Shown here: positions 1 through 44,514 of the stretch, piece after piece
Layout of the letters: each line of letters opens with the position of its first letter
Numbering within the stretch: position 1 is the first letter of the stretch
Source of the DNA: a virus
DNA length: 44,514 bases
UHGV virus genome: UHGV-1355725
Reading direction: 5' to 3' (one strand)
Made by a program: the position numbers and the translations under genes
Notes under the pieces: generated by a model
Database searches by the model: none
What the model saw: only the letters and a program-made list of their open reading frames with translations
Told to the model about the DNA's origin: nothing

Positions 1-654
1 TTTGCGAATAGTTTTGTTTTTCTGGTATGAGGTTCCTATGAAGCCGGTTAAGAAATTATCTCCCCCTTCTAACGTAGCGAAGGATGGGAGGATAAAAGAA
101 TCGGCACTGGATACGGAGTCAATAACTTTTGCGGAGCCTAAAGCCAGATTAGCCGAAATAGAACTCGCGGTAGCCGATAACCTCAGGGTGTCTAGCGACT
201 CCTGAACGTTTAAACCCGAAGTAGTGTTGATAATCGACGCGCCTTTGTTTACGTCAGAACTAGCCAAGTCCGCGCGTAAATATGGGTCAGTCCGCGGTTT
301 CCAGTAAGCATTACCCACGGGGTTAAAGGATGCGGGGACGACAACAGGAAGATTACCTGCGTATGAGTACCAAGTCTGACTAACAGGGTCGTAAACAACT
401 TTGTCACGGTCATTAACAGTTAACGTTCCGCCAGTGGAGAAGTCCCAAGACACCGGAGAAAAACCTGCGTCACGCAACACGGCGGGTAGCGTCTTTTGAG
501 TCTGTCCGGTAACCGGGTTAGTTGCGTAATCAATATCAGCACCCCCAGCAATCCCACCAGATTTACCGGTGATGACCTCAGCTTCGAAAATCTGGTGTTT
601 CTTGGCGGTCTGTAAATCCGCCAGGCTTAAAACGTCACCGCATCCGCTTGACAT
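1..654 (-). CDS. tailspike/tail fibre, N-terminal part (3' end cut by window start)
   Basis: ATG at 654 (minus); open to position 1 with a complete codon at 3..1; translation MSSGCGDVLSLADLQTAKKHQIF... Same codon phase as the ORF open to the right window edge (43366..44514). Confidence 0.55.
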   Translation of the reverse strand, partial: MSSGCGDVLSLADLQTAKKHQIFEAEVITGKSGGIAGGADIDYATNPVTGQTQKTLPAVLRDAGFSPVSWDFSTGGTLTVNDRDKVVYDPVSQTWYSYAGNLPVVVPASFNPVGNAYWKPRTDPYLRADLASSDVNKGASIINTTSGLNVQESLDTLRLSATASSISANLALGSAKVIDSVSSADSFILPSFATLEGGDNFLTGFIGTSYQKNKTIRK

Positions 655-666
655 ATAGAGTCCTCT

Positions 667-3162
667 TTAATTAAAGCCATTGCTGAATCCGTCGGAGAAA
701 CCGCTGCCGTATGGCGCGACGCCGTCGTATTTGTAGAAATCCGCCTCATAATTAATCCCGGTAATCTTAACTGTTCTGTCATCCCCGGGGTCAACTGTAG
801 AAACAAGAATCATCTGAGCATTATGCCTTGCTTCGTTGCCAAATGAAAACTCAGTTTTTAGGGCGCTATTCCCTGTGTAAATTGCCTCCTGCGGCGCGGA
901 TAGCATAATCACTTCACGGTCATGACCCCCTGGAACAACAGCAACACTCTGGACACCGCCGTCGCGCTTCTTAAGGATAAGAGAGTGGTCATCACCAGGA
1001 GTGAATGTGACAGGCTGCGATAAAGTCAGGGCAAGACCATTAACAGCAACAACATAGCCGTCTTGGGGTGCAATACGTGAACCTTTAACTACACTTATTG
1101 CCCGTCCTGGAAGCACAAAAACACCTTCTTCTGTTGCCGTGAAAGACACAGTTACTTTTTTCAACAAGTTCTTTTGATACCGTCGGTACGCGGCCCAATA
1201 TGCCTGTCGATAGTTACGGATACCTTTAGAGTCATACGTTTCGGTATTAATTCCTCCTTCGGCCGGGATGCTAATAGTCTCTTTTACGTTCGTATCCGGG
1301 TCGATATAAGAGAACTTAAGACTATCGTATACCTGAGCGTCGTTAAATGTCCTGGTCCACTTCTCGGATGCCGTTGTTTTGCTACGGTGGGTGAATACCA
1401 TCTCCGGCCCCATGCGAGGGCGCTCGAAATCCAGTAATATGTCCTGCCCTTTACGATACGGCGTACAGAAAATAGCGTCGGCTATGGTGCTGATTATGTC
1501 CTGCATAGTCGTTTTGTAGTCATCGAACGTGTAGCAGAATTGCCCTGCCTCCGCGTTCCCAAAATAACCTTCAATCTCTGCCTGCGTAGCCAGCAACTTA
1601 TCCATGTTAGCTGTGGTGAGATTGAGATTACCTACTACCGGGTCGCGGGCGAGACGGATTAATGACTGAACGGCCTGGGTATTAGGCGTCATTACAGTGT
1701 CGAACACACCGTTACCGAGGTATTTGTAGACCATCTCCGTAGCGACCATTCGCAGTTGTGGTTGTTTAATCTCCGCCGCCCGCGGCGTCTGCTTACGCGC
1801 GGAGTGTACGGTAGTACGATTGCCGTAATGCGGCGTAGTGTCGCGAACCTGCCCGTAAAGGTTGATGTAGGAAACCTCGTCTACCACTGTACCGCCAAAG
1901 TCAAAATCAAAGTTACTAACCCTGCGACAGCGCACCCTAACCCTGGATTCAATTGGAAGGTCAGCGTACACAGTGGCACCCGTGTAATCGCTAGTACGAC
2001 CTGAAATAGTTCCCTGTTTATTGTATACAGGACCATAAGGAACTCCGTCATCTCCTATTAATTGGTACTGAACTTCAACGGTTACAGAGGTCCCCTGTTT
2101 ATTGCCGTCGTCTTTATACATGCCATTTGCCGCGGCGAAGTTTGCCACGACGCGCCCAACCTTTATTCTGTTAAGAGAGACCCAATCTGTTAGGCTAGCG
2201 TCATATGTGCCGGTAGGCCCTATGGTCGCGGCTTTATCCTGCGTTACATAGCCTTCACGCACTCCTCCCCCCTGATCTGGTAGAGTCTGCCACTCAGATA
2301 GTTTTGGGGAAGCATTTACCGTTATCTGGAATTCGTCCACACTTAATACGGAGTATACCCCGTCTAAATTACCACCGCCTTCCGGCCGTATCCATGTAAA
2401 TGTAGCTTGGTCTCCCGGGGCAATGTAGGTATTGAATGCCGAGTCTCCCGTTGGGTCGGTTATTGTCCCTGCGGTCCCGACAAGACGCGCGCGGGCCGAG
2501 CTGCCCACGTTGTTAGCGAGGTCATTTGGTGCTTTTAAAACAGCTCCGTCTACTTCATTGGACGCTATAGTTATGAATAACCCCTGGTTTATGGGGTCGC
2601 CGACCAACAACTGCGGGGCATTCGTGTTGTTGGGTGAAGTGAAAGGCGCGTACACAGCAACGGAGGTCCCGGTAATCTCCTGTACTTTAGTGTCCCCGTC
2701 GGTAATATCTTCTGCTTTAATATCAAGGTAACCGCGACCAGCATCATAGTATCCGTACTCAATAACACGACCGGCGGTATTAAATACCTTATACGTGGTC
2801 ATGAGGTCATTAGGGATAGTCTGGACCCTGCCGCAAATATCATACGACCGTTCATACGGACGCGATTTATTATTTCGGTCTGTCAGGCTGTTGTTGGGTG
2901 ACTCCGCTTGCTGGTTAGCAAGACTTGTTTTTGGTGTTTTCTGTGACGGTGAAATCAGCTTAGTAACAAACTTAAGTACACCTAACGGGTCGAGCAGTTT
3001 ACCCAGAAAACCGCCGCCACCCCCGGCACCCTCAATGATGTGGAATACATCGTCTTCTTTCAGCGCTTCGAAGTTTTCTGTAACTTCTGTATCTTCGCCG
3101 ATTTCACCTCGATAGATGCGAACGGGTACGCCGTCCGGGATGTTAGTGACGACGTATTCCAT
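667..3162 (-). CDS. large distal tail protein (tail tip / central fibre, J-like)
   Basis: 831-aa ORF from ATG at 3162 (MEYVVTNIPDG...); last large gene of the tail module before the tailspike; Gly-rich segment GAGGGGGF. Function is positional inference. Confidence 0.45.
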   Translation of the reverse strand: MEYVVTNIPDGVPVRIYRGEIGEDTEVTENFEALKEDDVFHIIEGAGGGGGFLGKLLDPLGVLKFVTKLISPSQKTPKTSLANQQAESPNNSLTDRNNKSRPYERSYDICGRVQTIPNDLMTTYKVFNTAGRVIEYGYYDAGRGYLDIKAEDITDGDTKVQEITGTSVAVYAPFTSPNNTNAPQLLVGDPINQGLFITIASNEVDGAVLKAPNDLANNVGSSARARLVGTAGTITDPTGDSAFNTYIAPGDQATFTWIRPEGGGNLDGVYSVLSVDEFQITVNASPKLSEWQTLPDQGGGVREGYVTQDKAATIGPTGTYDASLTDWVSLNRIKVGRVVANFAAANGMYKDDGNKQGTSVTVEVQYQLIGDDGVPYGPVYNKQGTISGRTSDYTGATVYADLPIESRVRVRCRRVSNFDFDFGGTVVDEVSYINLYGQVRDTTPHYGNRTTVHSARKQTPRAAEIKQPQLRMVATEMVYKYLGNGVFDTVMTPNTQAVQSLIRLARDPVVGNLNLTTANMDKLLATQAEIEGYFGNAEAGQFCYTFDDYKTTMQDIISTIADAIFCTPYRKGQDILLDFERPRMGPEMVFTHRSKTTASEKWTRTFNDAQVYDSLKFSYIDPDTNVKETISIPAEGGINTETYDSKGIRNYRQAYWAAYRRYQKNLLKKVTVSFTATEEGVFVLPGRAISVVKGSRIAPQDGYVVAVNGLALTLSQPVTFTPGDDHSLILKKRDGGVQSVAVVPGGHDREVIMLSAPQEAIYTGNSALKTEFSFGNEARHNAQMILVSTVDPGDDRTVKITGINYEADFYKYDGVAPYGSGFSDGFSNGFN

Positions 3163-3224
3163 AGGACTACTCGTGTGACGTTTACGGTCGAAGGTTCCGT
3201 CTTCGTTACGGGTGTAATGTAGTA

Positions 3225-3590
3225 TTAGCGCCAAAATTCTATCTCCGCATAAGTGTCTCGCAAGTCTTCCAGACGGTCTAATCTGACCTGACGGCTTGCG
3301 AGTTCGCAATGACTAACCATTCCGTCATAATATACGCCAGCGTGCCAGATTACACGGTTTCTGTGCCGCGCTGCCATCAGAACGGCATCGAAGTTTTGCG
3401 GAGTTTCAACACGTACAAGGCCTTTAGTGTCTTTATGGCCTTCTTCAAAGGCCGCATTAATCTGTGTTGGTGAGGCAACATTAAACTCCGGCGTGTCCAA
3501 ACCGGCGTCTGCGCGAACATTGCGGACATGGTGCCAGCAATTATGGCGGCGAAAGTCGTAAGGCAGACCCGTGTAGGTGTTAATTTTCAT
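3225..3590 (-). CDS. minor tail / tail assembly protein
   Basis: 121-aa ORF in the tail-tip cluster; Cys/His-containing motif RHNCWHH; overlaps neighbours by 4 nt (operon coupling). Confidence 0.35.
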   Translation of the reverse strand: MKINTYTGLPYDFRRHNCWHHVRNVRADAGLDTPEFNVASPTQINAAFEEGHKDTKGLVRVETPQNFDAVLMAARHRNRVIWHAGVYYDGMVSHCELASRQVRLDRLEDLRDTYAEIEFWR

Positions 3591-4102
3591 GTTGATAAAA
3601 TCCCACGCAATAGGGGTATTACTAAAGGCGTCATAAGTTCGCCTGTCGCCCTCTGATTGAGCATTGGTGCGCCGACGTCCGCCGTGAATATACCTTTTTC
3701 CTGGTTAATTGACTGTAACTCGTACACAACAGGCCCATCAGCAGGATAAGACAAATCAGTACTAACAAAACGGCGGAATATGAATTTAGGTAGCACGGTA
3801 TTATCGGGCGGTATCCTGTCCATCTCATCGTCTAACTGGTTACCAATGTCAGGCAATGCGAACGACGCCCGCTGGTCCATGTCGTTATTGTTGGCGGCCC
3901 CTTTAGCCTCCATAGGTGTAGCCTCAAACGTTACGACTTCTCCTGTCTCTAGCGTTGCCGTCAGGTCGGAAGTCCCTCGCACAAGATAGTACGTCTTCGA
4001 CAGCAACGGGTGGCTGATTTGCAACGTGATGTAGTCCATCTCGCCGTCTGGGTTTGAGGCCAGCTTACGGCGGTAGGCTGCTTCTACTGATTCCCGACTC
4101 AT
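3587..4102 (-). CDS. minor tail protein
   Basis: 171-aa ORF in the tail-tip cluster downstream of the tape measure gene. Confidence 0.35.
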   Translation of the reverse strand: MSRESVEAAYRRKLASNPDGEMDYITLQISHPLLSKTYYLVRGTSDLTATLETGEVVTFEATPMEAKGAANNNDMDQRASFALPDIGNQLDDEMDRIPPDNTVLPKFIFRRFVSTDLSYPADGPVVYELQSINQEKGIFTADVGAPMLNQRATGELMTPLVIPLLRGILST

Positions 4103-4105
4103 AAG

Positions 4106-5500
4106 TTAACCGTCCACATTAAAATCAATACGAGTGATATATTTACTACCCCACGCCGAATCCGCTTGGGGTATGGAGGCGTAACCGTCAACAGACGGAA
4201 CGTTTACCACAGTGCCGTCGGAATAGGTAATGTCGATGCTTGTTGCGCCGTTCATTGTTACTTTTGCTGATGCCGTCGTTCGGGTTACTGGCGACGCCTC
4301 AGTTACTACCGGCGACGTAGACAGGCCCAAGGAGTCACTTTGCGGTGTGCAAACGAGAACTCCGTTGGCCCCATCACCAGCAAATGTGGTTAAGTTTGAA
4401 TCGTTATGGACCCAAATCTGCATAGTAATGGCGCTGTATCCCCCTGCCGGGGCTGTTACTATTTCTGAGAAACGGAACCAACCACCCCCAAGATTTTCTA
4501 TAGAAGAGTTGGCGCTGCCGCCGATAATAACTCCGCTAAGCAGGTTTACGGTAACATCCGCTACAAATACCGCGTTATTGGCGATTCGTATACGGATATT
4601 GCGATACCCGTCCGCCTTAGCTATAACACTGAATGTACATACTCCCCCTTCAAGAATCTCAAACACCGGAGACTGTCCGACTAAGTGAGTGCCGTTATCT
4701 GTCGTTGGGGTTAGTTTAAAACAACCATTAACCAGCATTCCGGTTTGCGGTGATGGGGTTATTGACATGCGTGTAGTGGCCCACGCCACGTCCGCCAGAT
4801 TAGTGTTATGTAGTATGACGTTCTTAGATGTATATTCCGGTGGTACACGACCCGCAGCAACCCCATCAATAAACGTAAGGGGCCATTCATTTACGGCAGA
4901 CTGCACAAGACCGCCGTTTCGGTTGATGTAGTAAACCTGCGGCCCATCGTAAACAATGCGGCTATCCAGCGTGGACGCCAAAAGGTTAATCGGCGGGTGT
5001 CCTGCAGGCCCTTCATCGCTCCAGATGCGCGGGAACGTCGTCTCGTAGTTCGCATATATTTTCAGGAAACTACCCAAACCGTCTCCGTAACAACCGAACA
5101 AATCGGGAAGATTCTTGGTAAGACAAGTGTCTTCCTGAATTGCTGTGCGCTCTGCGGTAGCGGTGAACGTAATTACCCAGTTCTTGCCGTCGTCGGTGCT
5201 GTCGCTAATGTCAGACGTAATAAGCACCTGGTGGTCTTCGATACCTAACCCGGTGTCGTGCGGCATGATAAAAGACGATGCGCCGCCGTCTATGTTATTC
5301 AGGAAGCTATAGAAAGCCTGACGGCCTAGCGACGATACGACCAAGGTAACGCTAATTGGCACCGGTTCAAAGTATGTATCACGCCCCTGGCGTGGCACGC
5401 CGCCCTGAACTTCTGTACGCCAGATATTACTCCCTCGCATTTGGGAGTACCCCTTCGACACTATAGGCCGAAGGGACATAGGGAATCTCAAAGAAGACAT
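4106..5500 (-). CDS. minor/distal tail protein
   Basis: 464-aa ORF, ATG at 5500, immediately downstream of the tape measure gene (stop 5504). Confidence 0.4.
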   Translation of the reverse strand: MSSLRFPMSLRPIVSKGYSQMRGSNIWRTEVQGGVPRQGRDTYFEPVPISVTLVVSSLGRQAFYSFLNNIDGGASSFIMPHDTGLGIEDHQVLITSDISDSTDDGKNWVITFTATAERTAIQEDTCLTKNLPDLFGCYGDGLGSFLKIYANYETTFPRIWSDEGPAGHPPINLLASTLDSRIVYDGPQVYYINRNGGLVQSAVNEWPLTFIDGVAAGRVPPEYTSKNVILHNTNLADVAWATTRMSITPSPQTGMLVNGCFKLTPTTDNGTHLVGQSPVFEILEGGVCTFSVIAKADGYRNIRIRIANNAVFVADVTVNLLSGVIIGGSANSSIENLGGGWFRFSEIVTAPAGGYSAITMQIWVHNDSNLTTFAGDGANGVLVCTPQSDSLGLSTSPVVTEASPVTRTTASAKVTMNGATSIDITYSDGTVVNVPSVDGYASIPQADSAWGSKYITRIDFNVDG

Positions 5501-5503
5501 AGT

Positions 5504-7774
5504 TTAGTACCCCGGCTGGTTTCGTGTAGCTCGGCGTGACTTGGAGATTGCGCTGTTGCTGTCCTGCAACGCCGCCGATACTGTTTCGCTGATGATAACA
5601 CGTAACCGCCCTTCGTCGTCACGTTCTGTTACGGCGGAATCAACACGTCCGGTGGTGTTGTTAACAATTGTCACGCTGTCACCGCCTGACTTGTTGCCGT
5701 TCTCCCCCATAATCTGGCGCATCTGTTCGGCGGTACGGACGCGTGACGCCCCCGCTGGCATAATAACTTCAGGCTTGTTACGTTCCGCGATGGTAGATAG
5801 CTGGCCAGCTGCCAAGTTACCGCCCTGCTCACGCGCTGAGCGAATCTTTCCTATGTTCGCGAGACCTGCTGCTACGGCTGCTGCCGCTGCCACAGGGCCG
5901 AGTACCCAACCAACAATAGGAATCGCGGACGCGGATTTATAAGCCTCGATGGCAGAGGTGTATGTGGCGATGGTGGCCTGGGCGATAGCAAACGCTTTGT
6001 ACGCGGAGGATGCTTCTCCAAGCGAAGATTTAATATTGTCCGCCATCATACCGAAGGCGTTACCTGTAGCATTGGCACGCTTCAAAGCATACTGGTCATT
6101 TATGGCGTTAACCGCAGCCTGGTACTGTTCCTCGTTAATAAGATTCTGTTCACGGTATCGGTCAGCAACGTCCAGTTTTTGTTGTTCCTGAATTTCCAGA
6201 AGCTCAAGCTCAGTAGCGTTCTGGCCCATAATCTGAGCCATGAAGTCGTCACCTTTCTGCTGTTTTTCTTGGGCTTCTTTCTGGCGTTTATCCAGTTCAT
6301 CTTGTCGTTTTTGCCCTGCTTCGAGGACAATAGCCGTTTTTGCTTGCTCATATTCTTTCAGTGACAGCGCGCCCTGGCTGTAGAACTCTTTTGCCTTAGC
6401 CAGTTTCTGCTGTTCCTGCGCGTCAATAGCCTTTAACTCGTCGTTGTTCTGGCGGGCCAAAGTGTCGAGGTAATCTTGCGCCTGATTCCGCAATTGTTCC
6501 GCTTTCTTGGCGGCGGCTTTTGCCGCTTTATCGTCAGCGTTTCCGGTGCCGCCAGTTCCACCCTTTTTATTAACAAGGCTGGCTAAGTCAATTTCTTGCT
6601 TCTTGCGCTCGTCGTACTGCTTGCGCTGTTCCTCAATTTCTTTCTTACGCTGCTTAGACCTGTCTGTAATGGCCCGCGATTCAGCCTCTGCACGTTTTAT
6701 ACTGGCGGCGTATGCGGCGTCGGCCTCTGCGGTCAGGTTTTTAAAGGTGAGCGCTGCCGTTTTGCTCGGGTCAAACACGTCGGCAAGGGTCTGGCCTAAC
6801 GCTACTGCGTAATCGTCAATGCGCTGGAACCACGCAATAACCTCGTGGAATGTCTGCTGGATGTCAGGCAACCACTCACGTATGGCATCAGGTATAGCCC
6901 CCAGCGAATCTGACATATCCGCGGATTTGTCCTCGGTGTCGTATGCTAGGTCGTTCAAGGCATCGGAAATAAACTTGAACGACTCGTTGAACAGCGTCGC
7001 CCAGTCCTGGAGTGTGGCGGCTATCTCATTAGATGCGATGGCGTCGGTAAGCGCCGTTACAGCGTCTTCCGCCATCGCTGCTTGCTCACCCACGGCGTCA
7101 CCAAAACCGGATTGAGCTACCGCAAGAACAAGACCATCGAAGGAGTCGGCGAGGCTCGACAACTGACCATCTAAGGTCTTAGAGCGCGTCTCCATCGCCC
7201 CGGCGAAATCAGTGTTACCGATGTTTAACAGGTATTTCTGAATCTCTTCGGAGTTCTTTTTAACGGTGGTGGTAACCCCTCGGAACGTAAACGAAACTGT
7301 ATCCGCCTGTTGCGAAGACTTGATGCCAAACTCTTTCAGTCGTTCAAACTCAAATGTACTGGCGTCGGCAACTGCCTCAATCATCTGATTAAGGTCTTTA
7401 CCCATAGCCGCCGCGGTGTTGCCGTAGGAGATTAACGCCTCTTTGCTGGGGTTCAGGCCGAGGGCTACAAGTTTAGTGAAGCCCTCGACCGCCTGATTGA
7501 GACCGTACGGAGTTTCTTTTGCGAACTGTTGCAGTACGCTGAAAGCCTTAGCCGCGTTCTCTGCGCTTCCGGTCATTGTGATGAGGCCGGAATTCAGCTT
7601 ATCGAAGTTGCGCTGAGAGTCCACCAGCGCGCTGAACACCTGCTTAGCGGTTTCCAGACTGACAACGGCAGCGGCAGCAGCCCCCGCCGCCTTAGTAAGC
7701 CCGTTCAGTTGGGATGTGGTTTTATCGACGCCGGTCGATGATACTCGTACTATCAAGCTAGCGGTATCAGCCAT
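5504..7774 (-). CDS. tail tape measure protein
   Basis: About 756 aa from ATG at 7774 (MADTASLIV...); Ala/Gln/Lys/Glu-rich coiled-coil stretch (EIEEQRKQYDERKKQ...); directly downstream of the G/GT chaperone pair. Confidence 0.8.
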   Translation of the reverse strand: MADTASLIVRVSSTGVDKTTSQLNGLTKAAGAAAAAVVSLETAKQVFSALVDSQRNFDKLNSGLITMTGSAENAAKAFSVLQQFAKETPYGLNQAVEGFTKLVALGLNPSKEALISYGNTAAAMGKDLNQMIEAVADASTFEFERLKEFGIKSSQQADTVSFTFRGVTTTVKKNSEEIQKYLLNIGNTDFAGAMETRSKTLDGQLSSLADSFDGLVLAVAQSGFGDAVGEQAAMAEDAVTALTDAIASNEIAATLQDWATLFNESFKFISDALNDLAYDTEDKSADMSDSLGAIPDAIREWLPDIQQTFHEVIAWFQRIDDYAVALGQTLADVFDPSKTAALTFKNLTAEADAAYAASIKRAEAESRAITDRSKQRKKEIEEQRKQYDERKKQEIDLASLVNKKGGTGGTGNADDKAAKAAAKKAEQLRNQAQDYLDTLARQNNDELKAIDAQEQQKLAKAKEFYSQGALSLKEYEQAKTAIVLEAGQKRQDELDKRQKEAQEKQQKGDDFMAQIMGQNATELELLEIQEQQKLDVADRYREQNLINEEQYQAAVNAINDQYALKRANATGNAFGMMADNIKSSLGEASSAYKAFAIAQATIATYTSAIEAYKSASAIPIVGWVLGPVAAAAAVAAGLANIGKIRSAREQGGNLAAGQLSTIAERNKPEVIMPAGASRVRTAEQMRQIMGENGNKSGGDSVTIVNNTTGRVDSAVTERDDEGRLRVIISETVSAALQDSNSAISKSRRATRNQPGY

Positions 7775-8548
7775 GATTTCTACCTTCAAAGATTGCTTCT
7801 AAGCCCATGATAACGTCTATCTCGAACAGGCTAAGCTGTTTTTGCGTAACATCGAGATAGGCTTTCAGGTCTTGCCACGTAACGGATTCTCTTGCAAACA
7901 ATACTACAGCGTCCTCGCGCACGTGTCGCGTAAACTTAATGTCACAGTACGTCTCAAAGGTGGATATAAAAAGGGGCGGGCATTCGGGCCCACCCCGTCG
8001 CGCTGCACGTTTTTTCTTATCGATTACACCCATCGCGATAAGCGCCTGTTCGTGTCCGTCGGCTATAGAATCAAACTCTCTGATTTTATGCTTATCCACA
8101 AACTCGTAGGTGGCGAACCTGTACAGCGCGTCTACTTTTCCTGTAATGCTTTGCGCTCGGCGTTATGGAACGCAGCTACCTGTGTACCCAATGCCTTGAA
8201 CTGATCCAGCAATTTGCTAAATGCTTCTTTAGAGAAAGGCTCATCAAAGCTCCAGCCGTTTACGACTTCTGCCGCGAGTTGTCGGTTGAGGTCTTCCGCC
8301 AGTTCGTTAATAGCCAGGTTATATTCAGTATAGTCGCCGGATTCTTTGGCGGCTTTTTCCAGTTCTTCGAAACGCGCCAACCCGCGACGGTACGCAATAA
8401 TGAAAGCACGCCCCGCTTTAACGGCGACATCCGCATCGGGACTTACAACGTTAAGCCATTCACCGGAGTCTTCGCCGTTTGGCAGCAGAATGGGCATCTT
8501 CTTGCCTACCAGTGCTTTCTCTTCGAAATAAAAATCAGAAAGTTTCAT
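7767..8548 (-). CDS. tail assembly chaperone GT fusion (predicted -1 frameshift product)
   Basis: The -1 frame relative to G opens at 8162 and runs to 7767, overlapping the tape measure start; G ends ...CAG GAA AAG TAG with the A-rich run GGAAAAG (8135-8141) as candidate slip site. Confidence 0.5.
8132..8548 (-). CDS. tail assembly chaperone (G-like)
   Basis: 138-aa acidic ORF, ATG 8548 with RBS AAAGGA; sits immediately upstream of the tape measure gene; the -1 frame is open across its last codons. Confidence 0.6.
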   Translation of the reverse strand: MKLSDFYFEEKALVGKKMPILLPNGEDSGEWLNVVSPDADVAVKAGRAFIIAYRRGLARFEELEKAAKESGDYTEYNLAINELAEDLNRQLAAEVVNGWSFDEPFSKEAFSKLLDQFKALGTQVAAFHNAERKALQEK

Positions 8549-8655
8549 TCTTTAATCCTTTGGTTAAGAGGTTACAGGTTAAGGTTAATGCGCCAGACGG
8601 GAACCACCCGCTTTTCGTGTGCGACACTAGGCGCAAACTTATTCTAGCACACTAC

Positions 8656-8687
8656 TTGCGCACCCCAATATAATAGGGTACTATTCA
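8656..8687 (+). promoter_or_regulatory. class-1 promoter with embedded inverted-repeat operator
   Basis: TTGCGC (8656-8661), 17-bp spacer, TACTAT (8679-8684); inverted repeat AATAG-GGTA-CTATT at 8672-8685; followed by RBS AAGGAG and ATG 8715. Confidence 0.5.
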
Positions 8688-8714
8688 CTCACACCGACAA
8701 TGAAGGAGTTTAAA

Positions 8715-8906
8715 ATGTCCAGTTTACCAGTTTCCTTAATTCTGTTTGCGCTACTAGCCTATTTTGCGCCTTTCCTGGTTGCGTATTTCCGCGACCATAA
8801 AGCGAAGTTAGCGATATTCATGGCCAACCTGTTTCTGGGCTGGATTCTGTTGCCGTGGGTATTTATTTTAATCTGGGCTTGTAACTCGAATGTCAAAGAG
8901 AAGTGA
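8715..8906 (+). CDS. small membrane protein, superinfection-immunity-like
   Basis: 63 aa, two hydrophobic segments; motif YFAPFLVAYFRDHKAKLAIFMANLFLGW...ILIWA resembles the small superinfection-immunity membrane protein family; encoded opposite to the surrounding tail genes. Confidence 0.5.
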   Translation: MSSLPVSLILFALLAYFAPFLVAYFRDHKAKLAIFMANLFLGWILLPWVFILIWACNSNVKEK

Positions 8907-8944
8907 GCTAGTATAGGACAAATCCTAAACACGAGGAAGTAAGC

Positions 8945-10084
8945 ATGGCCCAGAAGAAAATAACCGACGAACAGTTACAGGAAGAATTGAACGCCGGGAT
9001 GAAGAATGTAGACATCGCCCGTAAATACGGCATCTCAGACCGCGTTATTCGTATCCGTAAAGCAAAACTAGCTAAGAAAGGCGTAGGTCATGGGCGTGAC
9101 GTTAGTCACCTTGTGCCAGATGGCTACAAGATTAAGGGCACGTCGTCACTTGTGGACGAGTTCGGCAACACTAAGTTGCAATGGGTTAAGACCGACACCG
9201 ACGCCGAACGTCAGGTTGAATTGATGAAAGCCGTAGTTGAAGGCATGAAGTCAGAGATTACGCCGGTTGCGCCTGTTAAAGCGACTCGCGCCAAACGCAA
9301 CGATAAACTACTCAATCTTTACACGGTATCTGATTTTCATCTCGGTATGCTGGCATGGGCCGACGAGAGCGGCGACGACTGGGATATGAAGATTGCGGAA
9401 GACCTGTTCTCCCGTTGGTTTGATGCTGCATTTCAGAAAGCGCCTGATGCGGGAACAGGAGTTATTAACCTGCTTGGAGACTTCGCGCACTTCGATAGTC
9501 TTGATGCCGTTACCCCTGAGTCGCGTCATGTGTTAGACGCCGATACTCGCTATCAGAAACTAGTTCGCTACATGATTCGTATGGTGCGTCGTGTTGTTGA
9601 TATGGCGCTTGTTAAACATCACACAGTCAAACTCTTAATAGTTCAAGGTAACCACGACCCTGTAGGCTCTGTATGGCTCGCCGAAATGTTCTGTACATTG
9701 TACGATAACGAACCTCGCGTATTTGTGGACACCTCCCCCGACGTATACAAGATGGTCCAGCACGGGAAAACTACGCTATTCATGCATCACGGACACCGTG
9801 CGAGATTCGACGCCATAGAGTCAGTAATGATTTCTAAATTCCGTAAGGCTTTTGGAGAAAGCACATACAGCTACGCTCATGTAGGGCATCTACATCATCA
9901 GAAATTAGTAGAAAGCCGCAATATGGTAGTCGAACAACACCGAACCCTGGCCGCGAAAGATGCTTACGCATCGCGAGGGGGCTGGATGTCCGGTCGTAGT
10001 GCTAACGTGATAACTTATAGCGCCGAATATGGGGAGGTGGCGCGCCTCACAATATCACCTGAAATGATAGGAGGTATAAATTGA
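8945..10084 (+). CDS. HTH domain fused to calcineurin-like metallophosphoesterase
   Basis: 379 aa; N-terminal HTH-like segment (VDIARKYGISDRVIRIRKAK); C-terminal metallophosphoesterase motifs DFHLG, GDFAHFD, GNHD, HHGH, GHLHH; RBS GAGGAAG before ATG 8945. Confidence 0.6.
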   Translation: MAQKKITDEQLQEELNAGMKNVDIARKYGISDRVIRIRKAKLAKKGVGHGRDVSHLVPDGYKIKGTSSLVDEFGNTKLQWVKTDTDAERQVELMKAVVEGMKSEITPVAPVKATRAKRNDKLLNLYTVSDFHLGMLAWADESGDDWDMKIAEDLFSRWFDAAFQKAPDAGTGVINLLGDFAHFDSLDAVTPESRHVLDADTRYQKLVRYMIRMVRRVVDMALVKHHTVKLLIVQGNHDPVGSVWLAEMFCTLYDNEPRVFVDTSPDVYKMVQHGKTTLFMHHGHRARFDAIESVMISKFRKAFGESTYSYAHVGHLHHQKLVESRNMVVEQHRTLAAKDAYASRGGWMSGRSANVITYSAEYGEVARLTISPEMIGGIN

Positions 10085-10554
10085 CATGGAATGACGTTTA
10101 CGAATACGAAAACGGGAATCTTTACGCTAAGAGCAGCGTAAACCCTAAGTACCCGAAAGGACGTAAAGTAGGGTACGTTGACCACCGCGGATATGTAAGA
10201 ACTAAACTAGGATCAAAAATGACATTCGCCCACAGAATTATATGGGAAATGTTTAACGGAGCTATACCAGAAGGCAAGGAGATTGACCATATAAACGGTG
10301 TGAAAAGCGATAACCGTATAGAGAATCTTCGACTGTGCGACCGGCACATAAACTGCAAAAATGCAGCAAAGCGCAGGGATAACTCGTCTGGTGTTACCGG
10401 GGTTAGTAAAACATACAACGGTAAATGGGTCGTTCAAATTCAATATAACGGGAATAGAATAGCCAAGCGTTTCGACCAAAAAGAAGACGCCGTAAGATAT
10501 GCAGAATGTTTTTACAAAGAAAAGAAAGACTTTACTGAGAGGCACGGAAAATGA
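10081..10554 (+). CDS. HNH homing endonuclease (HNH plus AP2-like DNA-binding domain)
   Basis: Motifs HRIIWEMFNG...IDHINGVKSDNRIENLRL (HNH) and GVTGVSKTYNGKWVVQIQYNG...F (AP2-like); TTG start overlapping the upstream stop (TTGA), RBS AGGAGG. Confidence 0.8.
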   Translation: MTWNDVYEYENGNLYAKSSVNPKYPKGRKVGYVDHRGYVRTKLGSKMTFAHRIIWEMFNGAIPEGKEIDHINGVKSDNRIENLRLCDRHINCKNAAKRRDNSSGVTGVSKTYNGKWVVQIQYNGNRIAKRFDQKEDAVRYAECFYKEKKDFTERHGK

Positions 10555-10781
10555 CTTCAAAATACAACCGCACAATGACAAATACTCACGGCAGCACTAT
10601 GACTGTAGACGTTTACGATGTGCTGCGCGCCTTCGACATCCGCGACCCGGCGTTGCAGCACGCATTAAAGAAACTTTTGTGTATGGGCTTGCGTGGGCAC
10701 AAAGACACCGGAACCGACTTAGCAGAAGCAATTGAAAGTCTGGAAAAGTTACGGGAGTATAGAAGCAATATCGACGAATAA
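10551..10781 (+). CDS. hypothetical protein
   Basis: 76-aa ORF, ATG overlaps the HNH stop (ATGA); same insertion operon. Confidence 0.45.
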   Translation: MTSKYNRTMTNTHGSTMTVDVYDVLRAFDIRDPALQHALKKLLCMGLRGHKDTGTDLAEAIESLEKLREYRSNIDE

Positions 10782-10795
10782 CTACGAGGTATTTT

Positions 10796-10918
10796 ATGAA
10801 ACTAATTATTAACTTCTTTAAAGCCTTAACAGGTAACGATTTTGAGATTGACGGAGGTTGGCTAGTGTATGACCCTAATTTTGATACTTGGTTGTGGCAT
10901 AAAGAGAAACCTCGATGA
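10796..10918 (+). CDS. small hypothetical protein
   Basis: 40-aa ORF with RBS ACGAGG, last ORF before the terminator. Confidence 0.25.
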   Translation: MKLIINFFKALTGNDFEIDGGWLVYDPNFDTWLWHKEKPR

Positions 10919-10920
10919 GA

Positions 10921-10948
10921 AAAAGGCCCCGAAAGGGGCCTTAGTTTT
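10921..10948. terminator. bidirectional rho-independent terminator
   Basis: Hairpin AGGCCCC-gaa-GGGGCCT (10924-10941) flanked by A-run on one side and T-run on the other; lies between convergent genes (plus insertion operon, minus major tail gene). Confidence 0.6.
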
Positions 10949-12116
10949 ATGCGTAGGTGATACGCTGGATAACAATAGACGACTGGTACTGATTGCCGGT
11001 AGCCTGGCCTTCAATGGACTGAGTGATTGACTCAGGCCCGCCAATCTCTGGTGTAACCGCCGTAAGTTCCGCACGTTTCAGGCTGAAAGACATAGCCCCA
11101 TTTACCCCCGCCAGAATAGAGTTAATCTCTACCTGCTGCTCGTTGATAAACTTCTGAATCATCGCCATGTCGTACAGCTTGCCGGAGATGGAGAATGTGT
11201 TAGCTGCGCGGCCTCGCTCCACGAACGCGACGCTACTGTTGCCTAGTTCGAACTGCGCGGAAGCGCCATTGTCGTTTGTGATAGTGAGAGTGTCGCAGCG
11301 CAACGGCGTAGAACCGTCGAATACCGAAACGTCAACAGAAGAGAACGGCTCATCGGTGAACGTCACCTGCGAGAAATCAGAACCGGCTGGCGGCGCGGTA
11401 AGAATCTCCTGACTCAAGCCGATGAACGGGAAACTACCTGTCACCATCGCATTAACAGCCTGCTCGATGGTGAAACCTGATATTTCCACGCCTTTGGTCA
11501 ACATGTACGCGTCCTGGTTACCGCACTGGCCTTTGAACCATGTCAGGATGGAGAAAGTCTTACATGCGTTACCCGTTTCCAGTTTGTCGCCAGTTTTTCC
11601 ATCGGTCTCAATAGGGCCTTCGGCGGTCAGGGTGTGTTGAATACCCGCACCCGTAACCACAGTAGCAGTTACTGAGGTAACGATGAACGGCTTAGAGTTA
11701 TCGCCGGTTAAAGCGTCAAAATACAGAAGGTCCCCGACCTCTACACCGTCAGTAATGAAACTGCCAGTGTCGCGGGTGAAAGTTTTTGCTACCGGGTCTA
11801 CTGTAATACCGACAGCGGATAAGGTTACCCCATCCTGCCATGTGGATGTCATCGCACCAGCAAGGAAATCATCCTGGCTACGGGAGCTAAGCTCGATAGC
11901 GTACTCCCCGCTAACCTGCTTGTTACCGGTGCGGATGGACGTAGTTTCACGGCTGCCGTCCAGCTCGTTGGAAGTCAGTGCATCGCGGGTTACCGCAGGA
12001 ACGCCGCCAGTGTTGCGCAACGGCGACCATACCGGGTTACTTGGTGTTACACCCGGGGTCACTTCCGCCACATAGAATTGCGCGGTATTCGCGCCCTTAA
12101 AAGGAGTTGTAGCCAT
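10947..12116 (-). CDS. major tail protein
   Basis: About 389 aa from ATG 12116 with RBS AAGAGG; last large structural gene before the chaperone/tape-measure block; followed by a terminator. Confidence 0.5.
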   Translation of the reverse strand: MATTPFKGANTAQFYVAEVTPGVTPSNPVWSPLRNTGGVPAVTRDALTSNELDGSRETTSIRTGNKQVSGEYAIELSSRSQDDFLAGAMTSTWQDGVTLSAVGITVDPVAKTFTRDTGSFITDGVEVGDLLYFDALTGDNSKPFIVTSVTATVVTGAGIQHTLTAEGPIETDGKTGDKLETGNACKTFSILTWFKGQCGNQDAYMLTKGVEISGFTIEQAVNAMVTGSFPFIGLSQEILTAPPAGSDFSQVTFTDEPFSSVDVSVFDGSTPLRCDTLTITNDNGASAQFELGNSSVAFVERGRAANTFSISGKLYDMAMIQKFINEQQVEINSILAGVNGAMSFSLKRAELTAVTPEIGGPESITQSIEGQATGNQYQSSIVIQRITYA

Positions 12117-12118
12117 AT

Positions 12119-12535
12119 TCACAGCCTCTTGGTGAATGCAATAAAGTTAATTGACAATGGTCGTTTGGCCCATCCGTTTTCTACAATCAGCGGCCCCAGG
12201 CTTACCGATTGAACCTCGGCGCAGATGTCGTTACGTGAAAATGACTTACCTGCTTTAAACGCCGTGTTAAGTAAGTCTGCCATTTTATTGATTGGCGCGC
12301 TACCTTTCACCGATGCGTAGTTAATGTCAACCTGATAGACACCTGAACGTTGTTCCGTGAAGAACAAGTCCGCCTGTTCCGTATCTGCCAGCAACATGTA
12401 ACTTGCCAGATACGGCGTATCAGTTGACGTCGGTGCGTCGATGTTTTCGAGCGCGACCTTGATGCCATTGGCGGCTCCGAAAGCTACCAGCGGCACGTCA
12501 AACGCTTTGGTTAAGTCCTCAAAGTAGCCCATCAT
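12119..12535 (-). CDS. tail terminator / tail completion protein
   Basis: 138-aa ORF immediately upstream of the major tail gene; call is positional. Confidence 0.35.
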   Translation of the reverse strand: MMGYFEDLTKAFDVPLVAFGAANGIKVALENIDAPTSTDTPYLASYMLLADTEQADLFFTEQRSGVYQVDINYASVKGSAPINKMADLLNTAFKAGKSFSRNDICAEVQSVSLGPLIVENGWAKRPLSINFIAFTKRL

Positions 12536-12927
12536 TTCACCTTGTTGGCTTCTTCATTAATGAGTTGCTGGAAGCGAGACACGTTAGTCCTGACAACCCC
12601 GGCGGGGGCCTGTTGTGACCAGCCATACTCCAGCCGTTGGGCATACGGCAGATTATTTGTCAGCGTGAACTCGCGCCAGTCTGTAGCTTTAAGCACGAAA
12701 CTTGTAGCGTTTCCGGTTGCCGTATTTCCTGATTTATCCGTAGCGTCTGTAATTCCGGAAGCGGGAGTACCGCCAGACGCCATCCAGTTCATACGAAAGC
12801 GACCAGTATCTACCGGACTCGCCTTTATGATAGCGGAAAACAGTTTGATAGACACCTGACGCATCACCTTCTCAGGATTCTTCTTCGCCTTTTCTACGAA
12901 CTTAGAGACATCAAGCGCGAAACTCAT
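12532..12927 (-). CDS. HK97 gp10-like neck/tail component
   Basis: 131 aa with motif PVDTGRFRMNW typical of the HK97 gp10 family. Confidence 0.5.
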   Translation of the reverse strand: MSFALDVSKFVEKAKKNPEKVMRQVSIKLFSAIIKASPVDTGRFRMNWMASGGTPASGITDATDKSGNTATGNATSFVLKATDWREFTLTNNLPYAQRLEYGWSQQAPAGVVRTNVSRFQQLINEEANKVK

Positions 12928-13283
12928 TTTCTCACCTGAATAAAGTAAGCCACGACATCATCGTTAACCATCTTCTTCTCGATGGATACGACAGACCATT
13001 GCTCGCCGCCGAATTGTACCTTGTCTTCCATCTTCGGAACGACACTGCAATCCGCTTTAACAATCATGTCACCCGCCTGAATCGTCGTACCGTTTACCAG
13101 TCCCGCGTTTACCGGAACCGGAACGGCCTTCAACGGCAGCACTTCATCCGCAGACCAGACGTACTCACCGAGAACTTCATCCCACACTTTCGAGCCAGCA
13201 CGAACCAGAGATACCGTGCTACCGAATTTGGTTAGAAGGCGTGTACAAACGCCCTGCATACGTTTACTGAAAGCGGTGCTCAT
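12924..13283 (-). CDS. head-tail adaptor protein
   Basis: ATG 13283 overlaps the upstream stop (TAATG), RBS GGAGG; position in the head-tail joining cluster. Confidence 0.3.
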   Translation of the reverse strand: MSTAFSKRMQGVCTRLLTKFGSTVSLVRAGSKVWDEVLGEYVWSADEVLPLKAVPVPVNAGLVNGTTIQAGDMIVKADCSVVPKMEDKVQFGGEQWSVVSIEKKMVNDDVVAYFIQVRK

Positions 13284-13897
13284 TACGCGGCCTCCAGTCT
13301 CGAGATAACCAGTAACGCTGACGGCGCTGTACCCCATGCTGTTACAGTAGCCGCTTGCGGGTATACGCCACCAAAGTTGCTCCCGGCACTATCCCGCATA
13401 ATCTGCACGGAAAACGTCTGTCCGGCGGTTGGATTAATAACGACGCGAGACTCAATCGGGATCGTTACGTCGGCGCTTACCAGTTTCGTGGCGGCGGGCG
13501 AGCCATACTGAGCACCGTTAAGGAGAATGCGTGATAAAAGGATTGATGTCCCACTAGCACCAGTGCGCCCGGCCTGTAACTTGATGCGAACGGCATAGTT
13601 TCCGGGAGTGTTGAACGTAACCAGCCCCGCAGCATTAATCATTACCGGGTCAGATGCACTTCCCGGAGCGGAGCCGAAAGTTAACTGCAGTGCCGTATCT
13701 ACTGCGGAAGGCGCTTGTATTACGGTAGACGCGGCACGGAGAACTTCAACCTCTTTAACACCAGGAGTGGCGTAAATAGGTGAGTCCGCCATCTGTGTCA
13801 TTACTTCGCGTAGCTTCGCAGGGGTAATAAGCCCGGTGGTGTTATCGGGGAGGTTCGCTCCGATAAGGGTAAACATCTCTGTTTTAGTCTTCGCCAT
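13283..13897 (-). CDS. structural protein of unknown function
   Basis: 204-aa ORF, ATG 13897, in the head-tail joining cluster. Confidence 0.4.
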   Translation of the reverse strand: MAKTKTEMFTLIGANLPDNTTGLITPAKLREVMTQMADSPIYATPGVKEVEVLRAASTVIQAPSAVDTALQLTFGSAPGSASDPVMINAAGLVTFNTPGNYAVRIKLQAGRTGASGTSILLSRILLNGAQYGSPAATKLVSADVTIPIESRVVINPTAGQTFSVQIMRDSAGSNFGGVYPQAATVTAWGTAPSALLVISRLEAA

Positions 13898-13899
13898 TT

Positions 13900-14412
13900 T
13901 TAACCCCGGTACACGTTAAATGAGAAGCCATTGTTAAGACCGCCACACAGTAACGGGCGTAAGGCATCATCCGCAGCGGTAATCGCGGTTGTAGCGCCAC
14001 TGTTGCCGTTGTTGAAGTAGGTCACTGTTACTGCGCCCTCTACACGCTCAGTCTGTACGGAGCGGCCGTCCGAGTTAGCCCGCACCTCAGTACCCGCGCC
14101 ATACGTAACCGCAGCGATTACCTGCGCAAGAATAACCTGTTTCGGGATGACATTGTTAGCCACAGGGAAGCCATTCAACGTTACCCCCGTGCGCGGGTAT
14201 GCAAGATATTGTTCGGCGGATACGCGGCGTCCGCACATCTGCGATTCTGCGAGCCCAACATAAGTAGCGCCGTTGCGCAAGGCTACTTCCGCCGCTGTGT
14301 CATCTTCCGGTAACTCCAGACCATAATTAGCCGCTAACGCGCTGGCGTCAGCCAGACTAATATAACTGTCAGCGCCAGGTACTATTGACCCATCTTCCAC
14401 GATTAGCGGCAT
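13900..14412 (-). CDS. head-tail connector protein (gp6-like)
   Basis: 170-aa ORF; N-terminal YISLADASALAANYG... resembles head-tail connector proteins; position after the capsid/decoration genes. Confidence 0.4.
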   Translation of the reverse strand: MPLIVEDGSIVPGADSYISLADASALAANYGLELPEDDTAAEVALRNGATYVGLAESQMCGRRVSAEQYLAYPRTGVTLNGFPVANNVIPKQVILAQVIAAVTYGAGTEVRANSDGRSVQTERVEGAVTVTYFNNGNSGATTAITAADDALRPLLCGGLNNGFSFNVYRG

Positions 14413-14415
14413 AAA

Positions 14416-14595
14416 TTATTCCTCTGACTTACGGCGACGACGCTTAGCACCACCGCCGTTGTTGTGCGCTTCTTCGTTGTCCGGTTGGGTTGCAACCAGT
14501 TCATCCGCTTCTACGACACCGCGAACGGGCATCACCTGACCATCAACAACATCAACGTGAGTGTACTTTTCACGGATTACATAATTATCTGCCAT
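14416..14595 (-). CDS. small basic protein
   Basis: 59-aa ORF absent from the ORF track; ATG 14595 with RBS AAGGAAAGG; C-terminal GGGAKRRRRK. Confidence 0.3.
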   Translation of the reverse strand: MADNYVIREKYTHVDVVDGQVMPVRGVVEADELVATQPDNEEAHNNGGGAKRRRRKSEE

Positions 14596-14631
14596 GACCT
14601 TTCCTTATTACGGCCCCGAAGGGCCGTTGTA

Positions 14632-14976
14632 TTAAGACACAGTTGCTACAGTGCTGCTGGAGATAATATTACCATACACATCGTGAACAACCACTTTATA
14701 CGTGCCGGAATCGGTAGATGCGACAGTGGTGGCTTTGGTGTACGTAGCCGCTGTAGCGCCTGGGATGGCGTTGTTGTTCTTGTACCACTGATAAGAATAT
14801 GGCTCCAGACCGCCAGTTACTGCGACGGTAAGAGTCAATGCGGTGGGTGCACTAACAGTGGTGGTAGCATCAAGTGCGGTAGAGAAGGACGCAGGAGAAA
14901 TAGTCGCCATGTCAATCTTAGCACCTACGGTGTCTGCAGAGACGCCAGTGATGCGTCGTTTCAATACGTCTGCCAT
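14632..14976 (-). CDS. Ig-like domain protein (candidate head decoration)
   Basis: 114 aa; Ig-like signature YSYQWYKNNNAIPGATAATYTK...DSGTYKVVVHDVYGN; immediately downstream of the major capsid gene, RBS GAGGA. Confidence 0.5.
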   Translation of the reverse strand: MADVLKRRITGVSADTVGAKIDMATISPASFSTALDATTTVSAPTALTLTVAVTGGLEPYSYQWYKNNNAIPGATAATYTKATTVASTDSGTYKVVVHDVYGNIISSSTVATVS

Positions 14977-14994
14977 TGAGGAATCCTCTTAGTA

Positions 14995-15022
14995 AATGAA
15001 AAGAGGGACCGAAGTCCCTCTC
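14995..15022 (-). terminator. rho-independent terminator/attenuator after the capsid gene
   Basis: Hairpin GAGGGAC-ttcg-GTCCCTC followed on the minus strand by TTTTCATTT; lies between the capsid stop (15038) and the next gene. Confidence 0.5.
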
Positions 15023-15037
15023 GATTATAGCTTAACC

Positions 15038-16087
15038 TTAAGACCCGACACCAGTTACCAGGAAGGCAATCGGTACGTGCTTACGTTCAACAACACGGTT
15101 CCAGTTGGAGGCGTTCGCCAGGTCCTGCCAGGAAGCGGAGCGCGGGGTAGTCTCGGTGCCGTTGCCGGTGATTACTGCGCTGGTGAAGCTGTAGCCCAGT
15201 GGGTGCAGCAACCAGGTCTTACGGGTCCACAGGGTTTCGACGCCACCACCGTTACCACGAGACTCTTCGCGCTCATAGGCCAGCGGGTTGGACGGAGAAC
15301 CTTCACCATAACCGATAGCGCCGTTGCCGAAGATGATGGAGATGAACTTACGGCTCGGGCCAGTACCAACTACGGTCATGCTGTCGTCAACGATCACGCG
15401 GTAGCCCTGGTAGGTGGCAAACAGGGTGTCGTTGTCAGCGTTCTTGATGAAGTCAATAAGCTGCTGCTTACGGGCCTGCGCGTATACGAAGCTGTGCATA
15501 GCGATAGCGCCCAGCACTTCACCGCCGTTGCCCATCAGCGCATCACCCATAGTCTGGGTAGCGTCGATGAACGCGCCTGCGTCGAAGCCCAGAGTAGATG
15601 ACACGTCGATTACCATGTCGTTCTGCTCGTGGTATGCGTCGGTAGCGGCCACGTTGTCATTATACAGGCCAAGCGCAGTAGCAATCAGACGGCGTTGCGC
15701 CTGGCGCTGCCAGAAGTTATCCAGGCGAGAAGCCACAGATTGCAGCGGGTTCTGGCTGGTCAGTTCAACGGTCAGGTCAGCCTGGCCAAAACCTTCGTTC
15801 AGGTAAGCTACGCGCGCCATCATCTCACCGGTCTGGACATTACGCGGGGTAGCGATGTCCTGGTATACGTCGTTCGAGTAGTTTGGCTCGATAGATGTAT
15901 CAATCGCTTTCCAGAAAGGAATATTAGCGATGTTGGACGGGCCGCGGGCAATCTCGGCAGCGTATGGGGTCGGGGTCAGAATACCGGACTGGAAGAACGC
16001 GGTTTTTTCTACCGGGTCCTCGGTCATATAAGACGCCAGGACCGGGATGTTGCCAGTTACGATATCGCCGATAGTGGTAATTGCCAT
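15038..16087 (-). CDS. major capsid protein
   Basis: 349 aa, ATG 16087 with RBS GAGGAA; follows the scaffold gene and is followed by a terminator hairpin; classic head-module position. Confidence 0.7.
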   Translation of the reverse strand: MAITTIGDIVTGNIPVLASYMTEDPVEKTAFFQSGILTPTPYAAEIARGPSNIANIPFWKAIDTSIEPNYSNDVYQDIATPRNVQTGEMMARVAYLNEGFGQADLTVELTSQNPLQSVASRLDNFWQRQAQRRLIATALGLYNDNVAATDAYHEQNDMVIDVSSTLGFDAGAFIDATQTMGDALMGNGGEVLGAIAMHSFVYAQARKQQLIDFIKNADNDTLFATYQGYRVIVDDSMTVVGTGPSRKFISIIFGNGAIGYGEGSPSNPLAYEREESRGNGGGVETLWTRKTWLLHPLGYSFTSAVITGNGTETTPRSASWQDLANASNWNRVVERKHVPIAFLVTGVGS

Positions 16088-16089
16088 TA

Positions 16090-16791
16090 TTATTTCCTCA
16101 GGGCTTTAAGTTGCCGTTCAAATTCGGCAGGGTTCGATTTATACAGGGCTAAACGCTCTGCTTCACTCATGTCTTTAAACGCTGGTGCGGCCCCGCCGCC
16201 TTTGCTACCGGAAGCCCCGCCGCCGGAAGCTGCATTTGCTTTAATCAAATGCGAAAACGCTTTGTGTTCACGCAGATATTTACGGAACTGTTCCGGGTCA
16301 GTCGTGATTACGTTTCCGTCTGCGCCAACAAACTTAGTAACCACATCGTCACCTTCGAACTCAGTCTTAACGAACGGCGCAAGGATGTCCACTGCTTCCG
16401 GGGTAATAAAGTCACCTGCGAAAGAGCCTAACACCGCTTTACGTTCGCTGCCGAGGATGCGCTCCGCCATTCTGGAGATGCGACCGTCTTTCTCGGCTAA
16501 CACCGGGTCATACTGGCTACGAATCGTCTTTTCGAACTCGTCCATCTTACCTGCGGCTTTTAACGCCTCCTGGTGTGCGCGCTGCCGTTCTTCTTCGGCC
16601 TCTTTTGCTTTGCGAGCGGCTTCTTTCTTCTCCGCCAGCAATGCTTCCTGATTGGCCTTAAGCCCGGCAACTTCTTTCTCAATCAGCGCCTGAACTTCTT
16701 CAGCGGTGAACATTTTCGGCGCATCACCACCACCGGCTTTATCTTCTGCCCCAGCTTCTTCCTGGAACGGATAACGTAAAAAACGATTCAT
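16090..16791 (-). CDS. scaffolding protein
   Basis: Ala/Glu/Lys-rich helical ORF (EKKEAARKAKEAEEERQRAHQEALKAAGK) directly upstream of the capsid gene; start at 16791 is uncertain. Confidence 0.55.
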   Translation of the reverse strand: MNRFLRYPFQEEAGAEDKAGGGDAPKMFTAEEVQALIEKEVAGLKANQEALLAEKKEAARKAKEAEEERQRAHQEALKAAGKMDEFEKTIRSQYDPVLAEKDGRISRMAERILGSERKAVLGSFAGDFITPEAVDILAPFVKTEFEGDDVVTKFVGADGNVITTDPEQFRKYLREHKAFSHLIKANAASGGGASGSKGGGAAPAFKDMSEAERLALYKSNPAEFERQLKALRK

Positions 16792-16873
16792 AGTCAGTAT
16801 GTCCCCTGGACGTTGGAATCCGGGCCACCCGGATTTACATGTCAAGAATAAATTATTCCAACATGCAAGGCAA

Positions 16874-17137
16874 CTATTCCAGAATATTCCTCACGTAATC
16901 CTGCAACATGAACACTTTCAGTCTCAGTTGCCGTACACATTCAGCGTTCTGAACGTCGATAGCTAAATCCTCATCCGCGTTGCTACTTGGCGGGGCCAGT
17001 TTGCACGGCGGCTGCATCATCGTCATATCCGGGGATGGAATTGGCGTTGGCGACTGCGCTGGACTTGAGCTGCACGCGCTCAGGGTCAAAAGTGCACACG
17101 CTGCGACCAGGCGTTTTAATGTACTTAACGACTTCAC
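16874..17137 (-). CDS. o-spanin (Rz1-like outer-membrane lipoprotein)
   Basis: GTG start with RBS AGAGGTGA; signal peptide with lipobox LSAC; Pro-rich mature part (CSSSPAQSPTPIPSP...); begins inside the i-spanin gene in another frame and extends past it. Confidence 0.55.
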   Translation of the reverse strand: MKSLSTLKRLVAACALLTLSACSSSPAQSPTPIPSPDMTMMQPPCKLAPPSSNADEDLAIDVQNAECVRQLRLKVFMLQDYVRNILE

Positions 17138-17369
17138 GGGTAATCACCTCTGATTTCGTCTTGCCTTCGTTGTCAGCGGCGGCGGCCTTCGATTCATCCT
17201 GCTGCTGCCGTTGTGTTTTCTTCGCTAACTCAGCCTGTGCTTTCTGCTGTTGCTGCGAAACGAGATTCGCCCGGCCTTCGTTCCAGCCGCTGCGATACTG
17301 GTAGACGCCGTGTGCGTAAGCCAGGATGATGAAACATGCCGCCGCTACGACAGTTGCTTTAAGATTCAT
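16983..17369 (-). CDS. i-spanin (Rz-like)
   Basis: 128 aa; N-terminal TM anchor (MNLKATVVAAACFIILAY), Gln/Ala-rich coiled coil; RBS AAGGAG; overlapping lipoprotein gene in alternative frame. Confidence 0.55.
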   Translation of the reverse strand: MNLKATVVAAACFIILAYAHGVYQYRSGWNEGRANLVSQQQQKAQAELAKKTQRQQQDESKAAAADNEGKTKSEVITREVVKYIKTPGRSVCTFDPERVQLKSSAVANANSIPGYDDDAAAVQTGPAK

Positions 17370-17620
17370 GTTTCTCCTTTCTCGATAAGTAAAGCCCCGC
17401 CATAAAGCGGGGCGCTAGTCCTTATCATTTAAACATAGAAACGGCGTAATCTCAGTAAACCCGTTACTTTTTACACAAGCAATAGAGTATGGCCCTTCCG
17501 AACGCGTCAGCGTAACTACACTCAGGACTTACGTCCCGCTCCGTTACCTGCCCGCGCCGCGGTCGCTTGTTCATGCTTCACAAGCTCAGGTGGAGCTTAG
17601 CATATTTTCAGTGAAAAGTC

Positions 17621-17636
17621 AACTATTCGAATAGTT
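17621..17636. repeat. 16-bp perfect palindrome AACTATTCGAATAGTT
   Basis: Exact self-complementary 16-mer in the non-coding region upstream of the spanin genes; contains CTATT/AATAG half-sites in inverted order relative to the operator motif. Confidence 0.9.
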
Positions 17637-17688
17637 TATTCCAACATTTACAATTCATAAGAATAACTGGAATAGGTAAATAAATAGT

Positions 17689-17720
17689 TTGCAGACACCA
17701 ATATAATAGGGTACTATTCA
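17689..17720 (+). promoter_or_regulatory. class-1 promoter with embedded inverted-repeat operator
   Basis: TTGCAG (17689-17694), 17-bp spacer, TACTAT (17712-17717); inverted repeat AATAG-GGTA-CTATT 17705-17718; RBS AGGAGG and ATG 17745 follow. Confidence 0.5.
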
Positions 17721-17744
17721 GTTAACTTAAACAGGAGGCGATAT

Positions 17745-17975
17745 ATGGGTACATACACACATTCTATAAACTGGAAAGGCAGACGTGGTTTGGCGGTTCT
17801 CGAAGGGGGTGTTTCAGGCCCCCACGCGTTTGGGTGGTGGCTAGTGCCATCGTATTCAAACAAACATGGCGGGCAGGACTACGACTGGAATAACGCCGTT
17901 CCTACTAGATTCAAAACAAAGAAAGCCGCGTTGGATGCACGTAAAGAGTTAAGAAAAGGAGGATTATTTTTATAG
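17745..17975 (+). CDS. hypothetical protein (single-gene insertion)
   Basis: 76-aa ORF with own promoter and terminator, on the opposite strand to the flanking late genes. Confidence 0.5.
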   Translation: MGTYTHSINWKGRRGLAVLEGGVSGPHAFGWWLVPSYSNKHGGQDYDWNNAVPTRFKTKKAALDARKELRKGGLFL

Positions 17976-17980
17976 TAAAA

Positions 17981-18008
17981 CTAAGGCCCCATTATGGGGC
18001 CTTTTATC
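17981..18008. terminator. bidirectional rho-independent terminator
   Basis: Hairpin AGGCCCC-attat-GGGGCCT (17984-18002) followed by TTTT; lies between convergent stops. Confidence 0.6.
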
Positions 18009-18468
18009 ATTCTGGCTTAGTGACCTTCGCCGCTTTGCTTACCACCTCTACACCATCGGCATCGGTAACTTTAACGAAGTATTCACCCGCCGCGTTAACC
18101 GTCAGAGACAAAGCCTCTTCCGGGGCGTTGACTACTTCCTTACCGTCTTTGTACCAGGTCAGCACATATGGCGCTTTGCCCGCCTTAACTTCAACAGTGA
18201 TAGTTGCGCTGCCGTCTGCTGGTTCGACGTCTTTCGGTTGCACCGAGAAGTACACGTCACCCGCGTCCGCCAGATACGGAATCTCATAAAGCATACCCGC
18301 CGCCGGGAGCGCAATACCGGTTTTATCCGCAAACGGCATATCGTCTACCGGTGTACCTAGTACACTTTCATCTTCGATAAATACCACATTCTCGCTAGAG
18401 CCAGACACGCGGGCGTACTGGACTACGCGACGAGAAGGTACATCAGTTACTTTGAAAAAGCCCATCAT
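18007..18468 (-). CDS. Ig-like domain structural protein
   Basis: 153 aa; C-terminal Ig-like segment (ATITVEVKAGKAPYVLTWYKDGKEV...GEYFVKVTDADG); coupled to the head morphogenesis gene. Confidence 0.45.
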   Translation of the reverse strand: MMGFFKVTDVPSRRVVQYARVSGSSENVVFIEDESVLGTPVDDMPFADKTGIALPAAGMLYEIPYLADAGDVYFSVQPKDVEPADGSATITVEVKAGKAPYVLTWYKDGKEVVNAPEEALSLTVNAAGEYFVKVTDADGVEVVSKAAKVTKPE

Positions 18469-20405
18469 TATTCCCCTTTCAGATAATCAGCAACACGTCT
18501 ATCGAGTTCCGCCATCTGCTTAAGCGTGAGCGGATTCCCGAAACCATCTACAGATATTACGCGAAACTCTTCCGGCGATATACCGCTGTTGCGGAAAATC
18601 TTACCCCGCACCGGGCCTAACGCCTGGTCCTGAAACCATGCAGGTTGTTGTTTAAGGAACTCGTAATAAGTGGTGTCCGCACTTACCTGAGTTCCGCCAT
18701 CTGCACCCTTAGCCGCGCGTTTTGCGCCTTTATCCAGGAAGTCGAACTCTGAACTGATTACAGGTGCCGTGGTACTTCGGCAGCCAAAATGGGCTGGGGG
18801 CATTGGCCCTTTACCAATCTCCCACGTCATTCCGTCTCTGGCCCTGCAATTCTTGACTATCGCACTACCTGCTGTATAATATCCTTGACTACTAGAGAGG
18901 GTATAAACATGGCACGTTCTAAACTCGACGCTTATGCGGATGATATTTGTTCTTTGTACCGAGATGGCACTCCCGCCAGCATCATAGCCAAGAATTACGG
19001 CGTCACTACCACCACGGTAACAACATTTCTCAAGAAGCTCGGACTCATGCATGATCGACCCCGTGGTTGGGTTTCTAACGACACCATTTTGAATCAAAAA
19101 AGGGCTATAGAATTGTTCGAGTCCGGCGTCCCGCCTATTGAGTGCATAAGAAGGACCCAAGTCAGCAAAACAGTTTTCTATTCTATGGTCAAAACACTTG
19201 GCCTCGCTAAGCGCGGGCACACTCACAGGACATTCACCCCGGAGGAGAAAATCGCCAGAGCTATCGTCCGACAGCAAAGCGGCGCTATGAATAAGACTGA
19301 AACCATCGCTTTTGAATTGTTTAATTCCGCTGGCGTGGACGTAGTTCCGCAGTTTGCAATCGGCCCGTACAATGTCGATTTTGCCATTGAGTCCCACTCC
19401 ATCGCCATAGAAATCTGTTGCCGCGGGACTCGTGCTTACCATTTTCCTGATGGGGAAATCAGCGAGCGTATTAAAAATATAATCCGCTCTGGCTGGCATG
19501 TTTATGTTCTTCACTGTTTCGAGCACAGTCACTTTGTCAACAGTGGTATACAAGACATGCTTAGTTGGATCGAGTTCATCAAGCGGAGTCCATCCGTATT
19601 GCGTGAGTACAGGGTGTTTCGGGGTGCCACTGAACTTCTCGCCGTTGGAAAGTTCGATGGTAAAGATTTTTCCTGAATAGAGTCCGCGCATTACCGCGTC
19701 CATCCCCGCGATGGGCGCTAATTCTGTTTCAGCCGTGAAACACGTTGTACTGGTACGGCTGTCCAATGTTGATACCCACTCATATTTCTCGATGATGTCG
19801 TCGTTCTGGCGGTACGTCTCGTTACGTGCTTCATTGGACACGTGAGACAGCGCGGTGCGGATTACAGTAGCCGCGTTACGTTCAGAGATGTCAGCCAGTC
19901 CGCCAGCGCCTACAACACTTTTAACAATCTGCCGCGTAGTTTGGCCTTGTACGAAGCCCATCTTAACGCCAGTTACCAGGCGCGCGACTTCTGTTTCACC
20001 CCAACCTGACATCAGCTTGGTGAAGTCAACAGGCTTGTCGCTCAGTGAGAGCGGCTGAAACTCGGCGGCGGCCCACACCTGTTCTGCGGTAGGTGTAACA
20101 AATTCCGCGTTAACGTTGGCGGTCAGTGTCTTTACGTTCCACTCAGCCTCATACTTCGCCAATTCCTTAAGGTCTTCTGTCAGCTTTGTTTGCCAGTCAC
20201 CTGTAAGCCAGGTTAGCGCTTCTTCAAGGTTGAGTAACAGTTTATTCAGTCGCGCAGTGCTCCGCCCGTCGTCGCCGAATAACAGCACCTGCCGTTTGAT
20301 TTCGTCCCGCATTTCCTGAATGAACGGTGCAAGGTCTTTCACTTCTCCGGAAGCGGTTCGTTGCAGCCATATCTGGTGGCTGATTAAGGATGTAAGTAAG
20401 CTCAT
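18468..20405 (-). CDS. head morphogenesis protein (SPP1 gp7 / Mu F-like) interrupted by an intein
   Basis: ATG 20405 with RBS AGGAGG; F-like motifs WVSTLDSRTSTT (before the intein) and GKGPMPPAHFGCRS (after); 298-aa insertion with intein signatures between them; located just after the portal gene. Confidence 0.7.
   Translation of the reverse strand: MSLLTSLISHQIWLQRTASGEVKDLAPFIQEMRDEIKRQVLLFGDDGRSTARLNKLLLNLEEALTWLTGDWQTKLTEDLKELAKYEAEWNVKTLTANVNAEFVTPTAEQVWAAAEFQPLSLSDKPVDFTKLMSGWGETEVARLVTGVKMGFVQGQTTRQIVKSVVGAGGLADISERNAATVIRTALSHVSNEARNETYRQNDDIIEKYEWVSTLDSRTSTTCFTAETELAPIAGMDAVMRGLYSGKIFTIELSNGEKFSGTPKHPVLTQYGWTPLDELDPTKHVLYTTVDKVTVLETVKNINMPARADYIFNTLADFPIRKMVSTSPAATDFYGDGVGLNGKIDIVRADCKLRNYVHASGIKQFKSDGFSLIHSAALLSDDSSGDFLLRGECPVSVPALSEAKCFDHRIENCFADLGPSYALNRRDAGLEQFYSPFLIQNGVVRNPTTGSIMHESELLEKCCYRGGSDAVILGYDAGGSAISVQRTNIIRISVEFRTCHVYTLSSSQGYYTAGSAIVKNCRARDGMTWEIGKGPMPPAHFGCRSTTAPVISSEFDFLDKGAKRAAKGADGGTQVSADTTYYEFLKQQPAWFQDQALGPVRGKIFRNSGISPEEFRVISVDGFGNPLTLKQMAELDRRVADYLKGE
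18853..18880 (+). promoter_or_regulatory. near-consensus sigma70-type promoter inside the intein, antisense to the head morphogenesis gene
   Basis: TTGACT (18853-18858), 16-bp spacer, TATAAT (18875-18880); RBS GAGAGGG and ATG 18909 follow. Confidence 0.5.
18909..19676 (+). CDS. nested antisense gene: HTH domains plus DUF559/Vsr-like (PD-(D/E)xK-type) endonuclease domain, candidate homing endonuclease
   Basis: 255 aa from ATG 18909; two HTH-like segments (IIAKNYGVTTTTVTTFLKKLGL; IECIRRTQVSKTVFYSMVKTLGL); C-terminal YNVDFAIESHSIAIEI...RSGWHVYVL resembling Vsr/DUF559 endonucleases; lies entirely within the intein on the opposite strand. Confidence 0.55.
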   Translation: MARSKLDAYADDICSLYRDGTPASIIAKNYGVTTTTVTTFLKKLGLMHDRPRGWVSNDTILNQKRAIELFESGVPPIECIRRTQVSKTVFYSMVKTLGLAKRGHTHRTFTPEEKIARAIVRQQSGAMNKTETIAFELFNSAGVDVVPQFAIGPYNVDFAIESHSIAIEICCRGTRAYHFPDGEISERIKNIIRSGWHVYVLHCFEHSHFVNSGIQDMLSWIEFIKRSPSVLREYRVFRGATELLAVGKFDGKDFS

Positions 20406-20448
20406 AGGCCCTCCTGTAGTATCGACAGTGTAACGCATAAAAATAATA

Positions 20449-20481
20449 TTTGCAGACACCAATATAATAGGGTACTATTCA
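20449..20481 (+). promoter_or_regulatory. class-1 promoter with embedded inverted-repeat operator
   Basis: TTGCAG (20449-20454), 17-bp spacer, TACTAT (20473-20478); inverted repeat AATAG-GGTA-CTATT 20466-20479; 40-nt block identical to the copy at 17689. Confidence 0.5.
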
Positions 20482-20506
20482 GTTAACTTAAACAGGGGGG
20501 TTAAAA

Positions 20507-20791
20507 ATGACACACAAATTTAAAGGTACAGACGGCGCATGGGTTAATCACGGAACAGCTATCTGGGCGGGGGACGTTTATGTGGCCGAGGTAATGAGTA
20601 TGCGGGAAAAGGACTCCGTAAAATTAGCTAACGCAAAACTTATCACCTCGGCACCCGAGTTACTTGAAGCACTTCGCCAGCTTCGCGATTACGTCGAGGA
20701 TGTTTGTGCAGTATCTTCTGATGATTGCCATGAAGACCATCCATTAAATCGGGCCAACAGAGCAATCAAGAAAGCATTAGGAAAGAAATAA
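20507..20791 (+). CDS. hypothetical protein (single-gene insertion)
   Basis: 94-aa ORF between the head morphogenesis and portal genes on the opposite strand; own promoter and terminator. Confidence 0.5.
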   Translation: MTHKFKGTDGAWVNHGTAIWAGDVYVAEVMSMREKDSVKLANAKLITSAPELLEALRQLRDYVEDVCAVSSDDCHEDHPLNRANRAIKKALGKK

Positions 20792-20794
20792 AAA

Positions 20795-20820
20795 TAAGGC
20801 CCCATAACGGGGCCTTTTTC
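20795..20820. terminator. bidirectional rho-independent terminator
   Basis: Hairpin AAGGCCCC-ataac-GGGGCCTT followed by TTTTTC; between convergent stops (20791 plus, 20822 minus). Confidence 0.6.
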
Positions 20821-20821
20821 T

Positions 20822-22297
20822 CTACTCCGATTGTTGTTGCTGCGCCGACTGCGGAATCTCCCCCGCTACCTGAGTACCCGCACCTAACGGCAGCGGCGCG
20901 TCCTCGATAGCATTCTGAATGTCCTCGTCTGTCCAGTCGGTTACGCCCGCCTTGCGCAACGCTGCGTAGTACGCAGTCGCTGGCAGCAAACCGGCGTTAA
21001 TATCGGCCATCCACTGAGCACGGTCCTGAGCGGTCATCGGTTGCAGGAAGAACTCCATGTTCAGTTTGAATTCAATCTCTGTGCCTTCACGCAACCCTAG
21101 CATTGCAGCTACCCAGCGCAGCGCATCGGTATACGCCATGCTTACGTTACGTGCGATTGTCGCCATAACAGACGTATCAGCACCGCGTTGCAGGCGGGCT
21201 GATTCGGCGGTGATTTGCTGCGTAGGGGTGATAAGCTGCGCACCAATCTGGATGGCCTGATTTTCTTTATCCAGCATGTTCTGCTTAGCGAGGTTGTTCT
21301 CCCCCGCCTGAACCAAGAACGCATTGCCGCCGTGACCGATGTTATGACCTGAGCGCGACCCCATACGCACGCCGTGAGGGTTGGCTTCTGCCCACTGTTC
21401 CATGCTCATGTTTTCACCGGGGGCGATGAACAGAGTGGGCTGGCCTACAACGAAGCTGGACTCCTCATTGTCTGCGCTGTTACGGAAATGCCCGATATTA
21501 AGCTCAGCTAACGGTAGCAAAGGCGCGTCATCGATGGTTGCGTCGTTGTTGCTTGCTCCGATGAACGTGAACGGGATTTTGCCGCGCAACTGTTCGCCAA
21601 GTTCCGGGAATATTTCGATTACTTCATCCTGGGCGCCACCTTCTGCGTCGAAGCGGTAAATGCGCTGGCGGTAGCGGCCATCAATCAGGTCGAGAACGCG
21701 GTATTGCTCCCCGAACTTTGTTTCGAACTCAGCGCCTGATTCAGAGTACTCCCATACTTCTCGCAACACGACCATCGTCACGCGGTTAACCGAACCGATG
21801 CGGGTCAGTCGCCAGTTGATGATGTTCTCTGCGGTGTAGAATGCGATGGCCGGGTTTAATAGCCCCGCGTTCTGTTCGGCTGCCGTTGCCGCAGCTGTCT
21901 CCGGGGCGTCCACCAGCAACCCGCCACGACCTACCGAGTCAATCTCCATTAGTGTATCCTGCGCGTGTTGCCACAGTCCGACACCGGAACCGTCGGCGTT
22001 ACGTAACAGGTACTCAAGCTCAGGCGGAATAATCTGCTCGGGGTCTTTGCGCATAACCGACCCCACCATCCCCGCCAGGGTACGTTTAGTGAAGTTGTAG
22101 CAGATAGCGCCGTTCTCATATTCTTCCTGGCGCTGGGCCGCGTAGGTGGGGTCAGGTTCGTTCTTACCGACGTTGCGAAGATAGCGGATAAGGTCGCCTT
22201 CCAGTGCGTGGCGCACCTTCTGCCATTTATCGAAGTGATGCAGCCATTCCCGGTGTTTTGTCTTAACACCCTGATTCTGACCGTTCATAGTTAACAT
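20822..22297 (-). CDS. portal protein
   Basis: 491-aa ORF, ATG 22297 with RBS AAGAGGA, directly downstream of the terminase large subunit; function positional. Confidence 0.65.
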   Translation of the reverse strand: MLTMNGQNQGVKTKHREWLHHFDKWQKVRHALEGDLIRYLRNVGKNEPDPTYAAQRQEEYENGAICYNFTKRTLAGMVGSVMRKDPEQIIPPELEYLLRNADGSGVGLWQHAQDTLMEIDSVGRGGLLVDAPETAAATAAEQNAGLLNPAIAFYTAENIINWRLTRIGSVNRVTMVVLREVWEYSESGAEFETKFGEQYRVLDLIDGRYRQRIYRFDAEGGAQDEVIEIFPELGEQLRGKIPFTFIGASNNDATIDDAPLLPLAELNIGHFRNSADNEESSFVVGQPTLFIAPGENMSMEQWAEANPHGVRMGSRSGHNIGHGGNAFLVQAGENNLAKQNMLDKENQAIQIGAQLITPTQQITAESARLQRGADTSVMATIARNVSMAYTDALRWVAAMLGLREGTEIEFKLNMEFFLQPMTAQDRAQWMADINAGLLPATAYYAALRKAGVTDWTDEDIQNAIEDAPLPLGAGTQVAGEIPQSAQQQQSE

Positions 22298-22309
22298 TGA
22301 ATAATCCTC

Positions 22310-23560
22310 TTAAAGTGCGAAAGTCACCGGGATGTTGATTACTGGTTTAACCACCGGCATCTCATAAACTACAGGATAGCCGAGAGCATCTGCCATATGG
22401 TCAATGATGCCGTCTTTAGCTGGCTCTCCGTTATCGTCATATGCCTGCTGCTCCAGCGTCTTGGCTATCTCAGGGCATAAGTGGTCGTTAACCCACAGCT
22501 TACCTTTTTCCAGCGCGGCATTCACGGCTAAAACGCGGTCTTTAACCGGTGGGTTGGCGGATTTAGCGCGAACATCGAAACCCGCCTGCTGTAGTAAGGC
22601 GATATCAGAGATTGACGCTGAGTTTGTCTTGCGGTTCTTGCCGCTGGCATCCGGGTAAACGACGATGCGGTGGCCTTGCAACTTCCACTTCTCAGTAATT
22701 ACACGCACGGTGTCCGGCGTATCAAACAGACCTTTCAGTTCTGCAACCGCATGCCAGCCGTCTTTACGTTGCACATACACGGCGCTGGCGTTCTTCGTAA
22801 CGTTGAAGTCCTGCCCGATGTACAGCGTGTCGCCAGGTTGAATTGTCTCTTTGCTGCGGTGCTTACGGCGGTCGTAGGCGTAATACACGCTGCCGGAGGT
22901 AAGGTTGACGAACTCACCGTTCAGATAAGCATTAATCAGTTGCGCCGGATAAGTCTCGGTTAGTGAGCTGATGTAGTCCGGAGGCAGGAATCGCGCGTTC
23001 TCATGTGTGGAAGCCTGCACCATTGAGTAACTTGGAGTTGGATTCTCTTTAAACTTGGCGTAGACGAACTTGAACCCTTCCGGCGTCGTGGTAACAGAGA
23101 TGTGGTTAGTTACACCAGGAATAACCAGACGCATACGGGCCACAATTTTGTTCCACGCCAGCTCGGCTTTCTCGCGGCTCAATACGTCCAGCTCATCCAC
23201 GACCGCTGCGGCGATTTTGAAGCCCACAATCGAGCCTGGGTTATCCATTGAACGGCAGATAACAGTTCCGAGCACTGTCTTACCGCGAGTTACAACGACT
23301 TCTTTGTCGCCAGATTTAACCAGCACATCGAGTCCGAGCAGGTTAGCCGCTTCCTCGAATGTCGGGTAGAAGATGTCGCGTATGGCCGGGTATGTCGGGC
23401 CGAAGTAGCCCAGGCGCGTACCGGGGTGCTTTAGCATAAACGTAAGCAGGTCGAGACAGCCAACAAATGTCTTGCCGCTGCCGAAGCCGCCGACATAGGC
23501 CTTGTATTTATTATCGCAGTTCAGGAACAACGCCTGTGGTGCAGATAGCTGAATACTCAT
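22310..23560 (-). CDS. terL: terminase large subunit
   Basis: Walker A GGFGSGKT, Walker B VVDELD, C-terminal nuclease-like region; RBS GGAGGA; 416 aa. Confidence 0.85.
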   Translation of the reverse strand: MSIQLSAPQALFLNCDNKYKAYVGGFGSGKTFVGCLDLLTFMLKHPGTRLGYFGPTYPAIRDIFYPTFEEAANLLGLDVLVKSGDKEVVVTRGKTVLGTVICRSMDNPGSIVGFKIAAAVVDELDVLSREKAELAWNKIVARMRLVIPGVTNHISVTTTPEGFKFVYAKFKENPTPSYSMVQASTHENARFLPPDYISSLTETYPAQLINAYLNGEFVNLTSGSVYYAYDRRKHRSKETIQPGDTLYIGQDFNVTKNASAVYVQRKDGWHAVAELKGLFDTPDTVRVITEKWKLQGHRIVVYPDASGKNRKTNSASISDIALLQQAGFDVRAKSANPPVKDRVLAVNAALEKGKLWVNDHLCPEIAKTLEQQAYDDNGEPAKDGIIDHMADALGYPVVYEMPVVKPVINIPVTFAL

Positions 23561-24102
23561 TCCTCCACCTCGCCCATGTTAGTTGTTACAATTTTACCTA
23601 CAGGCTCTGCAACACTGAAAATAATCTCGGTTGGTGCTGTTTCTTCGGCGGATTCAACTGGTTTCTCTTTGCCGAGGCCCAGCTTAGCGGCAGCGAATCT
23701 GGCCGAGATTCCGATAGCCCCGTTTTCTAAGAAGTAAGCCTCTTCAAGCGCTTTCGCGGTTTCATAGGCTTCCGCAAATGCAGGAATCTCGCGCAGCCAC
23801 AGATTAATAATTGGGATAGTTACCCCTATGTGTAGTGCGAATCGGACAAGAGATGGCGGTTTGTCCTGCATAAGAGCGCGTTTTTCACCTTTCGGCGTAA
23901 GCTCGAATTCCCATGACGTGCGGTCGAAGAACTCGATTAACGCGTCGCAATAGTCCGGGTCCCACAATGCGGCGGAATTACGGGATGATTGATAAAGGCT
24001 CTGTTTGCCGCGCGGTCGTTTACGGCGACGGTTTGCGCTAACAGCTTCTTCATGTGCAGCTTGCACCACCTCTGGTGATGGCTGCTTGAGTTTCAGCTTC
24101 AT
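23557..24102 (-). CDS. putative terminase small subunit
   Basis: 181-aa ORF from ATG 24102 (RBS AGGGGA), overlapping the terL start by 4 nt; assignment positional. Confidence 0.45.
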   Translation of the reverse strand: MKLKLKQPSPEVVQAAHEEAVSANRRRKRPRGKQSLYQSSRNSAALWDPDYCDALIEFFDRTSWEFELTPKGEKRALMQDKPPSLVRFALHIGVTIPIINLWLREIPAFAEAYETAKALEEAYFLENGAIGISARFAAAKLGLGKEKPVESAEETAPTEIIFSVAEPVGKIVTTNMGEVEE

Positions 24103-24195
24103 AGAATCCCCTTGCATATGCGTCTGACCATCAGAGCGCACCAGACGCGCCCTACGCGTCTAAATGGATTATATAAGGGGATTGGGCGGGATGTA

Positions 24196-24219
24196 CAGAA
24201 AAGCCCTCTACGGAGGGCT
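24196..24219 (-). terminator. rho-independent terminator upstream of the packaging genes
   Basis: Hairpin GCCCTC-cgta-GAGGGC followed on the minus strand by TTTTCTGT. Confidence 0.4.
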
Positions 24220-24321
24220 TGTATCAGTTGTATAGACCGTATCGTGAGGCTCTTTTACCATCGCCGCCGTAATGGTCGTTAGCTACGGCTATAGTCCAGG
24301 CGTTGGGTATGATTAGTAGTC

Positions 24322-24504
24322 TCATTTGAAGAACCACAAAAGGATGCCTGCGATACCTGAGATATACAGCCCGCCAACAATCATCCATAATTGAAGCCTA
24401 GGCAGTTGCTTCACTACGGGCCAACTTGATATAAGCGCCCATGCGAACGCCATAATAAATACATTATATCCAAAACGCCTAAGAAACTCTAAAACCTCAA
24501 TCAT
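24322..24504 (-). CDS. small membrane protein
   Basis: 60 aa with two hydrophobic segments. Confidence 0.4.
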   Translation of the reverse strand: MIEVLEFLRRFGYNVFIMAFAWALISSWPVVKQLPRLQLWMIVGGLYISGIAGILLWFFK

Positions 24505-24761
24505 TCCCTACTCTCCCCTTTAGCAATGCGTTGCTCTGTTTTAGTGATACCACGGCGTGTGAATAACACCGGGCTTGTCTTAACGTGCGTCATGAGACGA
24601 TTGTTATAAATTACATGGCGCTCGCAATCAACGTCTTTGCTGTACTTCGCAATGGTCATTTCGTTGATGCCTGTTTGTCTGCACGTCTCCGCCATCGTGC
24701 CAAATTCTTTAATCAGGTTCGGAATGCTGGTAATCATCCTAAGAAATTCCTCGTTGTCCAC
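24501..24761 (-). CDS. hypothetical protein with HTH-like segment
   Basis: 86-aa ORF; segment TMAETCRQTGINEMTIAKYS resembles an HTH; candidate regulator, inference only. Confidence 0.35.
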   Translation of the reverse strand: MDNEEFLRMITSIPNLIKEFGTMAETCRQTGINEMTIAKYSKDVDCERHVIYNNRLMTHVKTSPVLFTRRGITKTEQRIAKGESRE

Positions 24762-24908
24762 ATCGCATTCGGATATTTATTATCGCGGTCCTGCACTACG
24801 GCAATCATGTTACCGCGTTGCACGAGGCAGAAGTGCCGTTGTTGCTCGCCGTTGTAGCGACGCCATATTGCTTCTTCGATTGCTGAGTCGATGTCACTGA
24901 ACATACTC

Positions 24909-25091
24909 TCACCCCACTATCTCATCACCAAGCCACGCCGTTTCTCGTATATCATCGACAACACAAGCGGCGTGCTCACGGCTAATTGCAAAAATGTAGA
25001 AGCTGAACTTCTTCCCATCGGCGTAGATGTGGTTAACCGAGTAAGGTTTCCACAGGACGCCTTCTATAGCTACTGGCTCAGGCGCTTTCAT
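24909..25091 (-). CDS. hypothetical protein
   Basis: 60-aa ORF in the minus-strand small-gene block. Confidence 0.3.
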   Translation of the reverse strand: MKAPEPVAIEGVLWKPYSVNHIYADGKKFSFYIFAISREHAACVVDDIRETAWLGDEIVG

Positions 25092-25222
25092 TCTTCATGC
25101 GCTCAAGCAACAACTTAAACGCCTCCAGTTGAAACTCACCGTTAATCGACAGTTGCCCGCCTAACGTCTGTTTCTCCGACTCGAGTACCAGAATACGCTG
25201 CTCAAGTGATGCGATTGTGATT

Positions 25223-25411
25223 TTAGGCATTGGTGTCACCCTTGTTCAGGTTGAAGCGGTTAATCAGTTCACGGCGGCGTTCCATAAGGACGTCTACTAA
25301 TTGCGCGTGGTGTTTAATCCTGGCATCGAGGACCGCTAATTCTCTTAATGCCTCGTTTGTTTTGCCGTTAACGGCCTCTACCATCATCTTTTCGTATTCA
25401 CGGTCAGTCAT
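25223..25411 (-). CDS. hypothetical protein
   Basis: 62-aa ORF, helical/charged. Confidence 0.4.
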   Translation of the reverse strand: MTDREYEKMMVEAVNGKTNEALRELAVLDARIKHHAQLVDVLMERRRELINRFNLNKGDTNA

Positions 25412-25572
25412 TCTTTACGCTCTCCCCACATGCGATTGAGGTACTTGTTCTTGTCCGGCCCCGGGAAACTGTTACGTTTCATCAGCTCCTCGCGTGTTGG
25501 GAACGGGGTGTTACTGACTTTACGGCCTACTCGTAATGGTTGGCTTACTTGACCTTGTTCGCTCATTTCTTA

Positions 25573-25776
25573 TCACCTGTAATATGTTGCTTCTAATGAT
25601 TCTAGTACCGGCGCGCTGTACCCGTGGTCGCATTCGCAATCCCAAGAGTCATCGGAGCAGTTATAAGCTTTAAGTTGCCCGTACTCCCATTTAAGAGTTG
25701 CCGAATATGGAGCATCTCCTACAAACCACACCGCTACAAATTGTCCTTCTGACGGCATTTCATAACTAACCTTCAT
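25573..25776 (-). CDS. hypothetical Cys-containing protein
   Basis: 67-aa ORF, ATG 25776 with RBS GGAGAG; CxC motif CSDDSWDCECDH. Confidence 0.4.
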   Translation of the reverse strand: MKVSYEMPSEGQFVAVWFVGDAPYSATLKWEYGQLKAYNCSDDSWDCECDHGYSAPVLESLEATYYR

Positions 25777-25955
25777 TTCTTCTCTCCTGCATAAGCTGCT
25801 TTAAGTGTCTGCATAGCGGCGAACCAGAACGCGTCCGCCGGGATATTGCTGCTCAGGTTACTAACGGCAATGCGTGCCATCAGTTGTGCGTCTTTGAATG
25901 CTTCGATGTCTGTGATTTTCATCTTCTCTACTCCGTTCTCGTTGTCGATGGAGTA

Positions 25956-25984
25956 AATATAGTAGGGTCATAGATAATAGTCAA
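25956..25984 (-). promoter_or_regulatory. sigma70-type promoter (minus strand)
   Basis: On the minus strand TTGACT, 17-bp spacer, TATATT; the spacer carries a degenerate copy of the class-1 core (TAGGGTCATAG). Confidence 0.35.
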
Positions 25985-26003
25985 CTAGTCATTACCGAAA
26001 ATA

Positions 26004-26038
26004 GATAAAAAAAAATCCCGGCTGGGTCAGGGCCGGGA
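26004..26038 (-). terminator. rho-independent terminator after the lysis cassette
   Basis: Hairpin CCCGGC-cctgaccca-GCCGGG followed on the minus strand by a run of nine T. Confidence 0.6.
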
Positions 26039-26192
26039 TAAAACGGGAGAGCAGAGGGATGGAGCAGGAGGTGATTTAAGTATCGTCGGATTAATCTTGG
26101 GTGTCAACCTTTACGGAGAGCGTCAATCACACCCCAAATCACGCCAGCTATCGCACCAGCTCCAATAGCCAGGAAAATGAAGTCAAACTCTG

Positions 26193-26678
26193 TCATTTAA
26201 CAGCCCTCCCGATAGCCTCAGCCTCTTGCCACGGTTTACCGTCGAACAGCGCCAGACGACCAGCTGTACGGCGACGCAGGCCTAGTAATGGTTTACCGTT
26301 CTGGTTAATGAACAGCGCCAGCTTAGCCCGCAGTGTCGCGGTATCACCCGAACGCAGCGCCTTACCCGTGCCAGTAGTAGCTGCAATCACGCCAGCACCT
26401 GCGTTATAGACCAGGTCGCACACTGCGTCGAACTGGGCCTGCGTCAGTGAATGGTGTGCTGCTGCATCAACCGCGGCTACGGCTTTAGCCATATCACGAT
26501 TCAGTAACAGGAGGCCTTGTCCCGGTGTGATGGTCTTACCCGGGGTTACGTCCGGCCCATAGTGACCGTAGCCGATAGTCAGGTACTTCTCATTCGGCGT
26601 AGCACGATATGCAGTACCACGGAATCCCTCGAACGCTGCGGTAAAATGCAAGCCATTATCTGAAATGTTTCGAGACAC
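26193..26678 (-). CDS. endolysin, GH24 (T4-lysozyme-like) family
   Basis: Motif FEGFRGTAYRATPNEKYLTIGYGH characteristic of phage lysozyme; GTG start with RBS GGAGGA; overlaps the upstream holin-like gene. Confidence 0.8.
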   Translation of the reverse strand: MSRNISDNGLHFTAAFEGFRGTAYRATPNEKYLTIGYGHYGPDVTPGKTITPGQGLLLLNRDMAKAVAAVDAAAHHSLTQAQFDAVCDLVYNAGAGVIAATTGTGKALRSGDTATLRAKLALFINQNGKPLLGLRRRTAGRLALFDGKPWQEAEAIGRAVK

Positions 26679-26928
26679 GCTTATGTCCTCCGTACGACAG
26701 CCACGCCTGGCGAATCTGGCGCAGCGCAACTAATGTTATTAATGTTTCAGGCAGCGTAGGCGACATGCTGCCTTGTAACAGGTGGATACATCCGGCGGCG
26801 CAGACAATAGCAGTCAGGATATAGAGCACCCGACCAAATAGCCCGTCGTCCACGCGTTCATTATACACGTTGAACAGGGACGAAGCGCCCATTGCCAGCA
26901 TTACGACAAACCAGAATAACTCATTCAT
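26656..26928 (-). CDS. holin/antiholin-like membrane protein
   Basis: 90 aa from ATG 26928 (RBS GAGGAGG); two hydrophobic segments; positioned between holin and endolysin. Confidence 0.45.
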   Translation of the reverse strand: MNELFWFVVMLAMGASSLFNVYNERVDDGLFGRVLYILTAIVCAAGCIHLLQGSMSPTLPETLITLVALRQIRQAWLSYGGHKRVSKHFR

Positions 26929-27229
26929 CCGGGCCTCCTCGACGTGCGATGTATTCTCCGGCGACGATGCCAGAAAGGCGGGAATAGATAGGCATCCAGA
27001 GAATAGCGATGATGAAGCCCAGGCCGGCGATTTCACGATCACCTGTGATGCCGAACCACTGAGCCGCGAGAGGTGCGCCAAATACGGCGCAGGTGAAGCC
27101 TGTCGCAATAAAGCAGAACCCATCGACAGGGCCGGAAATGGTGGTCTTATGTTGCCTTAGTCCGATTACCCCGCCGGCTAGTGCGGCAGCGAGAAGCCAG
27201 CCTGTCACTGTTTCAGTAAATTTATCCAA
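26921..27229 (-). CDS. holin
   Basis: 102 aa with multiple TM segments (WLLAAALAGGVIGL; GFCFIATGFTCAVFGAPLAA; GLGFIIAILWMPIY); first gene of the lysis cassette. Confidence 0.5.
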   Translation of the reverse strand: MDKFTETVTGWLLAAALAGGVIGLRQHKTTISGPVDGFCFIATGFTCAVFGAPLAAQWFGITGDREIAGLGFIIAILWMPIYSRLSGIVAGEYIARRGGPDE

Positions 27230-27304
27230 GATGAATCCTCCAGGTGCGTATTAAGTATGCAGTAACTGGAGGATAGCACGGTTAGGAATTATCTTAATAA
27301 CGGT

Positions 27305-27607
27305 TTATTTATGGCGCCAAATGTACTGTCGTCTCTGTGGTTTCGTCGGAATATCTTCATACCCCAGCGATTTCCAGTAATTAAATAGCCGATTAGCAAT
27401 AGCCGCGCGTTCCTGCGTTTTAAACTCTCCGAGATTCACGGCCTTCCCGTTCTGGAATCCACATGCGCGGACAGCTTTGCGTCTGGCCTGAATCTCAGGG
27501 TACAGCGCGTTACGGCGGCGCTTGTATATTCTGGTGTTCGCTCTTGGTGACAGCGGCGCAAGGCCGCTTCGTTTCAGGATGTCAGTTGCGAGGCTCATGT
27601 TCCACAA
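27305..27607 (-). CDS. hypothetical basic protein
   Basis: 100-aa ORF, Arg/Lys-rich. Confidence 0.35.
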   Translation of the reverse strand: MWNMSLATDILKRSGLAPLSPRANTRIYKRRRNALYPEIQARRKAVRACGFQNGKAVNLGEFKTQERAAIANRLFNYWKSLGYEDIPTKPQRRQYIWRHK

Positions 27608-27791
27608 TCTCCGCGAGTTTAAGTATTAACGGGCACTTAAACCCTTCTCCAGGGTAGCGTCGGTTTATGTCCGCGAGTAATGCGATAACGGCGGCCTCAA
27701 GTTTTGCGTAATCTTCATACCCCACCCAATCACCCGCGTCATGGGGTCCTATTAAACCGCCTTGTAATTCATATCTCTGTACCATAATCAT
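27582..27791 (-). CDS. hypothetical protein
   Basis: 69-aa ORF in the early block. Confidence 0.35.
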   Translation of the reverse strand: MIMVQRYELQGGLIGPHDAGDWVGYEDYAKLEAAVIALLADINRRYPGEGFKCPLILKLAEIVEHEPRN

Positions 27792-28018
27792 TTCTCCTGT
27801 TTACCAAGTCGCTTAGGTGAGCAGATAGCACGTACCTCTGAATCGTTGGGCTTGTCGCCCTGAAACAGGAAGTGCGCGTTCTCTGCGGCGCGTGCCGCGG
27901 ACTGGCACGCCTCCATCGAGTAAAACGTTTCTGATGCCGCCAGGTGCATCTGGCCTGCGGACAATACCCAGATAAAAAGGATGCTGGTCATAAGTTTACC
28001 AGCCCGCATTTGGCGCAA
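27788..28018 (-). CDS. small secreted protein
   Basis: N-terminal signal-peptide-like segment MTSILFIWVLSAGQMHLAASE. Confidence 0.35.
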   Translation of the reverse strand: MRQMRAGKLMTSILFIWVLSAGQMHLAASETFYSMEACQSAARAAENAHFLFQGDKPNDSEVRAICSPKRLGKQEK

Positions 28019-28440
28019 CGCCTACCGTTGGGGTAATAATATTCCCAATCGTGCTCGCACTCGCTGGATTTAGTCACGCCGCAATTAACACATACGGCAG
28101 GAGCCTTACCATTAACGAATTGCCAGTTATGGTAGCATTCCCGCGCGTCTTCCTTACGGCAACCGGATTGCTCCTGTTCGCGTATAAGTTTGTACGCCTC
28201 TACGTCACCGGTAGCGGTAGCCAACGCCATATGCAACTCCTTAACTTGCCATGTCAGGTGCGATATGTGCTCAGATTTCTTAATGTTGTCTTTCTGCAAC
28301 TCCTTAATCTGCGCCGAAGCGTCACGTAACTGATTCTTAAGTGACTGCACCTCATGCGCCAGGTCTTCACACTGGTTGTTATTTACCTGCTGCCGTAACT
28401 GGTCAATCAGGTATTCGAATACTTCGTTTTTGTTACTCAT
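27988..28440 (-). CDS. coiled-coil protein with C-terminal zinc ribbon
   Basis: 150 aa; Gln/Leu-rich helix then CxxC...CxxC (CVNCG...CAKCG). Confidence 0.45.
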   Translation of the reverse strand: MSNKNEVFEYLIDQLRQQVNNNQCEDLAHEVQSLKNQLRDASAQIKELQKDNIKKSEHISHLTWQVKELHMALATATGDVEAYKLIREQEQSGCRKEDARECYHNWQFVNGKAPAVCVNCGVTKSSECEHDWEYYYPNGRRCAKCGLVNL

Positions 28441-28597
28441 TTTTCTGCCTCTCCCGGTCTCTTTTTAGCATTTCATTGGCTTCCGCCAGTGCCTCTTTCC
28501 AGGTATCGAACTGGCGTCCGTTGCACACCCACGGAGCCCCCTTATAATTTCCTCTGCGTCGTAGGTACCCGTACGATACCGCTTCTTTAAACGTCAT
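28433..28597 (-). CDS. hypothetical protein
   Basis: ATG start MTFKEAVSYGYLRRR...; overlaps neighbours. Confidence 0.35.
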   Translation of the reverse strand: MTFKEAVSYGYLRRRGNYKGAPWVCNGRQFDTWKEALAEANEMLKRDRERQKNE

Positions 28598-28751
28598 CTT
28601 CACCCCTTTTCTCATCAACCCCGACTAGCAGCGATTTAGTGCCGCCGTCGCACACCGAAGTGCTACCCATTATTTCGTAAGCGTCTACCAGTTCGCCTAA
28701 TGTCCAGCTACCATACCAGCCCATCTTCTGTCTCTCCTCTCGTTTGTGTAA

Positions 28752-28784
28752 ATGAATAGTATCCTATTATATCTTAGCGTGCAA
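28752..28784 (-). promoter_or_regulatory. class-1 promoter with embedded inverted-repeat operator (minus strand)
   Basis: Minus strand TTGCAC (rc of 28779-28784), 17-bp spacer, TACTAT (rc of 28756-28761); inverted repeat AATAG-TATC-CTATT 28755-28768. Confidence 0.5.
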
Positions 28785-29087
28785 GTAAATTTTATTGGTG
28801 TTTTAAAGATAGTCGTTCACCGCGAATCCAGTAGTACCTCGGGCGTCGCGCCCACTGACGCCAGCGCATAACACGGTACTTGTTGCCGTCTGACGCAACA
28901 ACAAGCCCAAATCGCTTTTCCCCGTTCCTACTGGTCCAGGTTACGATGTCATTCAGTTTCATTGTTGCGTCCCCTGCAATAGTCGCTTCGATTGTTGCGT
29001 TTGGTGAAATAGAATAAAAATGAGAAAAATGATACGCTGCTGTGTAGCAGCGTAAGTCACAAAGCCAAATAGTAACCTATTGACCTG

Positions 29088-29288
29088 TTACATCGGTTTC
29101 GGCGGTTTAGGTACTTTCCTCCAGTGTGTTATATCCTCGTTATCTATGTTGGAGTTGAATTCATCCCAACTATCCCACTCATCCGAATCATCGTCGAACC
29201 ATTTAATCTCAACCTCTTCCCCATCAGTCACAAGTACATGAGAGAAAGGAGTGGGCATCTGCTCACTGCACTTAATCCACTTACTCAT
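29088..29288 (-). CDS. DUF551-like phage protein
   Basis: 66 aa; MSKWIKCSEQMPTP...W...WRKVPKPPKP pattern typical of DUF551. Confidence 0.5.
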   Translation of the reverse strand: MSKWIKCSEQMPTPFSHVLVTDGEEVEIKWFDDDSDEWDSWDEFNSNIDNEDITHWRKVPKPPKPM

Positions 29289-29438
29289 ATCTCACCTCGT
29301 ATTCATCGCAGTTCGCACACCAGCTTTCCACGCCCGCCACGCGAGACGCGTCTTAACGTTCATGTACTCTTTCTTTGAACCTTTGTTAACCGGCAGACCT
29401 TCGACGACGGCCCACCGTTCAAATGCTTCTCTCATAAC

Positions 29439-29630
29439 TTAGTCCTCATCATCTTCTAAGTCAGGGTACACTATGAAATCGCCAAGCCTTTGCAACTCCG
29501 CACCAGCCATAAAATAACCAAGTGCTTCGGCTCTTTCGGAATCTGTTTTAAACTCAGACAGAGGATATCTTTCGTAGAACTTGTTAATTAGTAACGCTTG
29601 GTCAAACTTAGTCGCATCATAATTATTCAT
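29439..29630 (-). CDS. hypothetical acidic protein
   Basis: 63-aa ORF ending DLEDDED. Confidence 0.35.
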   Translation of the reverse strand: MNNYDATKFDQALLINKFYERYPLSEFKTDSERAEALGYFMAGAELQRLGDFIVYPDLEDDED

Positions 29631-29633
29631 AAC

Positions 29634-29825
29634 TTAGCCCTCCAGAATTACATATTCACGTCTACGCACGTACAGTTCCTCACCACAATGTTCGACTGTG
29701 CATCCGTAATCGTTACTGGACGTAGCCTCGAACTCATACCCAACGGATACCCCAAAGTAACGCAGTGGGTGGTCGCCATAACCAGGCGGAAGAACATAAT
29801 CGACATCAGTTATACGAATTTTCAT
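29634..29825 (-). CDS. hypothetical protein
   Basis: 63-aa ORF. Confidence 0.35.
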   Translation of the reverse strand: MKIRITDVDYVLPPGYGDHPLRYFGVSVGYEFEATSSNDYGCTVEHCGEELYVRRREYVILEG

Positions 29826-30028
29826 TCACGGCAACCTCCCTCAGAGTCGTCGGCACGAGCGTCATGATTCGGTGCCGTTCGTAGTGCACGTAAAACTTTT
29901 AGCAATAGCTCGCATGTCCCGGAAGAAATAGTTGGGCCATCTAATAAAACAACCTCGTATCTGTTTACCTGGAAGTGCACCTTCTCCAGTCTATGGTGTT
30001 TCAGTTCTTCAAATAATTCTTCCATCAT
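29822..30028 (-). CDS. hypothetical protein
   Basis: 68-aa ORF overlapping its neighbours by 4 nt. Confidence 0.35.
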   Translation of the reverse strand: MMEELFEELKHHRLEKVHFQVNRYEVVLLDGPTISSGTCELLLKVLRALRTAPNHDARADDSEGGCRE

Positions 30029-30210
30029 TTCGCCCCTTTGAATTTAAAATTGTTGCCGATGAGTTCTATGTCTTTCGCGTACAGGAAACCGTAGTGGATT
30101 CCATTTTTCACCTTAACGAGGTCGTACATTTCTAAGTACCACTCTACGAAGTAAAAATCCCTCGTTCCTTTAACTTTAACCAACTGACCTTTCTTAAACA
30201 TAACCCTCAC
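30025..30210 (-). CDS. hypothetical protein (first gene after promoter)
   Basis: 61-aa ORF directly downstream of the class-1 promoter at 30232-30264. Confidence 0.35.
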   Translation of the reverse strand: MRVMFKKGQLVKVKGTRDFYFVEWYLEMYDLVKVKNGIHYGFLYAKDIELIGNNFKFKGAK

Positions 30211-30231
30211 TCCTCTGTCTCGTTTCGATAA

Positions 30232-30264
30232 GTGAATAGTAACCTATTATGTTGGGGTGTGCAA
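30232..30264 (-). promoter_or_regulatory. class-1 promoter with embedded inverted-repeat operator (minus strand)
   Basis: Minus strand TTGCAC (rc of 30259-30264), 17-bp spacer, TACTAT (rc of 30236-30241); inverted repeat AATAG-TAAC-CTATT 30235-30248. Confidence 0.5.
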
Positions 30265-30306
30265 GAGAATAGTTACGTTGCCGTTGTGATTCTTTCGTTT
30301 CTTAAA

Positions 30307-30362
30307 AGAGTACGCAACGCAGTGGGTGGGCGTCAGCCCACCCCAGCGGAGTGAAGTACTCT
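30307..30362. repeat. nested inverted repeat / structured element in the early intergenic region
   Basis: Outer arms AGAGTAC (30307-30313) and GTACTCT (30356-30362) enclose the hairpin GGGTGGGC-gtca-GCCCACCC (30324-30343). Confidence 0.6.
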
Positions 30363-30639
30363 CTACCTTGCCCACGGCAACTATAGAAACTTTTAATTAT
30401 CAGGTACTTAAGAGATATGCCGCCGGTGTGAATAGAGCTTGCCCAGGGCAACCGGAGATACTAAGGAAGGAAAGTTACGATAATTCATTTGTTCAGTAAT
30501 CTGCCGCTTAACACTTCGCTTGCGCTGGTGCGCCGCTGCGTTTCAAGCGGGTATTACAAGGTGAACAGGAATCAAAGTAACTAAGATATATAAGCACCTT
30601 AAACGAAGATTTTCATAATGTCAATAGGTACGATTATGT

Positions 30640-30668
30640 TTGATTTCCCATTATTCGCAATGTATACT
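30640..30668 (+). promoter_or_regulatory. sigma70-type promoter for the rightward early operon
   Basis: TTGATT (30640-30645), 17-bp spacer, TATACT (30663-30668); ATG 30701 follows. Confidence 0.45.
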
Positions 30669-30700
30669 CAGTTTCGTTAACTGATAATGAGGGTTTGAGA

Positions 30701-30853
30701 ATGGTTACTTTGACAGAAGAGCGGTTGAAAGAGTTGCTGGTAGAAGCGTGGTTTAACGGACATAACGAGCGCAGATACTGCCCCAATAAATACGGCACAG
30801 CTACAGCGTTTGCGCGGGAAACAATTAAGGAGATTAAAGATGACACAGAATGA
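30701..30853 (+). CDS. small hypothetical protein
   Basis: 50-aa ORF with RBS GAGGG; first ORF of the rightward operon. Confidence 0.35.
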   Translation: MVTLTEERLKELLVEAWFNGHNERRYCPNKYGTATAFARETIKEIKDDTE

Positions 30854-31010
30854 AGTAGCTGAGCGTATCGGGGTTACTCGCCGCACGCTGAATAACTGGT
30901 TAAAGAGTGGGAAGTTCCCGGATTGTTGTATTCGCATTATGGGCCGTCGGCAGCCAGGTACGTTTGACCCGGAGAAAGTGGAAGCGTGGATTAAGGAGAA
31001 TGTAAAATGA
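30840..31010 (+). CDS. small HTH DNA-binding protein
   Basis: 56 aa, MTQNEVAERIGVTRRTLNNWLKSGKFP HTH-like. Confidence 0.45.
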   Translation: MTQNEVAERIGVTRRTLNNWLKSGKFPDCCIRIMGRRQPGTFDPEKVEAWIKENVK

Positions 31011-31240
31011 CCGAGTTCCAGTCACGTGTATTTACGGCAGTCGTTTCGTTAACACGTAAAAAAGGTTCGTGCAGCGTTATTGACTTGCGCCGTAGTTATT
31101 TTAAGTACTATAGTTCCGCCATTATTGAAGGGTCGTTGAAGGTGCTGGTTAAATCTGGTGTCGTGAAAAACACTGGCGGGAAATATAGCGCAGTTGCCGA
31201 AGTTCGCGGAATGGCAGCCACTTTAGAAGACCTGGAATAA
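31007..31240 (+). CDS. hypothetical protein
   Basis: 77-aa ORF. Confidence 0.4.
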   Translation: MTEFQSRVFTAVVSLTRKKGSCSVIDLRRSYFKYYSSAIIEGSLKVLVKSGVVKNTGGKYSAVAEVRGMAATLEDLE

Positions 31241-31297
31241 AAGAAAGCCCCGACGTTAGAGCGCCGAGGCTAAATTACTTGCCGAAGGAAACACAAC

Positions 31298-33565
31298 ATG
31301 TCCGATGTAATTTTATCCTACTCGTGGTCACGTCGCAACGCGCGGGCAGAGAAAAAGGATATAAACGTCAGAACTACACACACAGCAACACTGGACGACC
31401 TGAAAGAGTTAATTCAGCCGCTAGATGCCGTTCGCGACGTGGTTAACCCTAAGACCGCGCCTGGCTATATCACCGCCGCGTGTGACTCTACGCACAGCAC
31501 CGTAAAAGACCCGGAAACCGGCGACTTTAAGCAAGCGCGTAAAGGCTTCTTCTATCGCTGCGATGCGTCTGTAAGCAAATCGTCGCTGGCGTACCTGGAC
31601 TTCGACAGCGCAACGCCGGAAGAGTATCAGGAAGCAGTGCGCCTGGTTAAGCGCAGCCGCCCGGCCATGTGTCTCTATACCACGGCATCGCATACCGACG
31701 AGTCCCCTCGCTTTCGCGTCGTCATGCCGCTTGCCCGTCCTGTTGAGGGTGGTGACATCATCCGTGTTCGTCATGGGATGCTGGAGCACTTCTTCAAAGG
31801 CATGGGCGCGGACCGTAGCGGGTTCACTCTGTCACAGCCAATGTACCTGCCGCCAGTTGGCTCTCAGGTTATCTGGTCGCGCCGCAACGACCTGATTGAC
31901 CCGGATGAGTTACTGGAAGGTATACCAGCCATTGACGTTAGCAGCGCATCGGATTACCAGATACCGGAAGAACTGCGCACCGCGTTTACGGATGCGTTTG
32001 AAGCACTGGCGTTTGAGTACGGCGGTATCATGACGCCACGCGGCCTTAAGATGCCAGCTACACCGGAACATGCAGAGAACTACAGCGACCCGACGCCGCG
32101 ACCGGACGACTTCCTGCTGTGTTTCCCGCGTGAGGGATATGAAGCGCCTAACGTAACCATGATTCACGACACCGACATTACGGCAACCGAAGGCATGTCA
32201 CCGAAGGAGGTGTGGAAGTATGCGTGCGACGCGACCGGGCTGCCGTTCAGTGAAGTCGCTGAGGCAATCGGCTGGGGCGCGCGTGAATCTGTTTCATGCA
32301 GCCTGGACGACCTGGAAGACGAGGATGACTCAGAGGAGGACGAGTTACCAGAACCGGTAAAGGCTGATTTCGTCGTCGAAGGGTACATGCCGTCCGATTG
32401 CATCTGGGATATTGTCGGGGAATCTGGCACGTACAAGTCGTTCTATACGCTGGGGATGATGTACCTCAGCGCCGCCGGATACCGGTTTGCCGGGGCGGAT
32501 ACCCAGCGTTGCCACCACTTCTATATCGACGGTGAGGGTGGCGCAGCCACACGTACACGTATTGACGCGCTCGCGGCTAAATACGGCGCAGAGGGTAAAG
32601 ATTATGTACACGTCATCGACATGGGAGAAGTCGGCAAACTTAAAAATCTGATTAAGTTAATGCGCGAAACCGCCGGCGACGAGCCAATTGGTATGGTCGC
32701 GTTCGACACCCTTAACCAGACCCTGGCACTGACGATTGATAAGTTCGACGAGAACAGTTCATCGACGGCAATCGGTATGGGTAAAATCATCGCCATCCTG
32801 AAAGAAGTACGCGACGCAACTAAAGCCGCGGTTGGCGTTGTCCACCATACGCCGAAGGGCGGGAAGAAAGCCCGTGGCAGCGGGGCACTGTATGCAGGTG
32901 TCGACGTGGAACTGACAATCGAACGCGCTACCGACCGCCAGATAAACGTATACCACTCTAAATTTAAGCACGGACCTCAACAGAAGACGGTTGGCATGGT
33001 GCTGGAGTCGGTACAGTTCCGTGAAGCCCCTCCGCCGAAAGAATACCGTGCGGTTGAGTTCATTGGTGACACAGAGGAATACGGCACCATCGTAAACCTC
33101 GACCTGCCGGAACCGCACAAGGCGCTTGTGTTGATGCCGTGGGGCTTCGAGCCGTTCAAAACTGACGAGGAGAAAGAGAGGGAAGAAGGGCTGACGAAAG
33201 AAGGTAAAGAAAACGTACGTAAAACCGTAGAGAATGCCGTCAATAGTTCAGAAGCCACGATACTGGCTGCGTTTGAACTGGCGGAAGGAACCTACAACGG
33301 CAACGAAGGTATCACGGCAGCAGCGGCAAATAAGCTAGCGCAGTCGGACCCCAACTCAAAGGCGTTTAACTCCAAAGAAGCCATAGAGCGTGGGAAGATT
33401 AAGAAAATGGTTGAGGCCGGGTATCTTGTACCTGGAACAGATGAAAACAATCAGATAATCCCGGGCCGTTACAGACTGAACACCCGAATAACGGATAACA
33501 AGATTCCGAAGACAATATACGAACAGAATGAAATGTTGACCGTGACAGAGGAGGATTTGGAATGA
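31298..33565 (+). CDS. primase-helicase-type replication protein (N-terminal primase-like region, C-terminal RecA-like ATPase)
   Basis: 755 aa; RBS GAAGGA; Walker A GESGTYKSF and Walker B-like MVAFDT in the C-terminal half. Confidence 0.6.
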   Translation: MSDVILSYSWSRRNARAEKKDINVRTTHTATLDDLKELIQPLDAVRDVVNPKTAPGYITAACDSTHSTVKDPETGDFKQARKGFFYRCDASVSKSSLAYLDFDSATPEEYQEAVRLVKRSRPAMCLYTTASHTDESPRFRVVMPLARPVEGGDIIRVRHGMLEHFFKGMGADRSGFTLSQPMYLPPVGSQVIWSRRNDLIDPDELLEGIPAIDVSSASDYQIPEELRTAFTDAFEALAFEYGGIMTPRGLKMPATPEHAENYSDPTPRPDDFLLCFPREGYEAPNVTMIHDTDITATEGMSPKEVWKYACDATGLPFSEVAEAIGWGARESVSCSLDDLEDEDDSEEDELPEPVKADFVVEGYMPSDCIWDIVGESGTYKSFYTLGMMYLSAAGYRFAGADTQRCHHFYIDGEGGAATRTRIDALAAKYGAEGKDYVHVIDMGEVGKLKNLIKLMRETAGDEPIGMVAFDTLNQTLALTIDKFDENSSSTAIGMGKIIAILKEVRDATKAAVGVVHHTPKGGKKARGSGALYAGVDVELTIERATDRQINVYHSKFKHGPQQKTVGMVLESVQFREAPPPKEYRAVEFIGDTEEYGTIVNLDLPEPHKALVLMPWGFEPFKTDEEKEREEGLTKEGKENVRKTVENAVNSSEATILAAFELAEGTYNGNEGITAAAANKLAQSDPNSKAFNSKEAIERGKIKKMVEAGYLVPGTDENNQIIPGRYRLNTRITDNKIPKTIYEQNEMLTVTEEDLE

Positions 33566-33704
33566 ACGCCGAACAGTTAATTGCAGAGTTGAAGCAGTGC
33601 GAACAGGATAACGACGGCCAATTTATTGTTTCTGAGGATTTAATCTGCGGTCTTGTTTCGTTTCTTGAAAATCTGCCGAAGGTGATAGTAGAGGGGTAAA
33701 AAGA

Positions 33705-33723
33705 AAGGGGCGTTAAGCCCCTT
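33705..33723. terminator. hairpin terminator between convergent genes
   Basis: GGGGC-gttaa-GCCCC with T-run on the minus strand; overlaps the stop codon of the XRE gene. Confidence 0.4.
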
Positions 33724-33928
33724 CACCGAACGCCAGCCACTTGGCGTCTACTTGCAGCACTTTAGCCAGTTTAAACAGCGTAGCCGGGCGGACGTCCTGA
33801 GTTACACCGAGTGCCAGCTGGTTAATCGCGCCCTGGGAAACGCCGGTCAGCACCGCCAGACGGCGCTGAGAGAGGCCGAGTTCTTTACGGCGTTGTTCTA
33901 CGCGGATGCCTAGTTCAGATGGTTGCAT
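33713..33928 (-). CDS. XRE-family (Cro/C1-type) HTH transcriptional regulator
   Basis: 71 aa; LGLSQRRLAVLTGVSQGAINQLALG HTH; RBS AAGGAG; divergent from the rightward operon with operator-bearing promoters in the intergenic region. Confidence 0.8.
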   Translation of the reverse strand: MQPSELGIRVEQRRKELGLSQRRLAVLTGVSQGAINQLALGVTQDVRPATLFKLAKVLQVDAKWLAFGEGA

Positions 33929-33956
33929 GTCAATTACTCCTTAGTCAGTTGATATG

Positions 33957-33990
33957 TGAATAGTACCATATTAATTATTTTAGAAAAGCC
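33957..33990 (-). promoter_or_regulatory. class-1-like promoter/operator for the regulator gene
   Basis: Minus strand TACTAT (rc of 33960-33965) with imperfect repeat AATAG-TACC-ATATT (33959-33972); weak -35 (CTTTTC). Confidence 0.4.
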
Positions 33991-33992
33991 CA

Positions 33993-34022
33993 TTGACAAC
34001 ATGAATAGTTAGCTATTATAGT
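33993..34022 (+). promoter_or_regulatory. class-2 promoter with embedded inverted-repeat operator
   Basis: TTGACA (33993-33998), 18-bp spacer, TATAGT (34017-34022); inverted repeat AATAG-TTAG-CTATT 34004-34017. Confidence 0.55.
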
Positions 34023-34054
34023 TAGCCCATACCAAACGAGAGGAGAGAAACAAA

Positions 34055-34516
34055 ATGTTAGAGAAATTCTTAGTATTACTGGAACGTTTCGTAGTTGCGC
34101 ATGAACTGATTGCCGCGAATAGTGCGAAACAAGTTGTCGTTGCTGAAACCGCAACAATCGAGCCTACTGTTGCAGCAAAAGAAATCCCGGTCGAAGGTGA
34201 AGACATCGTTGACACTAAACCAGCAGAAGAAGAGAAGCCGAAACGCAAGCCGCGTAAAGCTAAAGTAGAGGAACCGACGCCAGAGCCGGAAGAAGAGAAA
34301 GAAGAGGTCGATTATAAGTCTCTGCGTGACCAGATTCAGGCTATTGACGATGCGATTAACGAAGGTCCTAGCGATGCCGCGTGCGATGATTCCGATGAAC
34401 TGCTGGAAGAGTTCACCGGCAAGAAGATGAAGATTGCTGCGATTAAAGACGAAGACCTGGCTGAGTACCTGGAACGCCTGACAGCAATCAAGAACAAGTA
34501 TTTCGAAGAAGAATAA
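34055..34516 (+). CDS. acidic hypothetical protein
   Basis: 153 aa, Glu/Asp/Pro/Lys-rich, low complexity; RBS GAGAGGAG; first gene after the class-2 promoter. Confidence 0.5.
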   Translation: MLEKFLVLLERFVVAHELIAANSAKQVVVAETATIEPTVAAKEIPVEGEDIVDTKPAEEEKPKRKPRKAKVEEPTPEPEEEKEEVDYKSLRDQIQAIDDAINEGPSDAACDDSDELLEEFTGKKMKIAAIKDEDLAEYLERLTAIKNKYFEEE

Positions 34517-34558
34517 CCATCTGGCGGCCTTCGGGCCGCTTTAACTGAGGGCAAAGAA

Positions 34559-34768
34559 ATGAAAATAAGACTACTGAACGACGGGGGATTTGCGGAGCTG
34601 TCGAGTATTAATTTTCCGGTAGAAGTTAATGCGGACGATTGGCTCGGTATGGGCTTCGATGTTAGAGAGACAGAGTTTGACAAATTTGGGCTAAAGCTAA
34701 GGTCTGAGTGTGATGACGATATGTTCTATTTTAGCTTGGCTAATGGTGAGTGTGAGGTTGTGGAATGA
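34559..34768 (+). CDS. hypothetical protein
   Basis: 69-aa ORF. Confidence 0.4.
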   Translation: MKIRLLNDGGFAELSSINFPVEVNADDWLGMGFDVRETEFDKFGLKLRSECDDDMFYFSLANGECEVVE

Positions 34769-35037
34769 TTTACCAACTCTACCGCGCTGTAGACAGGCGG
34801 GATAACACGGAGGCGCTATGGCTGTTGCGTGCGCCGTCCGGTGCGCACCAGATGGAGGAGATGGCGTACTTAGGCAAAGCGCCACGGCCTAAAGATATAG
34901 GCCGTCATGTTTCGCAGATTAAGCGCACGACTTTCGCCAAGCCCGACTTTTATGTCTTCGAGTCTATGTATGGGTGGGCCATGCACTGCGATCATAAGAC
35001 CAGGCATTTAATTGACCAGTGGGAGAACGGGGTATGA
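34765..35037 (+). CDS. hypothetical protein
   Basis: 90-aa ORF overlapping its neighbours. Confidence 0.4.
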   Translation: MIYQLYRAVDRRDNTEALWLLRAPSGAHQMEEMAYLGKAPRPKDIGRHVSQIKRTTFAKPDFYVFESMYGWAMHCDHKTRHLIDQWENGV

Positions 35038-35291
35038 ATTGGATTAGCGTAAACGAAGAATTACCAGAGTCAAAAGATGATTCTGTTTTAGTTTGCTCAG
35101 TAGATGGCAGTAAATATGACGATAACGGATTCCCGGAAGGTGGAGTTGATTTTGTACATATACAGGACTATTTCGACGACATTACTGCTTGGTTGGATGA
35201 AAACGGAAATCAGTTATATACGAAACGGTATGTAGAGATGGGTATAACGCACTGGATGTATTTACCGGAACTACCAGAGGACGTTAAATAA
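35034..35291 (+). CDS. DUF551-like phage protein
   Basis: MNWISVNEELPES...W...YLPELPE pattern; ATG overlaps the upstream stop. Confidence 0.45.
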   Translation: MNWISVNEELPESKDDSVLVCSVDGSKYDDNGFPEGGVDFVHIQDYFDDITAWLDENGNQLYTKRYVEMGITHWMYLPELPEDVK

Positions 35292-36541
35292 TGATTCTTA
35301 AAGAACGTGGTGGCAACAACGATGTACACGCCTTACTGTCGCCGTCTGGCGCTAAAAAGTGGCTAAGCTGTGCGGCGTCACTGGCCTGTGAAAAAGATAT
35401 TCCTAACACGTCCGGTAAAGCTGCGGTATTGGGCACCGCTATGCACACCATAGCGGAGATGCACCTTAACCAGTACATAAAAGGTACTGCGTTACCGTTA
35501 GAGCGTGAAGTCGGTGCTTACGTGCTGGACGAGGGTAAAGGCCAGATTAAGGCGCTAATTAGCCCGATGAAAGGCGCGGTACTGATTACGGCTGACATGA
35601 TTGAGCAGGTGCGCAAGTACACCGACTACTGCAAAGCTGTTATCGATGTAGCGACTTACGCCAAACTCGAGATGCGTGTCAATCTTACTGAGGTATTGCA
35701 TCCAGGGTATGAGGGCGTTGAGACGTTCGGAACCGCTGACCTTGTTGCAGTTCAGGAACTGGCTAACACCGACGAACACATGCTCATTATTGGCGACCTG
35801 AAAACAGGACGACATCGTGTCGAAGCGAAAGAAAACAAACAGCTTATGCTATACGCTCTCGGTGTTTATCGCCGCCTCAAGAGACGCTATAACATCACCC
35901 TTGTTCGTCTGGTTATCTTCCAGCCGTACGCCGAGGGCGCGTCGGAGTGGGACATCTCGGTTGAAGGTCTGGAGCTGTTCGCTAAGTTCGCACAGAAACG
36001 TGCACTGTTAGCGCTTGATGCCTATTCCCGCGGCAAGAAGAACCTGAAAGCGTCTGACTTCAAGCCGTCTGTCGATGGTTGTCAGTGGTGCCGGTTCTCT
36101 GAACAATGCACCGCGCGTACAAAAACCGTTAACTCTGTACTGGCGGAAGAACTGGAGGACGACTTTGCACTGGAACTTACGCCAGAGCAACTCGTAGCTG
36201 AGTATGAGAAGTTGCCGTTGCTGCTCCAGCATATCGACAAGGTCGAGAAAGCTATGGCGGCCGCGTTGCATTCCGGTAAGAAAGTTCCGGGGTACAAGTT
36301 GGTTGAAGGCCGTCCTGGTAATCGTGCGTGGAAAGACGCCGATGCGATTGAAGTGTCACACGGCGACATTCTGAAAAAAGAGGTATTGATGTCCCCTACG
36401 GAGGCAGCAAAAGTTCTTTCGGCGGATGAGATGGCAGCGCTTGAGCCGTTTATTACCCGTAAGCCAGGAGCGCCATGTGTCGCAACGGCGGACGACAAAC
36501 GGCCTGAGTGGCATAAGGTTAGCGAAGAAGATTTAGAATAA
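35291..36541 (+). CDS. PD-(D/E)xK exonuclease, Cas4/RecB-like with Fe-S cysteines
   Basis: 416 aa; motifs GTADLVAV, IIGDLKTG, QLMLYALG; cysteine cluster CAASLAC ... CQWCRFSEQC. Confidence 0.7.
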   Translation: MILKERGGNNDVHALLSPSGAKKWLSCAASLACEKDIPNTSGKAAVLGTAMHTIAEMHLNQYIKGTALPLEREVGAYVLDEGKGQIKALISPMKGAVLITADMIEQVRKYTDYCKAVIDVATYAKLEMRVNLTEVLHPGYEGVETFGTADLVAVQELANTDEHMLIIGDLKTGRHRVEAKENKQLMLYALGVYRRLKRRYNITLVRLVIFQPYAEGASEWDISVEGLELFAKFAQKRALLALDAYSRGKKNLKASDFKPSVDGCQWCRFSEQCTARTKTVNSVLAEELEDDFALELTPEQLVAEYEKLPLLLQHIDKVEKAMAAALHSGKKVPGYKLVEGRPGNRAWKDADAIEVSHGDILKKEVLMSPTEAAKVLSADEMAALEPFITRKPGAPCVATADDKRPEWHKVSEEDLE

Positions 36542-36545
36542 AGTG

Positions 36546-36574
36546 TTGACACCTGAATAGTTAGCTATTATAGT
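36546..36574 (+). promoter_or_regulatory. class-2 promoter with embedded inverted-repeat operator
   Basis: TTGACA (36546-36551), 17-bp spacer, TATAGT (36569-36574); inverted repeat AATAG-TTAG-CTATT 36556-36569, identical core to the copy at 34004. Confidence 0.55.
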
Positions 36575-36628
36575 TCTAATCACTGGCCGGGCAGCTTCCC
36601 GGAGTAAACTGAAAAGCGAGAAACTAAG

Positions 36629-37255
36629 ATGGGTATTAAACTGAATCTGCGTAAAGTAAACACTGCATGGGTTAACGTATTCGAACGCGAAAAAGACCGT
36701 GAAAACGATGATGGCTCAATCACTAAAGGCCAGTACAGCGCGACTATCATCCTGCCGTCTGACCATGCTCAAATCGACGCGCTCTACGATACCGTTTACG
36801 CTGTAGTTGAAGAAGCGTTGGGCGCAGCCGCCGCCGAGAAGTGGATGAAGTCCAACTACGGCGAAGGTAAGCACATGGATAAATGCGCTATTAAAGACAT
36901 CGCCGAACGCGACAATCCTTTTGAAGACTTCCCGGAAGGCTTTTACTTCAAAGCGAAGGCACAGAAACAGCCACTGATTGTAACCTCTAAAAAAGGTGAG
37001 ACTCAGGTAGAGCAGGACTTCAACGTAGACGGAGAACAGATTGAAGGTGAACAGGTTTACAGTGGCTGCGTCGCTAACGTAAGCGTCGAAATCTGGTTCA
37101 GCCAGAAATATAAAGTTCTCGGTGTTAACCTGCTGGCGATTAAATACGTTGGTGAGGGTAAAGCGTTCGGTGGTTCTAAAGTCGCTGCAAGTGTCAATGA
37201 CCTGGAAGACGACGAAGAAGATGAAGCACCGCGCCGCGAACGTCGCCGCCGTTAA
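36629..37255 (+). CDS. ssDNA-binding protein (T7 gp2.5-like)
   Basis: 208 aa; overall resemblance to gp2.5-type SSB with acidic C-terminal region DLEDDEEDE; sits between exonuclease and polymerase. Confidence 0.5.
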   Translation: MGIKLNLRKVNTAWVNVFEREKDRENDDGSITKGQYSATIILPSDHAQIDALYDTVYAVVEEALGAAAAEKWMKSNYGEGKHMDKCAIKDIAERDNPFEDFPEGFYFKAKAQKQPLIVTSKKGETQVEQDFNVDGEQIEGEQVYSGCVANVSVEIWFSQKYKVLGVNLLAIKYVGEGKAFGGSKVAASVNDLEDDEEDEAPRRERRRR

Positions 37256-37272
37256 TATCTGAATCAATTTAA

Positions 37273-37298
37273 CTAAGGCCCTTCATTGGGCCTTTTTA
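37273..37298 (+). terminator. rho-independent terminator
   Basis: Hairpin AAGGCCC-ttcatt-GGGCCTT followed by TTTT. Confidence 0.5.
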
Positions 37299-37466
37299 CT
37301 AAGGGTCGAAAATCATGTTTTTCTGTAAGCACGTATACCGATATATGAAACCGCTTCCGTGGTACGCGGATGAGTACCGCGCCGGGTACAGGCATGTGTG
37401 GATTTGCCGTGATTGTATGAAAATAAGACTCAGCGAAACGAAGGCAATGGATTTAAGGAAAAAGAA

Positions 37467-40400
37467 ATGAGCTACTTATACCTGGACTTTGAAACATTCT
37501 CCGAAGCCGATTTAAAGAAAGTCGGCTCCTACGCTTACGCCGAACACCCGTCAACCGAAGTTCTTATCTGTACATACGCTTTTGACGACGAGCCTGTACA
37601 GGTATGGGACTGCACAGACGGCAGCGACATGCCTGGGGATTTGCACCGCGCACTACGCCGTCTGGTGAAACCAAACAGCCGCATTAAGATGGTGTGGCAT
37701 AACGGCTCAATGTTCGATCGCCTCATCATGAAACACTGCTGGGGCTTTGATATTCCGGTAAGTAACACCATTGATACGATGATTTGGGCGTTTCGTCACG
37801 CGCTGCCGGGTTCACTTGACGCATTGTGTGAAGTGCTGGGCGTGTCCGCAGATAACGCGAAAGACAAACGTGGCAAGGCGCTGATTCAGCGTTTCTCTAA
37901 ACCTACACCGAAGAACTACAAAATCCGCCGCTACACCGCCGAAACACACCCGGACGAGTGGGCGCTGTTCATCAAGTACGCCGTGAGTGACATCACTGCG
38001 ATGCGCGAAGTATTCCATAAGCTGCCTCGTTGGGGTAACTCAGAGTTTGAAGACCGTGTACTGGAACTGGACCAGTTAATTAACGACCGCGGGTTTAAGG
38101 TTGACGTCGCACTGGCGGAAGCCGCGATCGAAGCCGTGGAGAAGCACAAGACACAGTTACAGGAAGAAGCCCAACGCAAATACGGCGGCTCGCTTACTGG
38201 TAAAGACTTCCTCCCTATTCTGCGTGAACTCGCCCCAGCGCACCGCATCCACAATGCGCAGAAGTCTACGCTGAATGACCTGCTGGCAGACGACGATTTA
38301 CCGGACGACGCCCGCGCGATTATAGAAATGCGCCTCGGGGCCGCGTCCACCGCGTCAACGAAATATAACCCATTGCTATTAGGCCGCTCATCGGACGACC
38401 GTCGCCGCGGTTGTTTACAGTACGGCGGGGCAAAACGTACCCTGCGATGGGCGGGTAAAGGCTTCCAGCCGCAGAACCTGGCGCGCGGTTACTATCACGA
38501 TGATGAACTGGATAAAGGCATTTCTGCGCTACTTAAGGGCCGTGCGCATCGCCGTTTTGATGTAGCCAAGCTAACGGCATCGACGGTGCGTAGCTGCATC
38601 ATACCGGAAGCCGGATATAAGTTTGTCGTCGCCGATTACTCTAACGTTGAAGGCCGCGGGCTTGCGTGGCTGGCGGGCGAAGAAACCGCGCTTGATACGT
38701 TCCGCGCCGGACTGGATATTTACTGTGTAACCGCAGGTAAGATGTTCGGCATGGACCCCGACGATATTAAGAAAGAACGTAAAGACTTGCGCCAGATTGG
38801 TAAAGCGTGCCTTCACCGTCATACCCTAGTTTTGACCGATGGCGGATTTAAGGATATTATGGCGGTTACATCAACAGATAAAGTATGGAGCGGTGAAAAA
38901 TGGGTGAATACAAAAGGCGCGCACCTTATGGGGTGGAAACCGGTAATAAATGTGGACGGGGTGCTAATGACCGAAGACCACAAAATCTTGGCGCATTCCT
39001 GGAAGCAGGCAAAGCAACTCGCTTCAAACAGATATATGATGGGCCTCGCCCTGGAGAGAGGTATGGACGCCTGGTTATCCTGCGCGAGTTACCAAAACGA
39101 CAAGGCCAAAGACAACTACTCGTCCAATGTGATTGCGGAGAGATGCCGTGGCGGGTCTATTACGACAATGTCAGAGCGGGTAAAACCACTCAATGCAACC
39201 GCTGCGCCCTTGAAGCAACAAAAAAATATCGTAAACAGTATTTCTGCTACGAAGACGCAATGCCGGATGATGCGCACAGAACAAGATTACTCAACCGGCT
39301 GTCCGCGGCGATCACGCGAACAACAAGCCCCAGGAATAAGGGTTATAAAAACTATGGTGCCAGGGGCATCACGGTATTCGACCAGTGGAGGACTGATAAA
39401 AGGTCGTTTCTTGGATATGTTCAAACTCTGGAAGGCTGGGACGACCCAAACCTCGAAATGGATAGAATCGACACAGACGGTAACTACGAACCTGGAAACA
39501 TTCGGTTTGTCAGCCGTTCTGAAAACTGCCGAAACAGACGGCAAATACCCGAGCTTCAACGAAAGTATGATGCAGCCGTTGCCCGCATTGCTGAACTTGA
39601 ACGGGAAATTAGCCTATTGCGAGCCGGTGTACGACCTGATTGATGTGGAAGACGGCAACCGTTTTCTTATAGCCTCAGACTCTGGCTTTCTTGTGGCGCA
39701 TAACTGCGAGCTTGGCCTCGGCTATGAGGGGGGTGTCGGTGCTTTCGTTACGTTTGCTAAAAACTTAGGTCTTGACCTTATCGAGATGGCAAAAACAATG
39801 GACGGTACTTTCCCGGGCCACATATGGGCAGCTACCGCACGCGGTTATGAGTGGGCGCGTATCCAGGAAGCAAAGCGACCGCCGCAGCCCGGCGAAAAGG
39901 ACGACCGACCGTCGTATATTTTGGACAAGAAAGTGTGGCGCACATGCGACGCGATCAAGCGTATGTGGCGCGAGTCACACCCGGAAACAGTAGCGTTCTG
40001 GCGCGACCTTAAAGACGGAATTTTAGCCGCTGTGCGTAATCCAGGTCGTGAATTTTGGGCGGGGGCACACTTGCGCAGGAATGGGGAAAGGGCAATCCGC
40101 ATATGGCGTACTGTAGAATTTGATTCATCCGGTAGGAAGGTTCCTGGTTGGTGGTTATGCATGGAGTTGCCGTCAGGCCGCATCCTCTCGTATCCGGGAA
40201 TCGGCGTTAGTGTGACAAAGGAAACAGACGAAGACGGACGGGTAAACACGAATGTGCGAATCAAGTATCAGGGGGAAAACCAGTTAACCCGCCAATGGAC
40301 CACCCTGTACACACACGGCGGCAAGGCCTGCGAAAACATTGTTCAGGCGCTGTGCCGCGATTTACTTGCCTATGCGATGATTAACGTTGAGGGTGGTGGG

Positions 40401-40565
40401 TATCCCATCGTGCTTTCTGTACACGATGAATTGGTATGCGAAACTCCAGATACGCAGGAATACAACGTGGCTGAACTGGAAAAATTAATGTGCGCGTTGC
40501 CGGAATGGGCAGAAGGCTTCCCTCTTGTAGCGGAAGGTGCGGAGATGAAGCGTTATGCTAAGTAA
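37467..40565 (+). CDS. family A DNA polymerase with 3'-5' exonuclease domain, interrupted by an intein
   Basis: Exo motif YLDFETFS, motif A VVADYSNVEGRGLAWL, motif C VLSVHDELV; ATG 37467 with RBS AAGGAA; a 299-aa insertion splits motif B (RQIGKA / CELGLGYEGG). Confidence 0.85.
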   Translation: MSYLYLDFETFSEADLKKVGSYAYAEHPSTEVLICTYAFDDEPVQVWDCTDGSDMPGDLHRALRRLVKPNSRIKMVWHNGSMFDRLIMKHCWGFDIPVSNTIDTMIWAFRHALPGSLDALCEVLGVSADNAKDKRGKALIQRFSKPTPKNYKIRRYTAETHPDEWALFIKYAVSDITAMREVFHKLPRWGNSEFEDRVLELDQLINDRGFKVDVALAEAAIEAVEKHKTQLQEEAQRKYGGSLTGKDFLPILRELAPAHRIHNAQKSTLNDLLADDDLPDDARAIIEMRLGAASTASTKYNPLLLGRSSDDRRRGCLQYGGAKRTLRWAGKGFQPQNLARGYYHDDELDKGISALLKGRAHRRFDVAKLTASTVRSCIIPEAGYKFVVADYSNVEGRGLAWLAGEETALDTFRAGLDIYCVTAGKMFGMDPDDIKKERKDLRQIGKACLHRHTLVLTDGGFKDIMAVTSTDKVWSGEKWVNTKGAHLMGWKPVINVDGVLMTEDHKILAHSWKQAKQLASNRYMMGLALERGMDAWLSCASYQNDKAKDNYSSNVIAERCRGGSITTMSERVKPLNATAAPLKQQKNIVNSISATKTQCRMMRTEQDYSTGCPRRSREQQAPGIRVIKTMVPGASRYSTSGGLIKGRFLDMFKLWKAGTTQTSKWIESTQTVTTNLETFGLSAVLKTAETDGKYPSFNESMMQPLPALLNLNGKLAYCEPVYDLIDVEDGNRFLIASDSGFLVAHNCELGLGYEGGVGAFVTFAKNLGLDLIEMAKTMDGTFPGHIWAATARGYEWARIQEAKRPPQPGEKDDRPSYILDKKVWRTCDAIKRMWRESHPETVAFWRDLKDGILAAVRNPGREFWAGAHLRRNGERAIRIWRTVEFDSSGRKVPGWWLCMELPSGRILSYPGIGVSVTKETDEDGRVNTNVRIKYQGENQLTRQWTTLYTHGGKACENIVQALCRDLLAYAMINVEGGGYPIVLSVHDELVCETPDTQEYNVAELEKLMCALPEWAEGFPLVAEGAEMKRYAK
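38808..39704 (+). mobile_element. intein in the DNA polymerase
   Basis: Begins CLHRHTLVLTDGG, block-B-like GVLMTEDHKILAHSW, ends VYDLIDVEDGNRFLIASDSGFLVAHN followed by extein Cys; the central part of the host frame is open but compositionally non-protein-like. Confidence 0.65.
38900..39643 (+). CDS. HNH-family endonuclease encoded in an alternative frame inside the polymerase intein
   Basis: Codon phase offset by one nucleotide from the polymerase; motifs RYGRLVILREL, CDCGEMPWRVYYDNVRAGKTTQCNRC, YKNYGARGITV, IDTDGNYEPGNIRFVSRSENCRNR; ATG 38900 preceded by GGAG/GGTGA; exact start uncertain. Confidence 0.6.
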   Translation: MGEYKRRAPYGVETGNKCGRGANDRRPQNLGAFLEAGKATRFKQIYDGPRPGERYGRLVILRELPKRQGQRQLLVQCDCGEMPWRVYYDNVRAGKTTQCNRCALEATKKYRKQYFCYEDAMPDDAHRTRLLNRLSAAITRTTSPRNKGYKNYGARGITVFDQWRTDKRSFLGYVQTLEGWDDPNLEMDRIDTDGNYEPGNIRFVSRSENCRNRRQIPELQRKYDAAVARIAELEREISLLRAGVRPD

Positions 40566-40917
40566 ACTGATTATCGCGGTACTGGCGGGATTCGCCGCCG
40601 GGGTCTACTGTCACGAAGGCCAATACGGCATGATTGTCGCCGTATTAGGTATGTTCATCGCAATTTATCTGTGGGTGATGGAATGAAAATTTACTGGTTC
40701 TACGAAGAAGACTGCCGAATCTGTCCGCGCTGTGGTATTGAACATACGAAACGTGAGGGGTGCGTGTTATGACAATGTTTGCATTTTGGACGATAGTAAC
40801 CATGCTCGCACTGTTACTCGGCGCGGGAATAGCCGCGATGTTCTGTTATGGCCTGTTCTTTAAGTTTGTCGGTGTTGCCGTTCTAGGAGGGGCTTTCCTT
40901 ACTTGGGTTCTGCGTTC

Positions 40918-41202
40918 ATGACCCCGGAAGGCAAAATACAGAAATACGCAAAAGAGCGATTCGAGGCCCTTGGGGGCCTCGTACGCAAATTGTCGTACGA
41001 AAATAGAGCAGGAGCGCCCGACCTGCTGGTAATTCTCCCCCGCGGCATCGTCTGGTTCGTCGAGGTTAAGAAAGACGAAAATACGAAGCCTGACCCGCAC
41101 CAGCTACGGGAACACGAGCGGATGCGTAAACGTGGTGCGAATGTTTTTGTCGTTGGTTCGTTTAAACAGGTTGACGACCTAATAGCGAGCTATTATAGTT
41201 AA
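40918..41202 (+). CDS. VRR-NUC domain nuclease
   Basis: Motif GAPDLLVILPRGIVWFVEVKKDEN...QLREHE typical of VRR-NUC. Confidence 0.6.
   Translation: MTPEGKIQKYAKERFEALGGLVRKLSYENRAGAPDLLVILPRGIVWFVEVKKDENTKPDPHQLREHERMRKRGANVFVVGSFKQVDDLIASYYS
41171..41199 (+). promoter_or_regulatory. class-2 promoter with embedded inverted-repeat operator
   Basis: TTGACG (41171-41176), 17-bp spacer, TATAGT (41194-41199); inverted repeat AATAG-CGAG-CTATT 41181-41194; lies within the 3' end of the VRR-NUC gene. Confidence 0.5.
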
Positions 41203-41232
41203 TCACACACCAACAATATAAGGAATTGAGAA

Positions 41233-41391
41233 ATGAAACCAGCGAAGTATGCCGAAAAAGTTTTCGCCTTTGTGGGCGGTGACATGAAAAAGTTTATGGA
41301 TGTTCTTATAAAAGAAATGGGTAAGCCGTTCCACGTCGCAGAACGTCAATATTATGCCTGCAAGGCCAACACATACAATAGATACGCTTAA
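41233..41391 (+). CDS. small hypothetical protein
   Basis: 52-aa ORF directly downstream of the class-2 promoter. Confidence 0.3.
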   Translation: MKPAKYAEKVFAFVGGDMKKFMDVLIKEMGKPFHVAERQYYACKANTYNRYA

Positions 41392-41408
41392 CTATAGGGA
41401 ATTGAAGA

Positions 41409-41600
41409 ATGAAACACGAATATGACCGCAAACCAGCACGTGACATTGTACCGGGCGACATGATTTTCAACGTTAGGACCCGCCGCCCTGTTGCCGTTGA
41501 TACGGTGTTCGTCGAGTCGAACGGTAAACTGGTTATCGAAGACGTAACAGGAAACGTTACCGCGTTTGGGCGGAAGGAACTGGTACTGGTGGCGAAATGA
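41409..41600 (+). CDS. hypothetical protein
   Basis: 63-aa ORF; stop overlaps the helicase ATG. Confidence 0.4.
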   Translation: MKHEYDRKPARDIVPGDMIFNVRTRRPVAVDTVFVESNGKLVIEDVTGNVTAFGRKELVLVAK

Positions 41601-43021
41601 GTAAGTTTCAGAGGCGCGAATACCAGAAGCTCATGACTTCGTTCATGTTGCAACATCCGCGCTGTAATATTTGGGCTTCGATGGGCAGCGGCAAGTCGGG
41701 GTCAACGTTGTGGGTCCTCAACCGACTGTTCCGTAATGGGCAACTTAATGACGACGACCGAGTGTTAATTCTGGCCCCTTTACGTGTTGCGTCAGGTACG
41801 TGGCCAGCGGAACAGGCACGTTGGAACTTCCCATGCCTGAATGTCGTCGATGCGACAGGTTCAGAGAAGCGCCGCATCGCGGCGCTGGAGTCAGACGCTA
41901 ATGTGGTGTGCACCAACTACGAAGTTATCGAGTGGCTCATTGACTACTACGGCAAAGACGACTGGCCTTTCACGGTTATCGTTGCCGATGAAAGCACGAA
42001 GCTGAAATCATTCCGCAGCCGTTCGGGCGGAAGCAAAAGGGCGAAGGCACTTAGTAAAGTGGCGTTCGGTAAGGTTAAGCGTTTCATCAACCTGACCGGT
42101 ACGCCGTCGCCGAACGGACTAAAAGACTTATGGGGGCAGAACTGGTTTATCGACGCTGGCGAGCGCCTGGGGTCGTCGTACACGGCATTCACAGACCGCT
42201 GGTTTAACTCTGTGCAGAAAGGTAAGTCGGCGATGGCACGGGAGTACCACGCCCGCCCTGGTGCGGATAATGAAATTCACCAGAAGATGAAGGACATTAG
42301 TCTCACGATTGACGCCGCCGAGTGGTTCGGATGTGAAGCGCCGATTATTGTACCGGTTGAAATCGACCTGCCGAAGAAAGCGCGTCAGGTGTACATTGAT
42401 ATGGAGGAGAAGTTATTCGCTGAACTGGAAAGCGGGGAAGTTGAAGCGGCTAACGCGGCGGCGAAGACGTCGAAGTGTTTGCAGATTGCTTCCGGTGCCG
42501 TGTATGTATCGGGGCCAGACGGCGAAGCAACCAAAGACTGGGAGAAAGTGCATGACACGAAGCTGGACGCGATCGAGTCGATTGTGGAGGAGTTGCAGGG
42601 TGCGCCGTTGCTTGTGGCTTATCAGTTCAAGCACGAACTGGAGCGCATCCTTAAGCGATTCCCGCAGGCACAGGCGTTTGCCAAAGGCGCTAAGGGTAAT
42701 AAGCAGATGGAAGCGTGGAACCGCGGGGAAATCGATATTTTATGCGTGCATCCAGCGTCAGCCGGTCACGGCCTCAATTTACAGGACGGCGGGCATCATC
42801 TGGCATTCATCTCGCAAGGCTGGAACCTTGAGCACTATTTGCAGGTTGTCGAGCGTATAGGTCCGGTCCGCCAGAAACAGGCAGGCCACGAGCGCCCGGT
42901 GTTCCTCTACCACATCGTGGCTAAAGACACGCTGGACGAGGTTGTTGCCGCGCGTACGGACGAGAAGAAATCGGTGCAGGAAGAATTGCTTAATTATATG
43001 AAGAGACGAGGTAAGAAATGA
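41597..43021 (+). CDS. SNF2/DEAD-like superfamily 2 helicase
   Basis: 474 aa; motif I GSGKSGSTL, motif II VIVADESTKLK, C-terminal helicase motifs HPASAGHGLNLQ and QVVERIGPVRQ. Confidence 0.8.
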   Translation: MSKFQRREYQKLMTSFMLQHPRCNIWASMGSGKSGSTLWVLNRLFRNGQLNDDDRVLILAPLRVASGTWPAEQARWNFPCLNVVDATGSEKRRIAALESDANVVCTNYEVIEWLIDYYGKDDWPFTVIVADESTKLKSFRSRSGGSKRAKALSKVAFGKVKRFINLTGTPSPNGLKDLWGQNWFIDAGERLGSSYTAFTDRWFNSVQKGKSAMAREYHARPGADNEIHQKMKDISLTIDAAEWFGCEAPIIVPVEIDLPKKARQVYIDMEEKLFAELESGEVEAANAAAKTSKCLQIASGAVYVSGPDGEATKDWEKVHDTKLDAIESIVEELQGAPLLVAYQFKHELERILKRFPQAQAFAKGAKGNKQMEAWNRGEIDILCVHPASAGHGLNLQDGGHHLAFISQGWNLEHYLQVVERIGPVRQKQAGHERPVFLYHIVAKDTLDEVVAARTDEKKSVQEELLNYMKRRGKK

Positions 43022-43203
43022 AACTTAATGTTGGCGATGAAATATACAGCGTACATTCATTCAATATTTTCACCATAGAGTACATATCAAGAGACGGCAA
43101 CAGCTTTGTTTTGGTAAGCTCGGACGGTAAATACGAAAAATCACGGTGCTACACGCTGCCAGATATAAAGCGCAGTTTCAAGAAAAGCGAAGGTAAGAAA
43201 TGA
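43018..43203 (+). CDS. hypothetical protein
   Basis: 61-aa ORF overlapping the helicase stop. Confidence 0.4.
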   Translation: MKLNVGDEIYSVHSFNIFTIEYISRDGNSFVLVSSDGKYEKSRCYTLPDIKRSFKKSEGKK

Positions 43204-43337
43204 ACATCATAGCCCCGATTCCAGCATTGCAAAAACGTATCAAGGAACTCGAAGAAGAGGTTCTGCGACTACGGCAACAGAGAGACGCCGCTAATGCGCA
43301 ACTGGCATTTGTACTGGAGAAGTTATCAGAAGAGTAG
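43200..43337 (+). CDS. small coiled-coil protein
   Basis: 45-aa ORF (LQKRIKELEEEVLRLRQQRD). Confidence 0.3.
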   Translation: MNIIAPIPALQKRIKELEEEVLRLRQQRDAANAQLAFVLEKLSEE

Positions 43338-43339
43338 AG

Positions 43340-43368
43340 AAAAGGCCCCGTTTGGGGCCTTAGTTTTA
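43340..43368. terminator. bidirectional rho-independent terminator
   Basis: Hairpin AGGCCCC-gttt-GGGGCCT with flanking A/T runs; between the plus replication module and the minus tailspike gene. Confidence 0.6.
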
Positions 43369-44514
43369 CCAGCCAGTTATATTAACCGAGAAGGCAGTAT
43401 CCGTTGCTGTTTGGCTTGGGTTAAGGAATAATACCGTTAGTGTTGTTGTGTTGAAAACGCTCACCTGCGCAAACCCAAATGAGGATAAATGTTGGATTGA
43501 ATAACCCGCGGCTACTTCACTGGTGAAGTTAATAGTGTAAGAGCCGGTACTATTTTTAGTTACACTGTTAACGCCAAACCCGGAACTAACAGCGCCTGCG
43601 GCAGTAATGACAGCGGACACAATAGGCCTGAAATGTTGTACTGGAGTTACAACCCCAGCCGCGGTTACTTTGTAGGTGTACGTGATACCGCGCCGATGGT
43701 GGTATGTTACCGTAGAGCCAATGGCGGCTGCGGAAGCGATAACAATAGGCATTGCATTACCGTTTGAACCGAAACGCCCACCATTTATAGTGATATGAGA
43801 ATTAGCCCCATAAAGGTATATATCTCCGTTATACGTAATTCCTGGTATAACCTCGAACGAGTTTAGGGTTACCTGATTATTGCTGCCGAATGATATTAGC
43901 GCAGGTCCCTGGTCAGCTACCGGAAAACACGTGAAAGCGTTGACCACTATATTATGATTGTTATCTTTAAAAGCCAGAGCCGTTCCGGAATTAGCCGTGG
44001 TGGTGTTGGCCCCCTCACATCCGCAAGCGTCCAGCACAATCCCTTCGCAAGCGTCGAATGAGTAAGCAGTGTTAGTTGTATGGTCTGATGTACAACTAAT
44101 AAGCGTGGAATACTTCATACCTGTAAGGTCAAATGCGCCCGTTCTTGTAGTATCGGCAGAAGCCAACCCACATCCTGTTAGGACAACAGACGTACCGTTA
44201 TCAAGGCGAATCTTTCCGTTGTTGGAGAATACTCTGGAGATACGGCTTTGCCAGATATCTTTAGCCCATATCGCATAGGTACAGTTGATGAAATCTACAT
44301 TATCAATGTCAACTACGCCGCCTTGTAATACGAAAAAACCGGCCTGATTAGGGTTTGTATCGGAGTTACCCTCGACAGTAATATGCTTTAATGCAGATTT
44401 TTGGGGGAATACCTCGCCACTAGGCCATGCAGGGTCTTGATATACAACCGCATCCACAGTTTGACTCCCAGCGTTGGGGTCTTGGTTTGTTAGCGTAACA
44501 GTTGTATTACTTGA
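43366..44514 (-). CDS. tailspike/tail fibre, C-terminal receptor-binding part (5' end cut by window end)
   Basis: Frame open to the window edge; Asn/Thr/Gly-rich repeats suggestive of a beta-helix (NGTSVVLTGCG, HNIVVNAFTCF, ITYNGDIYLYGANSHITINGG); stop at 43366. Confidence 0.55.
   Translation of the reverse strand, partial: SSNTTVTLTNQDPNAGSQTVDAVVYQDPAWPSGEVFPQKSALKHITVEGNSDTNPNQAGFFVLQGGVVDIDNVDFINCTYAIWAKDIWQSRISRVFSNNGKIRLDNGTSVVLTGCGLASADTTRTGAFDLTGMKYSTLISCTSDHTTNTAYSFDACEGIVLDACGCEGANTTTANSGTALAFKDNNHNIVVNAFTCFPVADQGPALISFGSNNQVTLNSFEVIPGITYNGDIYLYGANSHITINGGRFGSNGNAMPIVIASAAAIGSTVTYHHRRGITYTYKVTAAGVVTPVQHFRPIVSAVITAAGAVSSGFGVNSVTKNSTGSYTINFTSEVAAGYSIQHLSSFGFAQVSVFNTTTLTVLFLNPSQTATDTAFSVNITGW

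Follow-up and report, generated by a model that had tools for sequence, protein, structure and literature searches.

The ends of the viral genome record UHGV-1355725 (44,514 nucleotides, analysed here in full and referred to as the window) fall inside open reading frames on the same strand, which raises the question of whether they are physical ends of the viral DNA, limits of a fragment, or the point at which a circular assembly was opened. At one end, a stop-free minus-strand ORF (1..654; 654 nt, codons 1-218) runs from an ATG at 652-654 to position 1, ending ...KNKTIRK; at the other, a minus-strand ORF (43366..44514; 1149 nt including the stop, 382 codons, 219-600) begins SSNTTVTL... and ends in TAA at 43366-43368. 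Both lengths are multiples of 3, and the joined coding sequence of 1803 nt specifies 600 aa and a stop (…TIRK|SSNTTV…), so that the matching phase described in the first-pass annotation is correct to the base. The remaining minus-strand frames at each window end are closed by a stop within 1-18 codons; on the plus strand, the frames at one end are not continued at the other. The termini neither overlap nor carry a direct repeat, no suffix of the window being identical to a prefix, and no 12-mer is shared between the first and last 3 kb. It should be noted that phase matching by itself is weak evidence for a join, because about 1 in 6-8 random pairs of cuts in a larger genome share strand and phase; a random cut in a circle that is ∼90% coding would produce the same picture at the ends almost every time.

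Strong evidence for the join is the continuity of homology across 44514|1. The lateral tail fibre gene bas60_0027 of PaulScherrer, an unrelated 150-kb Justusliebigvirus, aligns over 1308 bp, with 86.6% identity and 0 gaps, to window positions 43366-44514 plus 1-159 and therefore crosses the join; ...ATTACTTGA|TTTGCGAATAG... is uninterrupted in PaulScherrer at the position matching the window junction. In Logan contig SRR18173670_4111 (41,294 bp), from an independent SRA source, the tailspike gene is internal and a single HSP of 8,925 columns and 96.75% identity extends from window position 41597 through the junction to 6000. Intact 600-aa homologues (n = 8, 91-99.8% identity) are found on contigs of 41.7-44.3 kb, and the homologue P0001 differs from the joined protein only by D419N. 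Comparison of the joined protein with tailspike and tail fibre families, a check proposed with the first-pass annotation, returned PHROG tail-spike matches and tailspike folds in addition to the intact homologues. These alignments show that the window ends are adjacent in the real molecule, with no base lost or gained, and they support the view that the two partial ORFs are halves of one tailspike gene.

The genes on either side of the join are arranged as in related phages. The tailspike ATG, preceded by an SD-like AAAGAGGA, lies across a 12-nt gap from the gene for a J-like central tail fibre or tip attachment protein (667..3309, minus strand; Pfam FNIII-A_GpJ), whose “tail protein” homologues adjoin the tailspike in hz69, GZMU_E2010, K1ind2, EM1, and L006/L007. 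On the other side are a SNF2-type DNA helicase (41597-43021, plus strand; Pfam SNF2-rel_dom) and two small conserved plus-strand ORFs (43018-43203 and 43200-43337; phrog_27617 and phrog_5915), and in L006 the same order of helicase and small ORFs adjoins an intact tailspike gene. Between the plus-strand TAG at 43335-43337 and the minus-strand tailspike stop at 43366-43368 is a GC-rich hairpin, AAGGCCCC-GTTT-GGGGCCTT (43342..43361, no strand assigned), which was picked out by direct reading and is absent from the list of a simple hairpin scan. Placed between the converging replication operon and tailspike gene, it is likely to be a bidirectional terminator.

The joined protein is predicted to be a β-helix tailspike with a right-handed parallel β-helix body and a C-terminal β-sandwich. 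In the AlphaFold monomer model (pLDDT 84.4), residues 170-600 are almost all β-strand, and a Foldseek search of the PDB gave 58 matches at E ≤ 0.001, of which the best ∼30 are to tailspikes or capsule depolymerases of phages, among them CBA120 TSP3, Sf6, HK620, and Det7 (E ∼1e-8 to Sf6 and CBA120 TSP3), with a few non-phage β-helix proteins lower in the list. Codons 219-600 are predicted to encode the receptor-binding/depolymerase body. PHROG tail-spike families match residues 1-113/141 (to ∼140) with E values of 1e-50 to 1e-34; residues 1 to ∼127 constitute a Kagunavirus-type N-terminal tail anchor and the region from ∼166 on an exchangeable receptor-binding module, window positions 275-654 being conserved in Kagunavirus relatives and the rest of the gene swapped.

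The original description of a tailspike-like protein of about 600 aa with a C-terminal receptor-binding part therefore stands, but that of an N-terminal head-binding part does not. A P22-type N terminus is ruled out, since a Pfam search gave no match to the P22 head-binding domain (PF09008) even at E ≤ 0.1 and the region is of the Kagunavirus tail-anchor type; it is regarded as a tail anchor because the phage is a siphovirus in which the tailspike gene directly follows that of the J-like tail-tip protein. The match to PF18668 (TSP1/gp66 N-domain) is below threshold (20 bits versus a 25-bit cut-off). Similarly, “repeat-rich” describes the C-terminal part in the sense of structural β-helix rungs but not of tandem repeats, none of which were located inside the gene by Tandem Repeats Finder. 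The predicted β-helix, C-terminal β-sandwich, and exchangeable N-terminal particle-binding module are common to the tailspikes of P22, Sf6, HK620, CBA120 (TSP1-4), and Det7, but the N terminus here is a Kagunavirus/Jersey-type anchor rather than the P22 head-binding domain. The PaulScherrer (Bas60) protein shares the receptor-binding part, residues ∼166-600 (80% protein identity over 90% of the query), but belongs to a myovirus and has its own N-terminal anchor, PF18668, and in the podovirus-type homologues P0019-P0026 the same module lies behind PF09008.

The window maps once around the genomes of PV845598, K1ind2 (NC_041898), and EM1 (PQ571293) with nothing left over; in these records the tailspike gene (1815 nt versus 1803 nt in the window) is located in the middle of the record, flanked by the J-like gene and the helicase. 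Since self-BLAST showed nothing above 61 bp to be duplicated within the window, this once-around mapping indicates that it contains exactly one genome unit, and its length falls inside the 40.8-45.8-kb range of the listed complete Kagunavirus records. Many records of relatives start exactly at the large terminase gene, and the view that the window record is a circular permutation of this usual terminase-first layout is supported. The proposal of a complete, circularly permuted record is thus borne out by the gapless cross-junction alignments, the intact homologues, and the collinearity with three relatives.

The earlier statement that every major phage module is present once also agrees with the Pfam and PHROG matches and self-BLAST. 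On the minus strand, the packaging pair (phrog_3064 and phrog_2) comprises the small terminase (23557-24141) and the large terminase (22310-23560; Terminase_6N/6C and Terminase_3), and is followed by a head and connector module (10947..22297), collinear with the K1ind2 and EM1 annotation, that encodes the portal (20822-22297), the head morphogenesis protein with its intein (18468-20438), a Hoc-like decoration protein (18007-18468), spanins (16874-17369), scaffold (16090-16845), major capsid protein (15038-16087), adaptor (13900-14412), head closure/tail completion proteins (12532-13337), tail terminator (12119-12535), and a tube-like protein (10947-12122). The tail module (3225..8548, minus strand) encodes tail assembly chaperones (7767-8548), tape measure (5504-7789), distal tail protein (4106-5500), and minor tail proteins (3587-4102 and 3225-3590). 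A minus-strand lysis cassette (26193..27229) contains two holins (26656-27229; phrog_2508) and an endolysin within the ORF at 26193-26729 (phrog_33703/phrog_7), collinear with holin/holin/endolysin in K1ind2. The plus-strand replication module (31298..40565) encodes a helicase-primase (31298-33565), a PD-(D/E)xK exonuclease (35291-36541), a Gp2.5-like ssDNA-binding protein (36629-37255), and a family A DNA polymerase with an intein (37467-40565).

The genome was compared with Kagunavirus members including K1G, K1H, K1ind2, EM1, vB_EcoS_GZMU_E2010, and SonjaBuckley (Bas74), which it resembles in size, in gene order, with collinear blocks of 84-94% nucleotide identity, and in having the tailspike straight after the J-like fibre with a retained N terminus and a swapped receptor-binding part (PMC11990801). 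The large terminase shares 99.5% identity with its K1H counterpart and 99.0% with that of K1ind2, and relative to K1ind2 the exteins are 77-98% (DNA polymerase) and 91-94% (head protein) identical. However, the best coverage of either window half by any record in the phage collection is ≤83%, overall identity is ∼88-90% over 72-83%, under the 95% species line, the receptor-binding module is unlike that of every listed Kagunavirus record, and K1ind2 lacks the window's two inteins and extra HNH genes. The ICTV lines for genus and species are ∼70% and 95% nucleotide similarity, respectively; a crude product of identity and coverage against the best records is ∼0.65-0.74, which is about at the genus line, and is <95% against every record.

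Taking these relationships jointly with the origin of the ends, we hold with considerable confidence that the source is a virulent Kagunavirus-like siphophage (Guernseyvirinae, Sarkviridae) of the E. coli phage type and that the window is one unit-length genome from a circular assembly opened in the tailspike gene. The assembly would have been closed into a circle and then written linearly from an arbitrary point between tailspike codons 218 and 219. Closure of the circle would reflect headful packaging from concatemers. In that case, virion DNA would be circularly permuted, carry terminal redundancy, and lack fixed ends, and the record would start and stop at points that are not physical ends. 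We infer headful packaging, and with it physical circular permutation of virion DNA, from the terminase type, the 99.5% identity to K1H, and what has been published on related phages. No solved structure is detectably related to the large terminase, which is only 54% identical to that of Jerseyvirus, so that the packaging class depends on the published K1H tree and Jerseyvirus-type relatives. Circular closure without fixed ends and a large terminase of the T4-like family are shared with the headful phages P22, SPP1, T4, and P1, here as read from sequence alone. No pac site was located in the window.

It would also be consistent with a complete genome and a real junction if the virion ends were fixed elsewhere, at cos or short direct terminal repeats, the circle then arising from collapsed repeats or from concatemeric or ligated reads and not from circular permutation. 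Phages of both these types can assemble as circles, so closure alone is no proof of permutation; one Kagunavirus paper uses cos terms for packaging, in generic text only (PMC9825357), and the termini are given as “not determined” for another member (PMC13507304). However, the large terminase is T4-like and not of the λ GpA or T7 type, the K1G and near-identical K1H terminases cluster with those of headful packagers in a published tree (PMC5582158), PhageTerm found no termini in the Kagunavirus fBC-Eco01 (PMC9825357), and Jerseyvirus relatives have headful signatures by three methods, PhageTerm read starts, a circular-type restriction map, and a diffuse PFGE band (PMC10783031, PMC9409062). The window also contains no repeats of 62 bp or longer as candidates for such ends, and we consider fixed ends improbable. 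That the window ends are themselves the physical ends of a linear genome has the start of the record as its sole point; no known packaging mode yields a fixed end that interrupts an essential structural gene without any redundancy and with the codons continuing exactly, and the records of relatives and the independent contigs open at many other points and have the tailspike gene intact, leaving this a negligible probability. The chance agreement of strand and phase noted above would allow the window to be part of a larger replicon, such as a prophage region or larger phage, but the gapless homology over the join in two independent sources, the window size within the Kagunavirus range, the once-around mapping without remainder, and the lack of an integrase or bacterial flanks among the ORFs scanned make a coincidence extremely unlikely; the PaulScherrer and SRR18173670_4111 alignments, with the once-around collinearity, refute it.

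A separate observation concerns two predicted inteins with homing endonuclease genes out of frame or antisense to them. The DNA polymerase intein (38808..39704, plus strand; 299 aa, CLHRHTLV...TEDH...VAHN|C) is precisely absent from K1ind2 and contains, in a different plus-strand frame, an HNH endonuclease ORF (38900-39643; phrog_374, E 2.9e-46) whose frame-specific substitution pattern (7 copies) indicates purifying selection on the endonuclease frame. The intein of the MuF/SPP1-gp7-like head morphogenesis protein (18849..19742, minus strand; 298 aa, CFTAETEL...TPKH...IVKN|C) lies antisense to a plus-strand ORF for an HTH and Vsr-like endonuclease (18789/18909-19676). Compared with K1ind2, each is inserted flush, and each has an N-terminal Cys, a block B TxxH, and a C-terminal Asn followed by Cys, with Lys in place of the penultimate His in the head protein; the match to Pfam Intein_splicing is weak and falls below the cut-off (E 2e-4), and two GenBank records carry the annotation “minor head protein with inserted intein.” Out-of-frame homing endonucleases have been described in a cyanobacterial dnaX intein (bioRxiv 10.64898/2026.09.14.751524) and in the ShiLan element (PMC11855218), in which the endonuclease ORF likewise overlaps an in-frame, stop-free insertion. 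Free-standing Vsr-like endonucleases occur between split-intein halves in “fractured genes” (PMC2677866); these share with the window the association of a Vsr-like/I-Bth0305I-type nuclease with a phage intein, but the window inteins are contiguous, not split. The window also differs from known systems in having one endonuclease on the opposite strand and in the host genes, a family A DNA polymerase and a MuF-like head protein. The balance tilts slightly toward the head-protein intein being a contiguous intein with its homing endonuclease (HTH plus Vsr-like/I-Bth0305I-type) on the opposite strand, a fully antisense dual-coding unit, and toward the HNH gene of the DNA polymerase intein joining, as a widespread case from phages (163 records), the small set of out-of-frame endonucleases already known from inteins. 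The antisense arrangement was not found in the literature searched.

Ends that split a tailspike gene are a routine bookkeeping effect of an already known kind and not new biology. The window can be used as a complete genome, in which a single tailspike gene that crosses the record origin should be annotated; re-orientation to the terminase gene removes the apparent split, and the record ends should not be taken for physical ends. The tailspike itself is an instance of the usual modular swap of receptor-binding parts across siphoviruses, myoviruses, and podoviruses, and this is relevant to predicting host range. The intein observation is weightier than the joining of the ends; overprinted intein endonuclease genes are missed by standard annotation, and the overprinted endonucleases predicted here, one of them antisense, bear on the gain and loss of endonucleases by inteins.

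An ATG at 652-654 on the minus strand opens a stop-free frame of 218 codons that reaches position 1 with KNKTIRK as its C-terminal sequence, and from position 44514 on the same strand a frame of 382 codons (SSNTTVTL...) continues to a TAA stop at 43366-43368. Since each piece is a whole number of codons, the ends joined in silico give a coding sequence of 1803 nt for a protein of 600 amino acids, and translation of the two ends agrees exactly with the first-pass annotation, which had placed them inside one gene in matching codon phase. It should be noted that phase agreement alone is weak evidence of adjacency: two unrelated cuts agree in strand and phase by chance in about 1 in 6-8 cases, and a circle that is ~90% coding, when cut at random, nearly always gives an in-phase split gene. 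What has to be decided is thus whether the two halves really adjoin. Exact comparison found no match between suffix and prefix and no 12-mer shared by the first and last 3 kb; the record thus retains neither an assembly overlap nor a terminal repeat, and a terminal overlap or direct terminal repeat (DTR) at the record ends is rejected. Self-BLAST of the window shows just two repeats, one direct (61 bp) and one inverted (35 bp). A promoter and terminator scan of the right window end gave matches at consensus level only and missed an obvious hairpin there.

Three independent lines of evidence show that the junction is real. A search of 50,697 phage records with a 2.1-kb artificial junction sequence gave a one-piece match to bas60_0027, a lateral tail fibre gene in Escherichia phage PaulScherrer (a Justusliebigvirus myovirus of 150 kb). 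Realigned, this match forms one HSP of 1308 bp (86.6% identity, 0 gaps) that covers window positions 43366-44514 plus 1-159, and the bases that meet at the junction, …ATTACTTGA and TTTGCGAATAG…, are contiguous in PaulScherrer. A protein search returned eight intact 600-residue homologues (91-99.8% identity at full coverage), carried by contigs of 41.7-44.3 kb. The homologous tailspike P0001 differs from the joined protein solely by D419N, and its gene is internal to its contig, Logan SRR18173670_4111 (41,294 bp), where it is flanked by a J-like tail protein on one side and by two small ORFs and an SNF2 helicase on the other. Against the two terminal 6-kb segments of the window, joined end to start, this contig gives one HSP of 8,925 columns at 96.75% identity, straight through the junction. 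No base is missing or added between 44514 and 1, and the two partial ORFs constitute, as had been proposed, one tailspike of ~600 residues.

Both halves of the window match hundreds of Kagunavirus and Jerseyvirus records, the best with 72-83% coverage at 88-90% identity. Alignment with three complete relatives, PV845598 (44,255 bp, a circular record), K1ind2 (NC_041898, 42,765 bp), and EM1 (PQ571293, 44,223 bp), gives in each case a single series of collinear blocks that passes once around the window and wraps at the arbitrary start of the record; in all three the tailspike gene is in the middle of the record, with the J-like tail gene on one side and the helicase on the other. The gene is 1803 nt long in the window, as against 1815 nt in PV845598 and hz69. 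Self-BLAST found no duplication longer than 61 bp, and the window is therefore exactly one unit, neither more nor less. Consistent with the earlier statement that every major module is present once, family scans place each of the following a single time: packaging (small and large terminase), head (portal, head morphogenesis, decoration, scaffold, and major capsid), connector (adaptor, closure, completion, and terminator), tail (tube-like protein, chaperones, tape measure, and distal and minor tail proteins), receptor-binding end (J-like fibre and tailspike), lysis (holins, endolysin, and spanins), and replication (helicase-primase, exonuclease, ssDNA-binding protein, family A polymerase, and SNF2 helicase). 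The phage counts as one more Kagunavirus; its identity to every deposited record searched lies below 95%, the ICTV species line, and near-identical relatives are present in SRA assemblies.

K1ind2 and many other records start at the large terminase gene (window position 23560), and the window, a rotation of that layout, is circularly permuted at the level of the record. The description of the window as a complete circularly permuted genome thus holds, on the junction and the collinearity, for completeness and for rotation of the record, and for the DNA in the virion we infer permutation. Given that the junction is real, headful packaging is very probable. The large terminase belongs to the T4-like Terminase_6N/6C family and is 99.5% identical to that of K1H, and Baig et al. 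found that the K1G and K1H terminases group with those of headful packagers in a tree of the Casjens-Gilcrease type (PMC5582158). In the sister genus Jerseyvirus, a diffuse PFGE band and a restriction profile of the circular type support headful packaging together with PhageTerm (PMC10783031), as does a second PhageTerm analysis (PMC9409062), and no termini were found by PhageTerm in the Kagunavirus fBC-Eco01 (PMC9825357). Phages with fixed ends, whether cos or DTR, can also assemble into circles, and the Jerseyvirus large terminases are only ~54% identical to that of the window, which also has no solved-structure relative: a sequence search against the PDB gave no matches, so that the packaging class is not assignable from solved terminases. 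Set against the terminase family, the near identity to K1H, the headful signatures of Jerseyvirus, and the absence of termini in fBC-Eco01, however, fixed ends elsewhere in this genome are quite unlikely. The joining of the ends is an ordinary finding and already known; genes that span contig ends once the assembler overlap is removed from circularly permuted genomes have been noted for related phages (PMC9409062).

Two very different types of large terminase occur among Kagunavirus records. That of the window (22310-23560, minus strand) is at least 98% identical to those of K1H, K1ind2, and SZH-1 and ~54% identical to those of LotteLoewe_Bas71 and all Jerseyvirus, and its nearest relatives outside are in Pseudoalteromonas phage H105/1 (58%) and Vibrio phages (56%). 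The two types hint that the packaging module may have been replaced within Kagunavirus.

The joined protein was modelled with AlphaFold from 40 homologues (mean pLDDT 84.4); the model is structured throughout except for residues 1-40, and from about residue 170 the predicted structure is nearly all beta-strand. By sequence, the tailspike matches the PDB only over residues 52-181 (9occ_G, "putative tail protein gp13"), and a fold search was therefore needed to see its relatives. The top Foldseek matches in the PDB are essentially all phage tailspikes or capsule depolymerases (CBA120 TSP3, 2.6e-8; Sf6, 3e-8; also AS12 gp42, HK620, and Det7), and a few beta-helix proteins from outside phages rank lower. 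The first ~140 residues hit PHROG tail-spike N-terminal families (E 1e-50 to 1e-34), and the N-terminal part (window 275-654) is the segment conserved among Kagunavirus records. Pfam gives a sub-threshold match of the N terminus to the TSP1/gp66 N-domain and none of the tailspike to the P22 head-binding domain, and the latter label is rejected. In the BASEL paper (PMC11990801), Kagunavirus tailspikes are described as enzymes that target glycans and whose genes immediately follow that of the J-like central fibre, the same arrangement as in the window; the part that the first-pass annotation termed "head-binding" should therefore read "tail-anchor." Its "repeat-rich" C-terminal part is apt for the beta-helix rungs but not for the DNA, since the gene contains no tandem repeats. 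The same receptor-binding part, shared without gaps with the PaulScherrer lateral tail fibre, stands behind a PF18668 N terminus in that phage and relatives (P0010-P0012), and behind a P22-type PF09008 in 586-residue proteins (P0019-P0026; 57-64% protein identity). The receptor-binding part is thus a shuttled module, found on three different anchors.

The 61-bp direct repeat (95% identity; 17678-17738 and 20441-20499, plus strand) holds TTTGCA...TATAAT and an AGGAGG-type ribosome-binding site, and each copy just precedes a small plus-strand ORF, 17745-17975 in one case and 20507-20791 (phrog_1273) in the other; both ORFs are antisense inside the late operon of the minus strand. The copy at 20.4-20.8 kb is within an insertion of ~340 nt that is absent from K1ind2 and PV845598, and these units look like moron-like promoter cassettes. 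At 10081-10781 (plus strand), an HNH endonuclease gene (phrog_99, E 1.8e-49) is followed by a 76-residue ORF that matches the C-terminal third only of the ATPase family, whereas K1ind2 and EM1 have a polynucleotide kinase and an ATP-binding/dNMP kinase gene at this position, which suggests a homing-endonuclease insertion with gene loss.

Relative to K1ind2, two window genes carry flush in-frame insertions of ~298 residues with intein signatures, neither of which contains an in-frame endonuclease domain. The DNA polymerase intein (38808-39704, plus strand; 299 residues, CLHRHTLV…TEDH…VAHN before C) is overlapped, on the same strand but in another frame, by an HNH endonuclease ORF (38900-39643; phrog_374, E 2.9e-46). 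The element is present in 163 phage records across Jerseyvirus and Kagunavirus at ~96% identity and is never annotated there. Both frames are stop-free in all seven independent, ungapped copies, which rules out a frameshift error as the origin of the HNH frame. Among these copies, 27 of the 38 variable sites in the overlap are at HNH-frame codon position 3, and the ratio of synonymous to non-synonymous changes is 30:9 in the HNH frame versus 7:32 in the intein frame. In the exteins on either side, variation falls at position 3 of the polymerase codons and is 3-5 times higher per site. The hidden HNH ORF is thus under purifying selection, and the element has recently spread horizontally. Out-of-frame intein endonucleases are known but rare (bioRxiv 10.64898/2026.09.14.751524; ShiLan, PMC11855218).

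The second intein, in the MuF/SPP1-gp7-like head morphogenesis protein (18849-19742, minus strand; 298 residues, CFTAETEL…TPKH…IVKN before C), is present in only four phage records. Opposite it lies an endonuclease ORF (18789-19676, plus strand) with HTH_7 and Vsr-like MTES_1575 matches, which likely starts at a conserved Met at 18909 with AGAGGG upstream. The nuclease domain, as modelled, is similar to those of I-Bth0305I, a DUF559 protein, and Vsr, with weak but consistent scores. The ORF has only three homologues, all diverged (55%, 44%, and 26% identity); the opposite strand is likewise stop-free on two of the three homologue contigs (metagenomic), and on these the antisense frame is conserved better than the intein frame (54.5% and 46.9% versus 39.8% and 34.8%). 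As a control, two open frames just as long (201 and 340 residues) run opposite the major capsid and scaffold genes (14996-16651, plus strand); they have no PHROG or family matches and are probably a by-product of codon bias. ORF length is therefore rejected as evidence, and it is homology and substitution patterns that carry the case for overlapping ORFs. In the "fractured genes" of phages, Vsr-like endonucleases are known to lie between the two halves of split inteins (PMC2677866). In the literature searched, no description was found of the antisense intein-endonuclease arrangement or of the endonuclease ORFs of these two inteins. The overprinted intein endonucleases merit separate follow-up.

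What the first reader, a model, noticed from the sequence alone, without database searches (positions are those of the whole stretch)
7767..8548. Programmed -1 frameshift in the tail assembly chaperone pair
The chaperone-like ORF upstream of the tape measure gene ends ...CAG GAA AAG TAG, and the -1 frame is open from 8162 through to 7767 (overlapping the tape measure start). The A-rich run GGAAAAG is a plausible though non-canonical slip site. This matches the conserved G/GT frameshift of long-tailed phages and supports the tail-module assignment.
Basis: partly seen in the sequence, partly recalled or inferred. Interest (0 to 1): 0.4.

Follow-up and report, generated by a model that had tools for sequence, protein, structure and literature searches.

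The report
Phage tail chaperone G/GT frameshift
This is the well-known trick by which long-tailed phages make a short and a long tail-assembly chaperone from one gene through an occasional one-base backward slip of the ribosome; it is real here, but the same junction is already annotated in near-identical phages.

Summary
On the minus strand, a 138-codon chaperone gene (8548..8132) ends CAG GAA AAG TAG. Its -1 frame is open from 8162 to the TGA at 7769-7767, overlapping the tape-measure ATG (7774) by 8 nt. The window is a K1G-like Kagunavirus (97% nt identity).

The fused product with the same junction (...LQEK|VDALY...) is already deposited for phage K1G and for Salmonella phage Shelanagig, so this is already known.

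Comparative data support the shift and locate it:
- In 49 distinct relatives (38-99% identity), the -1 ORF of 121-122 codons is always present and has no conserved start codon.
- The chaperone gene ends NNA_AAG directly before TAA/TAG in 48 of 49.
- AAAGTA is the only invariant run in a 213-nt comparison.
- In some relatives the -1 frame opens only two codons before the stop.

The conserved signal is therefore the A_AAG tetramer next to the stop, not a full heptamer. No conserved RNA structure lies beside it.

One by-product may be new. A strong terminator-like hairpin (7996-7973, then T5) sits inside the frameshift-only segment. About nine lineages keep it with different stems, and it is more stable than synonymous recodings of the same peptide. 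No frameshift product has been shown experimentally for this phage group in anything I found.

The parts
8132..8548 (-). Gene G: tail assembly chaperone, 138 aa. The ATG at 8548 is preceded by AAGGA; the TAG stop is at 8134-8132.
   Evidence: Pfam PF08748 Phage_TAC_4 (E 2e-5, above cut-off) and PHROG 15027 positions 1-138 (E 6e-71). The exact protein is in public collections.
8135..8141 (-). Shift site G_GAA_AAG (zero-frame codons GAA AAG). The conserved core A_AAG is 8138-8135. After the slip the ribosome reads GGA AAA, then GTA.
   Evidence: It is the only in-frame A_AAG in G. NNA_AAG is present in all 49 distinct relatives, with GAA, GCA, GGA, TCA or AAA as the 5' codon. AAAGTA is the only invariant run of 4 or more nt in a 213-nt anchored comparison of 12 lineages.
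8132..8134 (-). Zero-frame stop TAG directly 3' of the shift codon. It is TAA or TAG in relatives.
   Evidence: It is adjacent in 48 of 49 distinct relatives and one codon later in L086. In lambda the G stop lies five sense codons after G_GGA_AAG.
7767..8135 (-). T segment: 122 codons in the -1 frame plus the TGA at 7769-7767. GT = join(8548..8135, 8135..7767), 260 aa, junction ...ALQEK|VDALYRF...
   Evidence: Pfam PF23812 Phage_TAC_18 (E 4e-18) and PHROG 15027 positions 139-259. The protein is conserved from its first codon and has no conserved start codon or Shine-Dalgarno sequence. The identical junction is deposited for K1G and Shelanagig.
8123..8129 (-). GCGCTGT, 3' flanking context with suppressed synonymous variation (T codons 3-4, Ala GCG and Leu CTG).
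   Evidence: Across 23 lineages below 90% identity, GCG is used in 22 of 23 and CTG in 21 of 23 (entropy 0.26-0.43 bit). Other conserved Ala, Leu and Gly columns of T show 1.3-2.1 bit. The role is unknown.
7966..7996 (-). Intrinsic-terminator-like hairpin inside the T segment: GGGGTGGGC (7996-7988), loop CCGAAT, GCCCGCCCC (7981-7973), then TTTTTAT (7972-7966). It starts 139 nt 3' of the shift site and ends 192 nt 5' of the tape-measure ATG.
   Evidence: It is the top-ranked terminator-like site in the scanned 1-40000 of the window and the only strong one inside a real same-strand ORF. About 9 of 23 lineages keep it with different stems. It is more stable than synonymous recodings of the same peptide, p 0.001-0.013 in those lineages. 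The covariation test is inconclusive.
5504..7774 (-). Tape measure protein gene. Its ATG at 7774 overlaps the end of T by 8 nt.
   Evidence: PHROG 1538 (E 5e-186). Pfam TMP_3 matches below its curated cut-off. Annotated as tape measure in K1G.
8573..8637 (-). Structured leader upstream of G that resembles the Rfam int-alpA RNA (context only, not part of the frameshift signal).
   Evidence: RF02996 scores 31.3 bits against a gathering score of 35.8 (E 3e-4), over the full model length. It is found at the same place in relatives at 28-33.8 bits.

Best explanation
This is a programmed -1 ribosomal frameshift of the lambda G/GT type. Most ribosomes translate the 138-codon chaperone gene and stop at the TAG (8134-8132). 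A small fraction slips back one base on A_AAG (8138-8135). The lysine tRNA decoding AAG re-pairs with AAA, the next codon read is GTA, and translation runs on for 122 codons to the TGA at 7769-7767. The result is a 260-aa fusion, GT (...ALQEK-VDALY...).

By analogy with lambda, G and the G part of GT bind the tape-measure protein, the T part recruits the tail tube protein, and the low, fixed GT:G ratio is what the shift provides.

Shown here: the frame geometry, the family assignment, the absence of an independent start for T, and the nucleotide-level conservation of A_AAG plus the stop.

Inferred: that the slip happens at all, since no protein data exist. Also inferred are a few-percent efficiency and single-tRNA slippage of tRNA-Lys as the essential step. 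In this phage the glutamate tRNA can also re-pair GAA to GGA with one G-U pair. The adjacent stop codon may help by leaving the A site slow to fill.
For: Geometry.

Family: Phage_TAC_4 and Phage_TAC_18 match, and the fused PHROG 15027 profile is split exactly at 138/139.

Conservation: all 31 unique loci and all 49 distinct T proteins keep a -1 ORF of 121-122 codons. NNA_AAG is universal, followed directly by TAR in 48 of 49. The residue before Lys varies (E, G, A, S, K) but its third base is always A. Lys is always AAG, whereas another conserved Lys column in T uses AAA 14 times and AAG 8 times.

Location: in L022, L023 and L101 the -1 frame opens only two codons before the stop. AAAGTA is the sole invariant run.

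No independent start: L032-L034 have no ATG, GTG or TTG in the first 45 T codons, and no candidate start has a Shine-Dalgarno sequence.

Variants with canonical heptamers: RP180 has G_GGA_AAG (L013) and L121 has A_AAA_AAG.

Public annotation: the same junction is deposited for K1G and Shelanagig.

Literature: A_AAG is the minimal -1 shift site in E. coli, and NNA_AAG efficiency depends on the 5' codon. It is used at G_CGA_AAG by IS1222. The lambda G:GT ratio is about 30:1 (PMC5009743).
Against: I found no experimental detection of a GT product for any Guernseyvirinae phage. The heptamer G_GAA_AAG is not canonical. One published announcement for a related phage (Shashou), which carries the same CAG GAA AAG TAG, states there is no canonical slippery sequence and annotates T as a separate gene. 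No stimulatory structure was found: folding z-score 0.15, and the consensus fold has only 3 trivial pairs. No conserved Shine-Dalgarno-like stimulator lies upstream. Efficiency may therefore be low.
Confidence: 0.9

Rival explanations
1. T is an ordinary separate gene with its own start, as many GenBank records annotate it (for example a start 5 nt after the G stop, or GTG at 8099). No frameshift takes place.
For: Gene callers list a 110-aa ORF from GTG 8099. Bas74, Shashou, ST20 and others annotate a separate CDS. The Shashou paper argues there is no canonical slippery sequence.
Against: No start codon is conserved. GTG at codon 12 is missing in many close relatives and has no Shine-Dalgarno sequence. 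ATG at codon 34 has none either and is absent or displaced in L029-L034. L032-L034 have no ATG, GTG or TTG in the first 45 codons. The Bas74 start falls on CTG. The protein is conserved from the first -1 codon. The frame relation (-1) and the A_AAG-stop junction are invariant, which an independent gene would not require.
Confidence: 0.05
2. The frame change is made on the RNA by transcriptional slippage: RNA polymerase adds or drops an A in the A run. The ribosome does not slip.
For: The site contains a run of four A residues (8139-8136).
Against: Efficient transcriptional slippage needs longer homopolymer runs, about 7-9 nt or more; this rests on established knowledge and on the general treatment in PMC5009743. 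Many relatives have only three A residues (GCA AAG, TCA AAG) yet keep the arrangement. The invariant G after the run, and the choice of AAG over AAA, fit tRNA-Lys slippage rather than polymerase slippage.
Confidence: 0.02
3. The shift is a lambda-like tandem slip of two tRNAs on the heptamer G_GAA_AAG (P-site Glu tRNA and A-site Lys tRNA). It is not a single-tRNA slip at A_AAG helped by the adjacent stop. This rivals the mechanistic detail only.
For: In this window GAA to GGA re-pairing keeps two Watson-Crick pairs plus one G-U pair. RP180 has the canonical G_GGA_AAG and L121 has A_AAA_AAG. G_GGA_AAG is highly shift-prone in E. coli (PMC5009743).
Against: Lineages with C_GCA_AAG, G_GCA_AAG or G_TCA_AAG offer little P-site re-pairing yet keep the arrangement. 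What is invariant is A_AAG plus the stop.
Confidence: 0.35

Closest known systems
Phage lambda gpG/gpGT tail assembly chaperones (Levin, Hendrix and Casjens 1993; Xu, Hendrix and Duda 2004, 2013, 2014; as summarised in PMC5009743)
   Same: Two ORFs lie directly upstream of the tape-measure gene. The second is in the -1 frame and has no start of its own. The shift codon is AAG read by tRNA-Lys, and re-reading begins at the G of AAG (lambda T is annotated from 10115, the G of G_GGA_AAG). The end of T overlaps the tape-measure start.
   Different: Lambda uses the canonical G_GGA_AAG, followed by five more sense codons before the G stop. Here the heptamer is G_GAA_AAG and the stop follows at once. 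The proteins belong to other TAC Pfam families (TAC_4 and TAC_18). The tail tube gene is separated from G by an opposite-strand gene cassette.
Escherichia phage K1G ORF22A/ORF22B (GU196277 / NC_027993; ADA82267.1, YP_009168804.1) and Salmonella phage Shelanagig gp25/gp26
   Same: K1G has 97% nucleotide identity over the region, the same CAG GAA AAG TAG, and a joined CDS. Its deposited 260-aa protein has the junction ...LQEK|VDALY.... Shelanagig has the same junction, annotated as 'tail assembly chaperone frameshift product'.
   Different: The window's fusion differs from K1G's by two residues, S111N and V245I. The exact window fusion is not in the collection.
Single-tRNA -1 frameshifting at NNA_AAG in bacteria (IS1222 G_CGA_AAG, Bacillus subtilis cdd A_CGA_AAG, synthetic A_AAG constructs; PMC5009743)
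   Same: The minimal Z_ZZN site A_AAG is decoded by the single E. coli tRNA-Lys. The 5' codon is variable but ends in A. Efficiency is low level.
   Different: Those cases are not phage tail genes. A role for the directly adjacent stop codon is suggested here only by conservation.
E. coli dnaX A_AAA_AAG frameshift
   Same: The same shift-prone AAG/tRNA-Lys codon is used, and one relative (L121) carries exactly A_AAA_AAG.
   Different: dnaX has an upstream Shine-Dalgarno-like stimulator and a downstream hairpin and shifts at about 50% (from established knowledge). Neither stimulator is found here.

Membership tests
G/GT-type frameshifted tail assembly chaperone pair of long-tailed phages | Two ORFs between the tail tube gene and the tape-measure gene, immediately upstream of the latter. 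| tested here: met
   G is 8548..8132, T is 8135..7767, and the tape-measure ATG is at 7774. The tail tube gene lies further upstream, separated by an opposite-strand cassette as in K1G.
G/GT-type frameshifted tail assembly chaperone pair of long-tailed phages | The second ORF overlaps the end of the first in the -1 frame, and this relation is conserved in relatives. | tested here: met
   The -1 frame is open 9 codons before and 122 codons after the stop. This holds in all 49 distinct relatives.
G/GT-type frameshifted tail assembly chaperone pair of long-tailed phages | The second ORF lacks its own start codon and ribosome binding site. | tested here: met
   No start codon or Shine-Dalgarno sequence is conserved, and three lineages have none in 45 codons.
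G/GT-type frameshifted tail assembly chaperone pair of long-tailed phages | A slippery sequence lies in the overlap. | tested here: met
   A_AAG is invariant. The full heptamer G_GAA_AAG is near-canonical only, while canonical G_GGA_AAG and A_AAA_AAG occur in RP180 and L121.
G/GT-type frameshifted tail assembly chaperone pair of long-tailed phages | Sequence membership in tail assembly chaperone families. | tested here: met
   PF08748 scores 25.0 against a cut-off of 21.1, PF23812 scores 65.7 against 27, and PHROG 15027 matches at E 1e-69 to 1e-71.
G/GT-type frameshifted tail assembly chaperone pair of long-tailed phages | A fusion protein is actually made, at a low fixed ratio, and is needed for tail assembly. 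| not testable with these tools
   I found no proteomic or genetic data for this phage group. The lambda data are in PMC5009743.
Heptameric X_XXY_YYZ tandem-slippage site with 3' stimulatory RNA structure | Canonical heptamer. | tested here: not met
   G has no X_XXY_YYZ in frame, and G_GAA_AAG breaks the XXX rule.
Heptameric X_XXY_YYZ tandem-slippage site with 3' stimulatory RNA structure | A hairpin or pseudoknot 5-9 nt downstream, conserved. | tested here: not met
   The folding z-score is 0.15 and the consensus fold of 14 lineages gives only 3 pairs. The only strong hairpin starts 139 nt away.
Rho-independent (intrinsic) transcription terminator, for the hairpin at 7996-7966 | A G+C-rich stem-loop directly followed by a T run on the transcribed strand. 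| tested here: met
   The stem has 9 pairs (8 G-C), a loop of 6, then TTTTTAT. It is the best-scoring site in the window, and the opposite strand has no T run after the stem.
Rho-independent (intrinsic) transcription terminator, for the hairpin at 7996-7966 | Conservation of the structure beyond what the coding sequence requires. | tested here: inconclusive
   It beats synonymous recodings in about 9 lineages, p 0.001-0.013, and covariation exceeds all 500 shuffles. However, the +3 slide control gives an equal covariation score, the four inner pairs never vary, and it is absent in about 14 of 23 lineages.
Rho-independent (intrinsic) transcription terminator, for the hairpin at 7996-7966 | RNA 3' ends form at the T run in vivo. 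| not testable with these tools
   This needs Term-seq, 3' RACE or a Northern blot.

The most novel reading that the evidence does not exclude
The frameshift-only T segment may do double duty. Because most ribosomes leave the mRNA at the G stop, the 360 nt before the tape-measure gene are ribosome-poor. Several Guernseyvirinae lineages, including this phage, have built a real intrinsic terminator (7996-7966) into that coding sequence. It would cut transcription into the tape-measure and distal tail genes and so set G far above the tape-measure protein in amount. In the boldest form, a leading ribosome that has frameshifted would mask the hairpin, coupling read-through to GT synthesis. Separately, the minimal recoding signal of this group would be A_AAG plus the adjacent stop plus a conserved 3' context GCGCUGU, with no RNA structure.
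Probability: 0.3. Interest if true: 0.5.

Novelty: already known. Interest (0 to 1): 0.15.

Why it matters
The frameshift itself matters mainly for correct annotation. Many GenBank records of this phage group, which includes phage-therapy candidates against K1 E. coli and Salmonella, still list the T part as a separate hypothetical gene. One paper states that there is no slippery sequence. The comparison here shows that the group uses the minimal A_AAG site abutting the stop codon, which gives annotators a simple rule.

The embedded terminator-like hairpin, if it works, would be a neat example of transcriptional tuning hidden inside a recoded, rarely translated reading frame. It can be tested with standard RNA 3'-end mapping.

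Tried and rejected
- Stimulatory RNA structure next to the slip site: folding of 8141-8030 gave z = 0.15. The consensus fold of 14 lineages gave 3 trivial pairs and no covariation. Rejected.
- Upstream Shine-Dalgarno-like stimulator: AGGA in CAGGAAAAG is directly adjacent and is not conserved in the GCA or TCA lineages. Rejected.
- Independent start for T: rejected.
- The +1 frame closes after 13 codons.
- Exact look-up of the window's own fused protein: not in the collection. The K1G and Shelanagig fusions were found instead.
- Solved structures: only one insignificant hit, 7uek, E 0.005.
- Anany et al. 2015 (PMID 25663216), cited in the Shashou record for the predicted frameshift in the type phages, is not held in the library.
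- Literature search for terminators inside chaperone genes found nothing relevant.
- Distant relatives at 27-30% identity (Serratia Opt-155, Pseudomonas PaMx74, Vibrio ALK, Xanthomonas Elanor) also have a -1 ORF after G, but with other shift sites, for example T_TTT_TTC in ALK. They were not used for the motif analysis.
- Hairpin at 7996-7973 as a frameshift stimulator: rejected, because it starts 139 nt from the site.
Full report
**What is there**

All genes of the finding are on the minus strand. An ATG-started ORF of 138 codons runs from 8548 to the TAG at 8134-8132 and ends GCA TTA CAG GAA AAG TAG. In the -1 frame the last upstream stop is TAA at 8165-8163. From 8162 that frame is open to the TGA at 7769-7767. 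The +1 frame closes after 13 codons. The next gene has its ATG at 7774, preceded by GAAGG, and overlaps the end of the -1 ORF by 8 nt (ATGGCTGA).

**Identity**

The region is 94-97% identical to K1G-like coliphages of the genus Kagunavirus, subfamily Guernseyvirinae. The first ORF matches Pfam Phage_TAC_4 and the -1 ORF matches Phage_TAC_18. PHROG 15027 is a 259-position profile of a fused chaperone, and the two parts match it at 1-138 and 139-259, so the split falls exactly at the proposed junction. The downstream gene is a tape measure protein (PHROG 1538, E 5e-186).

**Already annotated**

RefSeq K1G carries a joined CDS (ORF22B) next to the short one (ORF22A). Salmonella phage Shelanagig has a 'tail assembly chaperone frameshift product'. 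I built the fusions with the junction after AAG, re-reading its G. The exact 260-aa sequences are in public databases for K1G and fKuEco01 (ADA82267.1, YP_009168804.1, QNO11738.1) and for Shelanagig (QEG07365.1). The window's fusion differs from K1G's by two residues and is not itself deposited.

Other records still annotate T as a separate gene, including Bas74, which starts it on a CTG. The Shashou announcement says there is 'no canonical slippery sequence'. Yet Shashou has the same CAG GAA AAG TAG.

**Comparative test**

Two scans of IMG/VR gave 32 and 80 loci. Every locus that covers the junction has a -1 ORF of 121-122 codons after the G stop. This holds for all 49 distinct T proteins, which are 38-99% identical to the query.

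- The last two sense codons are always NNA AAG: GAA, GCA, TCA or AAA, plus GGA in RP180.
- They are followed directly by TAG or TAA in 48 of 49. L086 has one extra codon before the stop.
- The residue before Lys changes (E, G, A, S, K) but its third base is always A.
- Lys is always AAG, whereas another conserved Lys column in T uses AAA 14 times and AAG 8 times.
- In a 213-nt ungapped comparison of 12 lineages sharing 49-62% nucleotide identity, the only invariant run of 4 or more nt is AAAGTA, and the conservation peak sits on it.
- In L022, L023 and L101 the -1 frame opens only two codons before the stop. The shift must therefore happen within C_GCA_AAG.
- Within the window's G gene, the last codon is the only in-frame A_AAG and there is no X_XXY_YYZ. 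In-frame A_AAG occurs at 0.24% of codons in the neighbouring tail genes.

**T has no start of its own**

The T protein is conserved from its first codon (V-[DKNA]-A-L-[YCF]). GTG at codon 12 and ATG at codon 34 have no Shine-Dalgarno sequence and are missing in several lineages. L032-L034 have no ATG, GTG or TTG in the first 45 codons.

**Mechanism**

The review PMC5009743 states several relevant points:
- The tetramer Z_ZZN, and A_AAG in particular, is the minimal -1 site in E. coli.
- NNA_AAG efficiency depends on the 5' codon.
- G_CGA_AAG is used by IS1222.
- G_GGA_AAG, the lambda site, is highly shift-prone.
- The lambda G:GT ratio is about 30:1, and neither protein is in the virion.

The conservation pattern here fits slippage of tRNA-Lys from AAG to AAA as the essential event. 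In this phage the Glu tRNA can also re-pair GAA to GGA with one G-U pair. In the GCA and TCA lineages it cannot, which argues that tandem re-pairing is dispensable.

The stop codon abuts the site in this group, whereas in lambda five sense codons intervene. This suggests, but does not show, that a slow A site helps. No stimulator was found: folding z-score 0.15, no conserved consensus structure, and no conserved upstream Shine-Dalgarno-like sequence. I therefore infer a low efficiency of a few percent.

An unexplained extra is that synonymous variation is almost absent at T codons 1, 3 and 4 (GTA, GCG, CTG; entropy 0.26-0.43 bit). Other conserved Ala, Leu and Gly columns show 1.3-2.1 bit. A 3' context A_AAG_UAR_NNG_CGC_UGU therefore seems to be under nucleotide-level constraint.

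The only strong hairpin downstream starts 139 nt from the site: GGGGTGGGC-CCGAAT-GCCCGCCCC (7996-7973), followed by TTTTTAT. It is the best terminator-like hit in the scanned 1-40000 of the window. The other strong hits lie between genes. This is the only one inside a real same-strand ORF, and that ORF is translated only by frameshifted ribosomes.

- It encodes GGPECPPLFI. The core GGGC/GCCC follows from the conserved Gly-Pro...Cys-Pro motif.
- The stem is extended differently in different lineages, with matching amino-acid changes on both arms: GG/PP, EK/F, EE/S, DR/P, TT/V and LK/L. A T run follows.
- In about nine lineages the local fold is more stable than 1000 synonymous recodings of the same peptide (p 0.001-0.013). 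In lineages without the extended stem, p is 0.1-0.95.
- A pair count over 35 sequences exceeds all 500 shuffles for pairing and covariation, but the +3 slide control scores as high and the four inner pairs never vary. That test is inconclusive.

I regard a partial terminator, or an RNA 3'-end stabiliser, that lowers tape-measure expression relative to G as plausible (about 0.3). It is absent from many relatives, so it is not essential.

**Context**

The G leader (8637-8573) matches the Rfam int-alpA RNA just below threshold, in this window and in several relatives. By eye, an extended -10 promoter-like sequence (TGcTAGAAT, 8649-8641) would place the transcription start at the 5' end of that structure. 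This is inference only.

**Verdict**

The feature is a known one, already annotated with the same junction in 97%-identical phages. It remains without experimental proof in this phage group.

Noticed in passing
window 7966-7996, minus strand: A strong intrinsic-terminator-like hairpin (9 pairs, 8 G-C, then TTTTTAT) lies inside the frameshift-only T segment. It is the top-ranked site in the window and the only strong one inside a same-strand ORF. About 9 of 23 related lineages keep it with different stems, and it is more stable than synonymous recodings of the same peptide.
   Followed up: yes
window 8573-8637, minus strand (also L013 1411-1475, L020 1414-1477, L003, L016, L019, L032): The 5' leader of the chaperone gene matches the Rfam int-alpA RNA (RF02996) over the full model, just below the gathering score (28-33.8 bits against 35.8). 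That motif is otherwise described upstream of prophage int/alpA genes. An extended -10-like TGcTAGAAT at 8649-8641 would start the transcript at its 5' end.
   Followed up: partly
window 8123-8131, minus strand: Synonymous variation is nearly absent in the first T codons (GTA, GCG, CTG) across 23 lineages, unlike other conserved Ala and Leu columns. This looks like a 3' sequence context of the shift site with unknown role.
   Followed up: partly
window 8700-10781, plus strand: An opposite-strand cassette splits the tail module between the tail tube gene and the chaperone gene. In K1G it holds superinfection immunity, DNA repair exonuclease, polynucleotide kinase and ATP-binding protein genes. 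A bidirectional terminator-like AAGGCCCC...GGGGCCTT closes it at 10923-10942. The same hairpin type recurs at 17983-18003 and 20796-20816.
   Followed up: no
L040 (Shashou MK931440) 14794-14812: Phage Shashou, published as lacking a slippery sequence, has the identical CAG GAA AAG TAG junction and a -1 T ORF. Its T is annotated as a separate hypothetical protein, which is probably a mis-annotation.
   Followed up: yes
L086 690-710; L121 690-710; L013 1908-1917: Three informative variants of the site were seen: L086 has one extra sense codon (GCA AAG TTA TAG), L121 has the dnaX-type A_AAA_AAG, and RP180 has the lambda-type G_GGA_AAG.
   Followed up: partly
L035-L038 (Serratia Opt-155, Pseudomonas PaMx74, Vibrio ALK, Xanthomonas Elanor): Distant G homologues (27-30% identity) are also followed by a -1 ORF annotated as a separate hypothetical gene. 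ALK has a canonical T_TTT_TTC four codons before the stop. These frameshifts are not annotated in the records.
   Followed up: partly

Follow-up and report, generated by a model that had tools for sequence, protein, structure and literature searches.

A palindromic element shared by promoters of a virulent Kagunavirus phage, a probable operator for its small Cro-like XRE protein

The window analyzed here, i.e., the whole stretch of 44,514 nt, is the genome of a virulent Kagunavirus (Guernseyvirinae). Approximately 480 phage-collection records match its right half, and no known RNA families or tRNAs were found in the window. Nearly all of the early and replication-gene promoters of this E. coli phage harbor a 14-bp palindrome, AATAG-N4-CTATT (AATAGNNNNCTATT). 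Nine exact copies are present in the 44.5 kb, against a mean of 0.04 and a maximum of one in dinucleotide shuffles, and it is the commonest spaced palindrome of the window, any other reaching at most three copies. The initial annotation had listed nine promoter elements with an identical repeat. Eight of these are exact, the exception being the promoter of the XRE gene itself (one-base mismatch), and the list was incomplete, since a further, exact copy at 29068-29081 had been overlooked. The elements fall into two promoter classes and, together with the genes that matter most here, are located as follows.

8656..8687, plus strand: class 1 promoter with putative operator, matching the class 1 pattern (repeat 8672-8685)
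8715 (probable start), plus strand: imm-like superinfection-immunity gene (phrog_1039, immunity to superinfection), first gene after the 8656 promoter
8945..10084, plus strand: metallophosphoesterase gene (Metallophos_2), in the operon of the 8656 promoter
10081..10554 and 10551..10781, plus strand: ORFs, last genes in the operon of the 8656 promoter
17689..17720, plus strand: class 1 promoter with putative operator (repeat 17705-17718), preceding a lone 76-aa gene (17745..17975)
20450..20481, plus strand: class 1 promoter with putative operator (repeat 20466-20479), preceding a 94-aa gene (20507..20791)
28753..28784, minus strand: class 1 promoter with putative operator (repeat 28755-28768), facing leftward small genes (28724 downwards) and then putative lysis genes
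29068..29081, minus strand: orphan exact repeat lacking a -35, a -10 and an RBS
30233..30264, minus strand: class 1 promoter with putative operator (repeat 30235-30248), facing a leftward small-gene operon (30210..29088)
33713..33928, minus strand: gene of a 71-aa XRE/HTH_3 protein (Pfam HTH_3, E-value = 5.6e-13), the proposed repressor
33959..33972, minus strand: imperfect putative operator AATAT-GGTA-CTATT in the class 1-like promoter of the XRE gene (-10 TACTAT, weak -35)
33993..34023, plus strand: class 2 promoter with putative operator, TTGACA-N18-TATAGT, 11/12 consensus (repeat 34004-34017)
36546..36575, plus strand: class 2 promoter with putative operator, TTGACA-N17-TATAGT, 11/12 consensus (repeat 36556-36569)
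41171..41200, plus strand: class 2 promoter with putative operator, TTGACG-N17-TATAGT, 10/12 consensus (repeat 41181-41194)

The 8656 promoter heads a plus-strand accessory operon embedded within minus-strand tail genes, and homologues of the site are found in fPoEco01 (at 15038) and Ent2 (at 15796). The 94-aa gene at 20507..20791 (phrog_1273) is established between the portal and head-morphogenesis genes, and fPoEco01 has no gene at the equivalent position. Promoter and 5′UTR of the 17689 and 20450 copies are nearly identical, although the genes behind them are unrelated. On the minus strand, the lysis genes beyond the 28753 promoter were named by synteny with fPoEco01, and the 30233 site has homologues in Ent2 (38425) and in Jersey (39910, where GenBank annotates a promoter). 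The orphan copy at 29068 sits between the stop codon of ORF 29088..29288 and a terminator hairpin (29054-29033) and was found in seven related loci, usually after tandem GGTGTAACAGGT repeats. Divergently from the XRE gene, the 33993 promoter is placed to drive the genes from 34055..34516 through a DUF2800 nuclease gene (35291..36541). The 36546 promoter, whose homologue in phage Jersey is an annotated promoter, precedes the genes of an Enc34-type ssDNA-binding protein (36629..37255) and a DNA polymerase (37413..40565), both assigned through Pfam. The 41171 promoter serves ORFs 41233..41391 and 41409..41600 and a SNF2-type helicase gene (41597..43021). Its repeat at 41181 is not intergenic but lies within the last 10 codons of a 99-aa ORF (40903..41202), a VRR-NUC gene by synteny with that of fPoEco01, and the homologous element is likewise inside the VRR-NUC genes of fPoEco01 and Jersey.

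Class 2 elements are strong σ70-like promoters (TTGACR-N17/18-TATAGT) with the repeat in the spacer. Their hexamers match the consensus at 10–11 of 12 positions, the gap between -35 and -10 is within the 16–18 bp criterion for σ70, and the three sites are among the four best consensus matches in a scan of the plus strand of the window’s 20-kb right half. The repeat shares just one base with the -10, the spacer being otherwise unread by σ70. Thus, the claim that the repeat sits between the two hexamers holds for class 2, where it fills the spacer, but not for class 1, where it overlaps the -10 TACTAT. The class 1 hexamers had been given as TTGCRS-N7-TATAAT; a 7-nt gap does not fit σ70, and because those hexamers are so close the repeat cannot be said to lie between a σ70 -35 and -10. 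A more suitable reading of class 1 is TTGCAS-N17-TACTAT, the right half-site belonging to the -10, with a 7/12 consensus match (3/6 plus 4/6) that falls under the threshold of the σ70 scan. A perfect TATAAT overlaps the left half-site, with no -35 at 16–18 bp from it, and the true start site and operator position of class 1 are therefore uncertain. The distance from the -35 to the repeat is 4–5 nt in class 2 and 10–11 nt in class 1 with the repeat sequence unchanged; judged by position, the repeat overlaps the -35/-10 core in both classes, and it is single, not tandem, at each promoter.

Some details of the initial annotation needed adjustment. Three of the five matches to the class 1 pattern (plus strand: 8656, 17689, 20450; minus strand: 28753-28784, 30233-30264) had been placed one base off. 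The site given at 33957 does not fit class 1, with one mismatch in the repeat (AATATGGTACTATT, minus strand, 33959-33972) and a poor -35. Of the class 2 sites, 36546 and 41171 fit their pattern as given, and 33993 fits only with a gap of N5 instead of N4. An RBS and start codon close downstream were confirmed at eight of the nine promoter sites (26–39 nt past the repeat), the leader at 36556 being longer. The proposed single regulon does not extend genome-wide: at least nine promoters over 33 kb carry the repeat, but the full repeat is absent from the likely primase-operon promoter (30640) and from the likely late promoters (25984 and about 17618). Two other explanations of the palindrome were considered and discarded. 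An RNA or DNA hairpin would have a stem of only five bp, rich in AT, and the repeat, located ahead of the predicted starts, would not be transcribed. As for bidirectional promoters with a common palindromic -10, the repeat of the Ent2 imm region has a -35-like hexamer 7 nt off on each side, but most sites, including the homologous one in the window, have a one-sided -35.

Orthologous promoters were located in related loci through their flanks alone, without using the repeat. Six promoter ortholog sets comprised 24 or more related loci, and in five of them the half-sites present 0.0–0.2 variants per column versus 2.25–4.25 in the central N4 and 0.9–4.7 in the flanks. Specifically, half-sites and N4 show 0.20 versus 2.25 variants per column for the 28753 promoter (29 loci), 0.10 versus 2.50 for 30233 (37 loci), 0.00 versus 4.25 for 33993 (36 loci) and 0.10 versus 2.50 for 41171; the ssb promoter set is noisier (1.80 versus 3.25). 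This pattern, i.e., conserved half-sites around a variable center and between variable flanks, with an offset from the -35 that shifts, supports the proposal that a dimeric phage regulator has a dyad operator over the core promoter. At the XRE promoter, the AATAT mismatch is invariant in 37 related loci. Jerseyvirus shows a further degenerated site, with ATTAC-TGTA-CTATT in all 10 loci, and an imperfect site is common to the three genera compared (Kagunavirus, Jerseyvirus and Cornellvirus). Jerseyvirus keeps the motif at homologous promoters, and Cornellvirus has a variant, AWTAC-N4-CTAAT, at equivalent places.

The XRE gene ends in a terminator-like hairpin (33724-33704) and encodes, according to Pfam, an HTH domain alone. 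It lies in a divergent region with two putative operators 45 bp apart, one with a mismatch (33959) and one exact (34004). Among proteins of solved structure, 434 Cro is the closest to it by sequence (residues 6-68, E-value = 9.7e-7). The AlphaFold model has five helices (pLDDT 77.5), and its top Foldseek hits are the DNA-binding domain of 434 repressor and 434 Cro (1pra, 2cro, 3cro; TM 0.75–0.78); the homology search gave only close relatives with at least 77% identity, which makes the alignment behind the model a shallow one. What can be read from the sequence comprises the motif with its statistics, promoter position and conservation, together with the predicted fold of XRE, and the palindrome is most likely the binding site of this small Cro-like repressor. 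Naming the 71-aa XRE as putative binder was further upheld, besides the 434 relatives, by homologous CI repressors whose genes are flanked by similar palindromes.

Seven temperate-phage loci (L054, L059, L061-L064, and L068) encode XRE homologues with 34–46% identity in the DNA-binding domain. The strict pattern AWWAG-N4-CTWWT has 21 matches in these loci, where 0.67 are expected. Eleven of them are at most 120 nt upstream of the repressor gene (0.006 expected), and the other 10 form pairs 24–26 bp apart, at most 2.6 kb downstream of the gene. The pattern was found nowhere else in the seven loci, nor near the gene in control loci with other recognition helices. Like the element of our phage, the presumed operators are built as 5-N4-5 (ATTAG, AATAG or ATAAG and CTAAT, CTATT or CTTAT around the N4), and one in L054 is placed as in the phage promoters (TTGACA-N7-ATTAG-N4-CTAAT-AT). 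They differ in occurring as pairs, with members 24–26 bp apart, that flank the repressor gene on either side, resembling OR/OL. In addition, the homologues of L054 and L061, the two that were scanned, are confirmed HTH_3 plus Peptidase_S24 proteins and thus carry an autocleavage domain, and the contigs, with 46–64% GC, probably belong to phages of other hosts. Sequence comparison thus ties this type of putative operator to the HTH clade of XRE.

Another protein could bind the operator, either a host factor or a second HTH protein of the phage, for which the MerR/excisionase-like ORF preceding the primase gene is a candidate. A second small HTH ORF does exist at about 30810/30840-31010 and matches PHROG DNA-binding and regulator families. 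Moreover, the XRE recognition helices differ at four positions between Kagunavirus (SQGAINQL) and Jerseyvirus (SQSLITHL) while the motif is identical, and Cornellvirus has a different motif despite a helix (TQSAISHL) nearer to that of Jerseyvirus. Covariation of helix and half-site is therefore not simple, and no straightforward code linking recognition-helix residues with half-site bases emerged. No E. coli regulator is known to have a consensus that fits the motif (FNR TTGAT-N4-ATCAA, ArgR/ARG box, Fur box, CRP). We consider another binder unlikely: nothing ties any other protein to the motif, but the XRE clade is linked to AWWAG-N4-CTWWT pairs beside its own gene in seven independent loci.

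The palindrome could also be an unbound by-product of AT-rich, -10-like hexamers (TATAAT, TACTAT, TATTAT) in related σ70 promoters that are alike by descent, duplication or cassette recombination. Indeed, in class 1 the CTATT half-site is within the -10 and TATAAT overlaps the left half-site, the near-identical promoter-plus-5′UTR cassettes at 17689 and 20450 indicate that duplication does occur, and GenBank labels three homologous sites of Jersey (KF148055) merely as σ70-like promoters. Such an origin is nonetheless improbable, as it is at odds with the class 2 repeat, which lies in the spacer and has one base in common with the -10, and with half-sites far more conserved than center and flanks across diverged orthologs. 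It also sits poorly with a repeat that is kept although its offset from the -35 varies and, in one case, no promoter accompanies it, and with the similar operators that flank homologous CI genes in unrelated temperate-phage loci.

Our favored interpretation, which we hold to be probable, is that these are promoters of the host σ70 type, each carrying a 14-bp dyad operator for the phage’s own 71-aa XRE, a homologue of 434 Cro and of the N-terminal domain of CI repressors. Binding and dimerization of XRE, as well as the sign and timing of regulation, are what we infer for this arrangement. At each half-site, the major groove would receive a recognition helix (residues 32-39, QGAINQLA) of an XRE dimer, and no contact would be made with the central 4 bp, which is also the case in the operators of P22 and 434. 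The center of the operator would be at about -12.5 in class 1, over the -10 TACTAT, and near -18.5 in class 2, with the spacer filled by the operator. Since the operator overlaps the -10 or fills the spacer, bound XRE would exclude RNA polymerase. A single-gene unit of its own, with an operator impaired in its distal half-site, would supply the protein. Accumulating XRE would lower the early small-gene operons, three cassettes of accessory genes and two or three replication operons, acting as a Cro-like global shut-off or a feedback timer. Its own promoter and the repeat-free promoters (primase operon, presumed late genes) would largely escape. As read from its sequence, the XRE promoter is not arranged for classical tight autorepression. 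Regarding expression, a Kagunavirus RNA-seq report, which gives coarse expression classes only, lists an HTH-domain gene (K1B4_008), a possible XRE ortholog, among only four early-peaking genes (PMC12645636).

Conversely, XRE could bind the repeat and activate transcription, at least at class 1 promoters. Their -35 is weak (TTGCAS, 3/6 consensus, missed by the scan), and some HTH_3 structural neighbors of the model, e.g., the restriction-modification controller proteins, can activate. We regard this as very unlikely, given that a site centered near -12.5 or -18.5 overlaps the polymerase footprint, that known activation from there requires spacer remodeling of the MerR type, a family to which XRE does not belong, and that class 2 promoters are already near consensus.

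Earlier reports exist of the motif and of several of these promoters, with a mistaken attribution to a phage RNA polymerase. In the Kagunavirus fBC-Eco01, seven copies of tgAATAGTa-ccTATTat-T were detected by PHIRE (PMC9825357), the motif of SGP-C (TAATAGTACCCTATTATGTT) is identical in sequence (PMC8790156), and seven PHIRE elements, with no sequence in the text, are reported for phage Golestan (PMC7203180). Neither the dyad symmetry, nor the two promoter geometries, nor a link to XRE is mentioned in the motif reports found (fBC-Eco01, SGP-C, Golestan, Jersey), and a literature search for the motif as a literal string or for transcription-start data returned nothing relevant. That the elements are phage-specific promoters, as the authors on fBC-Eco01 assigned them (PMC9825357) and as the similar element of Salmonella phage SGP-C might suggest (PMC8790156), has a negligible likelihood in view of the canonical TTGACA-N17/18-TATAGT hexamers at the sites, the lack of any annotated RNA polymerase gene in fPoEco01, Ent2, PhiSTP1 and Jersey, the large ORFs scanned in the window, which are replication and morphogenesis proteins with no RNA polymerase among them, and the fact that PHIRE detects repeated sequences only.

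Among known systems, repression by XRE would most resemble the Cro-CI switches of 434 and P22, in which Cro turns down early promoters during lytic growth. Operators of 434 are 14 bp long, and the P22 consensus core is TTAAG-N4-CTTAA. These systems and our phage have in common a small five-helix HTH_3 regulator (434 Cro is also 71 aa), a dyad operator with two contacted half-sites around an uncontacted center (a predicted property in our phage), an operator overlapping the core promoter, and a regulator gene within a divergent operator region. However, our phage is virulent, and related genomes have no annotated cI partner, S24-domain repressor or integrase. Furthermore, tandem OR1-3/OL1-3 are replaced here by single operators at no fewer than nine promoters over 33 kb, including accessory cassettes inside the structural operon, and the 434 half-site is ACAA, not AATAG. 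In P1 (C1) and mycobacteriophage L5 (gp71, “stoperators”), one repressor serves many single sites scattered over the genome. The scattered single sites of our phage are similar, and the orphan at 29068, in a transcribed region before a terminator, recalls a stoperator. C1 and gp71, however, belong to other protein families, recognize asymmetric sites and maintain lysogeny, in contrast to the symmetric sites of a lytic phage described here. The controller proteins C.AhdI and C.BclI, structural neighbors of the XRE model, are also small XRE-family dimers that use palindromes over their own promoter to time expression. They differ in that each controls one operon, through paired sites near -35 and with activation followed by repression, and 434 Cro and 434 repressor have better Foldseek E-values and sequence identities than they do.

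The near-identical cassettes at 17689 and 20450 lie behind a further idea, which we rate as improbable, that class 1 promoter, operator and 5′UTR form a portable module by which acquired accessory genes join the XRE circuit, and that a prophage CI could silence the early program. As the operator belongs to the specificity family of temperate-phage CI repressors, prophages with a matching CI could act on the early genes of this virulent phage; no such prophage was found for E. coli or Salmonella. If true, this would amount to repressor-based prophage immunity against a lytic phage, and the phage XRE could in turn act on prophage switches.

Guernseyvirinae (Kagunavirus, Jerseyvirus) are among the most-isolated phages for therapy and biocontrol of E. 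coli and Salmonella and have been proposed as small synthetic-biology chassis, but their transcription program is essentially undescribed and the motif has been mislabeled as a phage RNA polymerase promoter. The probable circuit is of a conceptually ordinary repressor-operator type, and general concepts of phage regulation are unchanged by it. For these phages, σ70 promoters gated by one Cro-like protein would provide a simple and testable wiring diagram of early and middle genes, as well as a compact set of repressible promoter parts. Such gating would also mean that a strictly lytic phage has retained, as its global timer, the half of a lysogeny switch that binds DNA.

The inverted repeat AATAG-N4-CTATT is real and highly non-random in the window. 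Nine exact copies were found (at 8672, 17705, 20466, 28755, 29068, 30235, 34004, 36556 and 41181) against a mean of 0.04 in dinucleotide-preserving shuffles, and an unbiased count of all 5-Nx-5 palindromes gave no other with more than three. The initial annotation had placed this repeat in two promoter patterns, class 1 (TTGCRS-type) and class 2 (TTGACR-type), and both were recovered within one base of the positions it gave, save for two sites. The class 2 site at 33993 is present, but with a gap of 5 nt instead of 4, while the supposed class 1 site at 33957 departs from that pattern, having a poor -35 and a repeat with one mismatch (AATAT-GGTA-CTATT, minus strand). The exact copy at 29068 had been overlooked. 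This orphan palindrome (29068-29081), with no -35, -10 or RBS, comes after the stop codon of ORF 29088..29288, where the early leftward operon ends, and 14 nt upstream of a terminator-like hairpin (29054-29033). Its counterpart in other Kagunaviruses follows two tandem GGTGTAACAGGT repeats (related loci, e.g., 'tggtgtaacaggtggtgtaacaggtcAATAGG' sequences). Possible roles are those of a roadblock, an auxiliary operator or a site for another protein. The remaining exact copies precede the following genes:

8672: accessory operon inside the tail genes, in opposite orientation, with an imm-like superinfection-immunity gene, a metallophosphoesterase and two further ORFs
17705 and 20466: one small gene after each, inserted among head genes
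28755 and 30235: small-gene operons, leftward
34004, 36556 and 41181: nuclease, ssb-polymerase and helicase operons

Site 41181 falls within the last ten codons of a 99-aa ORF (40903..41202), the counterpart of the VRR-NUC gene of Kagunavirus fPoEco01, and since the class 2 promoter and operator (41171-41202) are embedded in this ORF, these bases are under both coding and regulatory constraint. A near-identical cassette of ~47 nt, comprising promoter, operator and 5'UTR, is repeated at 17689-17735 and 20450-20496. The genes behind it are unrelated, small (76 and 94 aa) and on the plus strand within the minus-strand head-gene operon, the 94-aa one being missing from fPoEco01; it has the look of a portable module from which accessory genes are expressed. 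The leader of the ssb gene (36629..37255) harbors a hairpin, CCGGG-cagctt-CCCGG, at 36589-36604, which all three genera (Kagunavirus, Jerseyvirus and Cornellvirus) retain. One of its base pairs changes in a compensatory way, from G-C to U-A, in 2/5 sequences, and the hairpin could serve as an operator at which translation is autogenously controlled.

The right half of the window shows ~90% identity to Escherichia phages of the genus Kagunavirus (e.g., vB_EcoS_fPoEco01 and K1ind2/3), which belongs to the subfamily Guernseyvirinae, and is also matched, at lower identity, by many Salmonella Jerseyvirus genomes. Pfam characterized the large ORFs of the window as a primase-helicase (AAA_25), a family A DNA polymerase, a SNF2-type helicase, a DUF2800 nuclease, an Enc34-type ssDNA-binding protein, a portal-like protein and a Mu-F-like head protein. 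The gene layout is that of the annotated relatives, for which neither an integrase nor an RNA polymerase gene is annotated. Inteins probably reside in both the Mu-F-like head-morphogenesis ORF (18468..20462, minus strand; 664 aa vs. 347 aa in fPoEco01, with a weak Intein_splicing match) and the DNA polymerase ORF (37413..40565, plus strand; 1050 aa), whose homologue in the Jerseyvirus Ent2 is annotated as intein-containing. The divergent early-left and primase operons are separated by a ~440-nt non-coding stretch (30260-30700) with several hairpins and a CTTGCCC-N3-GGCAAC element repeated 71 nt apart. No Rfam family matched it; replication might start here, or the stretch might encode an RNA not yet recognised.

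Concerning promoter anatomy, when plus-strand matches to the sigma70 consensus are ranked over the 20-kb right half, the top four include all three class 2 sites, with hexamers TTGACA-N18-TATAGT, TTGACA-N17-TATAGT and TTGACG-N17-TATAGT (10-11 of 12 consensus bases). Here the repeat occupies the spacer and only its last T is common to the -10. For class 1, the hexamers originally proposed (TTGCRS and YATAAT) are just 7 nt apart, a spacing that sigma70 cannot use. A geometry that would fit is TTGCAS-N17-TACTAT, with the right half-site giving four bases of the -10; because this match is weak (7/12, under the scan threshold) and the left half-site is itself overlapped by a perfect TATAAT, where class 1 transcripts start is uncertain. 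Given these hexamer assignments, the operator centre lies at about -18.5 in class 2 and -12.5 in class 1, in both cases within the footprint of RNA polymerase. The asymmetric core of class 1, TATAATAG-N4-CTATTCA, reappears in class 2 on the other strand; what the two classes share is thus the palindrome plus the bases next to it, which can face either way with respect to the -35. The repeat has the same sequence whether it stands 4-5 nt from the -35 (class 2) or 10-11 nt from it (class 1), and the distance also varies between Kagunavirus and Jerseyvirus orthologs.

Promoter orthologs were sought in 50 related loci (38 Kagunavirus and 12 Jerseyvirus) by their 30-nt flanks only, and therefore the repeat itself cannot bias the choice of orthologs.

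Variants per column, for promoters that had 24 or more orthologs
Half-sites: 0.0-0.2 (1.80 for the ssb promoter set, in which indels seem to have been misaligned)
Central N4: 2.25-4.25 (XRE promoter: 0.25)
Flanks: 0.9-4.7

Such a pattern is what a dyad contacted by a protein on both sides of a free centre should show, and neither sigma70 contacts nor recent duplication would by themselves be expected to give it. The Jerseyviruses Ent2 and Jersey carry the motif at homologous promoters, extended to TAATAG-N4-CTATTA, and the Cornellvirus PhiSTP1 has the variant AWTAC-N4-CTAAT at corresponding places.

The suggestion of a single genome-wide regulon has to be narrowed. The full palindrome is absent from the likely primase-operon promoter (30640, TTGATT-N17-TATACT) and from candidate sigma70 promoters upstream of presumed late genes (25984, TTGACT-N17-TATATT, and ~17618), and the set is thus a regulon of early and middle genes rather than of the whole genome. 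A single AATAG or ACTAG half-site touches the -35 or lies just upstream of it (e.g., AATAGTTGACT) in the candidate promoters 25956-25989 (minus), ~17600-17631 (minus) and 30622-30668 (plus), and Jerseyvirus is arranged likewise, as at Jersey 42338, which is annotated as a promoter.

The binder proposed initially was the 71-aa XRE protein (33713..33928, minus strand), which contains the HTH_3 domain. Among proteins of solved structure, phage 434 Cro (E-value = 9.7e-7), likewise of 71 aa, and the 434 repressor are closest in sequence, and P22 c2 ranks lower. The AlphaFold model has five helices (pLDDT 77.5) and matches best the 434 repressor domain and 434 Cro. The best argument comes from comparison: a scan of viral contigs for relatives of this protein led to Guernseyvirinae and seven loci with 34-46% identical homologues, and the two of these that were scanned for domains (L054 and L061) are CI-type repressors with HTH_3 and Peptidase_S24. 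The seven loci add up to 99.7 kb (46-64% GC) and contain 21 matches to the strict pattern A-W-W-A-G-N4-C-T-W-W-T vs. 0.67 expected: 11 within 120 nt upstream of the repressor gene (0.006 expected), 10 up to 2.6 kb downstream of it, as pairs spaced 24-26 bp, and none elsewhere in these loci. This is an OR/OL-like layout, and one downstream operator of L054 sits in a promoter TTGACA-N7-ATTAG-N4-CTAAT-AT, in the spacer and overlapping the -10 as in the window phage. Control loci whose homologues have other recognition helices, including two lambdoid phages with the 434-like QQSIQ helix, have no such site near the gene. These data associate this HTH clade with this operator type, which argues for the XRE protein as the putative binder. 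Less probably, another small HTH protein binds the repeat instead; further small HTH ORFs exist. Kagunavirus and Jerseyvirus share the motif yet have different recognition helices (SQGAINQL and SQSLITHL, respectively). The Cornellvirus helix (TQSAISHL) is nearer to that of Jerseyvirus but goes with a different motif; no helix-to-base code could be derived from these three genera.

The XRE gene's own promoter (33959-33972) has a conserved defective distal half-site in every genus, AATAT in 37/37 Kagunavirus loci and ATTAC in 10/10 Jerseyvirus loci (L043-L052). The operator of the divergent promoter also bears a fixed mismatch in Jerseyvirus (AATCG). The weak sites at this locus appear to be held by selection rather than decaying. 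We read the XRE gene's own site as a tuned low-affinity site, at which XRE synthesis would go on while other promoters are shut, although a crippled site could equally be evidence against autoregulation.

The motif as a sequence is already known. PHIRE reported tgAATAGTa-ccTATTat-T in seven copies in Kagunavirus fBC-Eco01, assigned by the authors to a phage RNA polymerase (PMC9825357), while TAATAGTACCCTATTATGTT was reported for Salmonella phage SGP-C (PMC8790156) and seven PHIRE elements for phage Golestan (PMC7203180). Three homologous sites are annotated as sigma70-like promoters in the GenBank record of Jersey, and in temporal RNA-seq of Kagunavirus K1B4 an HTH-domain gene, which may or may not be the XRE ortholog, is one of only four early-peaking genes (PMC12645636). 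No paper was found that describes the motif as a symmetric dyad, distinguishes its two geometries or connects it with the XRE protein. The best-supported interpretation, which we consider likely on comparative grounds, is that of a Cro-like repressor acting on single predicted operators embedded in at least nine sigma70-type promoters. This would be a familiar mechanism, here in a virulent phage subfamily and in a dispersed single-operator form.

Follow-up and report, generated by a model that had tools for sequence, protein, structure and literature searches.

The window analysed here is the complete 44,514-nt stretch of virus genome UHGV-1355725. It carries five plus-strand ORFs at 8715 to 10918, bracketed by the minus-strand tail-tube and tail-chaperone genes. 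What does this locus encode, and how did it come to lie in reverse orientation within a tail module? The preliminary description had taken it for an insertion peculiar to this genome. The window phage is a Kagunavirus (Guernseyvirinae; K1G/Jersey-like), and the locus is an ordinary accessory ("moron"-type) operon that is already annotated in hundreds of GenBank records. Our preferred reading joins three elements: an ancestral Guernseyvirinae operon, the arrival of a homing HNH gene, and a phosphodiesterase that may be tethered to DNA by its HTH. We put the probability of this joint explanation at about 0.45. Table 1 lists the features.

Table 1. Features of the locus and its flanks, in window coordinates.
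Feature	Position	Strand	Basis or remark
Tail assembly chaperone genes (G/GT pair), downstream flank, late strand	7767-8548	-	
Tail assembly chaperone	7767-8099	-	PF23812
Tail assembly chaperone	8132-8548	-	PF08748
int-alpA-like structured RNA motif, 5′ leader of chaperone gene	8573-8637	-	RF02996
Candidate divergent promoter, chaperone/tape-measure genes	8641-8668	-	Sequence reading
Cassette promoter, repeated "class-1" type	8656-8688	+	Direct-repeat family, site contexts, palindrome statistics
63-aa ORF (Imm-like)	8715-8906	+	ATG with GAAGGAG Shine-Dalgarno sequence before it
379-aa HTH-metallophosphoesterase ORF	8945-10084	+	
Gene-conversion (co-conversion) tract, Jerseyvirus origin	9590-10591		Identity to Salmonella Jerseyvirus PST-H1
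HNH ORF, 157 aa	10081-10554	+	TTG start preceded by GGAGG
76-aa ORF	10551-10781	+	
40-aa ORF	10796-10918	+	
Bidirectional intrinsic terminator, AAGGCCCCGAAAGGGGCCTT	10923-10942	both	Scored as terminator on each strand
Tail tube (major tail) gene, upstream flank, late strand	10947-12122	-	PF18906 Phage_tube_2, E 1.7e-38

The general layout held up: plus-strand genes do lie between the tail-tube and chaperone genes, with their own class-1 promoter and a bidirectional terminator, as had been proposed. Codon comparison with relatives indicated purifying selection on all five ORFs. The first of them has an alternative ATG at 8700, which would give a 68-aa version of the Imm-like protein. The counterpart of the upstream flanking gene is annotated in relatives as tail tube or major tail protein, and the chaperone pair is annotated in K1G as a joined frameshift product. 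The G+C content is 0.43 in 10001 to 11000 versus about 0.50 to 0.53 around it, and the low values are limited to the HNH and small-ORF part of the locus.

The cassette promoter belongs to a repeat family with the consensus TTGCnCACCCCAAyATAATAGGnTACTATTCAC. The repeat has three copies on the plus strand (8656, 17689, and 20450) and three on the minus strand (near 28755, 30235, and 33959). Read by eye, the hexamers at the cassette are a -35 TTGCGC (8656 to 8661) and a -10 TACTAT (8679 to 8684), separated by a 17-nt spacer; TATAAT is also present at 8669 to 8674. Inside the promoter, at 8672 to 8685, lies an operator-like palindrome, AATAGGGTACTATT. The palindrome AATAG-N4-CTATT occurs in nine exact copies in the window, and with one mismatch allowed there are 14 matches versus 1.1 expected. 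The promoter is kept in six Kagunavirus loci, and its class recurs at the leftward operon of small genes (30.2 kb) and at two other single-gene morons. A generic sigma-70 scan found promoter-like sites to be no commoner than in shuffled sequence, chose other hexamers at the cassette promoter, and missed the repeated motif. Therefore, the assignment rests on the repeat family and the hexamer reading. Because the operon shares its promoter/operator type with small early genes, it would be expressed apart from the structural genes.

The terminator hairpin is flanked by an A-run (5′) and a T-run (3′), and a near-identical copy is found at 43340 to 43368. At the other end, the candidate divergent promoter has a -35 TTGGGG (8668 to 8663), a 16-nt spacer, and an extended -10 TGcTAGAAT (8649 to 8641). 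Its TG and TAnnnT are kept in Bas74, K1G, and PST-H1, and it was not picked by the generic scan. The int-alpA-like element adjoins the cassette and lies outside it. This element is the sole Rfam match in the window, and it matches the model over its full length at 31.3 bits, under the gathering score of 35.8 (E 0.011 for the whole window). It is conserved, with G-U and compensatory changes. The fold of the leader alone is no better than that of shuffles (z -0.59), and the evidence for the element is its covariance-model match and its conservation rather than its folding energy. The tail operon would have a natural boundary here, with a terminator behind the tail-tube gene and, ahead of the chaperone genes, a candidate promoter and a leader RNA; the accessory operon, transcribed against the late genes, would lie at this boundary.

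The 63-aa protein matched PF14373 Imm_superinfect (47.2 bits versus a cutoff of 27.9; E 2e-12) and PHROG 1039, "immunity to superinfection" (E 7e-24). Two hydrophobic helices, at about residues 3 to 25 and 32 to 57, have Kyte-Doolittle 19-mer means above 2.0. We identify the product as a T4 Imm-like superinfection immunity protein with two predicted transmembrane helices, in agreement with the earlier proposal. The above-threshold Pfam match, the small size, and the two transmembrane segments are the points of likeness to T4 Imm. However, T4 Imm has 83 aa and the window protein 63 aa, and an exclusion phenotype has not been reported for Guernseyvirinae. The protein may block DNA entry by a superinfecting phage. 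In the sole Kagunavirus transcriptome, that of K1B4, the Imm gene falls in a late-peaking group with the methylase and DNA polymerase (PMC12645636), a point against our preferred reading; the time resolution is poor, and these data are too coarse for the timing of the cassette.

Both small ORFs are genes under constraint. The 76-aa protein matched PHROG 2452 ("JK_43P"; E 2.4e-36), and its family is present in 774 phage records. Compared with Bas74, it has 100% amino-acid identity and 91% nucleotide identity, with 21 synonymous and no nonsynonymous codon differences. Matches of this ORF to the termini of "ATPase" PHROG profiles prompted the idea that it is the C-terminal remnant of a dNMP-kinase/ATPase gene. 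BLASTP against the K1G ATP-binding protein found no similarity, and the idea was dropped because the ORF is also intact, widespread, and strongly constrained. The 40-aa ORF had no family match in Pfam or PHROG searches. A CDS of the same length is annotated in phiEc3, with four synonymous and no nonsynonymous differences, and we consider the ORF a real gene. NCBIfam and PADLOC gave no match for the Imm-like protein, the small ORFs, or the phosphoesterase.

The 379-aa protein is, as had been described, an HTH fused to a metallophosphoesterase (MPE). It comprises the HTH (residues 8 to 44), a beta-hairpin plus helix (61 to 103), and the MPE domain (119 to 379). Five MPE motifs are present: D130 H132; G178 D179; G235 N236 H237 D238; H282; and G314 H315 H317. 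The metal ligands, whose possible loss the preliminary description had raised, are intact and are all invariant in the family alignment; nine of the listed motif residues are invariant in 70 diverse members. Further invariant residues are W80, K82, H182, D184, T190, P191, D198, D200, R202, H281, H284, H312, and H332. The window protein scores under the gathering thresholds of Metallophos (18.4 versus 21.5) and Metallophos_2 (22.3 versus 27), and some relatives, such as P0128 at 25.1, do pass. The family is, on these scores, too divergent for the generic Pfam model.

The fold is that of a calcineurin-like MPE, an alpha-beta-beta-alpha sandwich. SbcD/Mre11 may be the nearest solved folds; the first Foldseek match is the cyclic-nucleotide phosphodiesterase Rv0805. 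A PDB search with the single sequence returned nothing. A family profile reached Thermotoga maritima Mre11 at a nonsignificant E of 0.13, and the HTH matches were also marginal. All matches in BFVD were uncharacterised viral homologues. The family corresponds to PHROG 704, which includes T1 gp16, and comprises 2044 phage records and 4519 clusters at 50% identity. The HTH types across its members are sigma-70 region 4, LuxR, Fis, and LysR. Siphophages of the T1-like, Dhillonvirus, and Guernseyvirinae groups almost all have the gene. Its place just upstream of or beside lysis or packaging genes, in lambdoid contigs as well as in T1-like, Dhillonvirus, Rhodobacter, and Vibrio phages, would also fit a late regulator. 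We found no functional study of the family in the literature.

In Drexlerviridae, the phosphoesterase gene is persistent (508/522), and PNK and dNMP kinase genes are most often next 3′ of it, with HNH there sometimes (PMC13164509). T1 gp16, the Drexlerviridae "DNA repair exonuclease," is a full-length homologue with 40 to 44% identity and the same HTH and MPE architecture. Its 3′ slot is also variable, containing PNK, dNMP kinase, HNH, or small proteins. However, the T1 gene is upstream of holin-endolysin-spanin, outside the tail module, and is without an Imm-like partner gene. Among the relatives of the window phage, the slot 3′ of the phosphoesterase gene holds PNK phosphatase and dNMP kinase genes, the 76-aa gene, HNH genes, or Ant/Roi-like genes. 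K1G has HAD-PNKP and dNMP kinase there, and ST20 has the K1G content plus a 58-aa gene. The slot contains HAD, 76-aa, and 40-aa genes in phiEc3; the 76-aa gene in Bas74; a different HNH gene and the 76-aa gene in AV104; and HNH, 76-aa, and Ant-like genes in PST-H1.

We suggest that the protein is a two-metal phosphodiesterase whose N-terminal HTH would hold the enzyme on DNA, and that it may act as a stand-alone SbcD/Mre11-like nuclease. A Rad50/SbcC-type ATPase gene is absent from the cassette, from the annotated Bas74 genome, and from the T1-like, Dhillonvirus, Vibrio, and Rhodobacter contexts. Unlike Mre11/SbcD, the window protein is without a C-terminal capping domain, and it has the HTH and beta-hairpin module at its N terminus plus many extra invariant residues. 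Its likeliest job would be host-DNA breakdown or DNA-end trimming. In relatives, the products could feed the neighbouring 3′-phosphatase and dNMP kinase. However, the window is without PNK phosphatase and dNMP kinase, which speaks against the DNA-salvage argument.

T1 and TLS degrade host DNA, and the responsible enzyme is still to be identified (PMC11447400). Gp48 of mycobacteriophage A10ZJ24 is a stand-alone MPE, an early-expressed DNase that acts on host DNA (PMC12287305). It is the basis of our favoured functional model, as a phage MPE without an ATPase partner that depends on its catalytic motifs (PMC12287305). We compare Gp48 as a functional analogue only, and its role was shown only in mycobacteria. 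The mutated motif residues of Gp48 are near the N terminus (D10 and D41; PMC12287305), which suggests that it has no N-terminal HTH. A DNA role is favoured over signal degradation because the gene is a persistent core gene, the HTH is conserved, and the motifs are SbcD/Mre11-like.

The protein could instead hydrolyse the nucleotide messengers of immune systems (CBASS, Pycsar, Thoeris, or type III CRISPR), with an HTH that only autoregulates the operon, as in Aca-fused anti-CRISPRs. The intact catalytic site, the Rv0805 match, and the location beside the host-interaction gene Imm under an early-type promoter are consistent with this scenario, and counter-defence proteins fused to an HTH are known. 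The calcineurin-like fold differs from the folds of Acb1 and Apyc1, which are a 2H-phosphoesterase and a metallo-beta-lactamase, respectively. We consider such an anti-defence role unlikely. We hold the same view of a regulatory role, in which the protein would turn on the lysis and packaging genes, either as a transcription factor with an HTH or as a phosphatase directed at RNA polymerase, like lambda NinI/PP-lambda. The recurrent position just upstream of or beside lysis or terminase genes is lambda's NinI-Q slot, and the HTH is of the sigma-70 region 4/LuxR type. There is also a weak match of residues 5 to 36 to PHROG 836, "late transcriptional activator," and some records name the protein a transcriptional regulator or Ser/Thr phosphatase.

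It is quite unlikely that the HTH-metallophosphoesterases represent a new counter-defence class, DNA-tethered or self-regulating, that destroys a nucleotide immune signal or a defence-generated DNA or RNA end. Such a class would explain the pairing with Imm, the early-type promoter, and the many further polar residues that are invariant around the two-metal site. RNA end healing is highly unlikely. In that scenario, the protein would be a 2′,3′-cyclic phosphodiesterase that, with the PNK phosphatase and P-loop kinase of relatives, repairs tRNAs after cleavage by host anticodon nucleases. A calcineurin-type phosphoesterase domain does perform the 2′,3′-cyclic phosphodiesterase step in bacterial Pnkp, and in relatives the gene is linked to a P-loop kinase and to an HAD domain homologous to the T4 Pnkp and Pnkp1 phosphatases. 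However, an RNA ligase is not annotated in the closely related Bas74 genome, the P-loop protein belongs to the dNMP-kinase PHROG 139, and the HTH indicates DNA. Furthermore, this phage and many others have the phosphoesterase without PNK genes.

The preferred reading, a DNA-tethered phosphodiesterase in an ancestral operon, also includes the arrival of the HNH gene. The 157-aa protein matched PF13392 HNH_3 (75.5 bits versus a cutoff of 24.8), PHROG 99 (E 1.8e-49), and the PADLOC HEase models (E 3e-7). These matches identify it, at the sequence level, as an HNH_3 homing endonuclease of the free-standing kind whose C-terminal DNA-binding region is AP2-like, as first described. Free-standing HNH_3 plus AP2/NUMOD-type homing endonucleases include the T4 mob genes and the T5 F-Tfl enzymes. 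The window gene resembles phage free-standing HNH endonucleases in its intergenic insertion with start/stop overlaps, its presence/absence polymorphism, and its flanking co-conversion tract. Its insertion point is precisely the junction at which the phosphoesterase gene stops and the 76-aa gene starts. Positions 10073 to 10550 have no counterpart at the same junction in Bas74, K1G, and ST20, and the HNH-less junction in Bas74 is an ATGA overlap of the phosphoesterase and 76-aa genes.

The HNH product is 99.4% identical to the homing endonuclease of Salmonella phage PST-H1. Across the conversion tract, there are 15 mismatches to PST-H1 in 1002 nt (98.5% identity), and a 100-nt profile stays at 96 to 100%; the flanks have 53 to 85% identity, with dense mismatches on both sides. 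Over 9501 to 10072, identity to Kagunavirus relatives falls from about 90 to 97% to 68 to 79%. The tract starts 495 nt from the 3′ end of the phosphoesterase gene, runs through the entire HNH gene, and stops ~40 nt into the 76-aa gene. Because the tract matches Jerseyvirus while the flanks diverge, the phosphoesterase gene is a chimera, with residues 1 to 215 of Kagunavirus type and 216 to 379 of Jerseyvirus type. The HNH gene entered the phosphoesterase/76-aa junction from a Jerseyvirus-like donor, converting about 1 kb of flanking DNA. In contrast to T4 mob and T5 F-Tfl, transfer here was across genera, from a Salmonella Jerseyvirus type to an E. coli Kagunavirus. Other lineages have unrelated HNH and GIY-YIG genes 3′ of the homologous phosphoesterase gene. 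The preliminary description had supposed that the HNH gene explained how the cassette was acquired, but it accounts only for its own arrival and the ~1-kb conversion.

Each Kagunavirus or Jerseyvirus locus that we examined (nine fetched loci and about 40 rows spread over 671 matching records) has the Imm and HTH-MPE genes flanked by the tail-tube gene and the chaperone genes. In relatives they bear names such as "immunity to superinfection" and "DNA repair exonuclease/calcineurin-like phosphoesterase." The core is 86 to 97% identical across Kagunavirus relatives, HNH-less ones included. Because it occupies the same position in all loci examined, the locus is an ancestral family feature and not a recent insertion. 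The preliminary description had also considered that relatives might all carry these genes with structural roles; the shared position was found, but the roles are not structural. Equivalents are K1G ORF18-21 and the loci of SETP3, wksl3, and Bas70-76. The window shares with the K1G-type locus its position, its orientation, the Imm and HTH-MPE core, and a conserved divergent intergenic region. The BASEL paper does not discuss the Imm and HTH-MPE locus.

That all 2.3 kb of the operon arrived recently from a foreign source, carried in by the HNH gene, as its opposite orientation, the lower G+C in 10001 to 11000, and the mobile endonuclease gene might suggest, is almost certainly wrong and is refuted by the synteny of the core in all Kagunavirus relatives (even those without HNH), by the HNH-less junction, by the confinement of foreign DNA to the tract, and by the restriction of low G+C to the HNH and small-ORF part.

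The window's own mix is this HNH allele with the 76-aa and 40-aa genes in a Kagunavirus backbone. This combination was not found in a collection of 50,697 phage records, where the best record had 85% coverage and 88% identity. As judged from these comparisons, what is new in the window is only the recent cross-genus homing event and the resulting chimeric gene. The clean 1-kb conversion tract is a ready substrate for mapping the HNH_3 homing site. The HTH-metallophosphoesterase is of wider interest, being a core gene in Drexlerviridae and known from over 2,000 sequenced phages. With the linked 3′-phosphatase and dNMP kinase, it is a candidate for the T1-type host-DNA-degrading enzyme.

The window carries five plus-strand genes in its tail module, between the tail tube gene and two tail-chaperone ORFs. 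This content was determined from an ORF listing and family scans (see the table). The cassette had been noticed in a preliminary description, and that observation is upheld; the accompanying interpretation held for the promoter and terminator and not for the origin of the cassette. Comparison with relatives indicated purifying selection on all five ORFs. Megablast of 8000-12200 matched 384 phage records, nearly all Salmonella and Escherichia Guernseyvirinae, and the top matches were E. coli Kagunavirus genomes (85 to 90% identity). The best record over 25 kb had 78% coverage and 90.5% identity. These values indicate an undescribed Kagunavirus at the species level, with its late genes on the minus strand.

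Features of the cassette, its surroundings and related loci. Positions count along the window unless a fetched locus (L) carrying a homologous phosphoesterase gene is named.
Feature	Position	Strand	Remarks
63-aa immunity-like protein	8715-8906	+	PF14373 Imm_superinfect above threshold; two hydrophobic helices
379-aa HTH-metallophosphoesterase (MPE)	8945-10084	+	PHROG 704 "DNA repair exonuclease", E 2.5e-162; generic Metallophos models sub-threshold only
HNH_3 endonuclease	10081-10554	+	TTG start, GGAGG upstream
76-aa protein	10551-10781	+	PHROG 2452
40-aa ORF	10796-10918	+	no family match
Tail tube gene	10947-12122	-	cassette flank
Two chaperone ORFs	8132-8548, 7767-8099	-	cassette flank
Moron 1, 76 aa	17745-17975	+	unit 17689-18005
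Moron 2, 94 aa	20507-20791	+	unit 20450-20818
Intein-like insertion	18849-19742	-	in ORF 18468-20462
AATAG-N4-CTATT, exact copies	8672, 17705, 20466, 28755, 29068, 30235, 34004, 36556, 41181		
DNA methyltransferase	L004, 3203-3916		T1-like phage
DNA methyltransferase	L007, 6558-7841		Rhodobacter phage RcKeef
DNA methyltransferase	L010, 5215-6132		Paraburkholderia prophage
Homing endonuclease beside phosphoesterase	L006, 6241-6750		Vibrio phages
Homing endonuclease beside phosphoesterase	L010, 9300-10025		Paraburkholderia prophage
Homing endonuclease beside phosphoesterase	L011, 9280-9825		metagenomic contig
Homing endonuclease beside phosphoesterase	L015, 2126-2596		Kagunavirus AV104

All fetched relatives share one layout: TMP-TAC-TAC, the immunity-like gene, the phosphoesterase gene, a variable slot and the tail tube gene. 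The slot holds a HAD-PNKP phosphatase and a dNMP-kinase-like P-loop protein in K1G, and the same pair plus a 58-aa gene in ST20. It holds HAD, 76-aa and 40-aa genes in phiEc3, the 76-aa gene alone in Bas74, a different HNH (42% identical) with the 76-aa gene in AV104, and HNH, 76-aa and Ant-like genes in the Salmonella Jerseyvirus PST-H1. In a sensitive search, Kagunavirus and Jerseyvirus rows repeated the layout (about 40 rows spread over 671 records). The cassette is therefore not, as had been proposed, an insertion particular to this phage. Outside the subfamily, the phosphoesterase gene lies upstream of holin-endolysin-spanin in T1-like phages; in Dhillonvirus it comes at the end of the genome, past the lysis genes, and Vibrio and Rhodobacter phages have it next to lysis genes. 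Its place is between a nin-like region and terminase in lambdoid contigs and in a Paraburkholderia prophage. Because the tail-module site is uniform within the subfamily and other sites are used outside it, the move of this gene into the tail module is old and goes back to the root of the Guernseyvirinae.

The HNH gene has a different history. The window is colinear with Bas74 up to 10072; 478 nt without a counterpart follow, and the match resumes at the start codon of the 76-aa gene. An ATGA overlap joins the phosphoesterase and 76-aa genes in Bas74, and the overlaps in the window are TTGA and ATGA. Identity to PST-H1 is 53 to 84% up to 9589, 98.5% over 9590-10591 (15 mismatches in 1002 nt), and 74 to 85% beyond. 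Identity to the Kagunavirus relatives drops from about 90 to 97% to 68 to 79% over 9501-10072. At the protein level, phosphoesterase residues 1 to 215 are 96% Kagunavirus-like and 84% PST-H1-like, and residues 216 to 379 are 88% and 99.4%, respectively. Only at 10001-11000 does the G+C content fall to 0.43, accompanied by positive base skews. The identity profile is typical of endonuclease-driven gene conversion in which co-conversion was asymmetric, extending about 490 nt upstream and 40 nt downstream, and we read the HNH gene as a recent homing event. At an identity of at least 99%, its allele occurs in six records only, with a Salmonella phage among the matches listed. The gene had been offered as an explanation of how the cassette was acquired, and it accounts only for its own arrival, the foreign tract being 9590-10591. 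Unrelated HNH_3, NUMOD4-HNH and GIY-YIG genes adjoin the homologous phosphoesterase gene in other lineages, which makes the 3' end of the gene, itself conserved, a recurrent homing target. The locus itself is already widely annotated across the subfamily; what is new here is the cross-genus homing event and the chimeric gene.

The proposed class-1 promoter of the cassette is real as a repeated motif with copies on both strands. The motif, TTGCnCACCCCAAyATAATAGGnTACTATTCAC, lies upstream of the cassette at 8656 and of two single-gene plus-strand morons in the head module. On the minus strand, copies stand ahead of a leftward small-gene operon (about 30.2 kb), another group (28.7 kb) and one isolated gene (33.9 kb). 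We read the motif as a likely sigma-70 promoter (TTGCGC, 17-nt spacer, TACTAT), which at the cassette would start transcripts a few nt past 8684; a generic promoter scan did not call it. The palindrome AATAG-N4-CTATT has nine exact copies, and allowing one mismatch gives 14 matches versus 1.1 expected. Promoter motifs of two architectures, on both strands, overlap every exact copy except that at 29068. Three strong TTGACA/TATAGT promoters in the replication arm also carry the palindrome in their spacers. Given this excess and placement, it looks like the operator of some phage regulator, common to the non-structural promoters.

Each moron interrupts the minus-strand head module with a cassette-type promoter motif and its own GGCCCC hairpin terminator, and family scans of both products found no match. 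Also in the head module, a MuF/SPP1 gp7-like head morphogenesis protein contains a 298-residue intein-like insertion whose first residue is Cys and whose last three are VKN, with another Cys directly after it. The homologue in Bas74 has no such insertion; the insertion point corresponds exactly to its Cys222, and the flanks share 95% identity. Pfam Intein_splicing matches only weakly (E 4e-4).

The hairpin at 10923-10942 scored as a terminator on both strands, in agreement with the bidirectional terminator described before. The terminator AAAAGGCCCCGnnnGGGGCCTTAGTTTTA is present in two near-identical copies (90%), at 10921-10949 and 43340-43368. Back-to-back with the cassette promoter stands a candidate extended -10 promoter on the minus strand (TGcTAGAAT, 8649-8641, with TTGGGG 16 nt upstream; the element spans 8641-8668). 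Directly after it, the Rfam int-alpA motif is matched over its full length (8573-8637, minus strand); this is the sole Rfam match within the window and, at 31.3 bits, is below the gathering score of 35.8. The predicted start of the candidate promoter, near 8634, is the first base of this motif. The int-alpA-like element forms part of the tail-chaperone gene's 5' leader, hardly varies among six Kagunavirus loci, and is retained in one Jerseyvirus with G-U wobble or compensatory changes. The arrangement suggests that the tail operon restarts at 8641-8668 after the terminator at 10923-10942. With a terminator past the major tail gene and a restart before the chaperones, the cassette appears to sit at a natural break in the tail operon.

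The phosphoesterase belongs to a large family. By tblastn, 2044 phage records encode a homologue, ranging over Guernseyvirinae, Dhillonvirus (74%), T1-like (40 to 44%), Klebsiella Webervirus-type, Vibrio, Rhodobacter and Campylobacter phages. An exhaustive HMMER search gave 4519 clusters at 50% identity, mostly full length at 370 to 420 aa. Residues D130, H132, G178, D179, N236, H237, H282, G314 and H317 are invariant in 70 diverse members. In 124 closer members, W80, K82, H182, D184, T190, P191, D198, D200, R202, H281, H284, H312, H332 and D339 are also invariant. The N termini match sigma-70 region 4, LuxR/GerE, Fis, LysR and other HTH models. The AlphaFold model (pLDDT 83) has a three-helix HTH (8 to 44), a β-hairpin and helix (61 to 103) and the MPE domain (119 to 379); loop 186 to 199 is conserved and has low model confidence. 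Motif I (SDFHLG) and motif II (GDFAH) resemble those of Mre11, and the family profile aligns across both motifs of T. maritima Mre11, although not significantly (E 0.13). The protein has neither the capping domain nor the Rad50/SbcC partner of SbcD/Mre11, which sets it apart as a distinct MPE family outside SbcD/Mre11. It may nevertheless act alone as a nuclease in the manner of SbcD/Mre11.

That the substrate is DNA is favored by four lines of evidence: an HTH of DNA-binding type, which is ubiquitous; motifs and an apparent fold resembling those of SbcD/Mre11; linkage to a Pnkp-type 3'-phosphatase and dNMP kinase, conserved in two unrelated phage families; and core-gene behavior, including repeated homing endonuclease targeting. 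Host DNA is degraded by T1 and TLS, and the enzyme responsible has not been identified (PMC11447400). In a mycobacteriophage, a stand-alone MPE has been shown to serve as an early DNase against host DNA (PMC12287305). On these grounds we prefer, at a probability of roughly 45%, a two-metal DNA phosphodiesterase that the HTH would tether and that would serve to break down host DNA, salvage nucleotides or process ends. It is unlikely that the protein is an anti-defense enzyme that degrades signals, and a role as a late regulator or phosphatase is equally improbable. RNA end healing is less probable still.

A DNA methyltransferase gene lies about 0.4 to 2 kb from the phosphoesterase gene in three loci. 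If the phosphoesterase is a DNase, this neighbor possibly bears on the sparing of phage DNA. Of interest beyond the locus are an abundant, uncharacterized enzyme family and its possible, testable link to host-DNA degradation.

Follow-up and report, generated by a model that had tools for sequence, protein, structure and literature searches.

The morons of the lambdoid phages HK97 and HK022 are reportedly extra genes with their own sigma-70-type promoter and intrinsic terminator, located between genes that are adjacent in related phages. Moron cargo is of lower G+C content, and each classical moron has its own signals. In T4-type phages, variable ORFans are flanked by PeSLs (promoter-early stem-loops), consisting of a sigma-70 promoter and a stem-loop terminator with a G/C-run stem; the PeSL is one compact composite motif found between co-oriented genes in ~50 copies per genome, indels and replacements between relatives end there, and recombination between copies has been proposed (PMC2839356; PMC4122927). 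A conserved 20-nt terminator motif, proposed as a recombination hotspot, has been described downstream of tailspike genes of Gamaleyavirus, Kuttervirus and Justusliebigvirus and of single Kayfunavirus and Nouzillyvirus genes, not of Kagunavirus (PMC10408124). For two relatives of the phage studied here, terminators are annotated in GenBank, i.e. on both strands at the Hoc and tailspike sites of Schulenburg (MK931438), and at the portal, Hoc, tail tube and tailspike sites of fBC-Eco01 (OM272052), the latter also having a one-strand terminator at the SSB site.

The window analysed, a stretch of 44,514 nucleotides, is as a whole the complete genome of a Kagunavirus (Guernseyvirinae), a phage of E. 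coli, with a G+C content of 50.4%. It contains four perfect copies of the hairpin AAGGCCCC-loop-GGGGCCTT, each positioned between two convergent genes. Hairpin T (10923–10942; loop GAAA) lies between the + unit 8700–10918, with the ORF 10796–10918 at its end, and the − strand tail tube gene (10947–12122). Hairpin H (17983–18003; loop ATTAT) is flanked by a + ORF (17745–17975) and the gene of a Hoc-like head decoration protein (18007–18468, −), and hairpin P (20796–20816; loop ATAAC) by a + ORF (20507–20791) and the portal gene (20822–22297, −). Hairpin S (43342–43361; loop GTTT) is found between the + replication block, of which a 45-aa ORF (43200–43337, +) abuts the hairpin, and the tailspike gene, the 3′ part of which occupies 43366–44514 (−); because the genome is circularly permuted, this gene runs on at window positions 1 to ~660. 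The pattern GGCCCC-N3–10-GGGGCC has exactly four matches in the window (starts 10925, 17985, 20798 and 43344), as against a mean of 0.03 in 100 dinucleotide-preserving shuffles, none of which reached four. A variant with a 7-bp stem, AAGGCCC-TTCATT-GGGCCTT followed by TTTTTAC, is present at 37275–37294 (+), between the + ssDNA-binding gene and the + DNA polymerase gene. The sequence-only reading, which had listed hairpins at 10924, 17984, 20797 and 43343 and the shorter variant at 37275, four of the five at points where plus and minus transcription units converge, was thus correct in both respects, with coordinates off by at most 1 nt.

The flanks, which that reading had left unmentioned, are also alike and asymmetric, the extended element being TAAAACTAA-GGCCCC-loop-GGGGCC-TTTTTCTC. 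It has + orientation in hairpins H and P and − orientation in hairpins T and S, and in hairpin T the − strand has the strong T tract (TTTTTCTC); the likeness spans ~9–10 nt of either flank. The stop codons of both convergent genes fall within the hairpin flanks, 4–8 nt from the four perfect hairpins; that of the tail tube gene is situated within the TAAAACTAA flank of hairpin T and that of the portal gene 5 nt from hairpin P.

These features are best read as those of bidirectional terminators, termination itself being a prediction from hairpin anatomy. The stems have 8–9 bp with six G-C pairs, the loops 4–5 nt, and the flanks are A-rich and T-rich. Folding of the RNA gave −15.4 to −19.6 kcal/mol for the perfect copies and about −13 for the hairpin at 37275, with z-scores of −2.3 to −5.3, and a stable fold with U-rich tails was obtained on both strands for all five hairpins. 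A consensus scan found 10923–10942, 17983–18003 and 20796–20816, three of the four perfect copies, to be terminator-like on both strands; 43342–43361 and 37275–37294 were not listed, though the scan covered their regions. The U-rich tract 3′ of the stem is UUUUUCUC, UUUUAUCA or UUUUCUCU on one side, and UUAGUUUUA or UUAUUUUUA on the other; the latter tract is interrupted and therefore probably marks the weaker side. The claim that the hairpins are bidirectional may be upheld for the four perfect copies at 10923, 17983, 20796 and 43342, which combine convergent genes with A-rich sequence upstream and T-rich sequence downstream on both strands and have annotated terminators at the syntenic positions of relatives, so that two-way termination is predicted there. 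It fails for the copy at 37275, which has + genes on either side and is a conserved one-way terminator, as predicted. Since the late operon must express the genes beyond the portal and Hoc hairpins, these could only attenuate transcription in that direction unless promoters restart it; for such restart promoters there are candidates only. A literature search on Kagunavirus, Jerseyvirinae and Guernseyvirinae yielded no transcriptome and no description of the hairpin family, only routine ARNold/PHIRE listings.

A repeated element, TTGCAG-17-TACTAT, is predicted at the sequence level to be a promoter. The motif occurs eight times in the window as against 0.04 expected, and three copies are positioned directly 5′ of the units that end at the hairpins 10924, 17984 and 20797. 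One of them (8670–8687, +) directly precedes the unit 8700–10918 (+), which is counter-oriented within the late gene block and comprises an immunity-like ORF, a phosphoesterase, an HNH endonuclease and small ORFs. In the two others the motif is part of a 61-nt element, TGAATAGTACCCTATTAT, which is common to the occupied slots in Kagunavirus and forms the 5′ end of a small cassette, one beside the portal gene (20441–20499, +; motif 20464–20481) and one beside the Hoc-like gene (17678–17738, +; motif 17703–17720; 95% identical to 20441–20499). Hairpins P and H are the 3′ boundaries of these portal-slot and Hoc-slot cassettes, respectively. The portal-slot cargo is the ORF 20507–20791, of 94 aa and belonging to phrog_1273, a family also found in the Hoc slot of other phages, and the Hoc-slot cargo is the ORF 17745–17975, of 76 aa and with no family match.

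Both slots were compared across 82 related loci. The portal slot measures 49–76 bp in ~31 loci and 249–1420 bp, with reverse-strand ORFs, in 22; in Kagunavirus loci the Hoc slot is ~346 bp long when empty and 511–1116 bp when occupied. Occupied Kagunavirus slots have the promoter motif at a fixed distance, and empty ones lack it. The GGCCCC type of hairpin goes with reverse-strand cargo at both sites, being present in 19 of 22 occupied portal slots and 32 of 37 occupied Hoc slots, and all of the ~31 empty portal slots have a one-way AGCCCC-GAAA-GGGGCT hairpin. The idea that empty slots lack a hairpin was rejected, as a one-way GCCCC-GAAA-GGGGC hairpin is located there; so was the idea that the portal-slot cassette takes the place of the minor head gene's first codons, the ATG at 20405 being conserved. 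The two cassettes of the window are alike only at their 30-nt (hairpin) and 61-nt (promoter) ends, and the portal-slot cassette of fBC-Eco01 is 95.7% identical over 622 bp, from hairpin to promoter, to the Hoc-slot cassette of Schulenburg. At least ~25 cargo families occur across both slots, four clusters being found in both, and the cargo has a G+C content of 46–47% compared with 50.4% for the genome. At both slots, the cargo thus appears as an extra gene with its own putative promoter and terminator between genes that are adjacent in relatives.

Reuse of one terminator and one promoter had been taken to indicate modular cassette exchange. Exchange is not inferable from one genome alone; the comparison of related loci supports it for two of the five hairpins, those at 17984 and 20797, where hairpin and repeated promoter bound cassettes that relatives have, lack or fill with other genes. 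The two hairpins and the repeated promoter, which on this comparison appear to bound swapped small cassettes, are a new example of known phage modularity. Hairpin junctions show no excess of lineage switches in backbone genes over other gene junctions (13/78, 9/68, 5/53, 11/59 and 12/60 at successive junctions), and the notion of the hairpins as general recombination hotspots was dropped for that reason.

The related genomes have 4–6 copies, always at the same gene ends, and there are no duplications beside single copies such as a REP/MITE-like mobile hairpin would leave. Hairpin T is kept as AAGGCCCC.[TTTC/GAAA].GGGGCCTT in 36 of 38 related loci, and the same hairpin is found 3′ of the tail-tube gene even in distant relatives without the opposite-strand unit. 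Because the stem is unchanged in relatives that lack the opposing unit, exchange is not needed to account for its identity; this hairpin is old, older than the reverse-strand unit, and its identity mostly reflects old conservation. The hairpin at 43343 is the edge of the variable tailspike module, homology to relatives beginning exactly there. In one relative that has another tailspike the hairpin at this site is a different one, and the tailspike-site hairpin of fBC-Eco01 is GCCCTC.ATAA.GAGGGC.

Taken together, the hairpins are best explained, with a probability of roughly 70%, as intrinsic terminators, of which the portal and Hoc copies together with the promoter bound exchangeable moron-like cassettes whose shared ends may serve as homology arms. 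All five would be factor-independent terminators of a lytic Kagunavirus that uses the host RNA polymerase, and four of them, acting in both directions, would shield the − strand late structural operon from the opposing + units. The TAAAACTAA-stem-UUUUUCUC side is expected to terminate strongly and the stem-UUAGUUUUA side more weakly, with the strong side turned towards the cargo in both slots and, in hairpins T and S and the copy at 37275, towards the tail tube, tailspike and ssDNA-binding genes, respectively. In both slots, the comparison shows a moron-like cassette that begins with the 61-nt promoter element (5′) and ends with the hairpin (3′). The genome codes for a gp2.5-like annealing protein and a PD-(D/E)XK-type nuclease, and the shared 30-nt and 61-nt ends may be homology arms used by the recombination functions of the phage itself; cargo could thereby move between the two slots and between phages with its expression signals retained. 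The stem sequence would be maintained by selection for pairing, shared descent and exchange, and the tail-tube hairpin may be considered as the old terminator of that gene. Alternatively, the conserved ends could be fixed expression sockets, the cargo being replaced by illegitimate recombination followed by selection.

A further-reaching version of the cassette reading is possible but doubtful. According to it, the hairpin and the 61-nt element are dedicated linkers of Guernseyvirinae, the siphovirus counterpart of the PeSL, at which cassettes would be recombined between the portal and Hoc slots and between co-infecting phages by annealing and nuclease proteins that the phage itself encodes. 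Circular intermediates might then integrate at any hairpin, leaving genes between two hairpin copies, and palindromic stems would permit exchange in either orientation, giving flipped and hypervariable loops. Accessory genes such as those of a DNA methyltransferase, a clamp-like protein and a lipoprotein-like candidate would be shuttled in this way.

Independent convergence, in which each site evolved its own strong two-way terminator and GGCCCC with A/T flanks is simply the optimum, would require neither shared descent nor exchange. The bare 8-bp stem is indeed generic, AAGGCCCC-N3–6-GGGGCCTT being found in at least 120 unrelated IMG/VR contigs; the old tail-tube copy has remained stable in the absence of a cassette, and the empty slots have the closely related GCCCC-GAAA-GGGGC hairpin. 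Convergence is nevertheless unlikely, as the similarity continues for ~9–10 nt into both flanks, the 622-bp cassettes including the hairpin are 95.7% identical at two sites and four cargo families are found at both. Moreover, the other strong terminators of the same genome have unrelated stems, and almost only Guernseyvirinae have the extended element (909 places in 496 records).

The core GCCCC/GGGGC is invariant at the portal, Hoc and tail-tube sites of Kagunavirus and Jerseyvirus, and remains constant while neighbouring genes are 67–90% identical and loops vary freely. This would suit a hairpin that is mainly an RNA or DNA recognition site for a processing nuclease, an antiterminator or a regulator, of phage or host, with termination secondary. 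Such a role is improbable in view of the pair beside the core, which covaries among G-C, A-T and C-G: in 184 GCCCC-loop-GGGGC hairpins from the 82 loci it is G-C in 114, A-T in 54, G-T in 9 and C-G in 7. The position is always paired, yet the same hairpins have 37 different loops, and stem pairing, as judged from these substitutions, is under selection. Furthermore, the variants GCCCCA.TTA.TGGGGC, GCCCCT.TAC.AGGGGC and, at the tailspike of fBC-Eco01, GCCCTC.ATAA.GAGGGC occur at the same sites, the loops, where proteins usually make contact, are less conserved than any other part, and the T tracts and stop-codon positions suit terminators. Rfam at gathering thresholds gave no match in the window, and an ARAGORN scan for tRNAs there gave none either.

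Mobility of homing endonucleases might also account for the hairpins, as targets or by-products, if free-standing HNH genes inserted beside them and copied them. In favour of this, an insert at the tail-tube site lies between two hairpin copies in KMB36, where it is annotated as an HNH gene, and in Kagunavirus 536P11; two Jerseyviruses have another gene between two hairpin copies, HNH genes adjoin the SSB hairpin in KMB36 and fBC-Eco01, and the window has an HNH gene at 10081–10554. The explanation is very improbable, however, as most of the cargo, of at least ~25 families, is without a nuclease, single portal-slot and Hoc-slot hairpins have no HNH gene nearby, and the hairpin is also found in HNH-free genomes and sites.

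Kagunavirus and Jerseyvirus phages are widely isolated for therapy and biocontrol, and their accessory genes can now be located in two slots of the head-gene block, each bounded by a fixed predicted promoter and a fixed predicted two-way terminator. This layout provides a simple rule for spotting variable genes in new isolates, and for engineering the slots may offer natural, polarity-neutral insertion sites with short homology arms. If the shared ends are recombination arms, they would represent the second independent case, after the PeSLs of T4, of regulatory sequences as exchange points; if true, this bears on phage mosaicism, where conserved linker sequences stand against random joints sorted by selection.

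Among the known systems, the terminators of Schulenburg and fBC-Eco01 occupy the same syntenic positions as the hairpins of the window and have the same stem at most of them. Since these GenBank records already annotate them, the terminators themselves are not new; the records and accompanying papers give individual ARNold/TransTerm matches only, with no mention of one sequence family or of bounds of variable cassettes. The motif downstream of tailspike genes resembles the hairpin at 43343, as compared by description, both being located just after the gene of a receptor-binding protein, where a swapped module has its edge; in contrast to that motif, the extended element of the window is almost restricted to Guernseyvirinae. 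Like the lambdoid morons, the cassettes of the window have their own predicted promoter and terminator and cargo of lower G+C content between genes adjacent in relatives; however, they belong to a strictly lytic phage and run opposite to its late operon, and many different cargo genes have common promoter and terminator sequences. With the PeSLs, the phage has in common that a repeated promoter and a stem-loop terminator bound variable genes, that cassettes with different cargo are homologous only at their 30-nt and 61-nt ends, and that the same cargo is found at two sites. Unlike the compact PeSL motif, promoter element and hairpin are 300–600 bp apart, at opposite ends of counter-oriented cassettes, and they occur in few copies in a siphovirus of 44 kb.

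The pattern GGCCCC-N3-10-GGGGCC has exactly four matches in the window against 0.03 expected, the stems with their AA/TT extension lying at 10923–10942, 17983–18003, 20796–20816 and 43342–43361; together with a 7-bp variant, AAGGCCC-TTCATT-GGGCCTT, at 37275–37294, they confirm the hairpin family proposed by the sequence-only reading. Its placing of four of the five at converging units agrees with the gene positions, since convergent genes flank all four perfect copies, with the closest stop codons 4–8 nt off the stem: the 40-aa ORF 10796–10918 opposes the tail tube gene at 10923–10942, the 76-aa ORF 17745–17975 the Hoc-like gene at 17983–18003, the 94-aa ORF 20507–20791 the portal gene at 20796–20816 and the 45-aa ORF 43200–43337 the tailspike gene at 43342–43361. 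The 37275 variant is located 3′ of a gp2.5-like ssDNA-binding gene and 5′ of the DNA polymerase gene, both on one strand. A terminator scan called three perfect copies (10923–10942, 17983–18003 and 20796–20816) on both strands and listed neither 43342–43361 nor the variant; folded as RNA, all four perfect copies reach −15.4 to −19.6 kcal/mol on either strand, and the variant about −13 kcal/mol. The copies also resemble one another beyond the stem, in a directional arrangement, TAAAACTAA-GGCCCC-loop-GGGGCC-TTTTTCTC (UUAGUUUUA on the opposite strand), the uninterrupted U tract being on the side turned to the cargo ORFs (plus-strand genes between hairpin and promoter element) at 17984 and 20797, and to the tail tube, tailspike and ssDNA-binding genes at the remaining three sites. 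The stem by itself turns up frequently in unrelated viruses, among the matches listed in an IMG/VR pattern scan; the extended element of stem and flanks is almost confined to the Guernseyvirinae (909 places in 496 records). Outside the GGCCCC family, the window also carries the hairpins GGCCCCGAAGGGCC (14612–14625; without a T tract, in every relative examined) and GGCCCTTGGGGGCC (40965–40978; conserved), as well as a strong, conserved 9-bp hairpin with a T tract within the second tail-chaperone ORF (7973–7996).

Escherichia phages of the genus Kagunavirus (Guernseyvirinae, lytic siphoviruses) are about 90% identical to the window, the minus strand of which carries the late structural genes. 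A tailspike ORF of 604 aa is unbroken once the window's end is joined to its start (43366–44514 plus 1 to about 660, minus strand), and the window is thus a complete, circularly permuted genome opened within the tailspike gene. No RNA polymerase gene was found among its long ORFs or in the annotation of the close relative KMB36, from which we infer that transcription of the phage depends on the host RNA polymerase. The minor head protein (664 aa; 18468–20462, minus strand) and the DNA polymerase (1050 aa; 37413–40565, plus strand) both far exceed the length seen in most relatives, to which they align in two pieces; this suggests intein-type insertions; the KMB36 annotation reads 'minor head protein with inserted intein'.

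As predicted terminators these hairpins are unremarkable, and the records of relatives annotate them already. The GenBank record of phage Schulenburg has both-strand terminators after the Hoc-like and tailspike genes, syntenic with the window, and that of fBC-Eco01 (OM272052) has them after the portal, Hoc-like, tail tube and tailspike genes, with a one-strand terminator after the ssDNA-binding gene. The latter record labels its ARNold hits 'Rho-dependent terminator', where its paper says rho-independent, and one of its 'phage promoter' features, at 3337–3382, simply overlaps the portal hairpin. The papers accompanying the relatives' records merely count the ARNold hits, no Rfam family matches the hairpins, and no description of them as one family, or as tied to variable genes, was found in the literature on Kagunavirus and Guernseyvirinae. 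What appears to be undescribed so far is the pattern at the level of the family and its tie to swappable cassettes, but the kind of phage modularity that they represent is known.

This tie was examined in 12 whole genomes and 70 IMG/VR loci (the portal gene with up to 10 kb either side). At about 31 loci the portal/minor-head junction is empty, a gap of 49–76 bp with a one-way hairpin, AGCCCC-GAAA-GGGGCT; at 22 it is occupied, 249–1420 bp long and holding between one and three reverse-strand ORFs, and in 19 of the 22 the two-way form is present, AAGGCCCC-loop-GGGGCCTT followed by TTAGTTTTA. The Hoc-like/spanin junction repeats the pattern, empty slots (n = 14, about 346 bp) having mostly AAGCCCC-GAAA-GGGGCTT and occupied ones the GGCCCC form (32/37). 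In the empty portal slots (loci L001, L002, L126, L127, L131 and about 26 from IMG/VR) the minor head start codon follows some 50 nt past AGCCCC-GAAA-GGGGCT with no obvious promoter in between, so that late transcription must traverse this hairpin. At the hairpin end the window's two cassettes agree over about 30 nt (90% identity), and at the promoter end over 61 nt (95%), their likeness being limited to these ends and their inner genes unrelated to each other; a clamp-like cassette is found in both the portal slot of fBC-Eco01 and the Hoc slot of Schulenburg, 95.7% identical over 622 bp from hairpin to promoter. The reverse-strand ORFs of the slots form 47 clusters, at least about 25 of which look real, and four, including the family of the window's 94-aa ORF, are present in both slots. 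A DNA methyltransferase, a KilA-N-like protein and a lipoprotein-like ORF are among the cargo, most ORFs of which had no match in a family search, and its G+C content is 46–47%, below the 50.4% of the genome and the 56% of the portal gene. Over 20555–20791 the 94-aa cargo gene shares 80–91% DNA identity with genes of the unrelated siphoviruses swi2, Sf11, Skate and STGO-35-1, the match stopping at the ORF stop codon and not including the hairpin.

Occupied Kagunavirus slots all have the motif TGAATAGTACCCTATTAT, at a constant distance from their far end, and empty slots do not have it. Eight copies occur in the window (8670–8687, 17703–17720, 20464–20481, 28753–28770, 30233–30250, 33957–33974, 34002–34019 and 36554–36571) against 0.04 expected, and those at 8670, 17703 and 20464, reading TTGCAG-17-TACTAT on the cargo strand, stand directly 5′ of the three plus-strand units that end at the hairpins at 10924, 17984 and 20797. 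The motif, which includes the inverted repeat AATAG-N4-CTATT, overlaps sigma-70-like promoters (TTGCAG-17-TACTAT or TTGACA-17/18-TATAGT); it may be an operator as well as part of a promoter. It is the repeat given as 'phage promoter' consensus in the fBC-Eco01 paper, a label that PHIRE users apply to it even though no RNA polymerase gene was found in the phage. Downstream of the Hoc slot, a perfect palindrome with halves AACTATTC and GAATAGTT (17617–17636, minus strand) adjoins a TTGACT hexamer, and the GAATAGT half-site that it has in common with the motif makes it a candidate regulated promoter in the late direction.

The proposal that the reused terminator and promoter indicate modular cassette exchange holds for two of the five hairpins, those of the portal and Hoc slots with their shared ends and variable cargo. 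At the tail tube the hairpin is AAGGCCCC.[TTTC, GAAA, TTCC or GTTT].GGGGCCTT in 36 of 38 loci and is kept in distant relatives (portal 73–78% identical) in which the next gene is on the same strand and no unit opposes it; it is thus an old terminator of the tail tube gene, and its identity is explicable without recent exchange. In some genomes two hairpin copies surround a gene inserted at this site (L001, 12392–12936; L127, 12295–12839; L129, 12712–13511; L130, 12642–13441), the insert being an HNH gene in KMB36, with Kagunavirus 536P11 arranged alike, and a different one in two Jerseyviruses; this looks like integration at the hairpin or duplication of it. At the tailspike site, the homology of relatives to the window starts at the first base past the stem, the tailspike side being unrelated, and fBC-Eco01, with another tailspike, has a different hairpin, GCCCTC-ATAA-GAGGGC, which indicates that the terminator can travel together with the tailspike module. 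The 37275 hairpin is kept in Kagunavirus as a predicted one-way terminator.

Among 184 GCCCC-loop-GGGGC hairpins, the pair adjacent to the core is G-C in 114, A-T in 54, G-T in 9 and C-G in 7, and although its identity differs, the position holds a standard pair in 184/184, a covariation favouring pairing. The loops take 37 forms. In a 748-column alignment of the clamp-like cassette from Hoc or portal slots (L002, L128, L133 and others), no other 5-nt window varies as much as the loop, which has 11 alleles among 13 sequences (the median is 3), and the stems are invariant. The 4-nt tail-tube loop (10931–10934 in the window; also L003, L124, L126 and 35 further loci) is GAAA in 11 loci and the exact complement of that, TTTC, in 21, with flanks that are nearly identical, which suggests that it was physically flipped (repeatedly), or exchanged, within the palindromic arms.

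Judged from their form, the hairpins would terminate the host RNA polymerase both ways, more strongly on the UUUUUCUC side, and would bar counter-oriented transcription from the late genes and late transcription from the cargo. The 30-nt and 61-nt ends that the cassettes share would let homologous recombination move cargo, possibly via the phage's gp2.5-like annealing protein and a PD-(D/E)XK nuclease. Three points count against claiming more. Conserved ends would also be expected of fixed 'sockets' in which cargo is replaced illegitimately, the bare stem is not peculiar to these phages, and backbone genes change lineage at much the same rate whether or not a junction carries a hairpin.

In other genera, a conserved terminator that follows tailspike genes has been put forward as a site of recombination (PMC10408124). 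At the sequence level, the window's cassettes fit the definition of morons. They resemble the promoter-early stem-loops (PeSLs) of T4-type phages in that their signals bound variable ORFs, but they are not PeSLs, because the promoter lies apart from the stem-loop and the units have the inverse orientation.
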